Below, one piece after another: positions 1 through 64,000 of a stretch of 64,000 nt of DNA. The number at the start of each line of letters is the position of its first letter. Positions within the stretch are counted from its first letter, which is position 1. This DNA is from an uncultured virus (IMG/VR IMGVR_UViG_3300006108_000010) (Duplodnaviria > Heunggongvirae > Uroviricota > Caudoviricetes). Below the pieces are notes generated by a model that was given only the letters and a program-made list of their open reading frames with translations, was not told where the DNA came from and ran no database searches. A program made the position numbers and the translations under genes. The DNA lies in the IMG/VR virus record IMGVR_UViG_3300006108_000010, positions 1-64,000 of that record. One strand, 5' to 3'.

Positions 1-233
1 ATGAAACCATTAGGTGTATCATATATCTTATAAAGAACAATGCCTTTGTTTTCAATAAGCCAATTAAGCATATCATTAAAACTCTGAAATTGTCTGCAAC
101 AAGCAACATGTACACTCTGTTTTATGGATGGAAACTTACAAAACAGATTTATAGGACCACCATCCTTACAGTGATAGCTATTTGTCTTCTTTACAATGAC
201 ATCAAATTCAGAGCTTGAAATCTCTTGTTCCAT
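1..233 (-). CDS. Hypothetical protein, runs off left edge (MEQEISSSEFDVIVKK...)
   Basis: Open frame translated manually from ATG at 233 to window edge. Confidence 0.5.
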   Translation of the reverse strand, partial: MEQEISSSEFDVIVKKTNSYHCKDGGPINLFCKFPSIKQSVHVACCRQFQSFNDMLNWLIENKGIVLYKIYDTPNGF

Positions 234-418
234 TTTAAAGATGCTTAAAACAAATTACTTCACCAGAGATCAGATAATAGACATAGAGTGCTGCAATAGT
301 TGCAATGACTGTATAAAAAAGGTTCTTAAGTTGTTTCATAATCTTATTCTATATGCTTTAGGAGGAGGTGTCAAGATCCTTATACATATTTCGGAAATAT
401 GTAGTGGGAAGGTTACAT

Positions 419-730
419 TTAAGATGAGATGTCAACTACAACACTTCTTGTGTGTTCAAAACGATCTTGCATATTTTTAATCAAACCATTCATTAGATAT
501 TCTTCTAGTTCAATTTGTTTTTCTTCTGGAGCACTATTAATAAAGGTGTGTAAAATATTAGTACATGCACTAATAACACTATTAGTATGAACATGACTAG
601 TTTTCCATATTACATTTGTAATAGAAAACCCATCTCCAACTTCAGCAAGTTCCACATTAATAAAGGGTATTTTCTTTATTTTGGTGGGATCAATTGATTC
701 TATGTCCATAATATTAAAAATCAGTATCAC
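419..730 (-). CDS. Hypothetical protein
   Basis: ORF in tightly packed minus-strand operon. Confidence 0.6.
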   Translation of the reverse strand: MILIFNIMDIESIDPTKIKKIPFINVELAEVGDGFSITNVIWKTSHVHTNSVISACTNILHTFINSAPEEKQIELEEYLMNGLIKNMQDRFEHTRSVVVDISS

Positions 731-971
731 CAGTGGATTCTAGTGCATCCATGTATTCATCTTCCTCTTGATAGTCTCTGACTAACCAGCGACCAAGATC
801 TTGCATAGCTTGGTTATAACGATTCTGAAGCCAATCAGGAGTCTCATAGTAATTTTCATTCTCTTTATGGAAATACAAAGATTCATTCTTTGCATTGTTC
901 AGATCATTCAAGAACTGTATACCATTACGAATAAGTTCGTAATTGAATTTTTCTTTCTTTTTCTTTTTCAT
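714..971 (-). CDS. Hypothetical protein
   Basis: ORF with ATGA-type overlap to upstream gene. Confidence 0.6.
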   Translation of the reverse strand: MKKKKKEKFNYELIRNGIQFLNDLNNAKNESLYFHKENENYYETPDWLQNRYNQAMQDLGRWLVRDYQEEDEYMDALESTGDTDF

Positions 972-1300
972 ATTCTATTAGGATCAATTTTTTGAGGATG
1001 ACCGGCTTCATGAACCGTTTCCCATAATGAATCAATTGTGTGGCAAATCTCTACTTTCTTTCTACCAACTTTTTTCCATGCTTTTTGAATCTTACCGTTG
1101 AATCCTTCTCTCTCATAAAGGAACCAATCAACCCAACCTCTCTGTTCTTCATTAAAGGTTGCTTTAAATAGTTCATCAATTACAAACTCATAGTTTTCAT
1201 CATACTGCATGAGATCAACACCAAACTTATATAACTCACGAGATTTCTTATGAGCAAGTTGGAGGTTTAAAATAATCTTTTCAAAGGATTGTTTTGTCAT
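968..1300 (-). CDS. Hypothetical phage protein
   Basis: 110-aa ORF, coupled to neighbour. Confidence 0.65.
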   Translation of the reverse strand: MTKQSFEKIILNLQLAHKKSRELYKFGVDLMQYDENYEFVIDELFKATFNEEQRGWVDWFLYEREGFNGKIQKAWKKVGRKKVEICHTIDSLWETVHEAGHPQKIDPNRI

Positions 1301-1429
1301 ATTTTTAAAGGGGAGACTAGGAAATACCTTGACAGTACTTCGGACAGGCTACACGTTCATCGTATACTATGCTTCGCTATCACCTGTTGCGGAAGTTCTT
1401 TAGCTTTAAGAACTCGCACCCTAGTCAAA

Positions 1430-2022
1430 TTATTGTCTTATCATCTTAACAGTATCTCTATATGCTGTCAATGCTTTAATGATAGAATCAAGCTCATAGT
1501 TTTCAAAAGTCATAAAACTTCTAGGGTGACGATTTGCGTCCAAATGACTTGAACAAGTATCCATAGTAAACATTTCAGTCCATTCGTAATTATCTGGCGA
1601 TTGTCTGAATGTTAAAAAATAATCATCAAGTTTTACATTTACTTGAACACTGGTATTGTTATTCATTAATTTGCTACGTCAAAATTAATCTTAAATCCTC
1701 CGGTCTTACGATATTCATCGTTCTTCTCTCCACTCTGGAACCAAGAAGTTTCTCCCTTCTCACAGGAATTGGCATACTCTGTCCACATGACATTATCTAC
1801 CATCTTGTCGAGTTCCTCTTCTACATCATCGTCAAGATCGCTTGGGAACCCATCCCATCTGCAATTATTGATAAATCCTTGGATATACTTTAGAAATTCC
1901 TCTTCACTATTACCAGTGTAGGGATTCTCCTCAAGGTTCCTAAATGCCTCTGGATCAAGTTCTGCAACCTCGGTTGCTTGCCACAGGGTTATCTCTTCTA
2001 CTTTGCGTATTTGGTATTTCAT
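1430..2022 (-). CDS. Two coupled hypothetical proteins (1666..2022 and 1430..1666)
   Basis: Adjacent ORFs downstream of TTGACA-N17-TACTAT promoter at ~2031-2059. Confidence 0.6.
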
Positions 2023-2055
2023 ATTTTTATATAGTAATTGAACTTTCTAATTCTG

Positions 2056-2475
2056 TCAAATCAAAATTTTATCAAATTGATCGGCGGTAGTATTATTTTT
2101 ATGTCTACCATCATCAACCAAAAGACAAGGAATTCCATTCATTTCAGCTTGAATTACATGATTGAGAATATCATCAACATGGAGAACACTTTTAATTTCT
2201 TTAAGAATTGGTACTTTTGATCCACCAGCAGTGTAATGAATTTTACGAATTGGTAATTTATGTTCTTCAATAAAATCACGAACTTCTTGTATTGCCCATG
2301 CATCTCTTGCAGTCACGATATCAATGATATATCCTTCATTATGCTTTTCGAAAACAAGATCAATAACCTTTTGGATGGGTTTTAATACATCCATTATACA
2401 CCAAAGAAGACCTTGCTTTTCATCAGATAATGACGCAAGTGTGTCATCAAAATCAAAAGAGATTACACCTTTCAT
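2056..2475 (-). CDS. HAD-superfamily phosphatase-like protein
   Basis: Motif I FDFDDTL, motif II VTAR, motif IV HVDD; start re-placed at ATG 2475. Confidence 0.75.
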   Translation of the reverse strand: MKGVISFDFDDTLASLSDEKQGLLWCIMDVLKPIQKVIDLVFEKHNEGYIIDIVTARDAWAIQEVRDFIEEHKLPIRKIHYTAGGSKVPILKEIKSVLHVDDILNHVIQAEMNGIPCLLVDDGRHKNNTTADQFDKILI

Positions 2476-3937
2476 GATAAACGAGGGAGGTAAACAGCAT
2501 TCACAAGATCTTGCATCCAAGTTATATTTGGTGCTTTTTGATATTCGCCATCGTACCAAGCTTTATCTTCTGGTAACTTTTTAAGACCAGCAATATATTC
2601 TACTTCTTTTATTTCATCAAATCCAGTTTCATAACCATCCACAACAACAATTTGTTCTGGATCAAATTTCTGAAGTTGTTCTATTAGTTCTTTTACAGTC
2701 ATCAGTTTTATTTTATGGAATATTAAAAGAGAGTCAAGATTTATTATTAAAAAGTCCCCACACTACACATCCTATGAGTAAAATAAAAAATCCCATTAAA
2801 ATTGGATCACCATTAGTATAATCTTGCATATTAAAAAATAGGTTTGTTTGTTCCGATATCTTCAGCAGTATAAGGAGATTTAAACTTAATCCACTTGTCA
2901 GAAGGATATTCTTTAAAGTCAATAAAGTCTGTTCCCCAAGGATATGACTTACTATAATAAGTTTGAATTACTTCACCGTTATAATTTAACCTTTGGATCT
3001 TATAATAATGGGTAGGTTCAGGTGGATCAAAATACGCACATCCTGTTATAACTAAAATAGGTGTAAGAGGTATAGCCAATATACAAACTGTTATCTTTAT
3101 TCCAAACCAGAATGTTTTAGCTTTATCTTTCATATATTCCAAGTTGTTCTATACCCAGAATGACCACAATCATCACAAGAGCTTCGATCAAATTCAGTAT
3201 CATCACATTGAAAGCATTCTACAAGATCTTTGAATGAACAGGTATTGTCTTTAATTCCTTCTTTGAGTTTAAGGAGAAGATAATCCAGAAGTTCATCATC
3301 CTCTTCGGGTTGCTTAACGCTTTCTTCTACTTCTCCACTCCTCCACACATCATTGATAGAAAATCCCCAACCATAGCAGGACATTTCATCATATACAATT
3401 TTATATTTTGTTTCGCTCATTTGTAATAGTTTTTATTGTCTAGTTTTCTCCTGATTCTTTCGGCTTTTCTTTCTTCGATTATTTTGGGAAGGTCTTTCAA
3501 TGTTTCTTTAACGCCTTGAATAAACCCACTTGCTAACCAATAAGCAAAAGTTAAAAGAAAGATAACTATACCTAGTGCTGTTACACTGAGAATAATTGCC
3601 GCCGATATTTTAATAATTTCCATTATCATATTTTTGTCCATCCATCATTAGCGGGATAAGAAGGCTCATGAAATCCCCACTGCCCCCAAAATCCAGAATT
3701 TTTTGTTTCGGGGTTGTTGCTACCAAATTGAAAAAGATTTGTTTCAATCTTCTTAATGGGCTTGTCATTTGGGATAACTATAGCACAAGCACCAGTAGTA
3801 TTAACGATAACAGCTACACCATCCATGTTTTCATATGAAGACAATTCTTCAATGTATTTTGCATAGATCTCGGCTACATCTCTGCTTACATGGATGACAT
3901 AGCTGTTTCGAAATGTTGATATTGGGATCAGTTTCAT
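2472..3937 (-). CDS. Run of small hypothetical proteins (2472..2702, 2831..3142, 3130..3420, 3417..3641, 3626..3937); two have TM segments
   Basis: Overlapping start/stop packing. Confidence 0.55.
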
Positions 3938-3940
3938 ATT

Positions 3941-4783
3941 TTATACAAATGGTAAATCTTTATAGATACTATCATATGCACCGATAGTTTCCAAGGCTTT
4001 TTTTCTTCTTTTTTCTTGGGCAGTAAGATAAAAGTTTGGAAAATCCGTATCAAGTGCTTCTACGTTACCATCTTCATCGATCTCAAGAACTTGGCAAAGA
4101 CCGCAATCAATATTGGCATTGAGACCGCCATTCTCATACCAAGTATTAATTTTTCCCATAGTAGGAGTATGACCATAAACTTGGCGTAATCCCCTAGTAA
4201 CATGACCTTCTTGAAAGTCATCACACCAAAGAATTCCTCCAACTCTTTGCACACCACCACGACAACGACCTACTGCACCAATGATTTCATTCCAAGTACG
4301 ATTAAGATAATCATCAGTAGCCTTTGCAATTTTATCAATGATAACATCGTTAGCCATTCCCTTAACAGGATGTTCAAACCAATGAGGGTGAATACCAGCA
4401 TGAGTAAACCATACACCATTACCAAAATGAGCAAACTTGATTTTATCCCATGCTTGTTCATCCATCACACGATTAATAGCATCATCTTTAGTCATATGAT
4501 ATCCAGAACAATTATAAATGTTTTGAATATGACCACTTTCGTCTTTAAGATAATTCAAATACGAATAATTGATATCATGATTACCCATCAAATGGATACG
4601 ATTAGGCTTATCAAGAGATTCCTTGAGCCACTTTGCAGTCTGAATTGCATCATTGGCAGTATCACCAAAATCATCAAAATAATCACCAGTAAAAACTACA
4701 GTATGAGTCTTATCATACAAAGAAGCAATCTGTTCAGCTTCGACCCAATGGTTATGGATATCTCCAATAGCTATAATGTTCAT
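3941..4783 (-). CDS. Calcineurin-like metallophosphoesterase
   Basis: GDIH, GDYFD, GNHD, THAG, GHT motifs. Confidence 0.9.
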   Translation of the reverse strand: MNIIAIGDIHNHWVEAEQIASLYDKTHTVVFTGDYFDDFGDTANDAIQTAKWLKESLDKPNRIHLMGNHDINYSYLNYLKDESGHIQNIYNCSGYHMTKDDAINRVMDEQAWDKIKFAHFGNGVWFTHAGIHPHWFEHPVKGMANDVIIDKIAKATDDYLNRTWNEIIGAVGRCRGGVQRVGGILWCDDFQEGHVTRGLRQVYGHTPTMGKINTWYENGGLNANIDCGLCQVLEIDEDGNVEALDTDFPNFYLTAQEKRRKKALETIGAYDSIYKDLPFV

Positions 4784-4820
4784 ATTACTATAATATATAA
4801 ATTTGGAATTGTGTCAATGA

Positions 4821-5079
4821 TTATCTATGATAGCAACCGCCACCCCATCCACCACGATATCCCCAACTGCCATAATATCCACCCCAACCATATCCCCAAC
4901 CACCCCAACCCCAACCACCATAGTAAGGATAAGTGTAGCCATAATAAGGATATACATATCCATAACTATAAGGATATGTGTATGCGTAACTTACAGCAGG
5001 GGTAGAAACTACATAATCTCCGTTAACTGTACATCCAAAAAAAAACACAACTTAATAGAATTGTAATATATTTTGTCAT
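4821..5079 (-). pseudogene. Gly/Tyr-rich putative lipoprotein, frameshifted at poly-T run
   Basis: MTKYITILLSCV signal peptide joins FFGC lipobox only if the T9 run (5037-5045) were T8. Confidence 0.5.
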
Positions 5080-5080
5080 A

Positions 5081-5716
5081 TTATGCGATGTTACGATTAA
5101 TCCAAATATCCAAGTGTTGAATTTTATTTGCAAATTTTCTAATGTATCCACCAAAAGTAATCCAAAAAATTCTCCAGTATCCACCAGTATATTTGTTTAA
5201 AGTTTTTTTGATTCTATTGGAAAGTTTGGCTTGTTCTAATGCAATTTTTTCTTGCCAATTCTCTTCATTTTTTTTTATCTCTTCTGCGGTTTGAAACAAA
5301 CGAACTTCAACTTTTTTAAGTTTTCCTTGGATAACTCCGTTAACAAACTTTCCAACGAATTCTACCCACCACTCGTTTCCATCGTTATCTTCTATGTGAT
5401 CGTAGAAATAAAGATCACCAGTAAACTTTTCAAACTTATACTTTCTAGATTTCTCCTTAAATTCGTAGGGCCAGCAGAAGCGACCTTGCTTTTTAATTTT
5501 CTTTTCTTCCTTTTCGGAAATCACACGAACTTTTTCACCTTCAACAAAAAGACCATAAACCTTACCATTCTTTTTAATGATATAGGTTGAAAGTGTGCAA
5601 TCTAAATCCTTAGATTGAAAAACTTGTTCATCCCAATTTACATTGGAAAACTTTGCTTGCTCCTTCTTATTCAATGGAAGAGGCAATTGACATTTGATAT
5701 TATCGAACATTCCCAA
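5081..5716 (-). CDS. Hypothetical phage protein (GMFDNIKC...QSKDL type)
   Basis: 211-aa ORF with upstream sigma70-like promoter. Confidence 0.65.
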   Translation of the reverse strand: MGMFDNIKCQLPLPLNKKEQAKFSNVNWDEQVFQSKDLDCTLSTYIIKKNGKVYGLFVEGEKVRVISEKEEKKIKKQGRFCWPYEFKEKSRKYKFEKFTGDLYFYDHIEDNDGNEWWVEFVGKFVNGVIQGKLKKVEVRLFQTAEEIKKNEENWQEKIALEQAKLSNRIKKTLNKYTGGYWRIFWITFGGYIRKFANKIQHLDIWINRNIA

Positions 5717-5787
5717 AATTACCTCCTAGCTTTTCAGCGTGTTGTTATTATTCATAATTTATAATCCTAACAGGTTTTATTTATTTG

Positions 5788-6306
5788 TCAATTGTTATCT
5801 TTCAAGTAAACACAAACCTTAAACTTTCTAAGTTTTTCTAATACAGGTTGACCAAATATTAAATCTTTTACTTTTCGTGAAAGCATAATCTCAACCTTTC
5901 TATTTTTTTCATCAACTTTAGTTCCGATGAAATGATCATGATCACTTGCTAATTTAATAAGTGGATCTTCTTTTTGAAATGTCCAACTATCACCCCATGC
6001 ATTAGCAGATTGCACATCTTGAGATTTTACATGAATTTTATAACCTTCGCAGGTCAGGTCAGCATCAAAACTTTTTTCGTTCTTTTTATAAATGTTTAAA
6101 TCGGGTGGTGTAAGATTTTCCAATCCTTTTTCTTTTAATATATAGTAAACAGCAAACTCTGCCATTTTTCCTATACGAATATCTTTCTTTATCTTTTCAA
6201 GGTTTGTTTGATTCCTACTAGCATATTCGTCTTTATTTGTTGGGCAGCATTTTTCAGCAAACTCATTACAAATTTTTATAATTTCTTCCTCTAAGATAAA
6301 AGCCAT
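5788..6306 (-). CDS. Putative PD-(D/E)XK-like nuclease
   Basis: G-x-x-A-E ... D-A-D-L ... H-V-K-S pattern. Confidence 0.4.
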   Translation of the reverse strand: MAFILEEEIIKICNEFAEKCCPTNKDEYASRNQTNLEKIKKDIRIGKMAEFAVYYILKEKGLENLTPPDLNIYKKNEKSFDADLTCEGYKIHVKSQDVQSANAWGDSWTFQKEDPLIKLASDHDHFIGTKVDEKNRKVEIMLSRKVKDLIFGQPVLEKLRKFKVCVYLKDNN

Positions 6307-6312
6307 TTTTTA

Positions 6313-6341
6313 ATCTTAGGATTTTTTTATTTATTTGTCAA
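6313..6341 (-). promoter_or_regulatory. Sigma70-like early promoter
   Basis: TTGACA-N17-TAAGAT immediately upstream of ORF 5788..6306; many similar sites occur in the window. Confidence 0.75.
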
Positions 6342-6347
6342 GTATAA

Positions 6348-6421
6348 TGGTGGAGGATTAGGGAATTCAACCCTAGACTCCGCAGTGCAAGTGCAGCGTT
6401 TTAGCACTAAACTAATCCCCC
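6348..6421 (-). tRNA. tRNA-Ala(UGC)
   Basis: Cloverleaf GGGGGAT...ATCCTCC-A-CCA, G3:U70, anticodon TGC. Confidence 0.9.
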
Positions 6422-6431
6422 TTAAATAACT

Positions 6432-6881
6432 TGGAGGTGGGGAGAGTTGAACTCCCGTCCTTAATATTGGGTACTATATAATCTACACAAGCTTTGGCAA
6501 ACTTCGTACTTTCGTTGTCTAAAGGTAACAAGGCAATGCCAACCTATCTATGTTTAGAGACCTACCTGTATGAGTGAATAACGACCATCATACCACCGCT
6601 TGCACTTATTTTACGAGTATCACAAGAACTACTTCAACCTATTGTGATTCGACAAGAGCTTAATAGGATCTACTCTTGGTGTTTATGCTGCCATGAGACA
6701 GTAATCTTCTTCTTGGGAGAAGAGAGACTCTGCAACATTTGTCACGAATGACTTGACTACATTAACTGCATTGGTTATAGCCTTTGCGTTTATGTTTTAA
6801 TCGCCTTTTATAGTAGCCAAGCGATCAACTACTGCTTGCATACATAGCATTCAACAATTAAGTCGAAACCAGTACACCCCC
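6432..6881 (-). ncRNA. ssrA: tmRNA
   Basis: 5' GGGGGTGTACTGGTTTCGAC, 3' T-arm plus CACCTCCA with G3:U70; internal tag ORF ending ...YCLMAA*. Confidence 0.93.
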
Positions 6882-6913
6882 GTTAAATTATACTTATCAA
6901 AGAACAAAGAACT

Positions 6914-6989
6914 TGGTACACGGAGTCAGGATCGAACTGACGACATTTCGCGTGTAAGGCGAATGCAACTACCGCTGTGCTATCCGTGC
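6914..6989 (-). tRNA. tRNA-Val(UAC)
   Basis: Cloverleaf, TTCGC-CT TAC AC-GCGAA, CCA. Confidence 0.92.
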
Positions 6990-6990
6990 A

Positions 6991-7536
6991 TTAAGTCCAC
7001 AAATATTTACGAAGACGAACCAAATCTGCAAGATATTCAGAATCTCTTTCGTGAATATCATGTTCAACTTTTCCGTACTCCTGCCAATTTCCATTAGCCT
7101 CAATAGAATCCAAATAGTTTTGCATGGCTTTTCTTCCGGTTTTAACCCATGTATAAATAGATTGAAGTCTCAGGTAATCCTTATAACGAGCCTCATAGTA
7201 ATCCCAAAAAGCATCAACGCTTCCCCATTCTTGCTTAAGATACTCATCATCCTTACCCAAGGAGTCTAGAATCATTTGGATTTGATCCAACCCATTTTCC
7301 TCTTCAACAAATGAGATAATAATAGCCGATAAAACATCTTCTACAATTCCATCAAGATCTCTCCATTCCTTTGGCACAGCCTTACGAATGGCTTCGTGTT
7401 GATGATTAAAGATATAATAAACATACCAATATGCTTTATCCCAAACTCTCCAAATTTTCCAATAAGTTTCCTCCCACCAAGGAAGAGTGGGTGGCTTCCA
7501 AAGATCTTTGGTGCTTTTAACCTTTTCGATTTGCAT
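6991..7536 (-). CDS. Hypothetical protein
   Basis: 181-aa ORF. Confidence 0.65.
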   Translation of the reverse strand: MQIEKVKSTKDLWKPPTLPWWEETYWKIWRVWDKAYWYVYYIFNHQHEAIRKAVPKEWRDLDGIVEDVLSAIIISFVEEENGLDQIQMILDSLGKDDEYLKQEWGSVDAFWDYYEARYKDYLRLQSIYTWVKTGRKAMQNYLDSIEANGNWQEYGKVEHDIHERDSEYLADLVRLRKYLWT

Positions 7537-8203
7537 ATTCTTTTTTTAGATTTTTAAGTTTTATATTTGAAATTCCAATGATTTCATTTTCCTTTTTGGT
7601 AGTTCCGTTAATATCCATTAAATTTTCTGGATCGGAAGAAAGGTAAGCCTGAATTTCATCTTTAATGACTTTATCATTATATCCAATACCAAGCAAGTGT
7701 TTTTTGAATTTATTGAAAAGTTTTTCTGGGAGTTTTTCAACTATTTCATTTGCTTCCTTTCTGTATCCCTTATGAAGATAATAAAAAGCATGAGATACCT
7801 CGTGGTTGATTGTGCATTGATTTCCAGTTTGAGCACCGATTAGATAATATTTCGGGGCATCCGTATCACTATTTGTAATCTTGTGATCAATCTCTTGAAT
7901 CACATCATCGTATTCATTTATATCCTTAAATGTATCAACATAACCATAACATTTATCAATGATATGACTAGGAACGTTAAACCCTGCCCAATCAATAGGA
8001 TAGGTAAAACAATCTCCACCTCTTCTCATTGTATAGAGTCTTTGAAACTCCATCATACTAAAATACTTTCCCCTGATCTCTTTATATGGGGATTCATAAA
8101 ATTCTTGAACCCTGCAAAATGTCATCGCAAGATCATAAGAATTGTCCATAGTTACCAAGAAAACCTTGGGGTGAATTTCTTCAAGTTTATATTTTATGTT
8201 CAT
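7517..8203 (-). CDS. Hypothetical protein with HExxH zincin motif
   Basis: HEVSH plus downstream DEIQAY. Confidence 0.55.
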   Translation of the reverse strand: MNIKYKLEEIHPKVFLVTMDNSYDLAMTFCRVQEFYESPYKEIRGKYFSMMEFQRLYTMRRGGDCFTYPIDWAGFNVPSHIIDKCYGYVDTFKDINEYDDVIQEIDHKITNSDTDAPKYYLIGAQTGNQCTINHEVSHAFYYLHKGYRKEANEIVEKLPEKLFNKFKKHLLGIGYNDKVIKDEIQAYLSSDPENLMDINGTTKKENEIIGISNIKLKNLKKEYANRKG

Positions 8204-8210
8204 TTAAAAG

Positions 8211-8297
8211 TGGTGGGCAGAAGTGGATTCGAACCACTGAAGGCAATAGCCAAATGATTTACAGTCATTCCCGTTTGTCCAGCTTCGGTATCTACCC
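8211..8297 (-). tRNA. tRNA-Tyr(GUA)
   Basis: Class II cloverleaf, anticodon GTA, CCA. Confidence 0.92.
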
Positions 8298-8343
8298 TAT
8301 GAAACTATATTATTTTATTTTGTTGTTTGTGTCAATATTAAAG

Positions 8344-8417
8344 TGGCTACCCCTCATGGATTCGAACCATGACTCACAGTGCCAAAAACTGCGGTGCTAC
8401 CGTTACACCAAAGGGTA
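8344..8417 (-). tRNA. tRNA-Gln(UUG)
   Basis: Cloverleaf, anticodon TTG, G-CCA. Confidence 0.9.
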
Positions 8418-8423
8418 ATAAAA

Positions 8424-8699
8424 TTAAAAATAAGGTTTAAAGTTTAAGATGAATTCCTTTATTTTTTGAAGAAAACTTTTTTCTTCGTATACAACTTCCT
8501 TATCATATCCGTTTTCTTTCATCCATTCTTCTATGGTTTTATTAACCATAGTTTCACCCCTTTTACCATTTTCAATTGGTAGAAATCTATTTGGGTCACT
8601 AATTGGAATATAAACCCTTTCCTGAAAAGAATTTTTCAATTCAGGTCTGGGATTAATATTATTAATTCCATGAAAAGCTCTTGATGTAGAATTACTCAT
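8424..8699 (-). CDS. Hypothetical protein
   Basis: 91-aa ORF. Confidence 0.5.
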   Translation of the reverse strand: MSNSTSRAFHGINNINPRPELKNSFQERVYIPISDPNRFLPIENGKRGETMVNKTIEEWMKENGYDKEVVYEEKSFLQKIKEFILNFKPYF

Positions 8700-8742
8700 T
8701 ACCTATATTTTATAGGTTCTGATAAAAATATCAAGATCTTTT

Positions 8743-10527
8743 TTAGGACATTGCTTCCTGACCAACAATGTGTACACCAGCAGTAACAGCCTGTGTAGTT
8801 GTAACTGCAACCGTTAAGATATCTGGAGTATTTCCACGGATGTTGTTATATAATGGGAAGAAGTTTTGCAAGTTAACGTCCTGAACCGTACCAGCGGCAG
8901 GGGTTAAGAAACCATAAACAACTTCACCACCAGTTACAGCAGTTGCATTTAAATCCAATTCGGCAAATGAATAAGTTGATCCACTTGCAGAAAGAGGCTG
9001 GAAGTTTGCACCAGTTAACTTAACTGGATTTGTTGGAGTTGAAGCAATTAACTGAACAAGTGCTGTTCCGTTTGAAGTAATGAACATATCCTGTGGAAGA
9101 ATTTGCCCACGATCAATTAAACCAATCTGGTAAGGAGCACCAGCAGTAGGAGTAAATGGAATTGAACTTAATGTAACAACATCAACAAAACTAATTGAAT
9201 TTGTATTGTTAGCAGAAATCTTAGCAGTATATCCGTTTGGATATGTTGTTGAAGATAAACTTGGGAAATAAATTGCACGACCAACTAATTGATTAGTTGC
9301 CCAGTTTGAACCAGAAAATGCAATAAAATTGTTTGTAGGAGCAGGATTTGATGTAATAGGAGCATATGAACTATTATATTCAATTACACCCATTGTACGA
9401 GGACGGAAAGACATCAAGGGAATTGATGTTCTATTAGCAGGAACAGCTACGGTTGCACTATTTCCATAAGCATAGGTAAATCCTCTTTGTGGATCTCTCT
9501 GACCTTCAACGATAACCGATACACCATAATGCATGAAATTAGCAGATGTATTTGAGAAAGTTGTATCTCTCTGTTCGTATCTTACTGGTAAGTTACCAGT
9601 TCTACTCCACGCAAATTGCTGTAAGTTACCCATTGTCTGCTCATGGAGAATATAGGGTTCGCCTCCTAAAAGAACACCCCAACGTAAGCAACCAGCACCA
9701 TACCATGAATATTCTAACCATAACATTTGGTTATCATTCCAGTTGATCGAATTTTTAATTCCACTTGGATCACTCCATTGATCAAAACTTATTTTATAAT
9801 CAGTGTAAATTGAGTTTGTTGAAGTTCCGGTAAACGCATAAGGATTAATATCACTTCTCCAACAAACATAAATACCAGCTGGGTTATTTGCTGATAAAGA
9901 AGTATTTAAACCAGTTGTATTGATACCACTTGTTGCATATACACCAGAAGAAACAGCCGCAACATAAGATAAACCTAAAACAGAAGATGTTGTTGAATTT
10001 AAAGTAGAAGCTGGTGTACCTTGCTCAAAGAACATTCCGTTTGCATCATCAAAGAAACCTACACGTTGATATTGACCACCGTAAGGACCTCCAAAATTCG
10101 TAGCGGTTGCCATATACATCGATTTACCTGGCTGGTATCTATGATAAGGTCTTGATTGGCGAATGGTTACGTCACCGCCAGAAAGGATTTGCATGAGTAC
10201 GCCACCCATACCTGGCAACTGTTTCACGGTAGCGGTTCCGTATTGGGAGGATGTAAAAATCTCCCAACGCAATGGCTGGAGACCATATTCAAAGTCAGCT
10301 TCATAAATATTCTGTGAAAGGGAAACCTTGGCAGCACCTACAACACTCTTATTTCTCTTACCAAACTCTACATATGTATTTCCTGCACCACTTGCATTTA
10401 CTGGAAATACTGCTTGAGCATAAAGTGGTGTTCCTTGTGTATTTGGGACAGAAAACCATGAATTACTCCAAGCAACATTTGGATTCATTTGGAGTGTTTG
10501 AAGAGTAGGCGTAAATTGGATAGACAT
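8743..10527 (-). CDS. Putative virion structural protein (beta-rich)
   Basis: 594 aa, S/T/G/N-rich; RQSRPYHRYQPGKS and W-Y-G-A-G blocks; late-promoter-like TAAGTA upstream; paralog of 19170..21341. Confidence 0.65.
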   Translation of the reverse strand: MSIQFTPTLQTLQMNPNVAWSNSWFSVPNTQGTPLYAQAVFPVNASGAGNTYVEFGKRNKSVVGAAKVSLSQNIYEADFEYGLQPLRWEIFTSSQYGTATVKQLPGMGGVLMQILSGGDVTIRQSRPYHRYQPGKSMYMATATNFGGPYGGQYQRVGFFDDANGMFFEQGTPASTLNSTTSSVLGLSYVAAVSSGVYATSGINTTGLNTSLSANNPAGIYVCWRSDINPYAFTGTSTNSIYTDYKISFDQWSDPSGIKNSINWNDNQMLWLEYSWYGAGCLRWGVLLGGEPYILHEQTMGNLQQFAWSRTGNLPVRYEQRDTTFSNTSANFMHYGVSVIVEGQRDPQRGFTYAYGNSATVAVPANRTSIPLMSFRPRTMGVIEYNSSYAPITSNPAPTNNFIAFSGSNWATNQLVGRAIYFPSLSSTTYPNGYTAKISANNTNSISFVDVVTLSSIPFTPTAGAPYQIGLIDRGQILPQDMFITSNGTALVQLIASTPTNPVKLTGANFQPLSASGSTYSFAELDLNATAVTGGEVVYGFLTPAAGTVQDVNLQNFFPLYNNIRGNTPDILTVAVTTTQAVTAGVHIVGQEAMS

Positions 10528-10577
10528 ATTATTCCTAATTACTTACCCCAAAGATAAGTCAAAAATAACTTAAAAGT

Positions 10578-10653
10578 TGGCTGCCAAGGTAGGGATCGAA
10601 CCTACGACTTGCAAGTTAACAGCTTGCCGCTACTACCGCTGAGCTACTTGGCA
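10578..10653 (-). tRNA. tRNA-Asn(GUU)
   Basis: Cloverleaf, anticodon GTT, CCA. Confidence 0.92.
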
Positions 10654-10788
10654 ATAATAAATTGTTCTTATATCTTATCAGTATTTTCTAATTTAGCAAT
10701 AAAATTTTTAACATATTTTTCCACAATTGGTAATATTTCGCCTACATATTTACTATGCATATATTGATGGTGTATTTTAAGATAAATC

Positions 10789-10861
10789 TCGTATCGGAGA
10801 GACTCGAACTCTCGGTTCCTTGCTCCCAAAGCAAGTGCCATAGCCACTAGGCGACGATACG
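10789..10861 (-). tRNA. tRNA-Pro(UGG), CCA not encoded
   Basis: CGTATCG...CGATACG-A, anticodon TGG. Confidence 0.88.
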
Positions 10862-10871
10862 ATAAATTTAT

Positions 10872-10903
10872 CAAGTGCTCTAGCCAAGCTGAGCTACACT
10901 CCG
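10872..10903 (-). pseudogene. 5' fragment of a second tRNA-Pro
   Basis: CGGAGTGTAGCTCAGCTTGGCTAGAGCACTTG = acceptor 5' strand, D-arm and start of anticodon stem, then truncated. Confidence 0.7.
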
Positions 10904-10952
10904 TATTCTTAATATACTAATACGGATGTATTATAAAATCAACAAAAAAAAT

Positions 10953-11705
10953 TTAAAATTCGGCAGATTGTCTTCCATGCCAATTTACACCTTGGGAAGA
11001 TCTTTCGCTTTCCAAATGGAAACAAGAAACCGTTGGAAGAAGAATACGATTTTCTCTTTTCCATTGAAGAGCATGTTGAACATCACTTCTTTCTGCTCCA
11101 TACTGATTATCTGGATATTTGAGATTCCATTTCTTCATGTATGAACCATGCCATAACTGAAAAAATCCAATTGGAGCATATCCAAATTCACGATGAACGA
11201 GCCTTGCACCTTCTTCTAAAACTGGTTTTTCAAAAAGAAATTTATCTCTATATTGCTTATTAAACGCAGAACTTTTGATTAATTTATTGTATTCGGCTCT
11301 TCCGATTACGTTTTGGCGATCCATTCCATAGATACAATCTTTATTTAATGGAGTCATAAACAAATTATTTCTAAAATTATGAGGAAGTAAAATATCTGCA
11401 TCAATATGAGCAACCCAATCATTATATCTTAAGTGAGAAAGACCCAAATTAATTCCACGAGCTTTGTTGAAAGGATCTTCACTCTCGTAAAAGCAATCAG
11501 TAATTACAGGATCAATATTGAAGTGACGGCAAATTTGTTGAGTTTCACGATCTGCAAAGCTTGTAACAACCACAACATTGTCAAAATACTGTAAATTATG
11601 TGGTAATGTCACCCAAAGAAAATCTGGATAGTTCACACAAATTGTGACCATCTCTAAATATCTTCCTCCGTTTTTTGGGCTTCTTGGGTCTAATTCTCTG
11701 CTCAT
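10953..11705 (-). CDS. Glycosyltransferase, GT-A fold (GT2/GT7-like)
   Basis: FNKARGINLG, HIDAD (DxD), YGAERSD. Confidence 0.8.
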   Translation of the reverse strand: MSRELDPRSPKNGGRYLEMVTICVNYPDFLWVTLPHNLQYFDNVVVVTSFADRETQQICRHFNIDPVITDCFYESEDPFNKARGINLGLSHLRYNDWVAHIDADILLPHNFRNNLFMTPLNKDCIYGMDRQNVIGRAEYNKLIKSSAFNKQYRDKFLFEKPVLEEGARLVHREFGYAPIGFFQLWHGSYMKKWNLKYPDNQYGAERSDVQHALQWKRENRILLPTVSCFHLESERSSQGVNWHGRQSAEF

Positions 11706-11762
11706 TTGCTAATACTTACTAGTGTAGAACCACATTAAAATGTGTCTTTTTTGTAATAAAAA

Positions 11763-11785
11763 TGGAGCGTCAAGTAGGATTTGAA
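11763..11785 (-). pseudogene. 3' fragment of a tRNA (T-loop half, acceptor strand, U-CCA)
   Basis: TTCAAATCCTAC-TTGACGC-T-CCA overlapping the GIY-YIG stop codon. Confidence 0.65.
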
Positions 11786-12369
11786 TATCTATTCTTTCTA
11801 TATTTTACACCCTTATACCAATTTTGATTTAACAGAACATCAAACTGTTCTTGTGTTACCATTTTAGATTTTTTATAAAAATCGTTTGATATCCAAAATC
11901 TATTTCTATTACAATTATTCTCTTTCATCCTTTTGCTATACTCTAATCGTTTTTCCTTTGATAAGGCATTTTTCATTTTTTCAACAAATCTTTTTCTATA
12001 TTCTGGATCAGATTTTAATTTGTTAGCATGTATTAAGTGTTGATTTTTTTTATGGTTTAATTTGTTTTTATTTACATAATAAAAATTAGCTGGTCCACCA
12101 AGCTTGACATTGTAGTTTGTTTTATCATTTACGAATTCTTCATTAACAATTTCAATTTCTTTTTTGTACATTTCTTCTTCTGTATTAAACCACTCTAATA
12201 TTTCTTTTTTAAAATTTTTATTTCCGTATTTTTCTATAGCTTTTAATATCAATTTTCCAGATCCCATATACCCATCATCTAAATTATTAGTACTATGGAC
12301 ACCTATATAATATTTTTTATTAATTAAATTGGTTATTTTGTATAGATAGTAAAAATTATTCATATACAT
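11770..12369 (-). CDS. GIY-YIG homing endonuclease (Seg-like)
   Basis: YLYKITNLINKKYYIGVH...YMGSG...E...YN; start re-placed after TAAGTA motif. Confidence 0.9.
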   Translation of the reverse strand: MYMNNFYYLYKITNLINKKYYIGVHSTNNLDDGYMGSGKLILKAIEKYGNKNFKKEILEWFNTEEEMYKKEIEIVNEEFVNDKTNYNVKLGGPANFYYVNKNKLNHKKNQHLIHANKLKSDPEYRKRFVEKMKNALSKEKRLEYSKRMKENNCNRNRFWISNDFYKKSKMVTQEQFDVLLNQNWYKGVKYRKNRYSNPT

Positions 12370-12407
12370 ATACTTACTAGGCAAGGGTCTAAAAATCATA
12401 AAAAATG

Positions 12408-12479
12408 AGCCTGATTTCGGTAACGCTCCGAACATAACGGTTTTGCAGACCGTGGACTTCTCTTGCTGTCTCATCAGGC
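12408..12479 (-). tRNA. tRNA-Cys(GCA), atypical D- and T-loops
   Basis: GCCTGAT/ATCAGGC-U73; ACGGT-CT GCA AA-ACCGT; T-loop AGCGTTA. Confidence 0.75.
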
Positions 12480-12485
12480 AAAAAA

Positions 12486-12577
12486 TGGAAGCAGGTGTGG
12501 GATTCGAACCCACGGAACCGATAAAGGTTCTCCGCATTTCAAGTGCGGTGCAATAAACCGGACTCTACCAACCTGCC
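12486..12577 (-). tRNA. tRNA-Ser(UGA)
   Basis: Long V-arm, anticodon TGA, CCA. Confidence 0.92.
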
Positions 12578-12582
12578 ATATT

Positions 12583-12671
12583 TGGAAGGAGCGGTGGGAT
12601 TCAAACCCACGGAACCTTTTGGGTTCTTCCGATTAGTAATCGGATACTTTAAATCACTCAGTCACGCTCCC
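12583..12671 (-). tRNA. tRNA-Ser(ACU)
   Basis: Long V-arm; TCCGA-TT ACT AA-TCGGA; CCA. Confidence 0.85.
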
Positions 12672-12704
12672 ACTTTTAATATCTTATCAAATTATTTTTT
12701 TATA

Positions 12705-13187
12705 TCAAGAATATTTTTTTAAATATCTTCCCTTTCTTCCTTTACCTGTATTTTTAGCTTTGAATGTTGGCAGTATGGAATCACAATTATTGCAAATTAT
12801 TCTAAAATTTGAGAGATCATTATTTTCAGAATTACCATCTATATGATCAGCAACTAAAGGTATTTGTACACCTCTCCATTCAGTTAAACCACATATCATG
12901 CATTTATGACCATGCTTATGAATCAAATATTTTTTAATTCTTCTTCTTATGTGAGTTTCTCCAAATTTTTTATATTCACCGGATTCTATCAATTGTAAAT
13001 TCCTTTCGAGATTTTCTTTTTCAAATATTTTACCTTTACTCCAACCAACTAATCCTCTTTGACCACCTGCTTTTGGTGAATGATAAAATTTAATTTTATT
13101 AGGATTTTGTTTGCATGTTTTTTGATGAGCGGTTAATGAACCCTTATTTAAAATTTGTCTACTACAAAATATACATTTATTATCCAT
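12705..13187 (-). CDS. HNH endonuclease
   Basis: CMICG...DHIDGNSENN...ICNNCD; start re-placed at ATG 13187. Confidence 0.88.
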   Translation of the reverse strand: MDNKCIFCSRQILNKGSLTAHQKTCKQNPNKIKFYHSPKAGGQRGLVGWSKGKIFEKENLERNLQLIESGEYKKFGETHIRRRIKKYLIHKHGHKCMICGLTEWRGVQIPLVADHIDGNSENNDLSNFRIICNNCDSILPTFKAKNTGKGRKGRYLKKYS

Positions 13188-13237
13188 AAAAATACTTATA
13201 GTTATGACGATACATTTCAATAAACCATTTAAAAAAA

Positions 13238-13450
13238 ACGTGGTGTTTGAAGGATTTTGTTGCGCACTTTGTTCCTTCTTCAACGGGCAAGGCTGCGTGG
13301 AACGCTGCCCTATCCGTATAGCTAATGTTGTTCTAATCAGTAACATCATAGCTCCTGTAGCTTCGCTAGTTACCATTCAGAAAGTCATCCCAACTTACCA
13401 ATCAGCAAAGATTCGTTTCCTAGTTAGGTGATTTGCTACCCCCCAACCGT
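13238..13450 (-). ncRNA. Candidate structured ncRNA, unassigned
   Basis: GC-rich island with 5 hairpins, own TTTACA-N17-TAAGAT promoter and a 3' poly-T. Confidence 0.55.
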
Positions 13451-13499
13451 ATTAATATCTTATCATAGAAAGGTGTCATGTAAAGCATAAATATTAATA

Positions 13500-13862
13500 G
13501 TGAAAGATAACGACGAAAAAAAATTACAGATGATTTATGAAAAGATGAATCATTACTCTGGTGCTGATATTAAAGAAGATGATATTGGTGAAGAAGAAAA
13601 AAGCGGAGAAGTACCAGATGAGAAGCCACATGTTATCTATATTGATATCGGAGATGATATCTGGGAGATTGATCTGTTATCGGATGACCATAAAAAAGAT
13701 CCGAATAACCTTTTACACAAGATCAAGAAATTCTTAATCTATTATAAGAATGATCATGATATAAATCACAATTTTTTACATGGTTTACTCAACAGCGAAA
13801 AACTCCACAAGTATTTGAAGAAATTTAATACTCACCCTAAAGAATTTTTAAATCAGCTATAA
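13500..13862 (+). CDS. Hypothetical protein with shared N-terminal motif
   Basis: MKDNDEKKLQMIYEKM; TAAATA just upstream. Confidence 0.65.
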   Translation: MKDNDEKKLQMIYEKMNHYSGADIKEDDIGEEEKSGEVPDEKPHVIYIDIGDDIWEIDLLSDDHKKDPNNLLHKIKKFLIYYKNDHDINHNFLHGLLNSEKLHKYLKKFNTHPKEFLNQL

Positions 13863-14437
13863 GCAGAAATAATTTTATTTGCAATGGTTTCTAAATAATC
13901 TGCTCTTTCTTTCTTATCCCAATCCATAGGGGTTTCTAGTGTGCAATAAGGAATACCTCTTTTTCTCATTGCTCTTTCTAATGTTCCCTTTGTTGGCAAG
14001 TGACCGAAAGAAATAACACCATCCTCTGTTTTATCTCCACATGCACTCTTTGCTTTCGGTGCATGAATTGATGCCAATATATCCTTTAGCTTTTCTTTAA
14101 ACTCTGGATTACAATAAGCATAGATTCCACTTCCATCACAATCTTCATGTAGTGCTATTACGACTCTTGGTTTTAAAGATAAAATTTTATTTAAAATTCT
14201 ATCTTCTTTTTCTACCGAATCCTTTTGGTCAAAGTGTCTATTTAAATCAATTGAACCATCTCTTCTTTTTCCTGTCTTATTGACATGGGATATAACGTAG
14301 ATTCCTTCTTTACCTTTAAATCTATCGGCAGCAATAGTTCCAGCTACTTCATCTCCATGAATTCCTCCGACTACAACAATCGGAGAAGATACCTTCTCGT
14401 ATAAAAATTCTAATATTAGGCTATCCCTATCTTTCAT
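13853..14437 (-). CDS. M14/succinylglutamate desuccinylase-aspartoacylase-like Zn hydrolase
   Basis: GGIHGDE, DLNRHF, LHED, TLET motifs. Confidence 0.85.
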   Translation of the reverse strand: MKDRDSLILEFLYEKVSSPIVVVGGIHGDEVAGTIAADRFKGKEGIYVISHVNKTGKRRDGSIDLNRHFDQKDSVEKEDRILNKILSLKPRVVIALHEDCDGSGIYAYCNPEFKEKLKDILASIHAPKAKSACGDKTEDGVISFGHLPTKGTLERAMRKRGIPYCTLETPMDWDKKERADYLETIANKIISAYS

Positions 14438-14451
14438 CTTATACTTACACT

Positions 14452-14525
14452 TGGAGGGCGTAGAGGGAATCGAACCCTCTCATTAAGTTTGGAAGACTAA
14501 CAGGCTACCGTTACATCATACGCCC
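14452..14525 (-). tRNA. tRNA-Gly(UCC)
   Basis: Cloverleaf, anticodon TCC, U-CCA. Confidence 0.9.
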
Positions 14526-14533
14526 AAAAAAAC

Positions 14534-14608
14534 TGGCATCGCCAAGGGGAATCGAACCCCTATTCCACGGATGAAAACCGTGTATCCTAACCGTTAGATG
14601 ATGGCGAC
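14534..14608 (-). tRNA. tRNA-Glu(UUC)
   Basis: CACGG-TT TTC AT-CCGTG, CCA. Confidence 0.92.
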
Positions 14609-14754
14609 TCTATTTATATATCTTAGAGATGTTTTCGCACAAAGTCAACAATAAAGATGATGATACTTAAAATAAAATATCCCAAAAAAAATATCAAAAC
14701 AGATACTCCTGTCATAGCGGCTTCTAGTGGATCAAGCACATATATACTTACAAT

Positions 14755-14827
14755 TGGCAGGGGTGGGATTTGAACCCACGATCCTCTGGTTATGAGCCAG
14801 ATGACTTAACCACTTGTCCACCCTGCG
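14755..14827 (-). tRNA. tRNA-Met(CAU), initiator-like C1 mismatch
   Basis: CGCAGGG/CCCTGCC-A, anticodon CAT; only two G:C pairs at the base of the anticodon stem. Confidence 0.85.
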
Positions 14828-14833
14828 ATAAAT

Positions 14834-14908
14834 TGGCACGTTGGGTGGGTAACGCTCCCACATAAGGCAGTTTTGGAGACTGCTGCATTTCTTGTCTGCC
14901 ACCAACGT
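14834..14908 (-). tRNA. tRNA-Trp(CCA), atypical D- and T-loops
   Basis: ACGTTGG/CCAACGT-G-CCA; anticodon CCA; T-loop AGCGTTA. Confidence 0.8.
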
Positions 14909-14911
14909 ATA

Positions 14912-14986
14912 TGGAGCCTCTGGTCGGGATTAAACCGACGACCCTTCGCTTACAAGGCGAAAGCTCTATCACTGAGCTACAGAGGC
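14912..14986 (-). tRNA. tRNA-Thr(UGU)
   Basis: Cloverleaf, anticodon TGT, CCA. Confidence 0.9.
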
Positions 14987-15211
14987 AATAAATTTATATT
15001 AATAACTTACCACACCAACCCTTTGATGTCAATCAAAAGATAAATCTTTTTTCTCAATTTTTTCAATACTACCAGTTCTTCCTGATTGAACTACATAATA
15101 AAATTCTTCCTCACGAAGAATCTCTATAATCTGACCTCTTTCTAATGAAGGGTGATTTTCCGTTATTACAACAGCCTGACGATAGTTATGTCTTTTGTTA
15201 TGCATCAAATA

Positions 15212-15357
15212 TTACTTCTTTTTCTTTTTGTTTTTAACACAGTTATTTACTATTTTACCAAAAAGTTTTTAGTTCCTTTTTTGTGATAACCTTTCCAACA
15301 GTTGACTTCAGTAATAACACTTCTTATTATTTTATAAAGATTTATTTCTTTTTCCAT
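15212..15357 (-). pseudogene. Small basic Cys-motif protein (CWKGY...NCVK), frameshifted in an A run
   Basis: MEKEINLYKIIRSVITEVNCWKGYHKKGTK continues as KLFGKIVNNCVK only with one more A at 15266-15270. Confidence 0.55.
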
Positions 15358-15599
15358 CTGATTGCTTTATGACCTTTCTTTTTTCTTTTACTTGCTGAAC
15401 ACATTGCTTTTGTAGGGCGACAAGCTGGATAACCTTTTCTTTTTTCGCCTTTTTGTCTACCGCAAACCTTACCAGTTTTACAATCTATCCAACCTTTTTG
15501 ACCACCTGCACCTCTGCGTGAAAACCACCCGTGAAGTCCTTCACGTTTTTCCTTTTCGAAACCTTCTAATAAAGTTGCTACAAGTGAATCAAATTTCAT
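15342..15599 (-). CDS. Small basic Cys-rich protein (GLHGWF...GWIDC...YPACRP)
   Basis: Motif type recalled from T4-like aquatic phages; N-terminus MKFDSLVATLLE. Confidence 0.7.
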   Translation of the reverse strand: MKFDSLVATLLEGFEKEKREGLHGWFSRRGAGGQKGWIDCKTGKVCGRQKGEKRKGYPACRPTKAMCSASKRKKKGHKAIRWKKK

Positions 15600-15763
15600 T
15601 TCTTTTTAGATTTACCCCAATTTTTAGCACCCTTTTTACGACATTTAACCAATGCACCGGATGCGTAGGCGGAGGGCCACACCTTATATCTGCTCTTTAC
15701 TTTATAGTAACAAGCATCTTTTTTTTCTTCTAATATAGAAGCAACTAAAGCATCAAATTTCAT
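15596..15763 (-). CDS. Small basic protein (55 aa) DACYYKVKSRYKVWPSAYASGALVKCRK
   Basis: Manually translated, below the ORF-track cut-off; N-terminus MKFDALVASILEE. Confidence 0.75.
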   Translation of the reverse strand: MKFDALVASILEEKKDACYYKVKSRYKVWPSAYASGALVKCRKKGAKNWGKSKKK

Positions 15764-15764
15764 A

Positions 15765-16169
15765 TTACTGGGCAGGTGTTTGTATAGTACCAGCTTTTCT
15801 TTCTAAGTAAATTAAACGTTGATCTAAATTGTCCATTCTTTTATCTAGACCTGCTTCGGTTTGGTTAATATGTTTTAAATCTTCTGAGAAGATACTTTGA
15901 TTGTTAATTATGGTTTCTAGCTTCTCCTGTGTTACTTCAAATCTTTTTGATGCTTCTTCCGAAGCGTGTTTATCAGATTCTATTTGTCTTTCGACATATA
16001 CTGCAAATTTATCTTGGGTTACATAGTGTTGACCCATCCAAAGAGTTGCATAAGAGAACATTATAAATGCTACCACCATTACTGCTGGTTTAATAAAGAT
16101 TGTATACCATTTACTGCCTGGTGATGGAGAATCTAAATGTGACAAAGGATCGAGAGGATTAAAACTCAT
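15765..16169 (-). CDS. Single-TM coiled-coil protein (possibly lysis-related)
   Basis: TM segment then heptad region; TATAAGTA upstream. Confidence 0.5.
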   Translation of the reverse strand: MSFNPLDPLSHLDSPSPGSKWYTIFIKPAVMVVAFIMFSYATLWMGQHYVTQDKFAVYVERQIESDKHASEEASKRFEVTQEKLETIINNQSIFSEDLKHINQTEAGLDKRMDNLDQRLIYLERKAGTIQTPAQ

Positions 16170-16234
16170 AATATTTTACATCTGTATGATTATACTTATA
16201 TAGCTTGAGGTCACTTTTAAACTAAATATTATAA

Positions 16235-16906
16235 ATGATACAAGGCAAAACCCTAGTAATTTCGGACATTCATCTTGGTTCACCCGTCAGTCGCACCGAT
16301 GCAATCTTAAAGGTTTTAACCGAAGAGAAATACGATAAGTTAATCATTAATGGTGATTTATTGGATAATAACTATTTTGAAAGATATAAAAAGAAACATT
16401 GGAAGGTTTTGGAAACTATCAGAAAAATTTCAAAGAAAAAAGAAGTTATCCTAATAAGAGGAAATCACGATAGAAATTCCGAAGCTCTTGCTGGAATATT
16501 GGGTATAGAATTCGTTGAAAAATATGAAATGCAAATTAGTGATAAACGCTTCTTATTCTTGCACTTAGACATATTTGATACCTTTATTGCCAGTTATGGT
16601 TTATTGACAAGTATCGCTGAAAAAATCTATTATTTTTTTCAAAAACTACATAAGCCATTGGCTATATGGTTAAAAAGAAGCAGTAAAACTTTCCTAGAAG
16701 TTAAAGATAAAATCAAGTATAAAGCATTGGAATATATTCACAATACACAATACGATGCAATTTTTGGTGGTCATGTCCATTACGCAGAAGAATATCACTG
16801 CATAAAAACCAACAAAAGCTATTATAATACTGGATCTTTCTGTGACTCTCCATCTCATTATATCATTATAGATAGTGATGGGATGGTTATTTTGAAGGAA
16901 ATTTAA
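16235..16906 (+). CDS. Metallophosphoesterase, LpxH-like
   Basis: SDIHLG, GDLLD, GNHD, GHVH, NTGSF. Confidence 0.8.
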   Translation: MIQGKTLVISDIHLGSPVSRTDAILKVLTEEKYDKLIINGDLLDNNYFERYKKKHWKVLETIRKISKKKEVILIRGNHDRNSEALAGILGIEFVEKYEMQISDKRFLFLHLDIFDTFIASYGLLTSIAEKIYYFFQKLHKPLAIWLKRSSKTFLEVKDKIKYKALEYIHNTQYDAIFGGHVHYAEEYHCIKTNKSYYNTGSFCDSPSHYIIIDSDGMVILKEI

Positions 16907-18009
16907 GCTCTAATAGTCTTTCTAAGGGTATTAACGCAAGCAATATCTTCGTGGACAGCAACAAAATCAACACCCACTACTTCATCACCATAATTAACAA
17001 TTGAAAATCCATTCTGCCAATTCGGATCTTTTACATATGAAGGGTTTAGATCACAGGCGCAAGCATTCTCATAATTGTAATATGTAACTGCTTTTCTGTT
17101 ACCGACAGCAGGATGTCTCTGCGAGGTAGCACCAAAACGATGAACGTGATTAGTAATAGTTGAAGCAAAAACTTTTTCGTACTCTGCTCTTGCTGACTGA
17201 CCACCATTTTTTCTAACTGCTGTACCGTGCTTAACGATCAAGTTTGTTGGGAGAACTACTTCATCAACCAACTTGATTCTACACCAAGATTCGTTTGGGT
17301 AAAATACATTATCATAAGAAAGCAATTCTTGAATTCTAGGCAACGATGCCGCCTGACCAATTTGCTTACTGAGATATCTCCACCATCTACCTTCCTGACT
17401 ATTACCAGAATGGTTTGCATTAGTTTCCAAGATTTCACAATCCCATGCTTCGGTAATATCATGCAACGTCTTCAAGAATGCATGATACTTCTTTAGTTCA
17501 TCAGCAAGCGAATAGTTGTGACGAACATCATTTGAATAGGTGCTAATTGAAAGCATATCAAGAGTGTCACCATTGAGAATGATTTTCTCTGGTTTTACTT
17601 CTTCAACAACTTTAAAGAAGATTTCAATTGTGGGTTGATGCTCAACGCCAAAATGCAGATCACCAATTACAACAGCTGATTTAGCAGCTTCTTGCCTAAC
17701 CTGTGATCTCTTTGGTGGATCATAATGAATGGGAGTCAATTGCTCCAAGAACTGCAAAACCTCATCACCATCTGCATCATTCTGCTTAAAAACCTTTAGT
17801 GCATTACCAATATATTCACCGTCTTCGTTAATAATTGGCTCCTCCTCAATGTAAGAGCGAGATGTAACATTCAAACTATTACCAATCCAGTTATAGATAG
17901 TCTTCCTAGGAACATCCAGAAGTTTTGAAATTTCGGTGTTTGTTTTACCTTGAGTCTGAAGCTCTCTAGCTTGTTCTATTAGCTGTTGCTTATCGTATGA
18001 ATTTGACAT
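16903..18009 (-). CDS. HTH plus metallophosphoesterase-domain protein
   Basis: N-terminal HTH (NTEISKLLDVPRKTIYNW); GDLH, NGDTLD, ANH, KHG, NHVH. Confidence 0.8.
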   Translation of the reverse strand: MSNSYDKQQLIEQARELQTQGKTNTEISKLLDVPRKTIYNWIGNSLNVTSRSYIEEEPIINEDGEYIGNALKVFKQNDADGDEVLQFLEQLTPIHYDPPKRSQVRQEAAKSAVVIGDLHFGVEHQPTIEIFFKVVEEVKPEKIILNGDTLDMLSISTYSNDVRHNYSLADELKKYHAFLKTLHDITEAWDCEILETNANHSGNSQEGRWWRYLSKQIGQAASLPRIQELLSYDNVFYPNESWCRIKLVDEVVLPTNLIVKHGTAVRKNGGQSARAEYEKVFASTITNHVHRFGATSQRHPAVGNRKAVTYYNYENACACDLNPSYVKDPNWQNGFSIVNYGDEVVGVDFVAVHEDIACVNTLRKTIRA

Positions 18010-18210
18010 ATCACCATATAATAAATGATGATTATAAATATGTCAATTATTTTTTAAAGATATTTCTAAAGGTCTGTTTAAAGGACTCAAATCTTGATTT
18101 CTTTAAATCTCTTAATTTTTTAACATTTAAAATATCTTTTTCAGGTTTTATCTCTTCCTTTTCCCAATCAAAATCTCTATATTTTCTATTTGTGTTATAA
18201 GGTACTTTAT

Positions 18211-19152
18211 TCATACTCTGTAATTAATTGCGTTATTTAAATTTTTGCGAATACCACTATTCTTAATTCCCTCGTTTTCAGGGGAATTAGAATTCATTAA
18301 AGGTGAATTTTCAGAATTTTCTTCTTTAATGTATTCATTTGAATTAACTAAAAGTGAATTTTCAGAATTTTCCGCTTTAGTTAATTCTTTTTTAAACCCG
18401 TCGAATTCGACGGGTTCAGATTTTTTTTCTATTAATGAGTTGTATGCTAAAACCAATGCCACTGCAAGAGGATCAAATACCAAAACGATACCCAAAGTAA
18501 ACCACTTAACAATAGTATCCATATCAACTCCAAACGCCTTTGCCACATATTTGAGAGTCCCAATGTCAACTTCTTTTGAACCTTCAATCTTTTCTTGAAT
18601 TGACTCAGAGGATGTTTTGAAGAGGTCAGTGGTAAGTTGTGCCACTCTATTTCTTGTTTCTGTAATTTCTTCAGATGATCGTTTGATGTCTTCGTAAATG
18701 GGGGCAGCGGATCGTCTAGATAAATTAGGGAGTCTGGCTTCTTGTGCTTTTCTTGCTTCATTTAAAGTATTGATTCTATCATTAAGCTGTTTAATTTCAA
18801 TGTTTAAAAATTCTTTCTTTGAATTTAATGCTTCCTGTTTTACATCCGTGAGTTCTACTTTAACGTGACTTTGCTGATAAGCAGCGGTTAAGAAACCAAA
18901 AATACCAAGAGAAGTTATGCCCATTAAAATAATAACAGCAAGAGTTAAATAAGTTTTAAGTAACCATCCGGTTGTTTTCCAATAACGATGAAGGAATGAT
19001 GCGGCAACTAGTTTACCGACTTCTAATCCTCCTGCCATCACACAGACGGCAATAAATCTAGCTGCATATAATGAAGCTAAACCCTGAACTGAAAAGAATG
19101 CTGCACAGCCAGCAACAATTAATGCTACCAAACCAATAACAAAAGTAAACAT
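18211..19152 (-). CDS. Membrane protein with coiled coil
   Basis: 3 N-terminal TMs, heptads, C-terminal TM VFDPLAV; short ENSENS repeat. Confidence 0.7.
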   Translation of the reverse strand: MFTFVIGLVALIVAGCAAFFSVQGLASLYAARFIAVCVMAGGLEVGKLVAASFLHRYWKTTGWLLKTYLTLAVIILMGITSLGIFGFLTAAYQQSHVKVELTDVKQEALNSKKEFLNIEIKQLNDRINTLNEARKAQEARLPNLSRRSAAPIYEDIKRSSEEITETRNRVAQLTTDLFKTSSESIQEKIEGSKEVDIGTLKYVAKAFGVDMDTIVKWFTLGIVLVFDPLAVALVLAYNSLIEKKSEPVEFDGFKKELTKAENSENSLLVNSNEYIKEENSENSPLMNSNSPENEGIKNSGIRKNLNNAINYRV

Positions 19153-19169
19153 ATAGAATACTTATCTTT

Positions 19170-21341
19170 TTAAAATTGTTCTTGCCAATTAAGAGTAGCA
19201 GCACAAACTAAAGGTTTGTATGGAGGGTTTAAACTATAATTGTTTTGTTGGACGAGTAACACAACAGAATCTGGTTGTGTATAATCTACGTTTGCTCCAA
19301 TATTTAAAAAGTTAAGAGCAGTTTGAATATCTTGTACGGTGGTTGCAGAACCCCAACCACCTAATATTTGATATCCACCACTGAGATAAACAACTCCTGT
19401 ATTGTAGTCCCAAACTCTTGATGCTTTGCCCATATTAATTGATCCTGATATGGATTGTTTAGCAGAAGTATTTTGTCCAGATAAAACAGGATTATACATT
19501 AATCGCCAAGAATAATTTGCAGGTGTCGAATTACCACTACCAGCATTAACATTCTGCCATCCTAAATCAGTAATTGATAATCCTTGAAGTTGAATATCAA
19601 CCTTATTATAAGGCTCTCCCTGTCTTAATCCAAGACCAATAATAGCATATTCTGCCGTTGATGTGGTGGAGGGCCATACAACTTGACTTACTGTATTATA
19701 ATTTGCAAAAAAGGGATTCATTGTCACCTCTGCTTCCGTATCTATTGCTTTCGATGAAGCCAATACATAAGGAAGATAAGACAATGTTGCTTGATTAAAT
19801 ATTTCGGTTCTTACTGGTAAAGCTGTTTCCGAAACAAATTGTTGACCATAACGACCAGCAACACCATAGGTATGAATTATAAATGATCCAGTTGGACCCA
19901 CAAGAACAAATCTAACTCTTGAAGTTCTACCACCAAAATAATCAAACCACCATGTCCACTCCTCGTGGAAAGGAGTTTGTGTTAAGGTAATTGTATTACC
20001 AGAAACAAAAGACCCTGGATTAAATGGATATGTTAATGTAATTGTACTTGGTGTAATACTAGAAACCCATGCCACGCCATCATAACCAGAAGGATTAATT
20101 CCAGAAACGGTAACAGTAGATGATTGATTAAATACGCCTATTAAACTTGATGATGTGCTATATGTTACATCATAAGCCGATAAAGTTTGATTTGGAAACG
20201 CAACAGTAGAAATTGAACTATATGTTAATCCTGTAGCACTTACGGATGTAAAGAAATTAAGTCCAGAAGAACCAGTTCCATCTAATTTATCACCATTAAA
20301 ATTAGCACTATTTGTTCTATCCTCAACGATAGTTCCATCCATTTCTCTTCTACGAACAACAACATTAAATGAATTATTGGCAGATAGCTCAAAGAATATA
20401 CCAGAGGCATAATTAAACTGTCCAAATCTTTTTACGGTATAGGGATCAGATCCACAAAAGTTTAGGGTTCCGTATACTTGAGTACCAATGCCAGGTGTGA
20501 ATTTAAAATGTCTTTTGGATTGTCTGATTACATAACCAGTAGAACTCAAACCACTAGTTAATAATGTACTACCTAAATCTTGTATAAAAATACTTTGAGC
20601 ACTGAGACCAGTAAATTGTTCTGTAAGTCTAAAATCACCATCTTTATCAACTGTTGACTGATGCCACCAAGAAGCAGCAGGTTGAGCAACACGAAGTTTA
20701 CCCGCTGGATCTAATTGAAGATTACTAGAATATTGGAAATATAAAGGAGAGTTTACATTGTTATTAGCAATCGAAACCGAAGTTACTGAGTTTAAAATAG
20801 TAGCACTTAAGGAACCTGTTACCGGAATTGGATTACCTGCATCATTTGTAATTTCAATTTGAGGATTGGTAATATAAGCACTTAACGAGTTTACAGGGTT
20901 TAAAACAGTAACAGAACCACTTACAGGTAGAGTAACATTACATTGAGCAATATCAATAGCCGAATTAGCATTTACTTGATAAACATTTAAACCGCCTCTA
21001 GTTGTACCAACTAAATTTCCACTTGAATCACCAATTGCAACACTATCTACATTCGAACCAAAATTTTGAGTTAATACACGAAGGGCATTTGCTCCTACAC
21101 CAACATTAACAACATCTGCCACTGCCCCACTTATCGGATCAAATATACCGACATTACCAATAGATAAACCAGTAGAACTTAAAGAAATTTTTAATGCATC
21201 TAAATTAGTAATATAAGATGCTTGGGCAAAAAGAGGAAAGGGCGCACCATCTTGTTGAATCCATGAATTGCTATAAGCGACATTAGGATTCTGCTGGTTT
21301 GCAGTGAAATTACTTACCAATGTAAGGTTAATATTGTTCAT
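19170..21341 (-). CDS. Putative virion structural protein, paralog of 8743..10527
   Basis: Shares NPNVA(W/Y)SNSW, PL(Y/F)AQA, RQS..H.+.PG, R.G.F...G.FFE, LPVR.E blocks; TAAGTA upstream. Confidence 0.65.
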   Translation of the reverse strand: MNNINLTLVSNFTANQQNPNVAYSNSWIQQDGAPFPLFAQASYITNLDALKISLSSTGLSIGNVGIFDPISGAVADVVNVGVGANALRVLTQNFGSNVDSVAIGDSSGNLVGTTRGGLNVYQVNANSAIDIAQCNVTLPVSGSVTVLNPVNSLSAYITNPQIEITNDAGNPIPVTGSLSATILNSVTSVSIANNNVNSPLYFQYSSNLQLDPAGKLRVAQPAASWWHQSTVDKDGDFRLTEQFTGLSAQSIFIQDLGSTLLTSGLSSTGYVIRQSKRHFKFTPGIGTQVYGTLNFCGSDPYTVKRFGQFNYASGIFFELSANNSFNVVVRRREMDGTIVEDRTNSANFNGDKLDGTGSSGLNFFTSVSATGLTYSSISTVAFPNQTLSAYDVTYSTSSSLIGVFNQSSTVTVSGINPSGYDGVAWVSSITPSTITLTYPFNPGSFVSGNTITLTQTPFHEEWTWWFDYFGGRTSRVRFVLVGPTGSFIIHTYGVAGRYGQQFVSETALPVRTEIFNQATLSYLPYVLASSKAIDTEAEVTMNPFFANYNTVSQVVWPSTTSTAEYAIIGLGLRQGEPYNKVDIQLQGLSITDLGWQNVNAGSGNSTPANYSWRLMYNPVLSGQNTSAKQSISGSINMGKASRVWDYNTGVVYLSGGYQILGGWGSATTVQDIQTALNFLNIGANVDYTQPDSVVLLVQQNNYSLNPPYKPLVCAATLNWQEQF

Positions 21342-21360
21342 TAACCAATACTTACACTAG

Positions 21361-21555
21361 CTATTCCTTAATTCCAACTACTAGTTCTTTCCAACTTTCA
21401 AACTTTTCGGTGGGTTCTGGGATCTCCCAACCAAAAAACCAAAACTTACCCTTGCGGTATTGGGCAATTTCAACTGTTGGATTTCCCTCTGCATCCTTAT
21501 CTTTACTTGTTACCAAATAAAGAAATTCTTCTTTTAGTTCTGTGTTTTCGCTCAT
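21361..21555 (-). CDS. Hypothetical protein
   Basis: 64-aa ORF. Confidence 0.5.
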   Translation of the reverse strand: MSENTELKEEFLYLVTSKDKDAEGNPTVEIAQYRKGKFWFFGWEIPEPTEKFESWKELVVGIKE

Positions 21556-21591
21556 ATTAAAAACTTATCAAAAAAAAAATTTTATCAAGGC

Positions 21592-22077
21592 TTATAACTC
21601 ACCATTTAAAACTTTTCCATTTAATCTTATTCTCGTAAACAAACTTGCAACTGGATGATCTTTATAATCAACTAGTAATCCATTTATACCCATCTGTCGA
21701 GCAAGTAGAATATTTCCAATTTCATCATCGATAACATATTCAACTTTTAAATCATCATACCATGCATTTTTTGCAGCAAAATTGGTACAAAAAATATCTG
21801 ATTTAGGAATATCTATACCATAATGATGTAAAATTCTTTCGTTGTTATCTATTCCCTCTTCGTCAACACCTGTAATATTTTCAGCGGAAATTATATAAGT
21901 TTTAATTCCTAATTTTAAACATCGTTTCAGAATTTCAAGTACAGGTCTATTGGCATGAACGGCTTTTGAATTTTCAACTCTATAAGGTTTATGATGTTCA
22001 TGTCTTTCCACGAGTGTTCCATGAAAATCAAAAGCAACAATTCTTTTGCTAAAAATACCTGTATTTTCGATGGTCAC
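21592..22077 (-). CDS. HAD-like protein
   Basis: FDFHGTL, ISA, IDD motifs. Confidence 0.65.
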   Translation of the reverse strand: MTIENTGIFSKRIVAFDFHGTLVERHEHHKPYRVENSKAVHANRPVLEILKRCLKLGIKTYIISAENITGVDEEGIDNNERILHHYGIDIPKSDIFCTNFAAKNAWYDDLKVEYVIDDEIGNILLARQMGINGLLVDYKDHPVASLFTRIRLNGKVLNGEL

Positions 22078-22078
22078 A

Positions 22079-22285
22079 TTACAATTCCTTCAGTATACTT
22101 AGCTCAAGTACACCAAAATTGCTATGTCCTAAATTAGCTACTTTTGCAGTATATTTTTTCCCTTCGTATGAAAATTTTATTACATCTCCGTTTTCTAATG
22201 GAATATCATTATCGGTATTCCATTCCGATATATCCAAATAAAATTTGGAACCATCCTTATTTATATACTTTTCAATTCCTAGCAT
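22079..22285 (-). CDS. Hypothetical protein
   Basis: 68-aa ORF. Confidence 0.5.
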   Translation of the reverse strand: MLGIEKYINKDGSKFYLDISEWNTDNDIPLENGDVIKFSYEGKKYTAKVANLGHSNFGVLELSILKEL

Positions 22286-22600
22286 TTTATTATTGAATTG
22301 AAAGCTTTGTACAATATGTCAATCCAGCAAATGCCAATAGTAAAATGGCTAAAGCGATGTATTTGGATTTGATCATTACTCAAATATTTACACTAACAAA
22401 AAAACAGTTTAACGAACATTTTTAATTTCTGCCTCAAGCTCCTCTTCGGTTTTCATCCGATAAGTTTCATCGACAGGGTTATATACTACAAATCCCTCTT
22501 TTACTAGATATTGCAATTCCTTGATAAGATCAGCTTCTGTAATATTTTGGGTTTCTTTTTTATTTTTTGCCATAAGTATATATGGTACACCAACCACTAT

Positions 22601-23314
22601 ATGGTGTCAACAATTATGGAAGGATTAAACGAAAAAATTTGGCAAAAGGATGGAACTGTTGTTCCCTCAGTGAGAGAAAAGCTTTTACAAATCTCAAAAA
22701 GATTTTTAGAGGACTTCATCACGCCAGTAACAGTTAAAAACATATATCTAGTAGGATCTCTAGCGTCTTATAAATGGACACCGACAAGTGATATAGATGT
22801 CCATTTAACAGTAGACATTAACGAACCTCATGCCGATAAAAGCACCGATGATTATTTTGATTTGAAGAAAGATTATTTCAATAAGAATCATAATATTTTT
22901 ATTAAAGGTTACAAGGTTGAAATCAATATTAATGAAGAGGGTGCGGAGCAACAGCAATTCTGGAAAGATAAACCTGTTTACGATCTATATAATCAAAAAT
23001 GGATAAAAAAGCCAAATCCAAATACAAGAAATTTAAACGACCCATTAGTATTGCAACTTTCGGATTATTTTGAAAAAAAGATAGATTGGCTTATTAGATA
23101 CCAAGCACCATATTACGATTTTAAAAAGTTGAAAAATACCATCAAGGCATTACGAAAAGAAGGCTTAAAACACGATGGAGAATATTCTGTTGGCAATTTG
23201 GTTTTTAAAAAATTAAGAAATTCAGGGGCAAACGAAAAACTTTTTGATTTTAATAATGATATGGAAGACAAAGAATTGTCTTTGGAGAAGTTTAAAAACT
23301 TCTTTACGAAATAA
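22601..23314 (+). CDS. Pol-beta-superfamily nucleotidyltransferase
   Basis: LVGSLASYKWTPTSDIDVH (GS...DxD) plus VEI third carboxylate; GEYSVGNLVFKKLRN tail; start approximate. Confidence 0.8.
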   Translation: MVSTIMEGLNEKIWQKDGTVVPSVREKLLQISKRFLEDFITPVTVKNIYLVGSLASYKWTPTSDIDVHLTVDINEPHADKSTDDYFDLKKDYFNKNHNIFIKGYKVEININEEGAEQQQFWKDKPVYDLYNQKWIKKPNPNTRNLNDPLVLQLSDYFEKKIDWLIRYQAPYYDFKKLKNTIKALRKEGLKHDGEYSVGNLVFKKLRNSGANEKLFDFNNDMEDKELSLEKFKNFFTK

Positions 23315-23469
23315 GAAGATATATTTCGTAAATAAAAAGCATTACAAAAAATGCTACGCTAACCCAGCTGTTCCATATTTTTTTAAATAAATCCATGTGT
23401 TCAATGAAACCTTAAAATTTCTAAAAGGTCGCCGTAGATTCTCTTTACGTTCTATTCATGGATTTAAAA

Positions 23470-23564
23470 TGGAAGTGGGTATGGGAATCGAACCCATGCT
23501 AATCCCTCATCTAGGGAAGTTATAGGTATAAACTATATCGTGCTTCCAATTACACTAACCCACC
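23470..23564 (-). tRNA. tRNA with UAU anticodon and long variable arm (Ile or Ser identity uncertain)
   Basis: GGTGGGT/ACCCACT-T-CCA; TATAG-TT TAT AC-CTATA; V-arm TCCCT/AGGGA; canonical T-loop. Confidence 0.8.
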
Positions 23565-23570
23565 AAAATT

Positions 23571-23759
23571 TTAAATATCGTTATCCTGCGGTTGACCATC
23601 CGAATTGATCAACTCATCAATTTCGGTTTGAATCCTCTTAATCTCATCATTGTAAGATTTAGAGATACTCTTCTTCTTGTCCTTCATCTCATCCAATTCC
23701 TTGCAGAGTTGGAATACTTTGGCTTGTTTTAGTGCGGTTGTTGTTGTTTCGGTTGTCAT
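23571..23759 (-). CDS. Small coiled-coil protein
   Basis: 62-aa ORF between tRNAs. Confidence 0.55.
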   Translation of the reverse strand: MTTETTTTALKQAKVFQLCKELDEMKDKKKSISKSYNDEIKRIQTEIDELINSDGQPQDNDI

Positions 23760-23771
23760 AAATTTTAAAGT

Positions 23772-23847
23772 TGGTAGCTGCGGTGAGATTCGAACTCACA
23801 CTTGAGCGATTTTAAGTCGCTTGTCTCTGCCGTTGGACTACGCAGCC
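23772..23847 (-). tRNA. tRNA-Leu(UAA), short variable loop
   Basis: AGCGA-CT TAA AA-TCGCT, A-CCA. Confidence 0.88.
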
Positions 23848-24017
23848 ATATTTGATTATGTATTAATAATACATCAAATTTTCAAATAGGTCAATACTTT
23901 TTCGTAATTTTTCCTTTTGTTTTTACAAACCCTTCGATTTTACCAGAAGGCTTTGGGAAGTTTTGTACAAACTTCTTCATATCCGTTGGACGAGGTTTAG
24001 ATCCTTTGCCAGCCATA

Positions 24018-24554
24018 TTATTTGTTTTTGATGAAACGACCCTTCTTATCTCTCTTTGCTGGCTTCTTCTTAAGAGGCTTAAGACCAACAGAAGACTTTA
24101 CATTCTTCTTATAAAACTCAGCAGCCTTCTTAAGGTTCTTTGTAGCCTTTGCCTTGGTAGCCTTCTTGATATTCTTTGCAGACTTTACAAGGATTTGATT
24201 GGCTTCATCTTCGGTGACCTTAAAGGTTGGATTGTTTGAATTAAAGATCTGTGCAAAATGAAGACCTTCATTTGCAAGAAACTCAAGTCTCTTCAAAACA
24301 TAATTGCCATTGAAACAGTGATCAGTTGTGGCAAGCTTATGAATTTCCAAAAATATATTTGTCAAATCATTCTCTGAGCCATTATAATAATCGGCTTGAA
24401 CGTAATCGTTAAGATTACCATGACTATGAAGCCAAGAATAAAAACAATTTACGCTGTTAATCTTATTAACAGGAATAACCCTGTTAATGCCATCAATTAC
24501 CACGCAAAGAACCTTTGCAACTTTTGAATCATTGTTTACGTTAGTCTCATTCAT
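24018..24554 (-). CDS. Hypothetical protein with basic C-terminus (RDKKGRF)
   Basis: 178-aa ORF. Confidence 0.6.
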   Translation of the reverse strand: MNETNVNNDSKVAKVLCVVIDGINRVIPVNKINSVNCFYSWLHSHGNLNDYVQADYYNGSENDLTNIFLEIHKLATTDHCFNGNYVLKRLEFLANEGLHFAQIFNSNNPTFKVTEDEANQILVKSAKNIKKATKAKATKNLKKAAEFYKKNVKSSVGLKPLKKKPAKRDKKGRFIKNK

Positions 24555-24594
24555 ATAGAAACTATCTTAAAGCAATTTTATAGAAATGCAAGAA

Positions 24595-25212
24595 CTATTT
24601 TAAATAATCTAGCGTAGAACCTCTACGAGGCTTGTGTGATTCTTGGATAAGTCCTTGATCTGGATTATATTTTGCACTGCCTCTTCCACCCAAATATCTT
24701 AAAGTTGAATTTGCAGATTCTTGATGCACAGGATTATCAGAAATAGCATTGGCAACTTTCTTTGATTGACGATGACCATGACGCTCAACTGCACCATCTA
24801 GACTCTTTTTCAAATCATTAAGAAATGCTTCCAAATTATCTTTGGTAGGATTGCTAATATAAGCCTGTGCAATTTCCTTTGATGTTCTTGATTCGATATC
24901 GTGTACGATTTCTTCCTTTGGTTCGTGTTTTAAAAGGGATTTAATTTTTGTTAAAAGGTGTTGAACTCCACCCTTGGATGCCATATCAAATCCTTTTTGA
25001 ATTGCAGCTACGGTGGCGGCTCCAAGCATGCCTGGTATATAGAACGATGCCAATGTTACCAACCCTTGTATCTGTGGTGACATATGACCTGTACTTCTAA
25101 TTGCAGAAACAATTTCATTTGCAATGTGAGAAAAATCTTCGTTAATAACGTTTCTTTTAACGCTACTATAAGCTTCTTCTAGGCTAACTTGATCTTTTGA
25201 ATTTGAGAACAT
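24595..25212 (-). CDS. Hypothetical protein with shared N-terminal motif
   Basis: MFSNSKDQVSLEEAYSSVKRNVINE; start re-placed at 25212. Confidence 0.65.
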   Translation of the reverse strand: MFSNSKDQVSLEEAYSSVKRNVINEDFSHIANEIVSAIRSTGHMSPQIQGLVTLASFYIPGMLGAATVAAIQKGFDMASKGGVQHLLTKIKSLLKHEPKEEIVHDIESRTSKEIAQAYISNPTKDNLEAFLNDLKKSLDGAVERHGHRQSKKVANAISDNPVHQESANSTLRYLGGRGSAKYNPDQGLIQESHKPRRGSTLDYLK

Positions 25213-25213
25213 A

Positions 25214-26185
25214 TTACTTGGATTTTTTAACTGGTTTGGAGGTAATCTTCTTACCGTATTTTTCTGCACCCTTTTTTATACCCTTTACGATTCTTTCCTT
25301 TTTCTCTTTGCCGTAATGATGACCTGTTTTCTTTTCAAGTGCTTTTTCAACAGCCCAAGGGTTTATATTCTTTTTTCCGGAAACGGCTTTCTTCTTCGCT
25401 TCCTTGATGATGTCAAGAGCAGCGGATAAAAGATCGAAATCTTCTTCCTCAACTGAAATTTCTTCTTTACCTTCTAGCTTTTCATTATCACCATGTTCGC
25501 CTTCCTCCGATTTTTTATATTTGGAAGACTCCTCTTCTTCCTTATCCTTAACGTCTTCAACCTTTTCCTTTTCGGTTTTTTCAACGTGATCTTCCTCTTC
25601 GTCTGCCTCTACAACAGGAAGCTTGTATGAACCTGTTTTCTGTGTACCAGAATGAGGATCATTATCAACACGATTGAATGGGTGTTTATGATCTGTGTTT
25701 CTTGGATCAATGTCCTGAGATTCACTTAAAAGCTTTGCATAAACATCTTCCAATGAAGTTGATTCTTTGTAATTGTTATATGCTACGTCACCATGAAGAG
25801 CACCATGCTCGTGCTTTCTTTCTGCATAACCTTCTGCTCCTCTTTGCATTCTCTGAGCAGCGATATCCTTTTCGACTTCTCTATTTGTTAATCCACGAAG
25901 CTTTTCTTCTGGTCTTGATGGTTTGAACTTAAGTAAGAAATCATCAGCGTTCTCTTCGTCATTTATAAATCCTTCTGAATCAACGTGTGCACTAACACCC
26001 ATCTTTCTAAGCTCCATAACTTTCTGACCACTCTGGGTTTTATAGCCAACGATTTTAAATCCGTGCTCTTCTAATTTATGGATTGTGGCTTGCTGATCGT
26101 GAGGCAAACTACTTGTATCATATGCCTCGTTAACTAAAACTTTATTATAAGCTTCTTCTAAAATGAGATAGTCTTTCTTGTTCAT
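25214..26185 (-). CDS. Acidic/basic putative internal head protein
   Basis: MNKKDYLILEEAYNKVLVNE plus an internal copy SLEDVYAKLLSE; TAAGTA upstream. Confidence 0.65.
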   Translation of the reverse strand: MNKKDYLILEEAYNKVLVNEAYDTSSLPHDQQATIHKLEEHGFKIVGYKTQSGQKVMELRKMGVSAHVDSEGFINDEENADDFLLKFKPSRPEEKLRGLTNREVEKDIAAQRMQRGAEGYAERKHEHGALHGDVAYNNYKESTSLEDVYAKLLSESQDIDPRNTDHKHPFNRVDNDPHSGTQKTGSYKLPVVEADEEEDHVEKTEKEKVEDVKDKEEEESSKYKKSEEGEHGDNEKLEGKEEISVEEEDFDLLSAALDIIKEAKKKAVSGKKNINPWAVEKALEKKTGHHYGKEKKERIVKGIKKGAEKYGKKITSKPVKKSK

Positions 26186-26201
26186 TAATATTACTTACAC
26201 T

Positions 26202-26471
26202 TTAGGAATCCAAAATCTCACGTAAATCTCTAAAAAGTCTATATGCTGCTCCTATACTTAAATGTAAAAGGATACCCTCAAAAGAAATTTTTAGAATCGT
26301 AGATTCGTTTACCTCTCCGGTTTCATCGAAAATTTCTTCTACCTTTACTTCTTTGACTACAAAGGATTGTTTCTTCTTTGCCTTTTGAGCAAATTCCTTT
26401 GTTTTCATTCTTTTGTTGAAATCCTTTGACATAGTGGTTATGTCAATACTTATCGATTCTAAATCACCCAT
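26202..26471 (-). CDS. Hypothetical protein
   Basis: 89-aa ORF. Confidence 0.5.
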   Translation of the reverse strand: MGDLESISIDITTMSKDFNKRMKTKEFAQKAKKKQSFVVKEVKVEEIFDETGEVNESTILKISFEGILLHLSIGAAYRLFRDLREILDS

Positions 26472-26513
26472 TCATGCCGATGAAATGGGAAATGCTGAAG
26501 GATAAATAACGAT

Positions 26514-27647
26514 TTAGTGGATGATTAAATACGTACCACGAACGTCTCTGCGTGAGGCGGAGAGGTCGGATTCGCCAGGCAATACGATCACGTTATACTG
26601 CCCGTTCTGACCTTCAGGGGTATGTTTCAATTCATCAATTGTTAAAACACTCTTTGGATCAATCTTATATCTCTGTGCAATGAGTTGCTTTACTGCATCT
26701 GGATTGGTATAAACCCACTTCTTGTTTTTTAATTCAATGTATTTGAATTTTGAAATCGGATAAAGGGAAGGCTCCTTTGTTGGGTCTTTAATATTAACGA
26801 TATAGGAAACCTTATCTTTCTGAGGATCAATTAATTTCTCCTGTTCTTTTCTTGCCCCGTAAGAGAAGTTAAAGATTACGTTATGTGGAGGATTTGGAAT
26901 TGATTTAATTAATGCAACTTCCTTGGTGTAGATATAGTGATCTGCATCAGGCGTTGCATTTACAATTTTCATTACAATATCAAAGAACTTAGGGGAGAGT
27001 AAGTCACCGGAATCATTCCAGCGAACCTGAACTTTCTTGCCTCTGTTTTTAATAGCAGCTAATTTAATTTCTGCTACCATTTGGTTTTCATAACCCTCTG
27101 CATCATTGAAGAGATAGTTAAGGGTTTTATTCTGGAACATGGAAACCTCTGGATACATGACATATGATCCGTGTTTTGCGTAACATACTAATTGACAAGC
27201 ACCAGCGGATGGACAGGTTGTAATGATTTTAAATTCTCCTGTGCTTTCGTCAACAACCATACCCTTTAAGGCAGGAAGAGTTGTGTTAAAGAAAACTGTG
27301 GTGTCTGTACCACTCTTTTGCATCTTCTCGTTTTGGCGTAAAAGCTCCTTTGGACGGGTCATTAAGATTTTCTTAAATTCATCAAGATCAACTTTTTCGC
27401 CATCTGGAGTTTGGATCATTACCTTCTTTGCAATGGCGGAATGGATATGAGGCATGTGGAAATAATCCTTATCCTTACCTTTCTTTTCGCTTGCCTTGAG
27501 TTTTGATTTTTCGTTAACCCTGTTAATATAGGCAACTAGTTCTTCTGGGGCAATTGCGTCTGCCTTTGCTCCCAATGTGTCGAATGCTTCCAAAATAGAA
27601 ACTTCTTCGTACAAACTCTCAAGTATTAATGCGTCTTTATCTCTCAT
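26514..27647 (-). CDS. GP88-like (radical-SAM-like Fe-S) protein
   Basis: N.KM, LPA, CPSAGACQLVCYA, RWNDSGD, YIYTK motifs. Confidence 0.75.
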   Translation of the reverse strand: MRDKDALILESLYEEVSILEAFDTLGAKADAIAPEELVAYINRVNEKSKLKASEKKGKDKDYFHMPHIHSAIAKKVMIQTPDGEKVDLDEFKKILMTRPKELLRQNEKMQKSGTDTTVFFNTTLPALKGMVVDESTGEFKIITTCPSAGACQLVCYAKHGSYVMYPEVSMFQNKTLNYLFNDAEGYENQMVAEIKLAAIKNRGKKVQVRWNDSGDLLSPKFFDIVMKIVNATPDADHYIYTKEVALIKSIPNPPHNVIFNFSYGARKEQEKLIDPQKDKVSYIVNIKDPTKEPSLYPISKFKYIELKNKKWVYTNPDAVKQLIAQRYKIDPKSVLTIDELKHTPEGQNGQYNVIVLPGESDLSASRRDVRGTYLIIH

Positions 27648-27680
27648 GATATTATATTTACCCTTAAAAAAATTTTTTTG

Positions 27681-28130
27681 CTAAATTTGCGCCGTAAGCT
27701 TTCCATCGATAATGGATACAAGCTTTGCATTATAAATGGGTTGCTCATTTGCTCGGTTTACAAATGAGTTATATTTGTAGGGATTATAGGTAATACTAAT
27801 TGGTAAAACACGAGGTTCTTCGTTGGATAAAAACCCAATAACCCCTGCATGAACATTTTTTCTTTTCTGTTCACGAACCTTTTCCATTCCCCCTTGACGA
27901 ACCTTTAAAATGCAATCCTTAAGCAAGAGATTTCTTTCATGACCAATAACCTTATTTGTTGCCACATCCATAATGGAGAATATAGGATAGCCAAGTTTAT
28001 CTGACAAGTTTAGGTTCTTATACACCCAAACTTTTCCAGAAAACCCAATATGACCAGTTCTTGCTTCTAATCCCTCCTCGCAAATAAGACTATAGGCTTC
28101 TTGAAGTAAAAGTGTATCACGATCTCGCAT
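27681..28130 (-). CDS. Conserved phage hypothetical protein (VYKNL...KRKNVHA...YNPYK)
   Basis: Motifs; start re-placed at MRDRDTLLLQEAY. Confidence 0.65.
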   Translation of the reverse strand: MRDRDTLLLQEAYSLICEEGLEARTGHIGFSGKVWVYKNLNLSDKLGYPIFSIMDVATNKVIGHERNLLLKDCILKVRQGGMEKVREQKRKNVHAGVIGFLSNEEPRVLPISITYNPYKYNSFVNRANEQPIYNAKLVSIIDGKLTAQI

Positions 28131-28182
28131 TTGATAATAATTACCCTTAAAAAATTTTTTTGAGACTAAATATAAAAAGAAT

Positions 28183-28411
28183 ATGAAAGCACCCAAAAGA
28201 CTCGTAACTTTAAAAGAACTCTATGCTACAAAGGTTTTGAAAGAAGAAAGAGATCTTAGCGTAGACGAAAGTTCTGGTCTTTATACTGCTATTAATGTTG
28301 CTTTGCAAAAAAAACAACATACAACTTCATATAGAAGAAACAGATAATGGTCTCATTGTCAGAGATTATTTCGGTAGAGATTATAAAATCACGGTAAATC
28401 CCATAAGTTAA
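28183..28411 (+). pseudogene. Hypothetical late protein frameshifted at A8 run
   Basis: MKAPKRLVTLKELY... continues to ...RDYKITVNPIS* only if 28307-28314 were A7. Confidence 0.45.
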
Positions 28412-28449
28412 TTGACTTTACTTTTTCTTTCCCTATAATAATAGGGATC

Positions 28450-28992
28450 ATGACAAAGAGAAAGTCAATGAAAACAACCAAAGATAAGATTATCGCCTAT
28501 TGGACGAATCTTATCTATGAAGGAGAATTGAATTTCGATTGGTCAGAAGCCGACATCATGTGTTGGAACTGTGGTTGTGAAAGAGATACGGAAAGATGTC
28601 ATATCATTCCTCATGCCCTAGGAGGAAAAGACTCACCAGAGAATTACGTCCTCTTGTGTAATGAATGTCATGAAATGGCTCCCAATTGCAATTCATCCTC
28701 CTTTATGTGGGATTGGATAAAATCAAATAGAACATCAATGGGATTCTATGAAACCTACTGGTGGGAAAAAGCAATGCAAGAGTATAAAAGCGTTTACAAA
28801 ATAGATTACCTAGAGGAATTAAGAAATTTAAACCTAAAAGATCCCTTTATTCTTATACAGGAAAACCAAGAATGGTCTGAAAAGAACAAAGACTATTACA
28901 CCATTCACTTTGGTAAAAATGTAAACCAAAGCACAAGAATAGGAGTCTTAAGAGGATTTGTAGAATACGTAAAAGAAAAATATGGAAAATAA
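28450..28992 (+). CDS. HNH endonuclease-domain protein
   Basis: CWNCG, ERCHIIPHALGG, NYVLLCNECH. Confidence 0.85.
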   Translation: MTKRKSMKTTKDKIIAYWTNLIYEGELNFDWSEADIMCWNCGCERDTERCHIIPHALGGKDSPENYVLLCNECHEMAPNCNSSSFMWDWIKSNRTSMGFYETYWWEKAMQEYKSVYKIDYLEELRNLNLKDPFILIQENQEWSEKNKDYYTIHFGKNVNQSTRIGVLRGFVEYVKEKYGK

Positions 28993-29608
28993 AGAAGAAA
29001 TCTGGAAAACAATAGAAGACACAAATAACAAATACCAAGTAAGCAATAAAGGTAGATTTAAAAGCTTTTGTTTTAAATCACCCAGAATACTGAAAGTCAA
29101 AAAGACAAAACGCTATCCTCTCGTTACCTTAAAGATAAAAGGAAGATACACCACTTACTATATTCATAGACTTTTAGCTCTATACTTTATTCCAAACCCA
29201 AACAACTATCCCATGATAAACCATATAAATGGAGATAAAAACGATTATAGATTAGAGAACCTAGAATGGGTTACAGCAAAGCAAAACGTAAAGCATGCCA
29301 TTGATACAGGATTAATAATACAAGGGAAAGATAAACACGTTTCATTTAAAGGAACCCTAGGAAAGTTTACAAAAGATGGTATATTGTTAAAAACCTATAA
29401 CGGTGTAAATGACCTCTTAGAAGACTACCCAAATGTTACAAGCGTTTACAAGGTAGCAAACCGTTCAATAACCTCTAGCTCCACGGAAACTAAAAAGTAT
29501 TACCACAAAACTTATATGGGTCATGTATTCAGAAGATTTCCTCAAACTATTTCCCCTGAGATTGGGAAAACTTATGATTTAGATTCTGAATATTTCTTTA
29601 TACCTTAA
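28982..29608 (+). CDS. NUMOD4-HNH homing endonuclease
   Basis: EIWKTI...YQVSNKGR; HRLLA...NHINGDKNDYRLENLEW. Confidence 0.9.
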   Translation: MENKEEIWKTIEDTNNKYQVSNKGRFKSFCFKSPRILKVKKTKRYPLVTLKIKGRYTTYYIHRLLALYFIPNPNNYPMINHINGDKNDYRLENLEWVTAKQNVKHAIDTGLIIQGKDKHVSFKGTLGKFTKDGILLKTYNGVNDLLEDYPNVTSVYKVANRSITSSSTETKKYYHKTYMGHVFRRFPQTISPEIGKTYDLDSEYFFIP

Positions 29609-29893
29609 AGGGTATAATAAGAATTCCCTATAAGAGAACCCGCCAAATCCTTATACCCGATAGGGGGTACTTTAAAAATACCCCCACCCCTTCCCTATAG
29701 GGGGTACTAGGGCGCACTGCGCCCCACCCCACCTTGTCTTACGAAGCCATATAGGGTAGATTTTTCTAGGCTCCCCTCGGTTTTTGTCAAGCTCAAAAAT
29801 CCAATGTCGTCTAATAGGAGCGGCTTGGGTAAAATGATATCTTTTCCCAGTAGGGTCTGGTGGAAATGTCAAGCGTATTGTTACGCATCAGGC

Positions 29894-29932
29894 AAAAGAA
29901 AATCCCTCCCAACCTTTCGGCTAGGAGGGACT
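29894..29932 (-). terminator. Intrinsic terminator of the DUF932 gene
   Basis: TCCCTCCTAGCC-GAAA-GGTTGGGAGGGA followed by a U-tract. Confidence 0.85.
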
Positions 29933-29949
29933 GACTTGACAGTTAAGGA

Positions 29950-30936
29950 CTAGGCGACTAGGAGAACCTGCTCTCCCCTTGCCTTCATGAGTTGGCGAGA
30001 GGTATCGTCGGTCAGGACGTTGAACCACTCCCTCTTGCTGTCAGCGGCGGAGCCGAACTCGGAAGAGACGAACTGCTTCCAAGGATCATCACCTCCGCTC
30101 GACTCGTGCGTGAAGTAGTCAGTGGCTCCATTGAACAGGTCAGCCATCGTGCGACCGTTGTTCCCTGCTCCATGACGATAGAGGCTGACAACCTTATCGA
30201 CCATATTCATCGTGCGAGTGGAAACCTTGGCTTCCTTTTCAAACGATGCGGGAGTGAGAATCCCTGCTGTGATTTTCCTCGCTGTCTCCTCCTCACAGTC
30301 GATGCTGTCGAGGGAATCCATCGCCGCTTGGAACTCTGCCACGACTCCACAGTGGCGGTCGATAGCCTCTGCCATTCCGCCCAGACGATCAGCGGCGAAC
30401 TTGGTATGCTTGATGGTGAAGCGGAAATCTCCCTTCTCCGCCAAGGCTACGTTGAGCGTGTTCTGACAGACCACAACGGTCAGCCCAGAGTTACCGATCA
30501 CGCTCATGAGACCTCCATGCCCCCACATGATGTTGAGAACATTCTTTGTGAGGCGACCAGCGGCGACGATATCATCCGACAGCTTGATGCTGACGAATGC
30601 CTTTGCACGATTGCAGACTGTCCCCAAGGAGACGATCTCGTAACGGGTTCCTAGCAGAGCATCGCTGATCATGTCGAGCATCTGCTCGTTGGTGATCATA
30701 CCATAGGAGGAGGAAACCGGATTGCCAATGGGGAGACCATCATCAAGAGAGATGATCTGCTTGGCTTCGGTTTCGATCACCTTGTCACCAAGTGTGTAGG
30801 AGAGAGGAACCGTGACCATAGGGTAACGGATGCCGCAATCCTCCTTGAGGGAGAGCTTCTCCTTCACGACCGTCAGCTTGTGCCATGCTACCTCCACGCC
30901 TTCCTGCGTGTCCCTGTCCATTATCATATGTGCCAT
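29950..30936 (-). CDS. DUF932-family protein
   Basis: AWHKL, VVCQNTL, KHTK, NGATDYFTH motifs. Confidence 0.8.
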   Translation of the reverse strand: MAHMIMDRDTQEGVEVAWHKLTVVKEKLSLKEDCGIRYPMVTVPLSYTLGDKVIETEAKQIISLDDGLPIGNPVSSSYGMITNEQMLDMISDALLGTRYEIVSLGTVCNRAKAFVSIKLSDDIVAAGRLTKNVLNIMWGHGGLMSVIGNSGLTVVVCQNTLNVALAEKGDFRFTIKHTKFAADRLGGMAEAIDRHCGVVAEFQAAMDSLDSIDCEEETARKITAGILTPASFEKEAKVSTRTMNMVDKVVSLYRHGAGNNGRTMADLFNGATDYFTHESSGGDDPWKQFVSSEFGSAADSKREWFNVLTDDTSRQLMKARGEQVLLVA

Positions 30937-31143
30937 GTGGTGTTGTTGCCCGTTTTATTCTGTTGGCTCTTCAGGTTGGATTTACTGTACAGGAATTACT
31001 GAATAGTTCAAACAAATTCGTGCAGGAAAAAACTTTTTCTTTTTCGGTGTTGACAAAGGGAGAGAACTCTGAGCGAGAAAAGAAATCATTTTACCCAAAT
31101 GTATTTGCGGCGAAGCGCAAGGGATTTTGGAAGGGTGGGAGAT

Positions 31144-31180
31144 TTGGGTAAAATAAAAAGATTCAGAAACTTTTACCCTA
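31144..31180. repeat. 37-bp TTGGGTAAAAT-N21-CCCWA element
   Basis: One of the dispersed copies. Confidence 0.8.
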
Positions 31181-31237
31181 GTACGAAGGCAAAGAAAAAC
31201 CCCTGCCCAATTAAGGACAGGGGAATTTCTAGATGGA

Positions 31238-31615
31238 TTAACTCCAAGAGAGGGAATCAATCTGGGCAACGATATCGTCGTGGACGAGGTTGCCTAGCTG
31301 ATCTTCCAGAATGTTACCGATAGCGGACTGATCGCTAGTGGAGCCGCACCACAGGAAATCCTCGCCAGCGTCCTTGGGAGCAAAGGCACGGATGGAGTTC
31401 ATAGCCGCACCAGTGAGGCGACCGTATCCAAAGACTTGGAAGTCATGGAGTTTGGCGAGGTTAGGCTCCAGCTGGCGAAGCTGATACTGGTCGTAGGAGT
31501 CATACGACTTGGTGCGCTCCTCAAACTGGTTGAGGATTTCGGTAGTTCCAATGGGAACACCAATGAGGCGTTCGATGACATTGGAGGGAGCGTTGACGTA
31601 GAGACGAGTTGCCAT
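31238..31615 (-). CDS. Hypothetical early protein (single-gene cassette)
   Basis: Own promoter (~31658-31686) and terminator (~31196-31227). Confidence 0.7.
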   Translation of the reverse strand: MATRLYVNAPSNVIERLIGVPIGTTEILNQFEERTKSYDSYDQYQLRQLEPNLAKLHDFQVFGYGRLTGAAMNSIRAFAPKDAGEDFLWCGSTSDQSAIGNILEDQLGNLVHDDIVAQIDSLSWS

Positions 31616-31708
31616 AGTGGTGATACTGCGAGAAGGAGGTTGTGCCTTCTGGAGAAAACTCTATAGAAAATAATCTATAGATCAAGAAAATTCGTATAGG
31701 AAAAAACC

Positions 31709-31745
31709 TTGGGTAAAATAAAATGATTCAGTATTCTCTACCCAA
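31709..31745. repeat. 37-bp element
   Basis: TTGGGTAAAATAAAATGATTCAGTATTCTCTACCCAA. Confidence 0.85.
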
Positions 31746-31756
31746 GGTGGGGAAAG

Positions 31757-31800
31757 AAAAATCCCCCTGACCTCACCACAAGATCAGGGGGATGGTTTTT
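31757..31800 (-). terminator. Intrinsic terminator (possibly bidirectional)
   Basis: ATCCCCCTGA...TCAGGGGGAT flanked by A and T tracts. Confidence 0.75.
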
Positions 31801-31810
31801 TCTATGGCAA

Positions 31811-32594
31811 TTAACTATTGAATGGGGTGGCTCTCTGCCAAGATGGTTGAGGCTGGATCTGAAGGAACATTGCTTGCCAAGGAAGCGTTGGATCTTTCTT
31901 CAGCTTGTTGAGATAGGTTGTGTAGCAGGATGCGAGAGTCAAAAAGAATGCAAAGGCAAGGAAGAGATTGATCCTTGTCGTGTATTTACGCATGAGGAAG
32001 ATATTCATTTTCTGTTGTTGAAGTTGTCGGCGTAGTCTTGGAAGCAGATTTGACCCGTGAGATAGGCTCCCATGATCAAGGCATCGTTGTAGTTGTATCC
32101 CATGCCCATTGCCTCATCAAGGTGAGTTTGGGTAGAATAATATGTTGCATCGGTTGTGGCTTTCGTGAGATTGCCATTGAGGAGATTTTCGATGACTGAT
32201 CTAGGAGTCAGAGTTGTCATTGTTTCTGTTGTCGGCGGTGAGAATAAATTCTATCTGGTTTTAACATCCTGTAAGTCACGAGCGATTTGGTCACGCAAGG
32301 CAATCAGGTCATTGAGGCGAGAATCTTCCATTACTTTGAATCAGTAGGGATTGTCTTGTTGAAGGCTTCCTGCACCTTGTTCTGGTAGTAGGTGAAGTCT
32401 TGGAAGGGAGCATGGGCATAGGAATCGTCCTCCCAATGGAAGGAGACATTCCCCCAAGATGATGCTTCAAAGAAAGCGGCATGATGCACGATTGCTTGAT
32501 GTTGCCAGTAGAGGCTAGTGGCGAGGCAATCAATGGCACAAAGAAGGGTGATGAGGAGTGCGACGATGAGCGTGGAGTGGATGCGGTCTTTCAT
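31811..32594 (-). CDS. Three small hypothetical proteins (31811..32008, 32005..32220, 32331..32594); two have TM/signal segments
   Basis: ORF track, coupled starts/stops. Confidence 0.55.
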
Positions 32595-32696
32595 GATGTT
32601 GGGTAGAATGATATGTTTTATCGGTGTTTTGTTTTTTTTTTGAAGGTTGAAGAGAGGGAGTCGGGGGGTGACTCCCTCTCTTCGGTTGGGGGGAAA

Positions 32697-33158
32697 TTAG
32701 AGGATGATATCCTTTACATTCTCCGCTTTGATTGTAAAGCACAAAGGCTCTTCCTCCTTGGGCTTGGGGAGTTCAGAGGCGAGAACCAGAGGCTCAATCA
32801 CGCTCTTGTCAACGCTCACTCCGTTGAGGAAATACTCAACATGAGGGGTGAACTTGATACCAGAAGCAGGGTAGAACCGAGCGTAATCTGCTCCCTTGTG
32901 GGTAATGTGAAGGGGATACTCTGACCACTCACCCCAAGGCAGACCAGCGTTTTCGGAAGGGAGAGTTCCTTCCTCACGACCTTCCTTGACAACTCCCATG
33001 TTGTCGTATTCAACGCCACCACGAATGACCAGCTTGGTGATCTTCTCGATCTTGTTGCCAGCATGGGGCTTTTTGGTCTTGAGGGTCTTGGTGATAACAG
33101 CCGAGAGGTTCGACCCCTTGCGGCTCTTGACGATTTGCTTGATGATTTCGATGTTCAT
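32697..33158 (-). CDS. Hypothetical phage protein (GVEYDN...LPWGEW)
   Basis: 153-aa ORF followed by a strong hairpin at 32651-32682. Confidence 0.7.
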   Translation of the reverse strand: MNIEIIKQIVKSRKGSNLSAVITKTLKTKKPHAGNKIEKITKLVIRGGVEYDNMGVVKEGREEGTLPSENAGLPWGEWSEYPLHITHKGADYARFYPASGIKFTPHVEYFLNGVSVDKSVIEPLVLASELPKPKEEEPLCFTIKAENVKDIIL

Positions 33159-33387
33159 ACTATCAATAAGGGATTTCCGCCCTTTCCGATTTGCACCTTC
33201 GGTTTAGAGGTCATAGCCGTTTTTGACTATGGATCAAGTAGATCATATTCCTCCTCATTGGTCAACTGCTATTTTTAGGGGTAGGTGATTTTTATTTTTC
33301 CCTATTGACAAAATCAAAAAAGTCTGAAGGAAAAAAGATTTCATTTTACCCAAACTTTTTGGAGCATACGCCCAAGGCATTGGAACC

Positions 33388-33424
33388 TTGGGTAAAATAA
33401 TTTCTTTCAAATAATTCTCCCCAA
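33388..33424. repeat. 37-bp element
   Basis: TTGGGTAAAATAATTTCTTTCAAATAATTCTCCCCAA; inverted core at 33343-33353. Confidence 0.85.
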
Positions 33425-33435
33425 GGTATGAATAC

Positions 33436-33470
33436 AAAAAAAATCCCCTTGACTTGCAAGGGGATTTTTG
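33436..33470 (-). terminator. Intrinsic terminator
   Basis: AAATCCCCTTG-ACTTG-CAAGGGGATTT with a long A tract. Confidence 0.8.
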
Positions 33471-33482
33471 ATTGGGGGATTT

Positions 33483-33737
33483 TTAGGAGGTGACCTTCCT
33501 CATGATCTCTTCGATGTCAGCGATTCCCTGCTGGACATCTTTGCGAGGGGAATACTTCTTGCCAGTATACTGGGAGAGGCAGGAGAGGAGGTACTTGGCA
33601 TTGGCTCCTCTGGTGATGACCATGCCGTGTTGGAGTGCCTTCAATCCCATCTTGATGGTAGCCAGACGGAAGGTGTCGATCTGGGCTGGGGTGGTGAGGG
33701 CGAAACCCTCGTCGGTGTTGTGTGGTACTTTGCTCAT
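33483..33737 (-). CDS. Hypothetical early protein (single-gene cassette)
   Basis: 84-aa ORF with own promoter and terminator. Confidence 0.7.
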   Translation of the reverse strand: MSKVPHNTDEGFALTTPAQIDTFRLATIKMGLKALQHGMVITRGANAKYLLSCLSQYTGKKYSPRKDVQQGIADIEEIMRKVTS

Positions 33738-33847
33738 AGGACAACCAGTAGATCAAATCCCTAGCAACTAATCAAGAAAAAAGAATTAAGTTATATTAAT
33801 TTTTTTTCGTATATGTTTTTTAACTAATATAACATCCATATATTAGT

Positions 33848-33884
33848 TTGGGTAAAATAAAATGTTTCTTCTATATCCACCCAA
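33848..33884. repeat. 37-bp element
   Basis: TTGGGTAAAATAAAATGTTTCTTCTATATCCACCCAA. Confidence 0.85.
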
Positions 33885-33947
33885 GACTGCGTTGTAAGAT
33901 AAATGAACACATTATATTCATTTATCCTACAAGTTATTATCTTACAA

Positions 33948-34661
33948 TTACTTACGAAGACTGTTCTTCTGGATGGAAATCTGTACAGTATTCAGCGACT
34001 CCTGCATCATATCCAATCTTGTATTGAAGGTGTCTATAGAGTTCGTCGTAATTAAAGCTTCCTCCGTCGTAGGGGTTGTTTGAAACTCCTTCATCATATC
34101 CGTGGATAAACCCCCCTTACAGTAACCTATGTTTCTGGGATCTGGGTCGTGTGCTATTTTCATAGTCCGTGGATTCTGATGTGTTCTTGGATTGCCTGAG
34201 AGAATTCTTCTATCTGCTTATTTGGGATAGTCAGAACGATCTTCTCTGTCTCATCATCAAGTCTTTCCTTGATTGTCGTGTAGTCTGAACAATCCTCTGA
34301 GACTTCGATGATGTAGTCAGCATCTTCTGAGTTAATTACTATACTGGTTTTAATCTTCATATGCGGGTATACGAGCGTGTGTGGGTTACGGGTGTTGTGT
34401 GCGTACTTGCGTGGTAATAAAACACGGTGTTGTATTTTAACACGGTGTTGTATAAAAACACGGTTACAGATTTATACTCTCTACTAGTTGATCGTAGTTG
34501 TCAAGTTTTTCTTTAAACTCATCGTCTTCTTGGAAGTTCTCTTCTATAAAGCCGTAGAGTTCATTGGTGGCATCGATAAGGGAGATCGTATTCTGTCTTA
34601 AGAGTAGATACTCCCTTATCATTGCCTTCCTAGTGAGATCTTTGTACTGATTCTCTGTCAT
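33948..34661 (-). CDS. Small hypothetical proteins (33948..34163, 34160..34360, 34464..34661)
   Basis: ORF track. Confidence 0.5.
34421..34464. repeat. 18-bp tandem repeat AACACGGTGTTGTATWWW (~2.5 copies)
   Basis: Read directly; related copies at ~45513-45546 and ~45842-45873. Confidence 0.75.
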
Positions 34662-34666
34662 GATGA

Positions 34667-35302
34667 TTACTCTTCATCATCATCTTCATGCATCTCAAAG
34701 TAATAGTCAAGATCGCAATACTTGTAGATATCACTTTCTGGGTCGATGTCCGCCGCTTCTTCTGCTTCGTAGCATTCGTCGTTCTCACTATCCTTAGAGA
34801 ACGTGGTGCATCCAAAGAACATGTGTCCTTCGTCGTAGTAATACATCTCAATGGTCTCTCCGGTAATCTTAGCGAGTTCACGAATGACATTGGTTGGGGG
34901 ACACCATGCAGTCTGGAAGCAGTAGCTGCTCAGATCCTCAATCTCATTGGAAGAATCCTCCAGAGTAAGGTTGCTGTAGGAATTCCACTTGGTATCCCAC
35001 TTGGCTTTACACCACTCATACCATCCGCTAAAACCTGTCTCGTCTACACAGGTTTGTTTATTTTCATCCTGTTTTTGTTTCTCAATGGCTTCCTCTTCTG
35101 GAGTCCTCTTTGAGGTAATGTAGTCGATGTCTCCAAACTTAGAAGACTCTTCAATGCAGGGAGGCATTGGGACAATCTTATTGAAGTCAAGGAATCTCTC
35201 CACTCCTTGTCTATCGGTTCTCTCGGAGATATAGGGCTTGACAAGTTCTCCGATGGTCTTTCCGCTAGTGCAGATCAGTAGGTTGGTGCAATGGTTGGGC
35301 AT
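34667..35302 (-). CDS. DUF1281/YubB ferredoxin-like domain protein
   Basis: MPNHCTN, FLDFNKIVPMP, WYEWC..KWDTKWN, FQTAWCPP motifs. Confidence 0.75.
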   Translation of the reverse strand: MPNHCTNLLICTSGKTIGELVKPYISERTDRQGVERFLDFNKIVPMPPCIEESSKFGDIDYITSKRTPEEEAIEKQKQDENKQTCVDETGFSGWYEWCKAKWDTKWNSYSNLTLEDSSNEIEDLSSYCFQTAWCPPTNVIRELAKITGETIEMYYYDEGHMFFGCTTFSKDSENDECYEAEEAADIDPESDIYKYCDLDYYFEMHEDDDEE

Positions 35303-35429
35303 GTGTTTGGTTTGGTTGGTTGTTTATTTGTTTAACTGAATGATGATCACCACAAGCAAAAGGGCAAGGATGATGTTGAAAGGTAACAGATATGCTAGCA
35401 CGATTGCAAGCAGAATCGTAAGAATCGTG

Positions 35430-37204
35430 TTAATCATTTTGTGGCAGGGGATAATGATGATTGATATAGATTTCCACTTCACGATCAAATGAACTCATCT
35501 GGCTTTTCTTTGCGAAGCTAATTCTAACTCCTTCTCTCTTAATGATGCGAGTCCACTGGTCATTGTTTCTCCAACTCTTTCTGGTATCAATTACCTGATA
35601 CCAATCTTCTTTCTTGGATGGATTTACTGAAGGCGAGATATAGATATTCTGCCATTTGGTATTTTCGTATCCTTCGCTTCTCTGTTCGCCTGTGAATGTT
35701 GTCATTTGTTGTTGGGCAAGGTGTCGATTGTCTTGAAGGATTGCTCCACCAGTTCATAGAAATAATACTTGCTGTGCATCAGATCCGTTGTATAGAGATC
35801 CTTCATCAAGTCAAGTGCTTTCTTCTTATCCTTGGGAACATCCCCTACGGAATAAAGATGCTGAAGCATTTCCTTGTCACCATATACATGAATCAGGAAG
35901 TGCGTCGAGTCTCTGGAAACCTTCTTGGGCTTTCTGGGTTTCTTCTGTATGGTTTCAGTTTGCATTATAATCAATGTCCTTTAGAGTTGACACGATTGTT
36001 TCCAAACGACCCAGAGCAGTGCAAACATCTTTGTGTGCTTCGATCTGGTTGGGATAGAGGTTCTCGTCCTCTAGTTCGGCTAATGCCCTCTCGGTATTGA
36101 GAAGGGTGTTGTAGACACTCCAGAACATAGTCGTGGAGATTTGGATGGTGGGTCTTGTGGTTGTCATAGGGTGCGATCCTTGCAGAAAGGATTTAGAATG
36201 TCAATGATTATTTTTAACGAGTTTCAACATCTGGCAAGACAAGGAAAGTCTTGAGATGTTTGAAGGCAGAACCAAGACAGGCATCAAGGGTGAGATGTCC
36301 GTATTCAGTCTGTGTCAAGCCTGTTTCGTCATCATATTCATAACCATACAGATTATGTTCTTGGAAGAAGAGGACTTGGAGGGTTGGGATGTGCTTCATA
36401 TAGTTTTGTTTTTGTCTGGTGTCGGGTTGCCTTCCTCCCCCCAAACCACTAGGAGGAGGAAGGGCTTCCCTATGAACTCTATTGAGCCACTACTCTCAAT
36501 AGATACCACCAATCTTTATATCTTAACAGGTTTTAACTTTTTGTCAAGTATTAATATGCTTTGCGAAGAAAGTCACAGTAATCCTTTATTGCCTTCTTGC
36601 TTGGCTTGAGCATCTCAAAGTCAAGATCCCAATAAAGATCTTCTGGGGTTCCGTTTGCGAAGAGTTCGTTCTCATCTTTCCAACCAAGGGACTTGAAAAC
36701 CGATGCCCACTTCTTACGATGGTCACCATATCCTTCATTGTCACCAGCAAGAGCAAAGGATTCTTCAAGCATCTGGTAGAGTGCATCCTCCATGAACATA
36801 TCACTTTCCATATGCCACTTGTCGGTATTGATTGCCTTCTGAAGATTCTTGACAACCAGAATGTGGTATGAGTCATGAAGCATTCCCATCCAATTTCCTT
36901 CAATCTGCCAGATCTCCGAATCATCCATAAGTTGATCCAGTTTAATCTCAAGAATCTCATTGACAAGACTCTTGAAAGTTTCAAGTGCTTTCTTGTTTAA
37001 AGATCTTGCAAAATCCCAATGCTCAAAACTGTAGCAGAAGATTCCTGCCACTGGTTTTGCTCCTTGGACACACCCTCCAATATGGAACGTTCTCTCGTTG
37101 AGAGTTGGTGTTTCGATTTGAATTGGTAGAACTGATTTCATTTGTTGTACAGGTTGTATTCGTATTTTCCGATTTGGTTGTTGTTGAATAGGCGTGTGTG
37201 CCAA
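35430..37204 (-). CDS. Run of hypothetical proteins (35430..35705, 35702..35974, 35955..36167, 36214..~36400, 36551..~37141)
   Basis: Coupled ORFs; starts approximate. Confidence 0.5.
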
Positions 37205-37451
37205 TTGCTGTGTGTTGTCTCCATGATGTGTTTATACAACAGGGAGGTTTTGGGATTTACTTCCTTTCCAAAGAAACGAAGCAAAAGGGTAATTGGGTCT
37301 TTCATAGGATTAGAAGTATGGCAGAACTAGTCTCTGGTGTCAACAACTTTGTTTCTCTTGTAGATCTTTTTTGAATTGATCTTCTTGGTAGCAGGTGCGA
37401 AGTGCTTGCGAATCTTGATGTCTTTGATGACGATTGAGAATGATGTGGTTT

Positions 37452-38024
37452 TCATTTTGCCTTTGTAGCATAGGACTTCCAGATAGTCAAGTCCAAATCT
37501 GCTGGGGTCATCTGATGATTGATTGCCTCTGTCAAGAACAATTTCTCAATATCTGCATATTTCTTTTTGGGGGGAGTTGCCTTGGGAACCTTGTATCCCT
37601 TCTCACTCATCCACTTTAAGATATGAGTGTCAAGGACTGCAACCTTGGCATCTGGTCGAGAGTGCAGGACAAAGAACCTAGCAGTCTTGCTACCAATTCC
37701 CTTGACACTCTCCAGTTCTTCGATAGTCACCTTCTTGAGTTTACCCTTGAACTTGAGGATCTCCTTGAAGGCATTGCCAACACGATTGTATTGACCTAGC
37801 TTGAACTGCTTCATGTGAATCTCAAGCCAACCCATACTCGCAAGATGCTTGATGTGGGCAAATGGTTTGTTGCGATGCTTGTGCAAGCAAAGAGTGAGAA
37901 AAGCATCCAGTTTCTTTGCCTGTTGCTCTGCTCCCTTTCCTGCGACAAGGATTGCGAACATCAAGAACTCTTCCAGTTCTTCTTCGGTGCGATTGTAATT
38001 GGTGATGGTGGTAGGTGTGATCAT
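37452..38024 (-). CDS. HhH DNA glycosylase/AP lyase-like protein (OGG/EndoIII-like)
   Basis: HhH LESVKGIGSKTARFF, catalytic AVLDTHILKW, C-terminal DLDLTIW. Confidence 0.8.
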   Translation of the reverse strand: MITPTTITNYNRTEEELEEFLMFAILVAGKGAEQQAKKLDAFLTLCLHKHRNKPFAHIKHLASMGWLEIHMKQFKLGQYNRVGNAFKEILKFKGKLKKVTIEELESVKGIGSKTARFFVLHSRPDAKVAVLDTHILKWMSEKGYKVPKATPPKKKYADIEKLFLTEAINHQMTPADLDLTIWKSYATKAK

Positions 38025-38029
38025 AGGGA

Positions 38030-38443
38030 TTAAGAGTTGCAGAGGGATTTGATTGTGTCAAGTCTTTTTGATTGAACATTCCAGATTCCGATGATCCTCT
38101 GCATGGGTTTGTTTTGAAGGTGATCGTAGATTGTACCATCAATGATGGCGAAGGCATGATCTCTACGATTGACAACATAACGACCAGTAGGATACTTCTG
38201 CAAGAATTTCTGTACAGTAATTCCGCCTGTCTTGATCTTGCGATACTCTATCCCGTTTTTCCTAGCAGTCTCCATCAACTTGGCAGTATAGAATCCCTTG
38301 CCATGCTTGCGTCCAGACTGCTCTCCGATCTTGTATGCTTCGGTATAAGGAATACCCGCCGCAGTTGAAAGGGCAACAATGGTGCAGTTGTTGTTGTCTT
38401 TGAAGCCGATGTTCTCTGCTGGTGTGACTTTCTGGTGGTTCAT
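38030..38443 (-). CDS. Hypothetical phage protein (NNCTIVALS...HAFAIIDG; possible Cys-His papain-like fold)
   Basis: Start re-placed at ATG 38443 after an AC-rich leader. Confidence 0.6.
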   Translation of the reverse strand: MNHQKVTPAENIGFKDNNNCTIVALSTAAGIPYTEAYKIGEQSGRKHGKGFYTAKLMETARKNGIEYRKIKTGGITVQKFLQKYPTGRYVVNRRDHAFAIIDGTIYDHLQNKPMQRIIGIWNVQSKRLDTIKSLCNS

Positions 38444-38464
38444 GGTGGTGTGGTTGGTATTAAA

Positions 38465-38690
38465 AACTAGGTGCTGATCCTTCGTCAAGGACTTCGCCGT
38501 GATATTTTTCAATACCTCCGACTCGGCATCTTATGGCGTGGGTTGCAACCGCCCCCATAAGTCTGCACAGCACTGCTTGTTTTTCTGTAGTTGCTCTCTG
38601 CATTTGTGCTGGGGTTACCAACACGATCAGGACTTGAGACCTGTGGCGACTACGGATAGCTAGTCCGTTCACCAGTAGCATTTCAACTAT
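38465..38690 (-). ncRNA. Candidate multi-hairpin ncRNA or leader
   Basis: Seven stems behind a TTGCAT-N17-TATAGT promoter. Confidence 0.55.
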
Positions 38691-38747
38691 GGAATGACTA
38701 TACACTATCCCCAGAAAGATGCAAGAACTATTTTCAACTTTTTTTAT

Positions 38748-38784
38748 TTGGGTAAAAGAATATCTTTTAAAGGATTTCGCCCAA
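38748..38784. repeat. 37-bp element
   Basis: TTGGGTAAAAGAATATCTTTTAAAGGATTTCGCCCAA. Confidence 0.85.
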
Positions 38785-38794
38785 GGCGAAGTTT

Positions 38795-39070
38795 TTGAAA
38801 AGTGAAACAGCATACGCTTACATAAGATGGCACTCTCGTTGTGTGGTTATGAAAGATGCTCCTAAAGTCTGTGCAGTTTGTGGTTATGATGCTCATGTAG
38901 AAGTTGCTCATAAAATCCCGATTGCTGATTTTGAAGATAATGTAAGACTTAATACAATCAATCATATTGATAATCTTGTTTTGCTTTGTCCTAATCATCA
39001 TTGGGAGTTCGATCATGGTAATTTGAAACTGGTAGGAGTGGAGGGTAACGCTCCCTCTTCAATAAATTAA
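38795..39070 (+). CDS. Small HNH endonuclease, possibly N-truncated
   Basis: CAVCG, EVAHK, NHIDNLVLLCPNHHWEFD; 3' end is antisense to tRNA-Lys. Confidence 0.75.
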   Translation: MKSETAYAYIRWHSRCVVMKDAPKVCAVCGYDAHVEVAHKIPIADFEDNVRLNTINHIDNLVLLCPNHHWEFDHGNLKLVGVEGNAPSSIN

Positions 39071-39103
39071 AAGTTTATTGCATCACTTTAATGCTTCACT
39101 CCC
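39030..39103 (-). tRNA. tRNA-Lys(UUU), atypical T-loop
   Basis: GGGAGTG/CACTCCT-A-CCA; ATAAA-CT TTT AA-TTTAT; T-loop AGCGTTA. Confidence 0.8.
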
Positions 39104-39108
39104 AAAAT

Positions 39109-39183
39109 TGGTGCATCGTGCAGGAATCGAACCTGCATTGAGGAATTAGAAGTTCCCGATCCTATCCGTTGAATGAACGATGC
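39109..39183 (-). tRNA. tRNA-Arg(UCU)
   Basis: Cloverleaf, anticodon TCT, CCA. Confidence 0.9.
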
Positions 39184-39192
39184 GTAGATATT

Positions 39193-39267
39193 TGGTGGAC
39201 CCGGTAGGGATCGAACCTACTTCCTTCACGTTATGAGCATGCCGCTCGACCATTGAGCTTCGAGTCC
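39193..39267 (-). tRNA. tRNA(CAU), probably Ile2 (lysidine) or elongator Met
   Basis: GGACTCG/CGGGTCC-A-CCA, anticodon CAT. Confidence 0.82.
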
Positions 39268-39279
39268 TTATTTAAAATC

Positions 39280-39752
39280 TTAATCTATATAAATATCCTC
39301 CCCTCCGATTACGATAGGAATGTCATCAAGGTTATTGGCAGTGATGCCATACCTGTCATCGTCATGGAACTTGTCAATGGCATGACCCTTGTTATAAGAA
39401 GATTCAATCCAAGTATCATACTCGTCGTTCCAGTGATTACCCTTGGGAAGATGTAGATTGTAGTAGTCCATTAGATTACCTCAAAAAGCTTGTCACCAAT
39501 GGTGAAGGTATTACCAGAGATGCTAGCATCTTGCAATTCATCGTGGAAGATAGTGAAGCAGTTTCCTTCGATAACGATATCTGGGATTCCCTGCTCACTT
39601 GTTGCTGTGCTGTCCCATTCAAGAACCTCAAGCTCTCCCTCTTTGTTTCCAAGGTCATCAATTCTATATGCTTTAACCTCTACTGCTTGGTCGAGCATCT
39701 CTAGGATTGCATCTTCCTTTGTCATTAGCATCTCGCCATCTTCGTCAATCAT
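39280..39752 (-). CDS. Two small acidic hypothetical proteins (39471..39752, 39280..39471)
   Basis: Start re-placed because the track start crosses the repeat core at 39762. Confidence 0.55.
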
Positions 39753-39843
39753 ATTTTTAGTTTGGGTAAAATGAAATCTTTTTTCGGTTGCCATTTGGGG
39801 AGGAGGGTGCTAGTAGGCAACACACCCTCCTCCCCACCTCGTC

Positions 39844-40938
39844 CTAGCCTACATTCTTCTTGACAAACTTACCAAGGGCATCTCTGACATTGTGGAAGAG
39901 ATGACCATTAGGCTTGACACCATACTGGTTGTTGTTCTCACAACCGCATTGACCACCACAGCAACCATCGTTGCCATCGTTGCCTACCTGATCCTCGTTG
40001 GTGAGTGTAGTCTTGCCAGCACATCCTCCTCCGTAGCATCCAGAGTATTTGTCATCGTAGCAGGAGTTACAGAGCATCTCGGAGTTCTCATCCCAATTAT
40101 CAAGGATGGTTTGGCAGTTGGCACAATACTCGTTCTCATCCTCGTCCTCGTAATCTCCTCCATCAGAAGAGTAGAGATCGTTGTCGAATCCATTCTCTCC
40201 ACGATTGAGCTTGATCCTCCAATCCTCGGTGTATTCACCGATCACTTCATACTTACAGCAACGACCCTTGGTGTTGTTGTAGTCAGCAGGGATTGACACC
40301 ACATCCTTGGGATTGATCTTGACAATCATGGTGTGACCTCCGTTGTGATCTGCAAAGTGAGGCAGATAGTTAATCGAGCAGAAGTGCAATCCACTTGAGC
40401 AAGTGCGATCCTTGTCCTCGTCCACCTTGTAGCGAGGCATCTCACACACCTTGCCAATGGAGTTGTCAAATGTCCCACTATGAATGTCCTTATAGTCTGC
40501 ACGAACATTCTTGAAGGCGAGGAAGTGACCATCCTCTGTGATTGGGAGTTCACCCACATCCAGAAAATCGTAGAGTTCATTGACTGCACGATAGGAGGGA
40601 TTCTCCATCAGGTTATAGAGGAAGTTCAGCAGAGGCTTGAAGGGCAAGTCCTGTTGCATGAAACTAATCACCCTCTTGGTGAGAGTATTGTGGATAGGCT
40701 CACCCTTGTAGACGATGATGCCATCTACAATCTGGACATCAGAGTTGAGAACAAAATCCTTGACCTTACGAGAAATGTCTACATGGTCGAGGAAGGCGTT
40801 CCAATCCTGTGCCTTGACTGCCTCAAGTGCCTTGAAGTAGTTGGGGTGCGTGTTGTCAATCGTGTAGATTGATCCGTTGATACAGGCAGTGATCTTTCCC
40901 TGTCCTGTAATGGTGACTGCATTGTTGGTGTTGTTCAT
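39844..40938 (-). CDS. rIIB: rIIB-like protein
   Basis: NPSYRAVNELYDFL, LPITEDGHFLAFK, CSSGLH, VKINPKDVVSIPADYNNTKGRCCKYEV. Confidence 0.93.
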   Translation of the reverse strand: MNNTNNAVTITGQGKITACINGSIYTIDNTHPNYFKALEAVKAQDWNAFLDHVDISRKVKDFVLNSDVQIVDGIIVYKGEPIHNTLTKRVISFMQQDLPFKPLLNFLYNLMENPSYRAVNELYDFLDVGELPITEDGHFLAFKNVRADYKDIHSGTFDNSIGKVCEMPRYKVDEDKDRTCSSGLHFCSINYLPHFADHNGGHTMIVKINPKDVVSIPADYNNTKGRCCKYEVIGEYTEDWRIKLNRGENGFDNDLYSSDGGDYEDEDENEYCANCQTILDNWDENSEMLCNSCYDDKYSGCYGGGCAGKTTLTNEDQVGNDGNDGCCGGQCGCENNNQYGVKPNGHLFHNVRDALGKFVKKNVG

Positions 40939-40976
40939 GATTACGATACTACTTTGTTTGGGTTGTGTTGTCAATA

Positions 40977-42956
40977 CTATTTTTCCAGTTTCTTTGCAAG
41001 GAGCAGATACATCTTCTGATCCTCACCCCACTCTCCTAGCAGAGAGGAGAGGAGGAAGTCAAGAACTTTATCTTCCATCTTGAAAACTTTATTGCTGTCC
41101 CTGTTATCCATGTAGCCAAGGATTTCGGTGATCTTGCTATACTTCTGCTTGAAACTTTGGAGCTTGACAAGCATCTCCTTGATAGGATTGTCGTTGGCGA
41201 GATCAGAAAACTCTTGACGATTCACGATGTCATGCAACCTGTGAGTCGAGTAGGATTGGAGGATGTCCACTTCACTCATGTCAACCCAAGATAGGTCGTG
41301 ATTCTTGTTGAACTCCTCAACAAAATCCTTGACACCCCTTGCCTTGAGCTTCTTTGCCTCCTTGTCATTGGCAAGCACAATATCATTGAGCGAGATATTA
41401 AAGGCTTGACAATAGGAGCGAAGGCGATCCTTGTCGCTGATGATGCGAAGATGATTGAGCTTGACATTCAACTCCCAATTCTTCCCCTTCAGGATATAAT
41501 ACTTGGGAAGATTTGTTTCAGTCGGTTCGATTGTCCTTGACTCCCAAGAGACATTGTAGGGGTGACCAATCTGATAGCAGGTGATGTCCTCTTTAGCCTT
41601 GACTACGATAGTGCCACCAGAGAGCTTCCTCTTGGCAGTAGGGGAAGGCAGGGAGGAGGCAGGGAGGAAGTTATCAGGGAATCCTGCATCCATCATGTCA
41701 TCCCTCTGCTCTTGAGTGAAGAGGATGGCATAAGTGTCATTAGTCTCACGAACAAGAGTCTTGACACGAGCGATAGGATTCTTGCATCCATCATCGTAAT
41801 ACCATGTGAACTTCTTGTCGAAGGAGAAGGATGAACTGGTGCTGACCTGCTTCCTGTAAGAGTAGCGAGTGAAGGACTGCACAGATGTCTTGAGAATATC
41901 CTTGACAACCTTGTAAGGCTCGGTGATGTCCTTACCTTTGAACTGGACATTCTTGAGTTCAAAATTGCTTGACCCGTAGTAGGAGAACCTCTCGGTGTAG
42001 GAGAGCAAAGCATGGATGGAGTCAAGGATGTTATCCTTATTTTCTATCTGCTCTTTTGCCTTGGTCTTGATCTCTGTCAAGACTTTTTCCAGCTTGTCAT
42101 TGATTGCCTTGATAGTGGCATCATCATAGGACAGGTGTTCACGAGAGGGAGCAAAGTCGAGTTCTCCCATAGCGAACTTCAGAACCACACCTTTGCGAAC
42201 GATGTTGTTATACTTGTCGGCAACCTTGTAGTGGTCGATAGGATAGGTGACTCCTCCCATGATGGCAAATGCCTCCCATTGATTAGAGGAATCCATGAAC
42301 ATCCAATCCTCACCAGAGAAGGTAGGCTTCTCCTCTGACCAATGGCACACCCCACCAGAGGTAGTTGGCTTGACATCGAAGAATCGAAATGCCTTCTGGA
42401 CTGCCTTGATGAAGTCACAGAAATCTTTCTCCTTGACAGGGATCTGGACTGCCACACCATTTTCTTCCTTGGTGTTCTCCTGACTCATCAGGGCAATAGT
42501 CGGGTTGCCATCTTGAGCGAAGTAGGCATTGTAGATTCTCTTGACACCATCATGGATGGAGGTGACAGAGAAGTTGTCCGTATAACAGAAGGGAGACTTG
42601 CTACCTAGACCAAGGCAACCGATCTGCTCATTGGTATTGGTCTTGGTGCTTTCAAAGTAAGTGGAGTAGATGTCGTAGATATTCTGGTGCGAGATACCTG
42701 TTCCGAAATCCTGAATGGTGATCCAAGGCTCAAGAGAGTTGGGAAGGTGAATGTGGAAAGGTTGACCTACCTTGCCAGAGGCAACCATAGAATCATTGGC
42801 GTTGCAACCAAGCTCTCTGACGATGGCAAGAGGCTTGTCAGAGTAAAGGTCAGAGAGGATCTGGAAGGCTTTACGAGAGGACTTCATCTTGAAGGACGAA
42901 GTGCCCGTGATGTTTCCGATCTGTTCGATTTGATTTGGTGTGTCTAGTAGTTTCAT
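40977..42956 (-). CDS. rIIA: rIIA-like protein with GHKL ATPase N-terminus
   Basis: LYSDKPLAIVRELGCNAND, QDFGTGIS, GLGSKSPF; adjacent to rIIB. Confidence 0.93.
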   Translation of the reverse strand: MKLLDTPNQIEQIGNITGTSSFKMKSSRKAFQILSDLYSDKPLAIVRELGCNANDSMVASGKVGQPFHIHLPNSLEPWITIQDFGTGISHQNIYDIYSTYFESTKTNTNEQIGCLGLGSKSPFCYTDNFSVTSIHDGVKRIYNAYFAQDGNPTIALMSQENTKEENGVAVQIPVKEKDFCDFIKAVQKAFRFFDVKPTTSGGVCHWSEEKPTFSGEDWMFMDSSNQWEAFAIMGGVTYPIDHYKVADKYNNIVRKGVVLKFAMGELDFAPSREHLSYDDATIKAINDKLEKVLTEIKTKAKEQIENKDNILDSIHALLSYTERFSYYGSSNFELKNVQFKGKDITEPYKVVKDILKTSVQSFTRYSYRKQVSTSSSFSFDKKFTWYYDDGCKNPIARVKTLVRETNDTYAILFTQEQRDDMMDAGFPDNFLPASSLPSPTAKRKLSGGTIVVKAKEDITCYQIGHPYNVSWESRTIEPTETNLPKYYILKGKNWELNVKLNHLRIISDKDRLRSYCQAFNISLNDIVLANDKEAKKLKARGVKDFVEEFNKNHDLSWVDMSEVDILQSYSTHRLHDIVNRQEFSDLANDNPIKEMLVKLQSFKQKYSKITEILGYMDNRDSNKVFKMEDKVLDFLLSSLLGEWGEDQKMYLLLAKKLEK

Positions 42957-43118
42957 AGTTGAGCTACCATACAATCTTTCCCCAAACATTCAAGAACAAT
43001 TTCAAAAATCTTTGTGCTTGACACCAGACCCATATGCCAAGTGTCAAGGATTATTTTTATCTTGACACATAGGGGTAAAATACTTTGTCAAGGTTTTTTT
43101 TTATTTTTTATATAAAGA

Positions 43119-43155
43119 ATGGGTAAAATGAAATCTTTCAAACAATTTCGCCCAA
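43119..43155. repeat. 37-bp element
   Basis: ATGGGTAAAATGAAATCTTTCAAACAATTTCGCCCAA. Confidence 0.85.
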
Positions 43156-43204
43156 GGGCGAAGATTTTGAAAAATTCATAAATTTCATATTTTTCGTTTT
43201 ATAT

Positions 43205-43244
43205 AAAAAAAATCCCAATAGGGGTATTTCACCCTATTGGGAAA
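43205..43244 (-). terminator. Intrinsic terminator
   Basis: TCCCAATAGGG...CCCTATTGGGA with A tract. Confidence 0.8.
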
Positions 43245-43266
43245 TTCTGTGAATTAGAATCGCCTC

Positions 43267-44816
43267 CTAGCGAATCCAGAGACCCTTCTTATTCCTCTTG
43301 TTATGGTAACGACACTTCAGCTTGAACTTGTCGAACTGATTGACTGCACCAAGGATATGGTATCGAGAAGTATTGATCTCCTCCATAAGGATCTCCTTCT
43401 TAACACTAGTTGGAAGAGTCGTGAACTGATCTCCCATATAGGAGAAGTCTTTAACTACGATCTTGTTGTTTGTCACTTTACTGATTCACCTCCTTCTTTT
43501 TAGCCCTTCTCTCTAGCCTCTTTTGGCGAGATTGGGCGATAAACTCTCTGTCCTTGTCTGTAAGGTCAAGCATATCATACTTGTATTCCTTATCCATCTT
43601 CTTCCAGATGGCTTCAGACTTCATTACGTTTTTAGCTTTCCAGATCATCATTTAAGAATAGCAAAGGTTGATTTGTTTGTCAATAAGGAATTAAAAAACT
43701 CTCTTCCCATCACTATGACGAACTTTTGCTTCGCAGAGTTGCTTCTTATCGTTTTTGAAAACGACAACCTTATCCCCATCAGAGTCCTCATCGAACATGA
43801 TGACGTTCAAGGAACGAATAGGGATGATCTTCTTATCCCAAGAAATGTAATAGTCCATTAGATAGTTCATAGTATTAGTTGTTGTTGATGTATGCTTGTC
43901 TTTCGTTTCTCTCTTCCCACCCTGTATCTTCCTCTACTTCTTCCAAGGTTTCAACCTCGTATTCAGCATTGCCACTTCCCCACAATGCCTCCATAGCGAT
44001 TTCAATGGCATTATCGTATGCCTCCTCTTCGTTGTTTGCTTCCACATCAAAAGACATGGAATCATAGGTGGTGCGAGTGACTTCGACTTTGTATGTTTTC
44101 TTCATATTCTTATGCCTCCAAATTGATATAGATTTGCTCCTTGTTCAGATCCCAAAGCATATCCCCAAATGCTTTCCACTCATCCTCTGAACAAGTAAGG
44201 GGTGCTTCCTCTCCCTCCTCATTGATACCAGAGGAGAACCACTCATAGGCATCGTCAATAAAACGAGCGAATCTCTCGCCAGAAATCAGAGTCAGATTAT
44301 TATCCCCATAGGAAAAATCTGGTTCTGCACTCCCTAGCATATCCCAAAACCAATCCCATTCAGCAGGGACTAGATCGGGTAGGTCTACTACTTTTACTTC
44401 TCTCGGTGTTGGTGTGGTCATAAGGCTTACCTGTTTACCAGAAGATCCCAAAGAGTGTCAAGATCAATTTTAATTTCTTTTTCCGATGTCCTAGTCCACC
44501 CGTCAAAGGTAGACTTGACAAGCGTGATATATTGAACCATCTCATACCCCTTCTTTTCAGTCGAGGTCTTGGTGCAGTAACTGGTGCGGTTTTCTTTCAT
44601 AGGAATTGGATTGGATCAGTTTCAGCTATTCTTGTCAAGCCATTTTCTCAATGGTTTTTCTCCCAATGCTCCCCTGTGAAAGGTGTGCATGGGCTTGCTC
44701 TTATCTTTAGGATAGAGCATGAAGCGGTTGCCCCTCTGGACAACCCTGATTCCTTTAGTCTCTGCCTCCTGAATCAAGAGGTCAAATAATGGTGAGTGGT
44801 GTTTTGCCATAGACAA
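43267..44816 (-). CDS. Small hypothetical proteins (43267..43476, 43875..44105, 44110..~44421, 44622..44816 HicA-like fold possible)
   Basis: ORF track; fold guess is weak. Confidence 0.45.
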
Positions 44817-44871
44817 GAAAGTAAATCAGAAAACCTTTTTCATGTCAACACCTATTTCCAACTTTTTTTAG

Positions 44872-44999
44872 TTGGGTAAAATAATATGTTTCCCAATTTT
44901 TCCCCAAAGGGGAAGGTTTTGGGAATTGGGTAAAATAATATTTTTTCACCATTCCTGCCCAAATGGGTAAAATAAAATGTTTCGGAATATTTTACCCAT
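44872..44999. repeat. Three clustered 36-37-bp elements
   Basis: 44872-44907, 44926-44962, 44963-44999. Confidence 0.85.
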
Positions 45000-45548
45000 T
45001 TGGGCAAAACGAATTGTTTCAGAATTTATTCTGAATTTTTTCGCATCATGCGAATTCTTCAGAAATAATTCAGAAGACTTGTCAAGGACAAAAATTCTGA
45101 ATTACAGGCTTGACAAAGTATTCCGAATTACTTGTCAACCTTAAAAATATTTTGAAATTTTCCTTGACAGGAATTTTTTTTCAAAATTTTTTTGTAAACT
45201 GATTGTAATAAGGATTTTTTTATGATAAAATATAAGATTCTTCTCTAAATATCCTAAAGTAAGTTAAAAGGAATCTAAACCTTTTTAGAAGAAATGTTAA
45301 ATAAGCCAGAAAAACAACAAAAGGATATGTTCTCAGGGGATAATTTTAAATCTTCTCCCTTTCGTGTGCTTTGGTGTCATAGGGAGTTTCAGCGTTTACT
45401 CACTAAGTGTTTTGAATTATCTTTGGTTTTAATAGAGATAACCTATAGGATGAATTAGTATCTTTTTATTTCTCTTTACTTTACGAGGCAATGGTAAACT
45501 TGCGGTAATACAGCACCATGTTGTATTTTTACACGGTGTTGTATTAAA

Positions 45549-45767
45549 TCACACTTGTCCTTTCTTTATACTGTCGTATTGCCTTGCCAAGATTTGCATC
45601 TTCTCTAGTTTGTCTAATCTTCTTGCTGAGAGTTCTTGTGCTTCTCCTATGAGTTTATCTGCTTGGCTTTTAAGTGATATGGTTTCTGCTTGCATGTTAA
45701 TGATTTCTTTTCTTATTTCTTCTAGCTTGTTTTGTTTTTCTTGGTCTCTTATTTCTTCGCTTGTCAT
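45549..45767 (-). CDS. Small coiled-coil protein
   Basis: 72-aa ORF. Confidence 0.55.
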   Translation of the reverse strand: MTSEEIRDQEKQNKLEEIRKEIINMQAETISLKSQADKLIGEAQELSARRLDKLEKMQILARQYDSIKKGQV

Positions 45768-45907
45768 AGATAGTTTTATTTATTAGGTGCTCATAAGTTT
45801 GCAAATAGTGTTATGTAATGTGGAGTTGTGGTAATAGAAAATAGTGTTGTATTATTTCACGGTGCGCTATTAAATCGGAGTTGTCTTTTGGGTAAATATT
45901 ATTACCT

Positions 45908-46648
45908 ATGACCACTACACCTTCTACTCCTGCGCCCAAGTTGGATAATTTGGGAGTCACCTTAAATTCTTTTCCTTCTTCGGTTGACTATACTGTTGGT
46001 ATGCCTTCTGATTTAGGCGTTATGCTTAATGATCGTTTGGGGGATTGCACCTGTGCTGCTTTCTTTCATGCCATTCAGGTTTGGACATTTAACTGTGGCA
46101 ATATGGTAACCTATTCTGATAATGACGTAAAGCTTCTCTATGAAAAGGCAGATGGTTATGTTGATGGCGATAGTAGTACTGATCAAGGGGGAAATGAAAA
46201 TCATGTCTTGGATTATCTTTTAAGTCAGGGGGCAACTACAAGTGATGGTAAAGTTCAAAAGATTGCTGCCTTTGTTCAGTTAAACGAGCAGAATCATGAT
46301 CACATTAAAAGTGCAGTCTATGATTGTGGTGTAGTCTATTTGGGTTTCTCTGTGCCTTCTTACATCTTACCTCCTGATGGAGATGCTCCTCCTGTGTGGG
46401 ATATTAATCCTTCTTGGGATAAACAATATGAGGGTGGTCATGCCGTTATTATTGCAGGATATGATGACAATGGTGTTAAGGTTATCTCTTGGGGGAAATA
46501 TTACACTATGACATGGAATTTCTGGGATGCTTTTGTAGACCAAGCATTTGCCATGACTTCCCCAGATTGGATCAATGCAAAGGGAGTTAATCCTCTTGGG
46601 TTAAGTCTCGATCAGCTTGATTCTCTCATGCAGACATTTAAAAATTAA
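45908..46648 (+). CDS. Papain-like cysteine peptidase
   Basis: NDRLGDCTCAA, GGHAV, ISWG; TAAATA upstream. Confidence 0.75.
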   Translation: MTTTPSTPAPKLDNLGVTLNSFPSSVDYTVGMPSDLGVMLNDRLGDCTCAAFFHAIQVWTFNCGNMVTYSDNDVKLLYEKADGYVDGDSSTDQGGNENHVLDYLLSQGATTSDGKVQKIAAFVQLNEQNHDHIKSAVYDCGVVYLGFSVPSYILPPDGDAPPVWDINPSWDKQYEGGHAVIIAGYDDNGVKVISWGKYYTMTWNFWDAFVDQAFAMTSPDWINAKGVNPLGLSLDQLDSLMQTFKN

Positions 46649-46693
46649 ATAAAATTTGACATCTCTTTGGTTTGCCTCTACTATTAGAGAGAT

Positions 46694-46999
46694 ATGACAA
46701 ACCTAAATGACAGTGACATTGAAGAAATCATCAACAAATTTGATACAATCATCGTAGATTTCTGGGCTGCGTGGTGCGGTCCGTGCAAAATGCTCGCCCC
46801 TCTTCTGGACGAGATCGACAAGGACGAATCTATTAACGTTAAGGTTGCTAAAATTGATATTGATTCTAATCCTTCCTCTGCCACAAAATATAGTATTCAA
46901 AAGCTTCCCACGCTTGTTCTCTTTAAAAACGGTGTGGAAGTAAGTCGCCTCTTTGGTATCCAGAGTAAGCAAACCATCCTTAACCTCATTAATTCCTAA
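46694..46999 (+). CDS. trxA: Thioredoxin
   Basis: VDFWAAWCGPCK, LPTL. Confidence 0.95.
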   Translation: MTNLNDSDIEEIINKFDTIIVDFWAAWCGPCKMLAPLLDEIDKDESINVKVAKIDIDSNPSSATKYSIQKLPTLVLFKNGVEVSRLFGIQSKQTILNLINS

Positions 47000-47002
47000 A
47001 AC

Positions 47003-47468
47003 ATGGAAGAAGAAAACCAGAACTATGTGCATCTTATGGAAATAAGTGCAGAGATAGTCGATGCCCAAAAGGGGATGCTCAAGTTCAGAATGTATCCTTC
47101 CGATATGTTTCTTGCCTACGCTGAGCACATGCAACCCGATACCCTTGCAACTATTCTTGGCGTTCTTGCCCAAGTTGTCATTGACAGAAGAGAAGAAAAG
47201 GATCAGATAAAATTTGTCAAAAGCTTTTTGAAACACTTTAAAAAGAACCTAGACGAGACAATGATTTATGACACCCACAAAATTAACACAGAAGATTGAA
47301 CATGCCAGTGCAGTAGATATCCGTAACGACAATTGCTCAAAGCAAGACTTGCTGTGGTATCAAAACTATAGAAGAGAAGTTCTCAAACTCCCAAAGGAAA
47401 GAAAACCCTTTAAAAAGAAGTTGACACGCAAAAATAAATCTGTTAAGGTAAGAACCTATGAAAATTAA
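47003..47468 (+). CDS. Two hypothetical proteins (47003..47299, 47268..47468)
   Basis: ORF track. Confidence 0.5.
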
Positions 47469-47955
47469 AACAACATTGGTAACACTCCTCACTGTGACTG
47501 CTCTTGCAACCAATTCCCAAGCATGGACTGCTTCTGGTAGTCATGGTGGCTATGCATCAGGCGGTGGAGGCTCTTATAGTGTAACAACGCCTCGTGGTAA
47601 TACCTACTCTGGAAGCTACAATGGTGGCTTTTACAATCGAGGCTATGCAGGAAGTGCATGCGCCTATAACAGAGCCTACGTCAGAGCCTACAATGCAGGA
47701 TACGCAAGTGGATACTGTGGGGGCGGAGGCTACTACAGGGGTGGATATTGCGGCGGAGGTTACTATGGTGGCGGTTACTACGGTGGAGGCTATTGTGGCG
47801 GAGGATGGTGCGGTACGGCAATTCCCAATGGTTTGGGATGGGCATTGTTTGGTATTGCCTCTGTACTAACTCTTGGTCTCATCTCGGCTCCTCCTGTTGC
47901 AGTTGCTCCTCCTCCAACTGTTTACACTCCTGCACCCAATGCCCTGCCCTATTAA
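47458..47955 (+). CDS. Secreted/membrane Gly-Tyr-rich protein
   Basis: Signal peptide ending AxA, GGYY/GGYC repeats, C-terminal TM and Pro-rich tail. Confidence 0.7.
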   Translation: MKIKTTLVTLLTVTALATNSQAWTASGSHGGYASGGGGSYSVTTPRGNTYSGSYNGGFYNRGYAGSACAYNRAYVRAYNAGYASGYCGGGGYYRGGYCGGGYYGGGYYGGGYCGGGWCGTAIPNGLGWALFGIASVLTLGLISAPPVAVAPPPTVYTPAPNALPY

Positions 47956-47971
47956 GACTATTGGTTCATTC

Positions 47972-50231
47972 ATGAAAACAGCACTCATTATATCTACTCT
48001 TAATTTGTTCTCCATTACCTGTGCTCTGATTGCAGGATACATGGCAATTCATGGTATAACAGGTTGGGGATGGTTCTTGATCTCTGCCGTTCTGTCTCAT
48101 TGCTCTATTTCAGGAGTAAAAGAAGATAAGAAGAACGATGAGTAGTCATCATAAATGTCCATTCTGTAGAAGCGTTCTGGTAAGTGGAACTGCTGAAGGT
48201 ACTCTTGATGGATCTAATCCTATCACATGGGATTGTGGAACCAATGTCAAAAGTAATGTTGTGCTTCCATCGGACGAATGTAAGGAAAGAATCAATAAGA
48301 GACTAGAAGTAAAGCAAACCAATGTGAGCGAATATGTCTCTATGATGAAGGCTATTGATCCCTTGCTTCCTGAAAGAGTTGTTGTCATGAAAGAGAAGAC
48401 AATCAACTTTGAATGCAAGGAAGACTTTAAACCAAAGGTAATGGAATTAATGAAGAAACTTGGAATTTAAGGTTGACTTCATATTCAAAATACCCTATAC
48501 TGTATAAACAATTATGAGAGACATATTCACCGCATTCCTATCGTTCCTCACAATCATTGTAATCGTGCTTGGTTTAAGCTGGGTTTTTACAGGAAACGAT
48601 TTCTTCCTGTACAAATACTTTGCTCCAAAGCAGGAAGCAGTTCGTCGTCAAGTCTTTGAGCAATCCAAGGCATATAACCAAGGAATGATTCAAGAACTCC
48701 AGAACATGCAGTTTCAGTATCTACAGACTGATAAGGATCATCAGGCGGCACTTGCAGGTATCATTCTCCATCGTGCCGCTGATTATGATATTGACAAACT
48801 GCCTCCTGATCTGTATAGTTTTATCCAGACGCTTAAGAATAACCAAACCCACAAATACTAATGAATATAAAATCAACAAAAATAGAAGACAATAACATAA
48901 ACACATTGGAATTTCCAACTTTGATGGTCAATGATGAGGGAATGGTTATTTTAGCAACAAATACAGGTCATGGTGGTCTTGGTTATACTGGCACATTGTT
49001 ATACAGTAAATTTCCAAATGAAATTGGAATGCATCTAGACAAGTGGAGTAGTCAATTCAAACCATATTATGGTAAAGTAACACTAGAAAAGCACCTTTCA
49101 GCATAAAAACAAAATAAAACAAACATGAAAAACAAACTAATCCTAATTATTGCCACAGTAGCAACAATTGCAATCACTGGTTGTGATACTACCATACGTA
49201 CAACGAGTGATCAGGTTCAGAATCGTAGACAAGAAGAAATCCTAAAAGAATGTGCATCTGAAGTTGGTATGCCAGCAATCAAGAACTTTCGTGAGAAGAA
49301 ACTTCTCAAGGATATTCTTGAGATGCGAGATCAGGATGGTCTTACTACCTATACCTATATCGTAGCAGAGAATACTGGTAAGCTTATCTTCCTTGGGGAG
49401 TCGATTGGTTATGGTATTCCTTATGCCACCCAATATACTAGTCCAATGAGACCAGCAAAGTCTTATGAAACATATGAACAGGGTAATGTAACTATTCCAC
49501 AGGCTGATCCCAATGGTTTGTATTCCCCTGCAAGCTGTGATGGTACTTGGGTTCTTCTAAAAGATCCTAATAGTAATAACGTGAAGCCAGTTTATATCGA
49601 ACCTCGCATTATTGTAAGCCCCTTTAAACTTCAGAATAACTAAAATTTATGAGCAAAAAACTAGTAACAATAATCGACAAGGAAAATTCAATGTACGTTG
49701 GAGAGCTTGTCGCAGATAGAACCGATCACCTCGTGATCAAAAACCCAGTAGGCATCGCCTACCCAAGAGACAAGGATGGTAACGTCAGTATTGCAGTAGT
49801 CCCTGTAATGTATGATGGTTTCCTGAGTCAGAAGGCAATCAAGGAAGGAGTTCATTTTAACTTCTACACGACGAGCCTAAAGTGGTATGGTGAGTATATT
49901 GAATTTCATCCTCAGTTCATTCAAAAGTATGAGGATATCTTTAAGCACACGCCAGCTGTTGCAACTCCTAATATCATTGAACAGGAAACTCCAGCAGCTA
50001 ATTGAATGCATCGCTGATGATGCATTGAAGATGGATGGTTATGATGACTGTATCGTTGGTGTAGTCGAAAGACTCCGTCAGCCTAACCATCTCATCTACG
50101 ATGTCGATAAGGTTCTAAAGAAACTTATGAAACAGGGTATGACCAGCCATGAAGCACAGGAATGGTACGAATTTAATATGGTTGGAGCATACGTAGGAGA
50201 AACAACCCCTAGCTTTTTATACAAGCCGTAG
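47972..50231 (+). CDS. Operon of small hypothetical and membrane proteins (incl. 48138..48470, 48514..48861, 48861..49106, lipoprotein 49125..49643, 49649..50005, ~50031..50231)
   Basis: Coupled ORFs; ITGC lipobox in 49125; TTGACT-N17-TATACT at 48473-48501. Confidence 0.6.
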
Positions 50232-50405
50232 TATGGAAGACAAATACGGAAAGACAGAACATCATTACCTTGTGAAAGGTGAATGGGTTCCTGCTTCTAA
50301 AACAGAATTCATAGACATATCAGAAGACCTATTCGGTTACGATGTCTATGAATTTAAATACAATGGGAAAGTTTACACTTCCCATGCAGTGATGCGCTAC
50401 TCTTC

Positions 50406-50729
50406 TTAGAGTTCTTCGTCGTAATCTTTAGCAGCATCGGCATCAGCCATTGGACTTAAAAAGTCACTGGAATTAGCCTCTTCCTCTGCTTCGCCACCTA
50501 AACCGAACTCTGCTAAGATTGCATCAATAGCATCTTCGGAAGCAGGAAGATTATGTTGTCTGAAAATATCTGCGAGAGCTTCCTTCTTGTCATGATCACC
50601 GGAAACACTATATGAGGTTGGTGCTTCGTCAGGAGTCTCATCGGTTTCGTTTGGAGTCGCTCCAAAATTCTCTCTAAGAAGAATTTTGCTGTAGATTGAT
50701 TCTAAACTTTTTTGGTCTTTATTTGCCAT
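50406..50729 (-). CDS. Acidic protein with shared N-terminal motif
   Basis: MANKDQKSLESIYSKILLRE; TAAATA upstream. Confidence 0.7.
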   Translation of the reverse strand: MANKDQKSLESIYSKILLRENFGATPNETDETPDEAPTSYSVSGDHDKKEALADIFRQHNLPASEDAIDAILAEFGLGGEAEEEANSSDFLSPMADADAAKDYDEEL

Positions 50730-51076
50730 AGTATTTATATTTACTCAACTAAAGTGCCATATTAAAGATATTTTTTTATTTTTCTCTGTAGAAATTTAAA
50801 AAATAATAAATTTTTAGCGTTTTTTTGGGAAACCCCCCCATTTTTTCCCACTTTTTCCCACTTTTTTTGGGTATTTTCTGGTATTTATTCGGGTATTTTT
50901 TAGATAAATATAAGCGTGACCGATAGATTATTTGAATATTTCTTTGAATACAAACATCACAATCACGTTAAAATGTTACGAATTGTGGCTCACCATAGCT
51001 CTATCGCCAAAGAAAAATTAAGGGAAACTTACCCTGATGGTGAATTAATTTTATTGGAATTGCGCCCCTTGGATTA

Positions 51077-52141
51077 TTAACCAATGTATTCATGAGAGAA
51101 ACATTCTCTCCTTGGATCGATCACATAATTGTTGTAGGTGGGAATTCCCTTTGCCCTTCTCTTTTCGTAATCTTTTCTTCTGACTCTATTCTTACTGGTT
51201 GGTTTCCATTTAGAGGAAAGCATCCTATATGAACCCATTCTTGGATGAGCAGTACGAGAGAAATAACGATAACCATTGTCGATAAACATCTGGGCAATGG
51301 CATCGCTAAAACGCACACCGATACCTAAACCTTGATAGTCAGGCATGACAACGGTTCTATGTCCTCTCCATGCATTCTTTATTGATCCGCTTGGCATTGT
51401 GATAGCCGCTCCGAAAACTATAGGTTCATTATTCCATGTACCAAGAAAACATCTTGAAGCATTGTTTAGGTCGCCACTTAGATAGTGATGCTTTTTGAAA
51501 ATTTGCCAGTATTCTTTAGAGCAAGGCTGGATGTCGATTGTAATATTTGGTCTTGGACAAAGTAACCCCCTTGGCTTACAGGACTCGTCAAGAGTATCGT
51601 AAACCCAATCAGGTTGCAACCATTCGATAATGTCTCTGTGACAAGTAGCGAATACCACCCCCTTCATGTCTTGTTGGCGAATATATCTTTGAATGGCAAC
51701 TGATGCACTCTTGGCAACAGTTCGATCCACAACGCTGGTAAACTCATCAAAGCTTGTATTGCTATTAAGCATACGAGCTATCCTTGCCCTAAATTGCTCC
51801 CCATTACTCAATACATGGTAAGGTTTGCACCAAGAAGGTACAGAATTTAATCCTGTGCTTGATAGTCTTTCTATTGCTTGTTCTCCCATTTGGGATACGA
51901 TTGCCTTATTAGGATTCCATTCCAACTCTTCGGTAATTCCAAAATGCTGCTTTAAAAGCTGAGTCTTACCACTACCAGAAGCTCCTACAATTAATCCTAT
52001 ATTCCAAGAGTCATCTCTCTTTGGTGCATCGAACTTCGGTAGAGTAAATTCACTCGTGCCATTAAAAGTATAATCAAATGGTTTGCATGCTTCAAGCAAT
52101 GCATCGTCTATGTCAACACAAACTGATAAGACTTTCTCCAT
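51077..52141 (-). CDS. ABC-type ATPase fused to a GNAT acetyltransferase
   Basis: GASGSGKT, LSNGE signature, FDEF; VMPDYQGLGIG acetyl-CoA motif. Confidence 0.88.
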   Translation of the reverse strand: MEKVLSVCVDIDDALLEACKPFDYTFNGTSEFTLPKFDAPKRDDSWNIGLIVGASGSGKTQLLKQHFGITEELEWNPNKAIVSQMGEQAIERLSSTGLNSVPSWCKPYHVLSNGEQFRARIARMLNSNTSFDEFTSVVDRTVAKSASVAIQRYIRQQDMKGVVFATCHRDIIEWLQPDWVYDTLDESCKPRGLLCPRPNITIDIQPCSKEYWQIFKKHHYLSGDLNNASRCFLGTWNNEPIVFGAAITMPSGSIKNAWRGHRTVVMPDYQGLGIGVRFSDAIAQMFIDNGYRYFSRTAHPRMGSYRMLSSKWKPTSKNRVRRKDYEKRRAKGIPTYNNYVIDPRRECFSHEYIG

Positions 52142-52171
52142 TAATACATTATACAGATATTATAAGTCTTG

Positions 52172-52447
52172 TCAATCCTTTTTATATTTGTAACAGAAAT
52201 AAAGCATAACCATCATGTTAATGATTCCACTACAATAGTTTATGAAAACCCACATGCTAAAATAAGTTCCCAATAAATATACCATTCCAAATACATAACC
52301 AAGTAAGGTCATGTAAACCATTATCAGAGAAACATCTTGTGCTCTTTTTGTTTTATAAGTTTTATAAATTTGCGGTAGATAACATAGAAACCAAATGCTT
52401 GTCATTAGGAATCCACATGTTTCTATTATTAATCTATTAAGTGGCAC
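52172..52447 (-). CDS. PQ-loop (SemiSWEET-like) membrane protein
   Basis: YLPQIYKTYKTKRAQDVS, 3 TMs. Confidence 0.8.
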   Translation of the reverse strand: MPLNRLIIETCGFLMTSIWFLCYLPQIYKTYKTKRAQDVSLIMVYMTLLGYVFGMVYLLGTYFSMWVFINYCSGIINMMVMLYFCYKYKKD

Positions 52448-52455
52448 ATAGATAT

Positions 52456-54835
52456 TTAGTTTTCTTTTTTATAAATTTCGAATTTCAGTAGTGCGATTTG
52501 TGCTTCCTTATAAGCAATTGAATCATTCGCAAATGGATTCTCTGTTTGATACAAGTCGAGATTTTTATAAAGTTCTTCAGCACGATTAAGTAATCGAAAG
52601 TATTTTAATGCAGTTTTATCCATACTATCGGTTAATTCTTTAACAAGATCTTTCCAATAATCTCTTTCTTCTTCTACGGTCATATCAATTATAATACAAG
52701 TTATGTTTACGAGCGGCAAGAAAAAACCCTTCGTCTTCCAAATATCTTTGAAGAATTAACATCTCCGATTCTATTTCTTCTATATTTTTTTCCTCTTCTT
52801 CTTTACAAATTGCACAGACTTTAAACTTATCGTAGGTTATATTTTCTATAACTATATCGTATTCAATACCTTTGAAAGTCATGTCGAAATGGAAAGGACC
52901 TTTCGGATTGGTTACGAGCTTCTTTTTCCTTCCTTGTTTCTTCTTCCACTTCTTTTCCTCAAAGTCATCATCGATGTACTCGTCCATACTAATACTTTAG
53001 TATGGCTTTATTATAAAGCAATTACTTTTTAGCCTTAACTATATCTATTTTATAGATATTTCCATCATGATATTTTGTAGTGAATGTAACCTTTGCACTT
53101 ACTATTAGATGAGTTTCTGATATTTTATCGGTTGCTTTTTTTAAAGCAGCTTGCGCCTCTTCATCATTTTTATAAAACGCAGCCCATGTTTCATGGTTGT
53201 GGTCTGGCTTCGGTGCATGGTTGTGGTCTGGTGGAAGCATCATAGTCATACTAATATTTATGGATCTTTGTTATCGCTTTTATAGGCAAAAATTAAATAA
53301 ATTATTACCGATAATGGAACCATCCATCTTATAGTTTCAATTAATACTTGTTCACTATTCATCAGGAAATAATACATCCTTAATAAATTGGCAGAAGGAT
53401 ATGAACATTAGCTTCATATAAAGAAACTCGATATAAAGATATAGATACACTATCTCAGGAAGATGAATAGCATAGTAAAAAGTAAGCCAAAAATAAAACT
53501 GGATATCTCTCCAGATTCTAATTGTCTTAAACAGAAGTCTGTTGACTTTCATTTCTAAACATATTTTGTATTATCCCACATGGTAAGAGATGGATCGTTA
53601 TTACCCATCTTGTATTTTGCAATCAATGATTCACTTATCTTTCCCGTAATTGGATCTTCGTAAGATTGCATAAAGTCTTCGATCTTTTCAATTATCATCT
53701 TCTTGATTTTATCATTAGTGGTATGATCCCAAGGTTTACCTTTATGCCCAAAAAATATTGTATTGTATTTGCCTTCGTTCTTTTCCCTCAAGAACTGATG
53801 TTGCTTAACGTGAATAGTCAACCATCTATTTCTAATATCTGGATTGTTTGGGAAATCATCCTCGTCAATATAGAACTCCCAATACAAAATGAGAGCAGTA
53901 ATATCTTTAACAGAGGGAAACTTATATGCTATTGATCTTTGTTGTAGTTTCATACAATCACAACCCCTTCCCAATCAGTATTGACAAATCTCTTGACGGT
54001 CTTCTGTTTCACTTTAGTCTCGACAATCTTATACGGATTGTCGGTAGTATAGTGCCAAGAATATTCCTTAACATGATCCATAGCTTCTTTATAGGTTTTA
54101 TATGGTGAGCACATTGAATCATACCATGCTGCTCCTGTCCATCTTTTAACTGTGTACATGAGAATATGTTCTCAGATTATTGTTGAAGTGTCAATCAAGA
54201 ATTGGCTTGGTGACAAACTTTTTAAACTTGGGGCGACGATCATCAGGATTTCTATTGACATCCTTGATGGGACACGCACAGTGCTTTTGCAGAACGCACT
54301 CTTTGCATCCGTAATCCAAATAGATATCTGGTCGATGGCAAGCGAATGAGGTATGCAACTTGCATCCTTCTTTATCCTTAGAAAGCATAACTGGCTCTCT
54401 CACACGATTGAAATCAATCTTGGGAATAGTCTTACGAATCTCATTGTACCTCTCCTCTTTCTCTTCCGGTGTTTCGATATGAATCACCCTAGGTGCTTTC
54501 TCCTTTTCAACCTTGGGAACCAAGACTTCTTTACAATCCTTGCACAAGGATTCGGTTAGAATTCTTTTAGCATCGTTATCGAATGCCTTCATCGCATGCT
54601 TCATGGCGATACCCTTGAGGCTTACGAATGCATTGGTGCAGTGAGAGCAATAGATTCTCGTATGAGGAAACTTCTTGTGCTCTTTATAATAATCCATCCA
54701 CTTGGAAAGATTATTAAGTTGGTTTGCTGGAAACTTCACAAGCTTTTCTTTCTTGGCTTTCTGAAGCTTGGTCTCCTTCTTCGGCTTACGAGGCTTCTGA
54801 GCTTTGACCTTTTTGACTTTCTTTTTCCTTGGCAT
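52456..54835 (-). CDS. Run of hypothetical proteins (52456.., 52685..52987, 53022..53249, 53555..53974, 53950..54159, Cys-rich 54191..54835)
   Basis: ORF track. Confidence 0.55.
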
Positions 54836-55021
54836 TATTTTGATAGGGCTTTTGCGATCCTCTCGTAATGATTTCTGGATTTTTCCAGATCGGCAATACG
54901 ATCCAAAAGGATTGCAATATATTCTTTTAACTCATCGACACTCATTGTGTCAATATCTTTTTCTTGGCTCATGGTATTTTTTTAATATATACCAAAATCA
55001 AAAATAATGCAAGCTTATTTT

Positions 55022-56188
55022 TTAGGCGGATCTTTTTTGATGGAGTGCTTCTGGAACTTCGCCCTCTTTAGAAGTTTCCTTTTTCAAGCCATATGGAGCA
55101 ACAGTAAGTTTATCTAAATCGATAGTAAAGTTACCGAATGTTTGTTCTCCGGTTTTCTCATCATAGTATTTTGCCTTGATGACATCAAAAATGATTTGAT
55201 CTCCGATATTTTTTGAGAATTCGTCTATTCTAATACCACTTACAATTTGCCCATCCTGAAGTTTGAATCTCTTTCTGGCTAATTGTTCTTTGGAAACTGG
55301 CTTACCATACTGAGGTACACCACCTTCCCAAAGCGTAGGAGGCTGTCTTAATCCCTTTCTTACGTCTGGGAGTGGGTCGGGCCATACATTTGCAACTTCG
55401 GTTTGCTTGATAAAAGGAAGATTACCTTTAATATAATTTCCTTCTTTGTCCTTGCCTTTCTTGGTGTAGATGATCCAGTTGGTTGCACCAGTTTTTGGAT
55501 TGAATGATGATGCAAGATCTAATGCAAAGTAATGCTGACCTGGTGCGGATTGCATTCTCGTGTAAGATCCTTGTTTAATAAGCTCTTCAAAGTTTTCAAA
55601 ATCCTGTCTAACCAAGGTATCAAGATTCGCTTCGATTTGATTCCATCTTCTTGGATCGAAAGCAATCTTTTTCTTTTCAGCATCTTTGGCAAAAAGAGGA
55701 ACCTTGGCTTTAATCTTATCACGGACTTGATTGATTACATCACTAACTGGCTTGTAGTCATCATAGTTTAATGGAATATCAGTCTTCTCGTTTTTAAGAT
55801 TTGCTAATTTTGAGAGAATGGTAACTAATGATCTTGAGATATTAAAGACTTCCTGTTCATCGTTTGTCTTATCAAGTTGATTGTTTAAAACAATAATTTG
55901 ACTTCTAAATTGATCTAATCTTTTGTTTTCGTACTCGCCTGATTGGGTTGCATGCTTTTTGCTGACAGCGGCAGATCTATTTTCCGTTGATCCTAATCCA
56001 CCAACCTGATACTTCTTAGCACCAGATGGAAGTAAATCAGATACAGGAAGCGGATGATCAAATCTTTCTTTGTCTACTGTTTCGTTTTTATATTTAATAC
56101 CAAGTTTAAGTTTCTCTTCGGGAGTGAGTTCTCTTACTCTAGTATCTGCCTCTGTAAAAAGAGAAGAAACAATTTTATCAAAATTCAT
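55022..56188 (-). CDS. Hypothetical late protein (MNFDKIVSSLFTEA)
   Basis: TAAATA upstream; N-terminus resembles the MKFD..V...L.E class. Confidence 0.65.
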   Translation of the reverse strand: MNFDKIVSSLFTEADTRVRELTPEEKLKLGIKYKNETVDKERFDHPLPVSDLLPSGAKKYQVGGLGSTENRSAAVSKKHATQSGEYENKRLDQFRSQIIVLNNQLDKTNDEQEVFNISRSLVTILSKLANLKNEKTDIPLNYDDYKPVSDVINQVRDKIKAKVPLFAKDAEKKKIAFDPRRWNQIEANLDTLVRQDFENFEELIKQGSYTRMQSAPGQHYFALDLASSFNPKTGATNWIIYTKKGKDKEGNYIKGNLPFIKQTEVANVWPDPLPDVRKGLRQPPTLWEGGVPQYGKPVSKEQLARKRFKLQDGQIVSGIRIDEFSKNIGDQIIFDVIKAKYYDEKTGEQTFGNFTIDLDKLTVAPYGLKKETSKEGEVPEALHQKRSA

Positions 56189-56237
56189 GCTTATCATATA
56201 TTCTATATTTACTCTTAAAAAGAGTATTTTATTAGAA

Positions 56238-56450
56238 TTATACTTTAATCATTTGCTGCACGGTAAACTGAACAGATGCATGAGCAGCCGTTTCGACGTT
56301 TACCTTGTGAGCAATCGTAATCCAACCTCTTTGATTATAGAGGTCGATTTGCTTCTGAATCCCTTCATGAAGAATTTTCTTTCTTTGACCAAAAGAAAGA
56401 TTTGGTTTAGTGAATGGGATCTTTACGATTTCGTTTATTATTCTTGCCAT
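56238..56450 (-). CDS. Hypothetical protein
   Basis: 70-aa ORF. Confidence 0.5.
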   Translation of the reverse strand: MARIINEIVKIPFTKPNLSFGQRKKILHEGIQKQIDLYNQRGWITIAHKVNVETAAHASVQFTVQQMIKV

Positions 56451-56480
56451 GTTAATATATTATCAGATTGCTTGATTATG

Positions 56481-57815
56481 TCAAGCTTTTATTTTTTTTC
56501 TCTGTATTTTTGGTTTACCTGTTGTCGGCTTAGCCGTTGCCATTCTTTTACTTGCGCCAGTTTTTAATTTCGGTGTTGCCGTTGGCGTTGGTGTAGTGTC
56601 AATGGGAATATTATTTTCTTGTTTCCATGCATTATTAATTGCGATTGGATTTACTGCTGGTTTATTATTTTCATCAACCCATTGTTTATTTTTGAAAGTA
56701 TAGACTCTACCATTTTTTAATGTAACTTTATCATTATCAATGGGTTCCGTTTTTTTCTTAACTTGTTGTAAGGTTGATAATCCGTGCATTTTTCTCCACG
56801 TATTAAGAAAAGTTCCTTGATTAATGGCTGGTTTTTTATTTTGATCAACCCATTTTGCACCATTGAAAGTATAAACTGAACCCTTTTGAGTTTTAATCTT
56901 ATCTCCCTTTTGTGGTTTACCAGTTTGTAATTTTGGGGATTTCTCTATAGGATAAGCCCATTTAATGCTTGTTGGATTGTTAATGTCAAACAACGCCGTA
57001 TCACGCGTGTCGGTGTAATTTTTGTCATTTTCTCCATTTAAAAGCGTTTTATTTAAAATATGAACATCTCCCGTTGTCGATGTTACCAATGCGCTTACTT
57101 TATTAGGCTTCTCTTCTTCGGTTTTAAGTTGCGCAAAACCAAATGTACCTGTATTATTTAATCTAACAACGTATTTCTCGTTTTTATCTAATACATTTAT
57201 TATGGTTCCCTTAATATTTGGATTGACTGTTTTGTTTATAACAGCAACAACTGGTTTACCATTTATCGGAATGATTATTTCCTTTGTCTTCTTATCTTCG
57301 TCTCCAATTATTTTAGGCTGTTTTATTTCTTTTTTAAGAAAGGCATCGACAACATCTCCGGTAGCACCTGCTAAGTTGCCAAGAGGATTTTTTGATGTTG
57401 CGGTTGATTTAAAAGCATTTACTCCGGTTTTAACAACATTTGCAACATTTTTTGCGCCTTGATACGCATTTCTAACATCTTGCAAATTAATTTCATTAAT
57501 AACAGATTCCTCTAATTCTCTGTTAAATCTCATCTGTTTACTATTTTCGTAATCACTAATAGTAATTTTAATTGTATCTAATAATTTTCTAAGACTACTA
57601 TTATCTTCTTCGTCTTCTGCATCAGGAGCAGATTCTTGTCCTGCCTTTTCTGGTACTTCTATCTCTGCTTGGGTTAATGGTTCTGTTCCCATTATAGCAG
57701 TTGATGTAGCGGCAGCATTAGAACCATAATAAGGAAATGGTCTACCTGCTTCGTCTTCTTTAATTAGCTTAATACTTTCATACAGAGCTTCTAAACTTTT
57801 AGAATCTTTATCCAT
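56481..57815 (-). CDS. Late protein with shared N-terminal motif and duplicated C-terminal module
   Basis: MDKDSKSLEALYESIKLIKE; two G.VYTF...WVD.N.KPA repeats. Confidence 0.7.
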   Translation of the reverse strand: MDKDSKSLEALYESIKLIKEDEAGRPFPYYGSNAAATSTAIMGTEPLTQAEIEVPEKAGQESAPDAEDEEDNSSLRKLLDTIKITISDYENSKQMRFNRELEESVINEINLQDVRNAYQGAKNVANVVKTGVNAFKSTATSKNPLGNLAGATGDVVDAFLKKEIKQPKIIGDEDKKTKEIIIPINGKPVVAVINKTVNPNIKGTIINVLDKNEKYVVRLNNTGTFGFAQLKTEEEKPNKVSALVTSTTGDVHILNKTLLNGENDKNYTDTRDTALFDINNPTSIKWAYPIEKSPKLQTGKPQKGDKIKTQKGSVYTFNGAKWVDQNKKPAINQGTFLNTWRKMHGLSTLQQVKKKTEPIDNDKVTLKNGRVYTFKNKQWVDENNKPAVNPIAINNAWKQENNIPIDTTPTPTATPKLKTGASKRMATAKPTTGKPKIQRKKIKA

Positions 57816-57827
57816 CTTTCATTATAC

Positions 57828-58577
57828 TTACCAATGAAACGGGCATTTTGATTTCTTAACCTCACCCTCCTCAAAGGTTTTTTGAGACCTGAAATTCTTA
57901 AGATATCTACCAAAGAATTCGGTATGAGCTTTCGTCCAAATTTTACTCAATACATTTCCCTCGTCCCATGAAAACTCTGATACAAACTTTTCTCTCTTAA
58001 ATGGAATGATTTGAACAAGAGGAGTTCCTTTTGGGATAAGACCACTAAAATCCTTTTTGAGAAAGAATGGCAGATTAATTGGAATTGGAAACTTATCCGT
58101 ATCAACCAATGCTGTCATGGTTTTAAATGGAAAGTCATCGTGGTGCAAAGGATGAGTGAAAAGACAAGACCAATTCTTGGGAGTCTTTACAGTCCAATAG
58201 TTTGTCCATTTGAAAACTTGAGTATAATGATTATCTGGAACTGGATACAACTCATGATATTCTTTTGATTGTAGCCCAACCAATTTGAGTTCATCCCATG
58301 CCCATTGAAACTTTATCTTATTCTCTCCTTCGTTAAACACCCATACATCACAAGGTAATGTAATAGTGTAACCTGCATTCATTGAATCTGTTACTGGCAT
58401 GCACATTTTGATTGTGCTGTTAGGATCATTATATCTATCCACACTCTTTTTATCGTTTGAATACGTTAGAGTATTCTTATACCAAGTTGGAACAATCTTA
58501 GATGAAGGAACTGGTCTTGGGGCAATGTCAAGAAAATTTTTATCCGTTGCTATAAATTTAATGGGTATTTTTCTCAT
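57828..58577 (-). CDS. Conserved phage protein (CMPVTDSMNAGY...TPKNWSCLFTHP...GTPLVQIIPFKRE)
   Basis: Motifs typical of an uncharacterised dUTPase-like beta family; start re-placed. Confidence 0.65.
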   Translation of the reverse strand: MRKIPIKFIATDKNFLDIAPRPVPSSKIVPTWYKNTLTYSNDKKSVDRYNDPNSTIKMCMPVTDSMNAGYTITLPCDVWVFNEGENKIKFQWAWDELKLVGLQSKEYHELYPVPDNHYTQVFKWTNYWTVKTPKNWSCLFTHPLHHDDFPFKTMTALVDTDKFPIPINLPFFLKKDFSGLIPKGTPLVQIIPFKREKFVSEFSWDEGNVLSKIWTKAHTEFFGRYLKNFRSQKTFEEGEVKKSKCPFHW

Positions 58578-58621
58578 ACTTTTATTATTGTAGCAGAAAA
58601 CCAAGAAATGTCTATAAATAT

Positions 58622-58918
58622 TTGAAGATGAGTTCAACTATAGATATATATGATTCTTACAGAGCAGGAACAACAACTTATGTAGGAAGTTTTCCTTTTT
58701 ATAATAATTATGCTGCTATAGCATGTTCTGTTTCTGCTGCAAATATTATAACCAACGCATTAACTGTTACATATGATCTAGATGAAACATTCTTACTTCC
58801 CCATATTATCATGGAACCTGGCGATCAGGATGTTGACCCATATACCGAAATACCACTCATAGTTGATATTAGTGTTTCCGGTGTATCAGGATTAATAACT
58901 TCCTATTTATTATTATAA
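58622..58918 (+). CDS. Putative structural protein
   Basis: Perfect TATAAATA at 58613-58620 upstream. Confidence 0.55.
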   Translation: MKMSSTIDIYDSYRAGTTTYVGSFPFYNNYAAIACSVSAANIITNALTVTYDLDETFLLPHIIMEPGDQDVDPYTEIPLIVDISVSGVSGLITSYLLL

Positions 58919-58936
58919 AAGTAAGTATATATTACT

Positions 58937-59716
58937 ATGGCACTTTCAGGAATAAGAATAACAGATTTACCAGAAGATACGAGTTTAATACAAACTGGTG
59001 ATACTTTTATAAAAGTTAAAAATGTAGGAAACATACCGACATCATTTAAAGTTGATGGTAGTGTATTTCAAAATTCATTCCAAGGTATTACAGGTGTTAA
59101 TAGTCTAGGTGGTGGATATCCTTTTTATAGTGGTGTAACTCCTGATAATAGTGGTCTTAATTTTAATACTCTTAAGGGGTCTAATGGTATTGATATTAAT
59201 AAAAATTCACACGTTTTAACATTACAGGTTTCGGGAACCAATTTCGTTACTTCGTCAATGATACAACCAAATACTATTACGTCTTCTCAAATAGCGAATA
59301 ATAGTATTACAAATAACAGTATTGCCACAAATACTATTCAGTATTCCAATTTATTAAATAGTTCATCTTATCAAGGTGCACAGCAAAGACTTTCAAAGAT
59401 ATGGGTAAATTTCGATGGAACCAAAGCTGTTAATTACGATTCTACTAATAGTAATTCTCTATCGGGTGTCCGCTCATCTCATGGTGTTTTAGGGGTAGTA
59501 AGATTAAACAAACCAGGCGTGTATCAAATTAATTTCAATTTCACAATGAATGATGCTTATTATGCAGTTATTGGTAATGCTAATGATCCTTCGGGTATAG
59601 CAACAGTAACAGTTAATGCACAACAACCAACATATTGCCAGATACAAGTTGATAGAACTTCGCCTCTTGAAACTTATGACGTATCAAACGTATCGGTTAT
59701 AATTTTTGGGAATTAA
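58937..59716 (+). CDS. Tail fiber/baseplate-associated protein
   Basis: ITDLP N-terminus, WVNFDG, GVYQINF...DAYYAV C-terminal module. Confidence 0.7.
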   Translation: MALSGIRITDLPEDTSLIQTGDTFIKVKNVGNIPTSFKVDGSVFQNSFQGITGVNSLGGGYPFYSGVTPDNSGLNFNTLKGSNGIDINKNSHVLTLQVSGTNFVTSSMIQPNTITSSQIANNSITNNSIATNTIQYSNLLNSSSYQGAQQRLSKIWVNFDGTKAVNYDSTNSNSLSGVRSSHGVLGVVRLNKPGVYQINFNFTMNDAYYAVIGNANDPSGIATVTVNAQQPTYCQIQVDRTSPLETYDVSNVSVIIFGN

Positions 59717-59719
59717 TTT

Positions 59720-60751
59720 ATGGCTAATTTACCGATAACAAGCTTACAATCGGATACCACACCTTTATCATCTACTGATTATTTTTTAAAAATTAAAAAC
59801 GGTCTAGCGTGGAAAGTAAGCGGAAAAACTATTGTACAATCGGGATTAGGAAAAAAAACCAAAGTTAATAGTCTTGGTAACGGTATTAGTATTGTTCAAA
59901 GTATTGGTAATGTTTTTCAAGACACTGTATTATTTAATACCATTAGCGCATCAAATGGTATTTCAATTACTAATAATTCAAATTTAATAAATGTATCATT
60001 TTCAAATGCTCCATTTTTAAATGGTAATATGTTTGTTGCAAACTCTTTATCAGATTTGCAAGTCGTTGATAATACTATTACTGGTTCTGATATCACAACT
60101 AATACTCTTGAGTATGATAGCTTAAATAGCAACATTCAAATAGTAACCGCAAAGGCATGGGTTAATTTTAATGGCGCAGCGGTTGCATCAACCGTAACTG
60201 GTGAAATTAAAGATAATATATCCGTAAACAATGGATCAAATGTTGGAACTTGGGCAACGGTTGCTGAATGGGATCAAACTGTATTAAATTGTATATATTT
60301 TATATCTTCTGCTACATTGGGGTGGAAAAATCGTCCAGTAAGAATTGTTAGTTTTAATAACAAAAATACTGCGGTATTTAATATTTTAAATGGAAATTAT
60401 CAAAGTGGGTTTACTAATATTAATTCAACTATAAGCACAGCCGCTAAAGGTAATACTTTTTCGTATTATAGTGATGGTATAAGATCGTGTTATAATGTGG
60501 AATCTATTTTAAGAAATCCGCCAAATAAAACCTATTACAATTATCCTGAAGGATTTTATACAATTTATTTTGCAAATGCTATGGCTGATTCCAATTACGC
60601 TGTCGCTGGTAATGGAAATGATCCTAGTGGTATAGGAACTTTTATGGTTAATTCTCAAACTACTAAATCTTGTAACGTAGAAGCTGCCAGAACCAAACCA
60701 CTTGAGTCGTATGATTTATCAAACATATCAATGGTTGTTTTTGGAAATTAA
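59720..60751 (+). CDS. Tail fiber-like protein, paralog of 58937..59716
   Basis: AKAWVNFNG; shared GN.NDPSGI and PLE.YD.SN.S...FGN tail. Confidence 0.7.
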   Translation: MANLPITSLQSDTTPLSSTDYFLKIKNGLAWKVSGKTIVQSGLGKKTKVNSLGNGISIVQSIGNVFQDTVLFNTISASNGISITNNSNLINVSFSNAPFLNGNMFVANSLSDLQVVDNTITGSDITTNTLEYDSLNSNIQIVTAKAWVNFNGAAVASTVTGEIKDNISVNNGSNVGTWATVAEWDQTVLNCIYFISSATLGWKNRPVRIVSFNNKNTAVFNILNGNYQSGFTNINSTISTAAKGNTFSYYSDGIRSCYNVESILRNPPNKTYYNYPEGFYTIYFANAMADSNYAVAGNGNDPSGIGTFMVNSQTTKSCNVEAARTKPLESYDLSNISMVVFGN

Positions 60752-60776
60752 CTTGTTTTAGTAAGTATTAAGACAT

Positions 60777-63700
60777 ATGGCATCTACTTCAAACGTATCT
60801 TTAAGTACTCAAACTCCATTGGCTTTTACCGATTGGATTAGATACCAGACCGCTGTTTCCCCTGAAACTGAACAAGAATCATATTTAAATTATGTTCATG
60901 CTTGGTATGCATATCAAAATACGGTTCAAAATGTTACACAAGATGCTGTAAAGCAACAATATGTACAATTAGCCAAGGATTTAAGTTTTCTTTTTAGTAG
61001 TTCTGAAACAAGTGATCCATTCTTACAAAATATTGATTACAATGACCCTGAAAATTTAATTTATGCTATCCCTTTCTTTGCAAAGAAATTAAGACAGATT
61101 GCAATTGTTTTACAAAACAAAAGAGAAAATGTTAAACGTGCAAAGTTAAAGTATAATTTAATCGGTTCTGAAGATGGATTGCAGAAACTTTTATACGAAT
61201 ATATTTTAAGAGGGTTTACCATTACTGAGAATTCTATTACTCAAGTTCCTGCATCACCATTAATAAATTATTTTCCCGATTTAACTGCTGTTAAAGATAA
61301 TTTTTATATTGAGCTTGAAGAATTACATGACACTAATTCTTATTTTGACTCTGATCCATCCGTTCCAATTGAGAATTATTTGAACATAACTCAATTAACC
61401 GACACGTTTCCGTTATCATCATTTGATGATAACATGGTGAATCAGTTATTATCTACCAGATTTTTCCCAAGAGTTGCAGACACACCATTGTCTAATTTAT
61501 TCAAAGCTTACACATTATCCCTCCCAACATTATCAACTTATGCTTTATCAGCTGCTCCGACTAATTTAATTTTTAATGAAATTAATATATCTGAAAAATA
61601 TCTTGGTGAACCTGTTTATGGTTTAACTGCCATACGTTTACAGGATATAAATAAACCAGATTTAGTTTTAAACTTGTCATTTACCAATGGTAATAATTGG
61701 TTTTATTGGCCCAGCGGAAATAGGGTTGTAAACGATTCTATTTATAATGATTTTCTTCAGCCTATTTTAATTAATGATTCCAATTTAGTTGGTTCAGGGG
61801 CAACAGGGGGAACCAATTATAGAAATTCTGATTTAATTTTTACAGATAAAAACGGTGTGCTTGAGGGTGCTTGGTTGCAGGGTCCTCATAATCAAACGGT
61901 AAAAGCCGATATGGTTGCTACTATTGATGGTGGCGCAACAAGAGAATTTATCTTTCCGTTTCCAGGTCTTTTACTAAATTCAAAATCACTAACATTTAAT
62001 GATTTTTATATAAATGATACATACAGCAATAGTCAATTAGCAAATGTTGCGCCACAAATAAAAGTCGATGCATTAAATGCTTATTATTCAGCCGCTACAC
62101 CTTTAACAAGTTGTAATCCAATTTATTTAAATCAAACAAATATAATTGATACTACTAATGCTTCATCTGCTCAGTTTTCACCTGATGCAGATAATATCGT
62201 AAAGAAATTCAAAATTTCAAATAATATTAATAATTACAGTGAGTTTAAATACGGAGGAATAGAACAGGCATATCTTTATAGATTTGAAAGAACTGATATC
62301 CCAATTCAAGCTGGGTCTACTACGATACATTGGCCCATCCACACGTTTGATGCCGCAAATGACAACAATCCTATAACAATAACAAGCAATTATTGTTTAC
62401 CTATAACATTAGGTGATATAAATCCAATGTATGCAATGGTTGGTGCTGTTGCTGGAACTAATGTTAACAATGCTGATGTAATTTATAAGCTTAATAGTAA
62501 AACTGGCGATCCAATGGAAGCGGCTTGGCTCGGTTCCGGTGTAGTTTCTGGTTTAGATATAATAGCAAATTCAATTAATGTTTATGATTCGCCAGCTACA
62601 AACTGTTCTTTACCCGTTGTAGGTAGCGTACAACCATCTTGTTCTTTTATAGCAAATGGCGGAGACAGAATTTCATTTATATGGTGTGATGCTGATACAC
62701 CAGCTGACAATGTATTTAAATATGTTGAGCATCTTCCAACGTGTCCTTATGGCAAATCAATGCCTAATGATTTATATTCTGACCAAGATTACCAGAATCC
62801 AAATCCAATTAATATTAATGATACTTGGAGTAAATGTATTTGCCATTCCGTAAACTATTCACCTATTGGTAACTATGGTAATAGTGTTCTTGATTATAAT
62901 GGAATAGCTGATTATCTTTTTGCTGACCCACAGGGATTAGGCATAAATTTCAGTTTAAATAGCTGGACTGATACCAGAGGTTTTGATGCAAATAACAGTC
63001 CACAGTTTGCATTCTTCCAATTACAAAATGGAGATAGTCAGGTTGGATTCGGCGAAGGTACATGGAAAACTGGTAGTGGAGATCCATTTATATTAAAAAC
63101 TGGCAGACGTTACACTTATTACAGAACATCTTTAAGAGCAGACTATACTAGTAACGCAACCCCGCCGTATTTTGTATCAAATTATCAATATCAGAATATT
63201 AAAGGATTATATCAAAGTCCTGAAAATTACGATGTAGTAATATTATTAGACGTTAGTAGATCTGAAAGTAATAATATTGAAAACATGAAATCGATTGTGA
63301 TTTCTGTTATTGATAAAATACTAAACAATAATAATAATGTTGCTATAAATCCTAATTTTACACCACCAACAATACAAGTAAGTGTTGTAACCTTTGGAAC
63401 AAATCAATCACGTTTAAGTTATCTTACAAATAACTATTCAAATTTAGAATTATTTGTAAGCCAAGGTGTTTATGTTTCTCATGACCCTTCACAATATCAA
63501 ACAAATATTGCGGGTGCATTATCGATTGCACAAACATTGTTAACAACACAACAAGGAAATACAAATACGTTCTCAACTAGTTCAACCAATACAATTGCAT
63601 CGATATGTAATAATTTAAATTTTTATTTATATGAGGAAACATATGGTCAACCTACATATCTTAATAATCCGCAATATGTAACAAACCCAAATAATTCTAA

Positions 63701-64000
63701 ATCAAAAATATTAATTTTTAGTGATGGGTTAGAAAACGTTTATTTAGATTCAAACTCAAACGAGTATTCGGTTCTTACGAATAATTTATCCAGCGCAAGT
63801 AATTTTGCTAATAATTTAATACAACAAGGAATAGAGATTTATGGAATTAATATTGGAGACTTATCAAGTTCAAATGATTTAATTAAACAAATTTCTACTT
63901 CAAATGATTACTATTTTGATTTGGAAAGTTATTTGAAATCCGGTGACGGCAATACAGATAATTTCGCTGAATATATTTCTCAAAAACTAGGCTATTCTAT
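60777..64000 (+). CDS. Large virion protein with vWA domain, runs off right edge
   Basis: Missing from the track because no stop lies in the window; DVVILLDVSRSE (DxSxS) at 63231 is in frame with ATG 60777, followed by TNIAGAL and IFSDG. Confidence 0.75.
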   Translation, partial: MASTSNVSLSTQTPLAFTDWIRYQTAVSPETEQESYLNYVHAWYAYQNTVQNVTQDAVKQQYVQLAKDLSFLFSSSETSDPFLQNIDYNDPENLIYAIPFFAKKLRQIAIVLQNKRENVKRAKLKYNLIGSEDGLQKLLYEYILRGFTITENSITQVPASPLINYFPDLTAVKDNFYIELEELHDTNSYFDSDPSVPIENYLNITQLTDTFPLSSFDDNMVNQLLSTRFFPRVADTPLSNLFKAYTLSLPTLSTYALSAAPTNLIFNEINISEKYLGEPVYGLTAIRLQDINKPDLVLNLSFTNGNNWFYWPSGNRVVNDSIYNDFLQPILINDSNLVGSGATGGTNYRNSDLIFTDKNGVLEGAWLQGPHNQTVKADMVATIDGGATREFIFPFPGLLLNSKSLTFNDFYINDTYSNSQLANVAPQIKVDALNAYYSAATPLTSCNPIYLNQTNIIDTTNASSAQFSPDADNIVKKFKISNNINNYSEFKYGGIEQAYLYRFERTDIPIQAGSTTIHWPIHTFDAANDNNPITITSNYCLPITLGDINPMYAMVGAVAGTNVNNADVIYKLNSKTGDPMEAAWLGSGVVSGLDIIANSINVYDSPATNCSLPVVGSVQPSCSFIANGGDRISFIWCDADTPADNVFKYVEHLPTCPYGKSMPNDLYSDQDYQNPNPININDTWSKCICHSVNYSPIGNYGNSVLDYNGIADYLFADPQGLGINFSLNSWTDTRGFDANNSPQFAFFQLQNGDSQVGFGEGTWKTGSGDPFILKTGRRYTYYRTSLRADYTSNATPPYFVSNYQYQNIKGLYQSPENYDVVILLDVSRSESNNIENMKSIVISVIDKILNNNNNVAINPNFTPPTIQVSVVTFGTNQSRLSYLTNNYSNLELFVSQGVYVSHDPSQYQTNIAGALSIAQTLLTTQQGNTNTFSTSSTNTIASICNNLNFYLYEETYGQPTYLNNPQYVTNPNNSKSKILIFSDGLENVYLDSNSNEYSVLTNNLSSASNFANNLIQQGIEIYGINIGDLSSSNDLIKQISTSNDYYFDLESYLKSGDGNTDNFAEYISQKLGYS

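What the first reader, a model, noticed from the sequence alone, without database searches (positions are those of the whole stretch)
13500..57815. Shared N-terminal peptide on unrelated late proteins: candidate capsid-targeting / injected-cargo system
Seen: eight otherwise dissimilar ORFs begin with D-x3-L(E/Q)-x2-Y-x2-(V/I/M), most followed by a (I/L/V)-x-E site. They are 13500 MKDNDEKKLQMIYEKM, 14437 MKDRDSLILEFLYEKV, 25212 SKDQVSLEEAYSSVKRNVINE, 26185 KKDYLILEEAYNKVLVNE, 27647 DKDALILESLYEEVSILE, 28130 DRDTLLLQEAYSLICEE, 50729 NKDQKSLESIYSKILLRE and 57815 DKDSKSLEALYESIKLIKE. Most have a TAA(A/G)TA motif just upstream. Bodies include an M14-like hydrolase and a GP88-like Fe-S protein. Known: T4 internal proteins carry an N-terminal capsid targeting sequence removed by gp21 protease at (I/L)-x-E. 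Inference: this is a portable tag that loads a diverse enzyme payload into the head for delivery at infection.
Basis: partly seen in the sequence, partly recalled or inferred. Interest (0 to 1): 0.85.

Follow-up and report, generated by a model that had tools for sequence, protein, structure and literature searches.

The report
Capsid-loading tag on phage cargo
An uncultured freshwater relative of phage T4 starts seven or eight unrelated late proteins with the same short peptide, which most likely works like T4's "load into the head, then clip off" tag, so its packaged cargo may be readable from sequence; nothing has been measured.

Summary
In the 121.6-kb contig the motif has 9 stop-free six-frame hits, 8 of them at ORF starts. 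Motif-free clustering of N-termini recovers 7 of the 8.

The contig is a deep-branching T4-type phage with gp20, gp21, gp22 and gp23 homologues.

The tag is widespread in uncultured relatives. It is always N-terminal (83 of 84 ORFs start M-x-x-KDQILLE). It sits on 62 sequence-unrelated body clusters and is conserved at protein level, not DNA level. [ILV]-x-E follows at a fixed distance in 69 of 103 tags, against about 4% in controls.

Orthologues of one cargo carry either this tag, a T4-CTS-like M-x-S-F-K-E-Y N-terminus, or nothing.

The best reading is a sequence-distinct analogue of the T4 capsid targeting sequence, trimmed by the gp21-like protease (confidence about 0.62). Packaging, cleavage and injection are untested, and the binding partner is unknown.

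It is a new variant of a known kind. This scan has noted CTS-like tag systems on other uncultured T4-like phages, but not this tag.

The parts
13500..13862 (+). Tagged gene, 120 aa, GTG start. The tag plus first I-K-E spans residues 1-26 (nt 13500-13577). The body is acidic and has no family. It is the weakest member.
   Evidence: A late-type motif lies 4 nt upstream. It is not recovered by the external HMM or by de novo clustering, where it was called from a later ATG.
13853..14437 (-). Tagged gene, 194 aa. The tag is residues 1-16 (nt 14390-14437) and is fused directly to an M14-fold AstE/AspA-like zinc hydrolase domain that starts at residue 19. No [ILV]-x-E follows the tag.
   Evidence: (PF24827, E 3.2e-8, residues 19-167). 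There is no homologue in cultured phages.
24595..25212 (-). Tagged gene, 205 aa counted from the ATG at 25212. The tag up to I-N-E is residues 1-25 (nt 25138-25212). The body has no family.
   Evidence: It abuts the upstream tagged gene and has no upstream motif of its own.
25214..26185 (-). Tagged gene, 323 aa. The tag up to V-N-E is residues 1-20 (nt 26126-26185). The body is highly charged, with a Lys-rich C-terminus.
   Evidence: Its body clusters with eight tagged proteins of relatives.
26514..27647 (-). Tagged gene, 377 aa. The tag up to I-L-E is residues 1-20 (nt 27588-27647). A linker of about 80 residues follows, then a GP88-family domain from residue 101.
   Evidence: PF17338, E 6.2e-32. 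Orthologues with the canonical KDQILLE tag occur in relatives. Cultured-phage homologues align only from residue 94 on.
27681..28130 (-). Tagged gene, 149 aa counted from the ATG at 28130. The tag up to I-C-E is residues 1-18 (nt 28077-28130), followed by an L5-gp82-family domain from residue 31.
   Evidence: PF25735, E 6.3e-27. The AF2 model has a helix at 4-18 with pLDDT about 57 and the domain from residue 33 with pLDDT about 90. Orthologues carry this tag, a T4-CTS-like N-terminus or nothing.
50406..50729 (-). Tagged gene, 107 aa. The tag up to L-R-E is residues 1-20 (nt 50670-50729). The body is very acidic and has no family. It is the member closest to the clade consensus.
   Evidence: (22.7 bits with the external HMM). 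An exact TATAAATA lies within its upstream motif.
56481..57815 (-). Tagged gene, 444 aa. The tag up to I-K-E is residues 1-20 (nt 57756-57815). The N-terminal half is acidic and the C-terminal half is basic, with a twice-repeated segment. No family.
   Evidence: No relative was found in IMG/VR by protein patterns.

Best explanation
The peptide M-x(1-4)-[KR]-D-x3-L-[EQ]-x2-Y-x2-[VI] has the clade consensus M-[KR]-x-K-D-Q-I-L-L-E-x-[LAI]-Y-x-x-[IV]-hydrophobic, usually followed by [ILV]-x-E. It is read here as a capsid-addressing propeptide of an uncultured freshwater clade of T4-type myoviruses.

Inferred mechanism, in order:
1. The tagged genes are expressed together with the structural genes.
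2. The amphipathic N-terminal helix binds a component of the scaffolding core while the prohead is built, so the attached protein is enclosed.
3. The gp21-like prohead protease cuts after Glu of an [ILV]-x-E site at or just after the end of the tag and frees the cargo inside the head.
4. The cargo may then leave with the DNA at infection.

Shown here:
- The tag is real, strictly N-terminal, selected at the protein level and portable across unrelated bodies.
- It is followed by a position-specific [ILV]-x-E.
- It is exchangeable with a T4-CTS-like N-terminus on orthologous cargo.
- It occurs in genomes that encode the T4-type head-maturation set.

Inferred only: late timing, binding to the core, cleavage, presence in virions and injection.
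For: Genome context:
- The contig encodes a major head protein (E 4e-89), a scaffold (1.9e-7), a head maturation protease (9e-63) and a portal (3.2e-96) by PHROGs.
- The protease is 34% identical to T4 gp21 over 145 residues, E 1e-20.

N-terminal position:
- All 8 own tags lie at ORF starts.
- All 19 profile hits in four relatives lie at ORF starts.
- In 83 of 84 distinct IMG/VR ORFs that match the back-translated core, the core begins exactly 3 codons after an ATG. The 84th follows a GTG.

Specificity:
- 1379 ORFs from 80 capsid-gene neighbourhoods of relatives give no hit above 7.4 bits.
- In the complete relative G001, motif-free clustering finds this tag as the largest N-terminal cluster. 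It has 14 members, against a largest control cluster of 4.

Portability:
- 102 tagged bodies fall into 62 BLASTP clusters, 47 of them singletons.
- Bodies include GP88 (4 of 82), GNAT (2) and CCA-adding-type nucleotidyltransferase with HD domain (3). L5-gp82-like (3) and ART-like (4) hits are below Pfam cut-offs. 65 of 82 have no Pfam hit.

Protein-level selection:
- All six Leu codons are used at the conserved Leu positions. Both codons each of Asp, Glu and Tyr are used at their conserved positions.

Cleavage-site logic:
- [ILV]-x-E with Glu at Tyr+5 to +7 occurs in 69 of 103 non-redundant tags. Control windows give 580 of 16,657 (3.5%), and Tyr-anchored controls give 31 of 759 (4.1%).
- The scaffold has the largest [ILV]-x-E excess of 120 proteins: 19 observed against 8.4 expected, z 4.9.
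- The capsid proteins of the clade carry C-I-E-E, F-L-S-E or L-L-Q-E at the end of the conserved N-terminal segment. This lies about ten residues before the position aligned with the T4 gp23 segment F-L-T-E-A-E-I.

Tag swap:
- Among 15 aligned homologues of the gp82-like cargo, 5 carry this tag.
- 4 carry M-[KEL]-S-F-K-E-Y..E, and 6 carry neither.
- The T4 record gives MKTYQEFIAE for ipII and ipIII and MKTFKEF.. for ipI.
- The T4-like form sits between tagged genes in relative G003. It also heads a 66-aa very basic protein in a 210.6-kb record that carries this tag as well.

Literature:
- In T4, CTS residues 4 and 7 carry the targeting and residues 8 and 10 the processing. CTS-like leaders on diverse internal proteins are known in T-even phages (passages of PMC9026906; PMC3012670).

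Co-regulation hint:
- 7 of 8 tagged genes carry the TA[AT][AGT]TA[AT][AT] motif 2-7 nt before the start. So do about 17 of the 39 genes of the structural half, against about 2 of 48 genes between 28 and 50 kb. Many other genes have TTGACA...TATAAT-like promoters instead (my counts).

Co-occurrence:
- Both further tag-bearing records that are at least 90% complete encode the protease at 78-80% identity.
- G001 and G002 encode it as well.
Against: - There is no experimental datum of any kind, and no cultured relative. The best capsid-protein identity to a cultured phage is about 34%.
- The tag has no sequence similarity to the T4 CTS.
- T4-CTS-like N-termini coexist with it in the same genomes. 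The two peptides could therefore have different destinations.
- 34 of 103 tags lack [ILV]-x-E at +5 to +7. Among the 34 are all four ART-like proteins and this window's M14-like protein, which has no such site after the tag.
- The conserved core itself contains L-L-E, so the true cut site, if there is one, is ambiguous.
- This genome's tags are divergent. With a profile built only from other genomes, six score 5.5-22.7 bits and two are not among the top 14.
- The tag profile shows no resemblance to the scaffold profile (hhalign probability 0.6%).
- Its resemblance to the protease C-terminal segment D-N-G-E-[LF]-E-x-x-Y is not significant (at most 4.6 bits). No binding partner can be named.
- Late expression is inferred from a motif alone.
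- 10 of 10 smaller fragments of relatives and 1 of 5 large ones have no tag hit. These are fragments, so this is weak evidence.
Confidence: 0.62

Rival explanations
1. The tag is a docking helix for a common partner that is not the prohead core. Examples are a late-assembly chaperone, a tail or baseplate site, a membrane-bound assembly platform or a phage hub protein. The tagged proteins would then be gathered somewhere other than inside the head.
For: - The strict N-terminal position, portability and protein-level conservation fit any addressing function.
- T4-type CTS-like N-termini coexist in the same genomes, which could mean that head targeting is already served by another peptide.
- No similarity to the scaffold was found.
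Against: - Orthologues of one cargo carry either this tag or the T4-type N-terminus. That is easier to explain if both lead to the same place.
- The position-specific [ILV]-x-E matches the site type of the gp21-like protease, an enzyme that in T4 acts inside the prohead (PMC9026906 passages).
- No tag occurs on any ORF of the structural neighbourhoods.
Confidence: 0.15
2. The tag is a removable pro-peptide or regulatory handle that is unrelated to packaging. It might keep potentially harmful enzymes such as GNAT, ART-like or nucleotidyltransferase proteins inactive, or mark them for timed degradation or activation by a phage or host protease.
For: - Several bodies are enzymes of kinds that can be toxic.
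- A Glu-ended site follows the tag in two thirds of cases.
- The tag is a separate, low-confidence helix in front of a well-folded domain.
Against: - Most tagged bodies are small, highly charged proteins with no enzyme family. 65 of 82 have no Pfam hit, so inhibition by a pro-peptide has no obvious object for them.
- A 16-residue helix common to 62 unrelated folds cannot plausibly inhibit each of them by specific contacts.
- This rival is partly compatible with the main reading rather than opposed to it.
Confidence: 0.1
3. The conservation lies in the nucleic acid. It would be a translation-initiation or mRNA-stability element that extends into the coding region, or a recombination cassette that moves promoters and gene starts together.
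For: A conserved motif lies immediately upstream of the start codon of 7 of 8 tagged genes. Mobile promoter-plus-gene-start cassettes are described in T4-type genomes (recalled, not checked here).
Against: - The conserved residues are written with all synonymous codons. Six Leu codons are used at each conserved Leu, and third-position identity across pairs is 0.65.
- The upstream motif is shared with many untagged genes.
- The peptide is conserved between genomes whose capsid proteins are only 61-81% identical.
Confidence: 0.03
4. The shared N-termini are a chance similarity, or the trace of recent duplication of one gene.
For: None beyond the shortness of the motif.
Against: - 8 of 9 stop-free hits are N-terminal.
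- There are 14 N-terminal pairs against 0 control pairs at score 35 or more.
- The eight bodies lie in eight different clusters.
- 83 of 84 ORFs in other records have the identical register.
Confidence: 0.01

Closest known systems
[quoted passage not shown]
   Same: - A short N-terminal peptide on otherwise unrelated proteins.
- It ends in a hydrophobic-x-Glu site.
- The phage encodes gp21, gp22 and gp23 homologues.
- The genes are scattered in a variable region next to tRNA genes, as ipI, ipII and ipIII are in T4.
- Some cargo is small and highly charged.
- A CTS is known to carry foreign proteins into the head (PMC9026906 and PMC3012670, passages read).
   Different: - The sequence is different: K-D-Q-I-L-L-E-x-x-Y-x-x-[IV] here, M-K-T-[YF]-[QK]-E-F in T4.
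- It is longer, about 16-20 residues against 10.
- It is used on many more proteins per genome: 8 on this 58%-sized contig and 8 or more in the complete relative.
- It is used on sizeable enzymes.
- No packaging or cleavage has been shown.
CTS-like leaders on polymorphic internal proteins of other T-even phages
   Same: One conserved leader with fast-changing bodies, read as an arms-race cargo set (PMC3012670 and PMC9026906 passages).
   Different: Those leaders are recognisably the T4 CTS in close relatives of T4. Here the clade is remote (capsid protein about 34% identical to the nearest cultured phage) and the leader is a second, unrelated sequence. It coexists with T4-type leaders.
N-terminal packaging signal of phage P1 DarB
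   Same: An N-terminal stretch of 30 residues or fewer that suffices to bring a reporter into the capsid (PMC9024508, passages read).
   Different: P1 shows no consensus among its Dar proteins (same passages), and there is no evidence there for a shared, portable motif. P1 is not of the T4 type in scaffold organisation.
Propeptides of head and ejection proteins of phiKZ, 201phi2-1 and SPN3US-like giant phages, cut after Glu by a gp21-related protease
   Same: Many head-internal proteins are processed after Glu by a distant gp21 relative (PMC9026906 passages).
   Different: No single short shared addressing peptide is described there, and the propeptides are long and varied. The present phage belongs to the T4 capsid-gene lineage, not to that group.
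Cargo-loading peptides of encapsulins (recalled, not checked here)
   Same: A short portable peptide that docks diverse cargo inside a shell of the HK97 fold.
   Different: That peptide is C-terminal, is not removed, binds the shell protein itself and belongs to a bacterial nanocompartment rather than a virion.

Membership tests
T4-type capsid targeting sequence / gp21-processed internal head proteins | A short leader at the extreme N-terminus of otherwise unrelated proteins | tested here: met
   - 8 of 8 own tags are N-terminal.
- 19 of 19 profile hits in relatives are N-terminal.
- 83 of 84 IMG/VR ORFs are in an identical register.
- 102 bodies fall into 62 clusters.
T4-type capsid targeting sequence / gp21-processed internal head proteins | Sequence likeness to the T4 CTS (M-K-T-[YF]-[QK]-E-F-x-x-E) | tested here: not met
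   The tag consensus does not resemble the T4 leaders read from the T4 record. T4-like leaders do occur in relatives, but on other genes or on orthologues, and none occurs in this contig.
T4-type capsid targeting sequence / gp21-processed internal head proteins | The leader ends in a (Leu/Ile)-x-Glu site of the prohead protease | tested here: inconclusive
   [ILV]-x-E occurs at Tyr+5 to +7 in 69 of 103 tags, against about 4% in controls. It is present in only 4 of 8 in this window at that distance, in 3 more further on and in none for 14437. The cut itself cannot be seen in sequence.
T4-type capsid targeting sequence / gp21-processed internal head proteins | The phage encodes a gp21-type protease and a gp22-type scaffolding core | tested here: met
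   PHROGs hits, 34% identity to T4 gp21, and the scaffold is the protein most enriched in [ILV]-x-E.
T4-type capsid targeting sequence / gp21-processed internal head proteins | Expressed late, together with the head genes | tested here: inconclusive
   An upstream motif is shared with structural genes. No transcript data are available.
T4-type capsid targeting sequence / gp21-processed internal head proteins | The proteins are physically inside the head, are trimmed and are released at infection | not testable with these tools
   This needs virion proteomics or packaging assays.
Pfam GP88 (PF17338) for the body of 26514-27647 | A match above the gathering score | tested here: met
   111.7 bits against a cut-off of 24.4, residues 101-294.
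M14-fold AstE/AspA catalytic domain (PF24827) for the body of 13853-14437 | A match above the gathering score, with the His-x-x-Glu metal motif present | tested here: met
   33.8 bits against a cut-off of 25, residues 19-167. G-I-H-G-D-E and a later H-E-D are visible in the translation. Assigning these to metal binding is from recall.

The most novel reading that the evidence does not exclude
This clade runs a multi-address cargo system with three different clip-off N-terminal leaders in one genome.
- The K-D-Q-I-L-L-E-x-x-Y type.
- An M-K-F-D-x-L-V-x-x-x-L-E type on small basic Cys-rich proteins.
- The ancestral T4-type M-x-[ST]-F-[KR]-E-[FY].

These leaders would sort proteins into different places, copy numbers or release orders within the head. 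They can be exchanged between orthologues by evolution.

The K-D type would load a large and fast-changing set of enzymes: a CCA-adding tRNA repair enzyme, acetyltransferases, ART-like proteins, a zinc hydrolase and GP88/gp82-family proteins. These would be delivered with the DNA as pre-made counter-defence, and the injected proteome of uncultured phages could then be read from sequence alone.
Probability: 0.2. Interest if true: 0.8.

Novelty: new variant of a known kind. Interest (0 to 1): 0.55.

Why it matters
If the reading is right, three things follow.

1. The set of proteins that a whole clade of abundant uncultured freshwater phages carries in its heads can be listed from sequence. That set probably includes proteins delivered into the host ahead of any gene expression. 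More than 60 unrelated families are already seen, most of unknown function. This would be a ready catalogue of candidate host-takeover and anti-defence proteins. It includes a tagged CCA-adding enzyme, which suggests pre-packed tRNA repair.

2. It would show that the T4 head-loading principle is not tied to one peptide. The address was replaced by an unrelated sequence while the protease-site logic was kept, and old and new addresses coexist.

3. Such tags are practical handles for loading foreign proteins into capsids of phages other than T4.

The mechanism itself is textbook for T4, so the gain is in breadth and in the cargo list, not in a new principle.

Tried and rejected
1. Complex prediction with the scaffold alignment (A5) and the 40-residue tag alignment (A4) returned 'no answer', score 0.00 in both runs, and no controls were run. 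It says nothing either way.

2. Scaffold-mimic idea. The scaffold N-termini look a little like the tag by eye. However, the tag HMM gives no hit at scaffold N-termini and hhalign gives probability 0.6%. The idea was dropped.

3. Protease-mimic idea. The protease C-terminal segment D-N-G-E-[LF]-E-x-x-Y is conserved in 63 relatives and resembles the tag. It scores -1.0 bits in this genome and at most 4.6 bits (E 3.3) in relatives. It is kept only as a passing note.

4. Relatives of the 444-aa tagged protein in IMG/VR: none found.

5. IMG/VR scan for the back-translated M-x-S-F-K-E-Y-Y-L-E leader: 0 stretches.

6. P0012 in viral contigs gave only relatives of 47% identity or less, without that leader. 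The metagenome scan gave one 1,185-bp contig that has it.

How many T4-type leaders G001 holds therefore remains open. De novo clustering of G001 showed none as a cluster.

8. Foldseek of the gp82-like model found no match at E 0.001 or better, so the function of that cargo remains unknown.

9. ART-like cargo in relatives gave only weak signals:
- Pfam hits are below the cut-offs.
- The PDB profile search gave E 0.11-0.32.
- The AF2 model is poor, pLDDT 63.
- Foldseek top hits are ADP-ribosyltransferase-fold chains, but at E 0.15 or worse.
It is treated as tentative.

10. Sequencing runs: no RNA holder is listed. The holders are DNA runs labelled freshwater metagenome.

11. A megablast of 24-30 kb against cultured phages gave no match.

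Full report
WHAT THE DNA IS

The window is the first 64 kb of a single 121,597-bp virus contig. It has about 34% G+C, with a 43% block at 28-48 kb. ARAGORN finds 17 tRNA genes and a tmRNA gene, and Rfam supports them.

The other half of the contig holds a T4-type morphogenesis module (PHROGs):
- major head protein, E 4e-89
- head scaffolding protein, E 1.9e-7
- head maturation protease, E 9e-63
- portal, E 3.2e-96
- head closure, neck and baseplate proteins, and a clamp loader

The protease is 34% identical to T4 gp21 over 145 residues (E 1e-20). The nearest cultured capsid proteins, from cyanomyoviruses, are only about 33-34% identical.

IMG/VR holds many uncultured relatives with capsid proteins 51-100% identical. 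One is a complete 211,587-bp genome with terminal repeats, called G001 here. The contig is therefore roughly the 58% fragment of a phage of about 210 kb. DNA runs that hold it are labelled freshwater metagenome.

THE OBSERVATION

All eight N-termini exist as described. There are three corrections:
- 13500 has a GTG start, lies alone on the + strand and is the most deviant member.
- 25212 is an ATG inside a longer GTG-initiated frame.
- 28130 is an ATG inside a longer TTG-initiated frame.

Frequency of the motif:
Eight are at ORF starts and one is internal.
- A comparison that uses no motif recovers seven of the eight as the one large cluster. It compared residues 2-22 of 120 predicted proteins, all against all. 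It found 14 pairs scoring 35 or more, against none for residues 41-61. The eighth gene had been called from a later ATG.
- The eight bodies lie in eight separate BLASTP clusters.

A caution is needed. A profile built only from 95 tags of other genomes scores six of the eight at 22.7 to 5.5 bits, with two unrelated frames scoring in between. It misses 14437 and 13500. This genome's version is therefore a divergent sub-type. Membership of 27647 and 28130 is secured instead by orthologues in relatives that carry the canonical tag on the same body.

THE TAG IN RELATIVES

A profile of the eight finds tag hits in four of five large related records:

| Record | Tag hits |
|---|---|
| G001 | 9 |
| G002 | 5 |
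| G003 | 3 |
| G005 | 2 |
| G004 | 0 |

Every hit is at an ORF start. Ten smaller fragments, 14-38% complete, have no hit.

A scan of IMG/VR for the back-translated core K-D-Q-I-L-L-E-x-x-Y found 119 stretches. The 80 fetched loci come from 54 contigs (my count) and hold 84 distinct ORFs. In 83 of these the Lys is residue 4 after an ATG, and in the last it follows a GTG.

In the complete genome G001, motif-free clustering again gives this tag as the largest N-terminal cluster, with 14 members. The largest control cluster has 4 members, which are collagen-like repeats. A profile finds 8 clear members between 27 and 102 kb.

None of 1379 ORFs from 80 capsid-gene neighbourhoods scores above 7.4 bits.

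The clade consensus comes from 103 non-redundant tags. The core positions are biased by the way most of them were found, but the flanks are not. It reads: M, K/R, N/S/T, K, D, Q, I, L, L, E, x, L/A/I, Y, x, x, I/V (82%), hydrophobic (76%), followed by Glu-rich positions.

PROTEIN OR DNA?

The conserved residues are written with all synonymous codons. All six Leu codons are used at both conserved Leu positions, and both codons each are used for Asp, Glu and Tyr. The proportions are close to those of the gene bodies. Selection therefore acts on the peptide.

PORTABILITY

The 102 tagged bodies fall into 62 BLASTP clusters, 47 of them singletons. Pfam was run on 82 of the 84 IMG/VR ORFs:

| Pfam result | Number | Note |
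|---|---|---|
| GP88 | 4 | |
| GNAT acetyltransferase | 2 | |
| PolyA_pol head domain plus HD | 3 | |
| DUF5591 | 1 | |
| L5 gp82 | 3 | below cut-off |
| PARP / ART-PolyVal / DUF3990 | 4 | below cut-off |
| No hit | 65 | |

NCBIfam reads the PolyA_pol plus HD proteins as CCA tRNA nucleotidyltransferase-like (E 6e-42, domain from residue 56).

The ART-like assignment stays tentative.

In this window:
- The M14-fold domain starts at residue 19, the gp82-family domain at residue 31 and the GP88 domain at residue 101.
- The gp82-family body occurs in 914 cultured phage records, and the listed alignments start at residue 23-27.
- GP88-like matches in cultured phages start at residue 94 or later.
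- An AlphaFold2 model of the gp82-like protein shows a helix at residues 4-18 at pLDDT about 57, in front of a domain at about 90.

So the tag is an appendage and not part of any fold.

THE PROTEASE-SITE LOGIC

- [ILV]-x-E with the Glu 5-7 residues after the Tyr is present in 69 of 103 tags. Control windows of the same proteins give 3.5%, and Tyr-anchored controls give 4.1%.
- The split is 55 of 76 in the pattern-derived set, 10 of 19 in the profile-derived set and 4 of 8 in this window. Three more in this window have such a site further on, and the M14-like protein has none.
- The scaffold protein has the largest excess of [ILV]-x-E of all 120 proteins of 70 residues or more: 19 against 8.4 expected, z 4.9. 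This is what is expected if it is chopped at such sites, as T4 gp22 is (PMC9026906 passages).
- The capsid proteins of the clade have C-I-E-E, F-L-S-E or L-L-Q-E at the end of their conserved N-terminal segment.

These points argue that the protease keeps a T4-like preference. They do not show any cut. The conserved core also contains L-L-E, so the position of a cut is open.

THE TAG SWAP

This is the most telling result. Homologues of the gp82-like cargo (20 found, 15 aligned) fall into three groups:
- Five carry this tag.
- Four begin M-[KEL]-S-F-K-E-Y-(Y/F)-x-E.
- Six have neither. Some start directly with the first strand of the domain.

The T4 record gives MKTYQEFIAE for ipII and ipIII and MKTFKEF... 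for ipI. In T4, residues 4 and 7 of this leader carry the targeting and residues 8 and 10 the processing (PMC9026906 passages). The aromatic residues 4 and 7 and Glu 10 are kept in the leaders of the relatives.

This T4-like leader was found in four places:
- on the gp82-like gene of relative G003, which sits between three genes with the K-D tag
- on a 66-residue, very basic protein in a 210.6-kb record that also carries K-D tags
- twice on a short metagenome contig, next to a GNAT-like gene with a diverged K-D tag

The same cargo thus carries either an address of the experimentally proven T4 kind or the new peptide. That is best explained by a shared destination.

TIMING

- Seven of the eight tagged genes have TA[AT][AGT]TA[AT][AT] ending 2-7 nt before the start codon, with no Shine-Dalgarno sequence.
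- The same arrangement precedes about 17 of the 39 genes of the structural half, and only about 2 of 48 genes between 28 and 50 kb.
- Many other genes have TTGACA-N17-TATAAT-like promoters (my counts).
- One tagged gene has an exact TATAAATA, which is the T4 late-promoter consensus as I recall it.

This suggests co-regulation with head genes, but it is only a motif.

CO-OCCURRENCE

All four near-complete tag-bearing records examined encode the gp21-like protease.

WHAT REMAINS OPEN

- The binding partner is not known. The tag profile does not resemble the scaffold.
- The resemblance to a conserved C-terminal protease segment is not significant.
- The presence of two or three leader types in one genome could mean different destinations.
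- No data exist on virion content, cleavage or injection.

COMPARISON WITH WHAT IS KNOWN

The principle is established for T4 and the T-even phages. It consists of a conserved N-terminal CTS on diverse internal proteins, incorporation into the scaffolding core and removal by gp21. Reviews already suggest that it is an evolutionary device for loading varied proteins (PMC3012670, PMC9026906; passages read). P1 DarB has an N-terminal signal without a consensus (PMC9024508 passages).

What is new here is a different leader sequence in a remote uncultured clade. It is used on many proteins per genome and on more than 60 body families, including sizeable enzymes, and it coexists and is exchangeable with T4-type leaders.

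Three full-text searches found no paper describing such a leader outside the T-even group. I saw listings and abstracts only, apart from the three papers read in passages.

This scan has repeatedly noted CTS-like tag systems in other uncultured T4-like phages.

VERDICT

The finding is a new variant of a known kind, of moderate to good interest.

Noticed in passing
window 15342-15599 (-) and 15596-15763 (-); G001 67689 (+), 106445 (-), 154675 (+): A second shared N-terminal peptide, M-(N)-K-F-D-x-L-V-x-x-x-L-x-E, heads small, very basic, Cys-containing proteins of 55-128 aa. There are two adjacent examples here and three in the complete relative. They look like T4-style internal proteins with their own clip-off leader ending in L-L-E or I-L-E.
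   Followed up: partly
L086 1040 (+) (= G003 about 98257); L120 1462 (-); L240 898 (+) and 47 (-): T4-CTS-like N-termini (M-x-[ST]-F-[KR]-E-[FY]-x-x-E) occur in relatives. One heads a 66-aa Lys/Arg-rich protein. None is present in this contig.
   Followed up: partly
window, upstream of about 37 genes, e.g. 27648-27661, 50730-50744, 57816-57831, 58921-58936: The late-type motif TA[AT][AGT]TA[AT][AT] ends only 2-11 nt before the start codon and no Shine-Dalgarno sequence is present. Late mRNAs may therefore be leaderless or nearly so, or the motif may act in translation initiation. There are no transcript data.
   Followed up: no
window 6431-6881 (-): A phage-encoded tmRNA gene (Rfam RF00023, 104.4 bits, full length; ARAGORN predicts a tag peptide) lies between tRNA-Ala and tRNA-Val, inside a region with 17 tRNA genes.
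   Followed up: partly
window about 28400-48000: A block of 43-44% G+C lies in a genome of 33-35%. Its genes have A/C-rich leaders, TTGACA-type promoters, HNH/NUMOD4 endonucleases, DUF932 and an Ogg-like glycosylase, and almost none has the late motif. It may be a module of different origin.
   Followed up: no
window 8743-10527 (-) and 19170-21341 (-): Two large paralogous late-motif genes (594 and 723 aa) share an N-terminal N-P-N-V-A-[WY]-S-N-S-W segment. They have no family and sit among the tRNA genes.
   Followed up: no
contig 106428-107096 (-), residues about 180-195 of the protease; 63 relatives: The gp21-like protease has a conserved C-terminal segment D-N-G-E-[LF]-E-x-x-Y-[ED]-x-F-E after its catalytic domain. 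By eye it resembles the tag, but it is not significant with the tag profile. It might be the protease's own core-docking piece.
   Followed up: partly
L138 7-1539 (-), L164 1492-3024 (+), L183 1492-3030 (+): Relatives carry a tagged 511-aa CCA-adding-type tRNA nucleotidyltransferase with an HD domain. This is a candidate pre-packed tRNA repair enzyme in phages that also carry many tRNA genes.
   Followed up: partly
window 10668-13376: Several long ORFs in my crude gene call overlap tRNA genes (for example 10668-10841 and 12705-13376) and are probably not genes. 11770-12537 has a weak GIY-YIG (SegE-like) match and lies beside tRNA genes.
   Followed up: no
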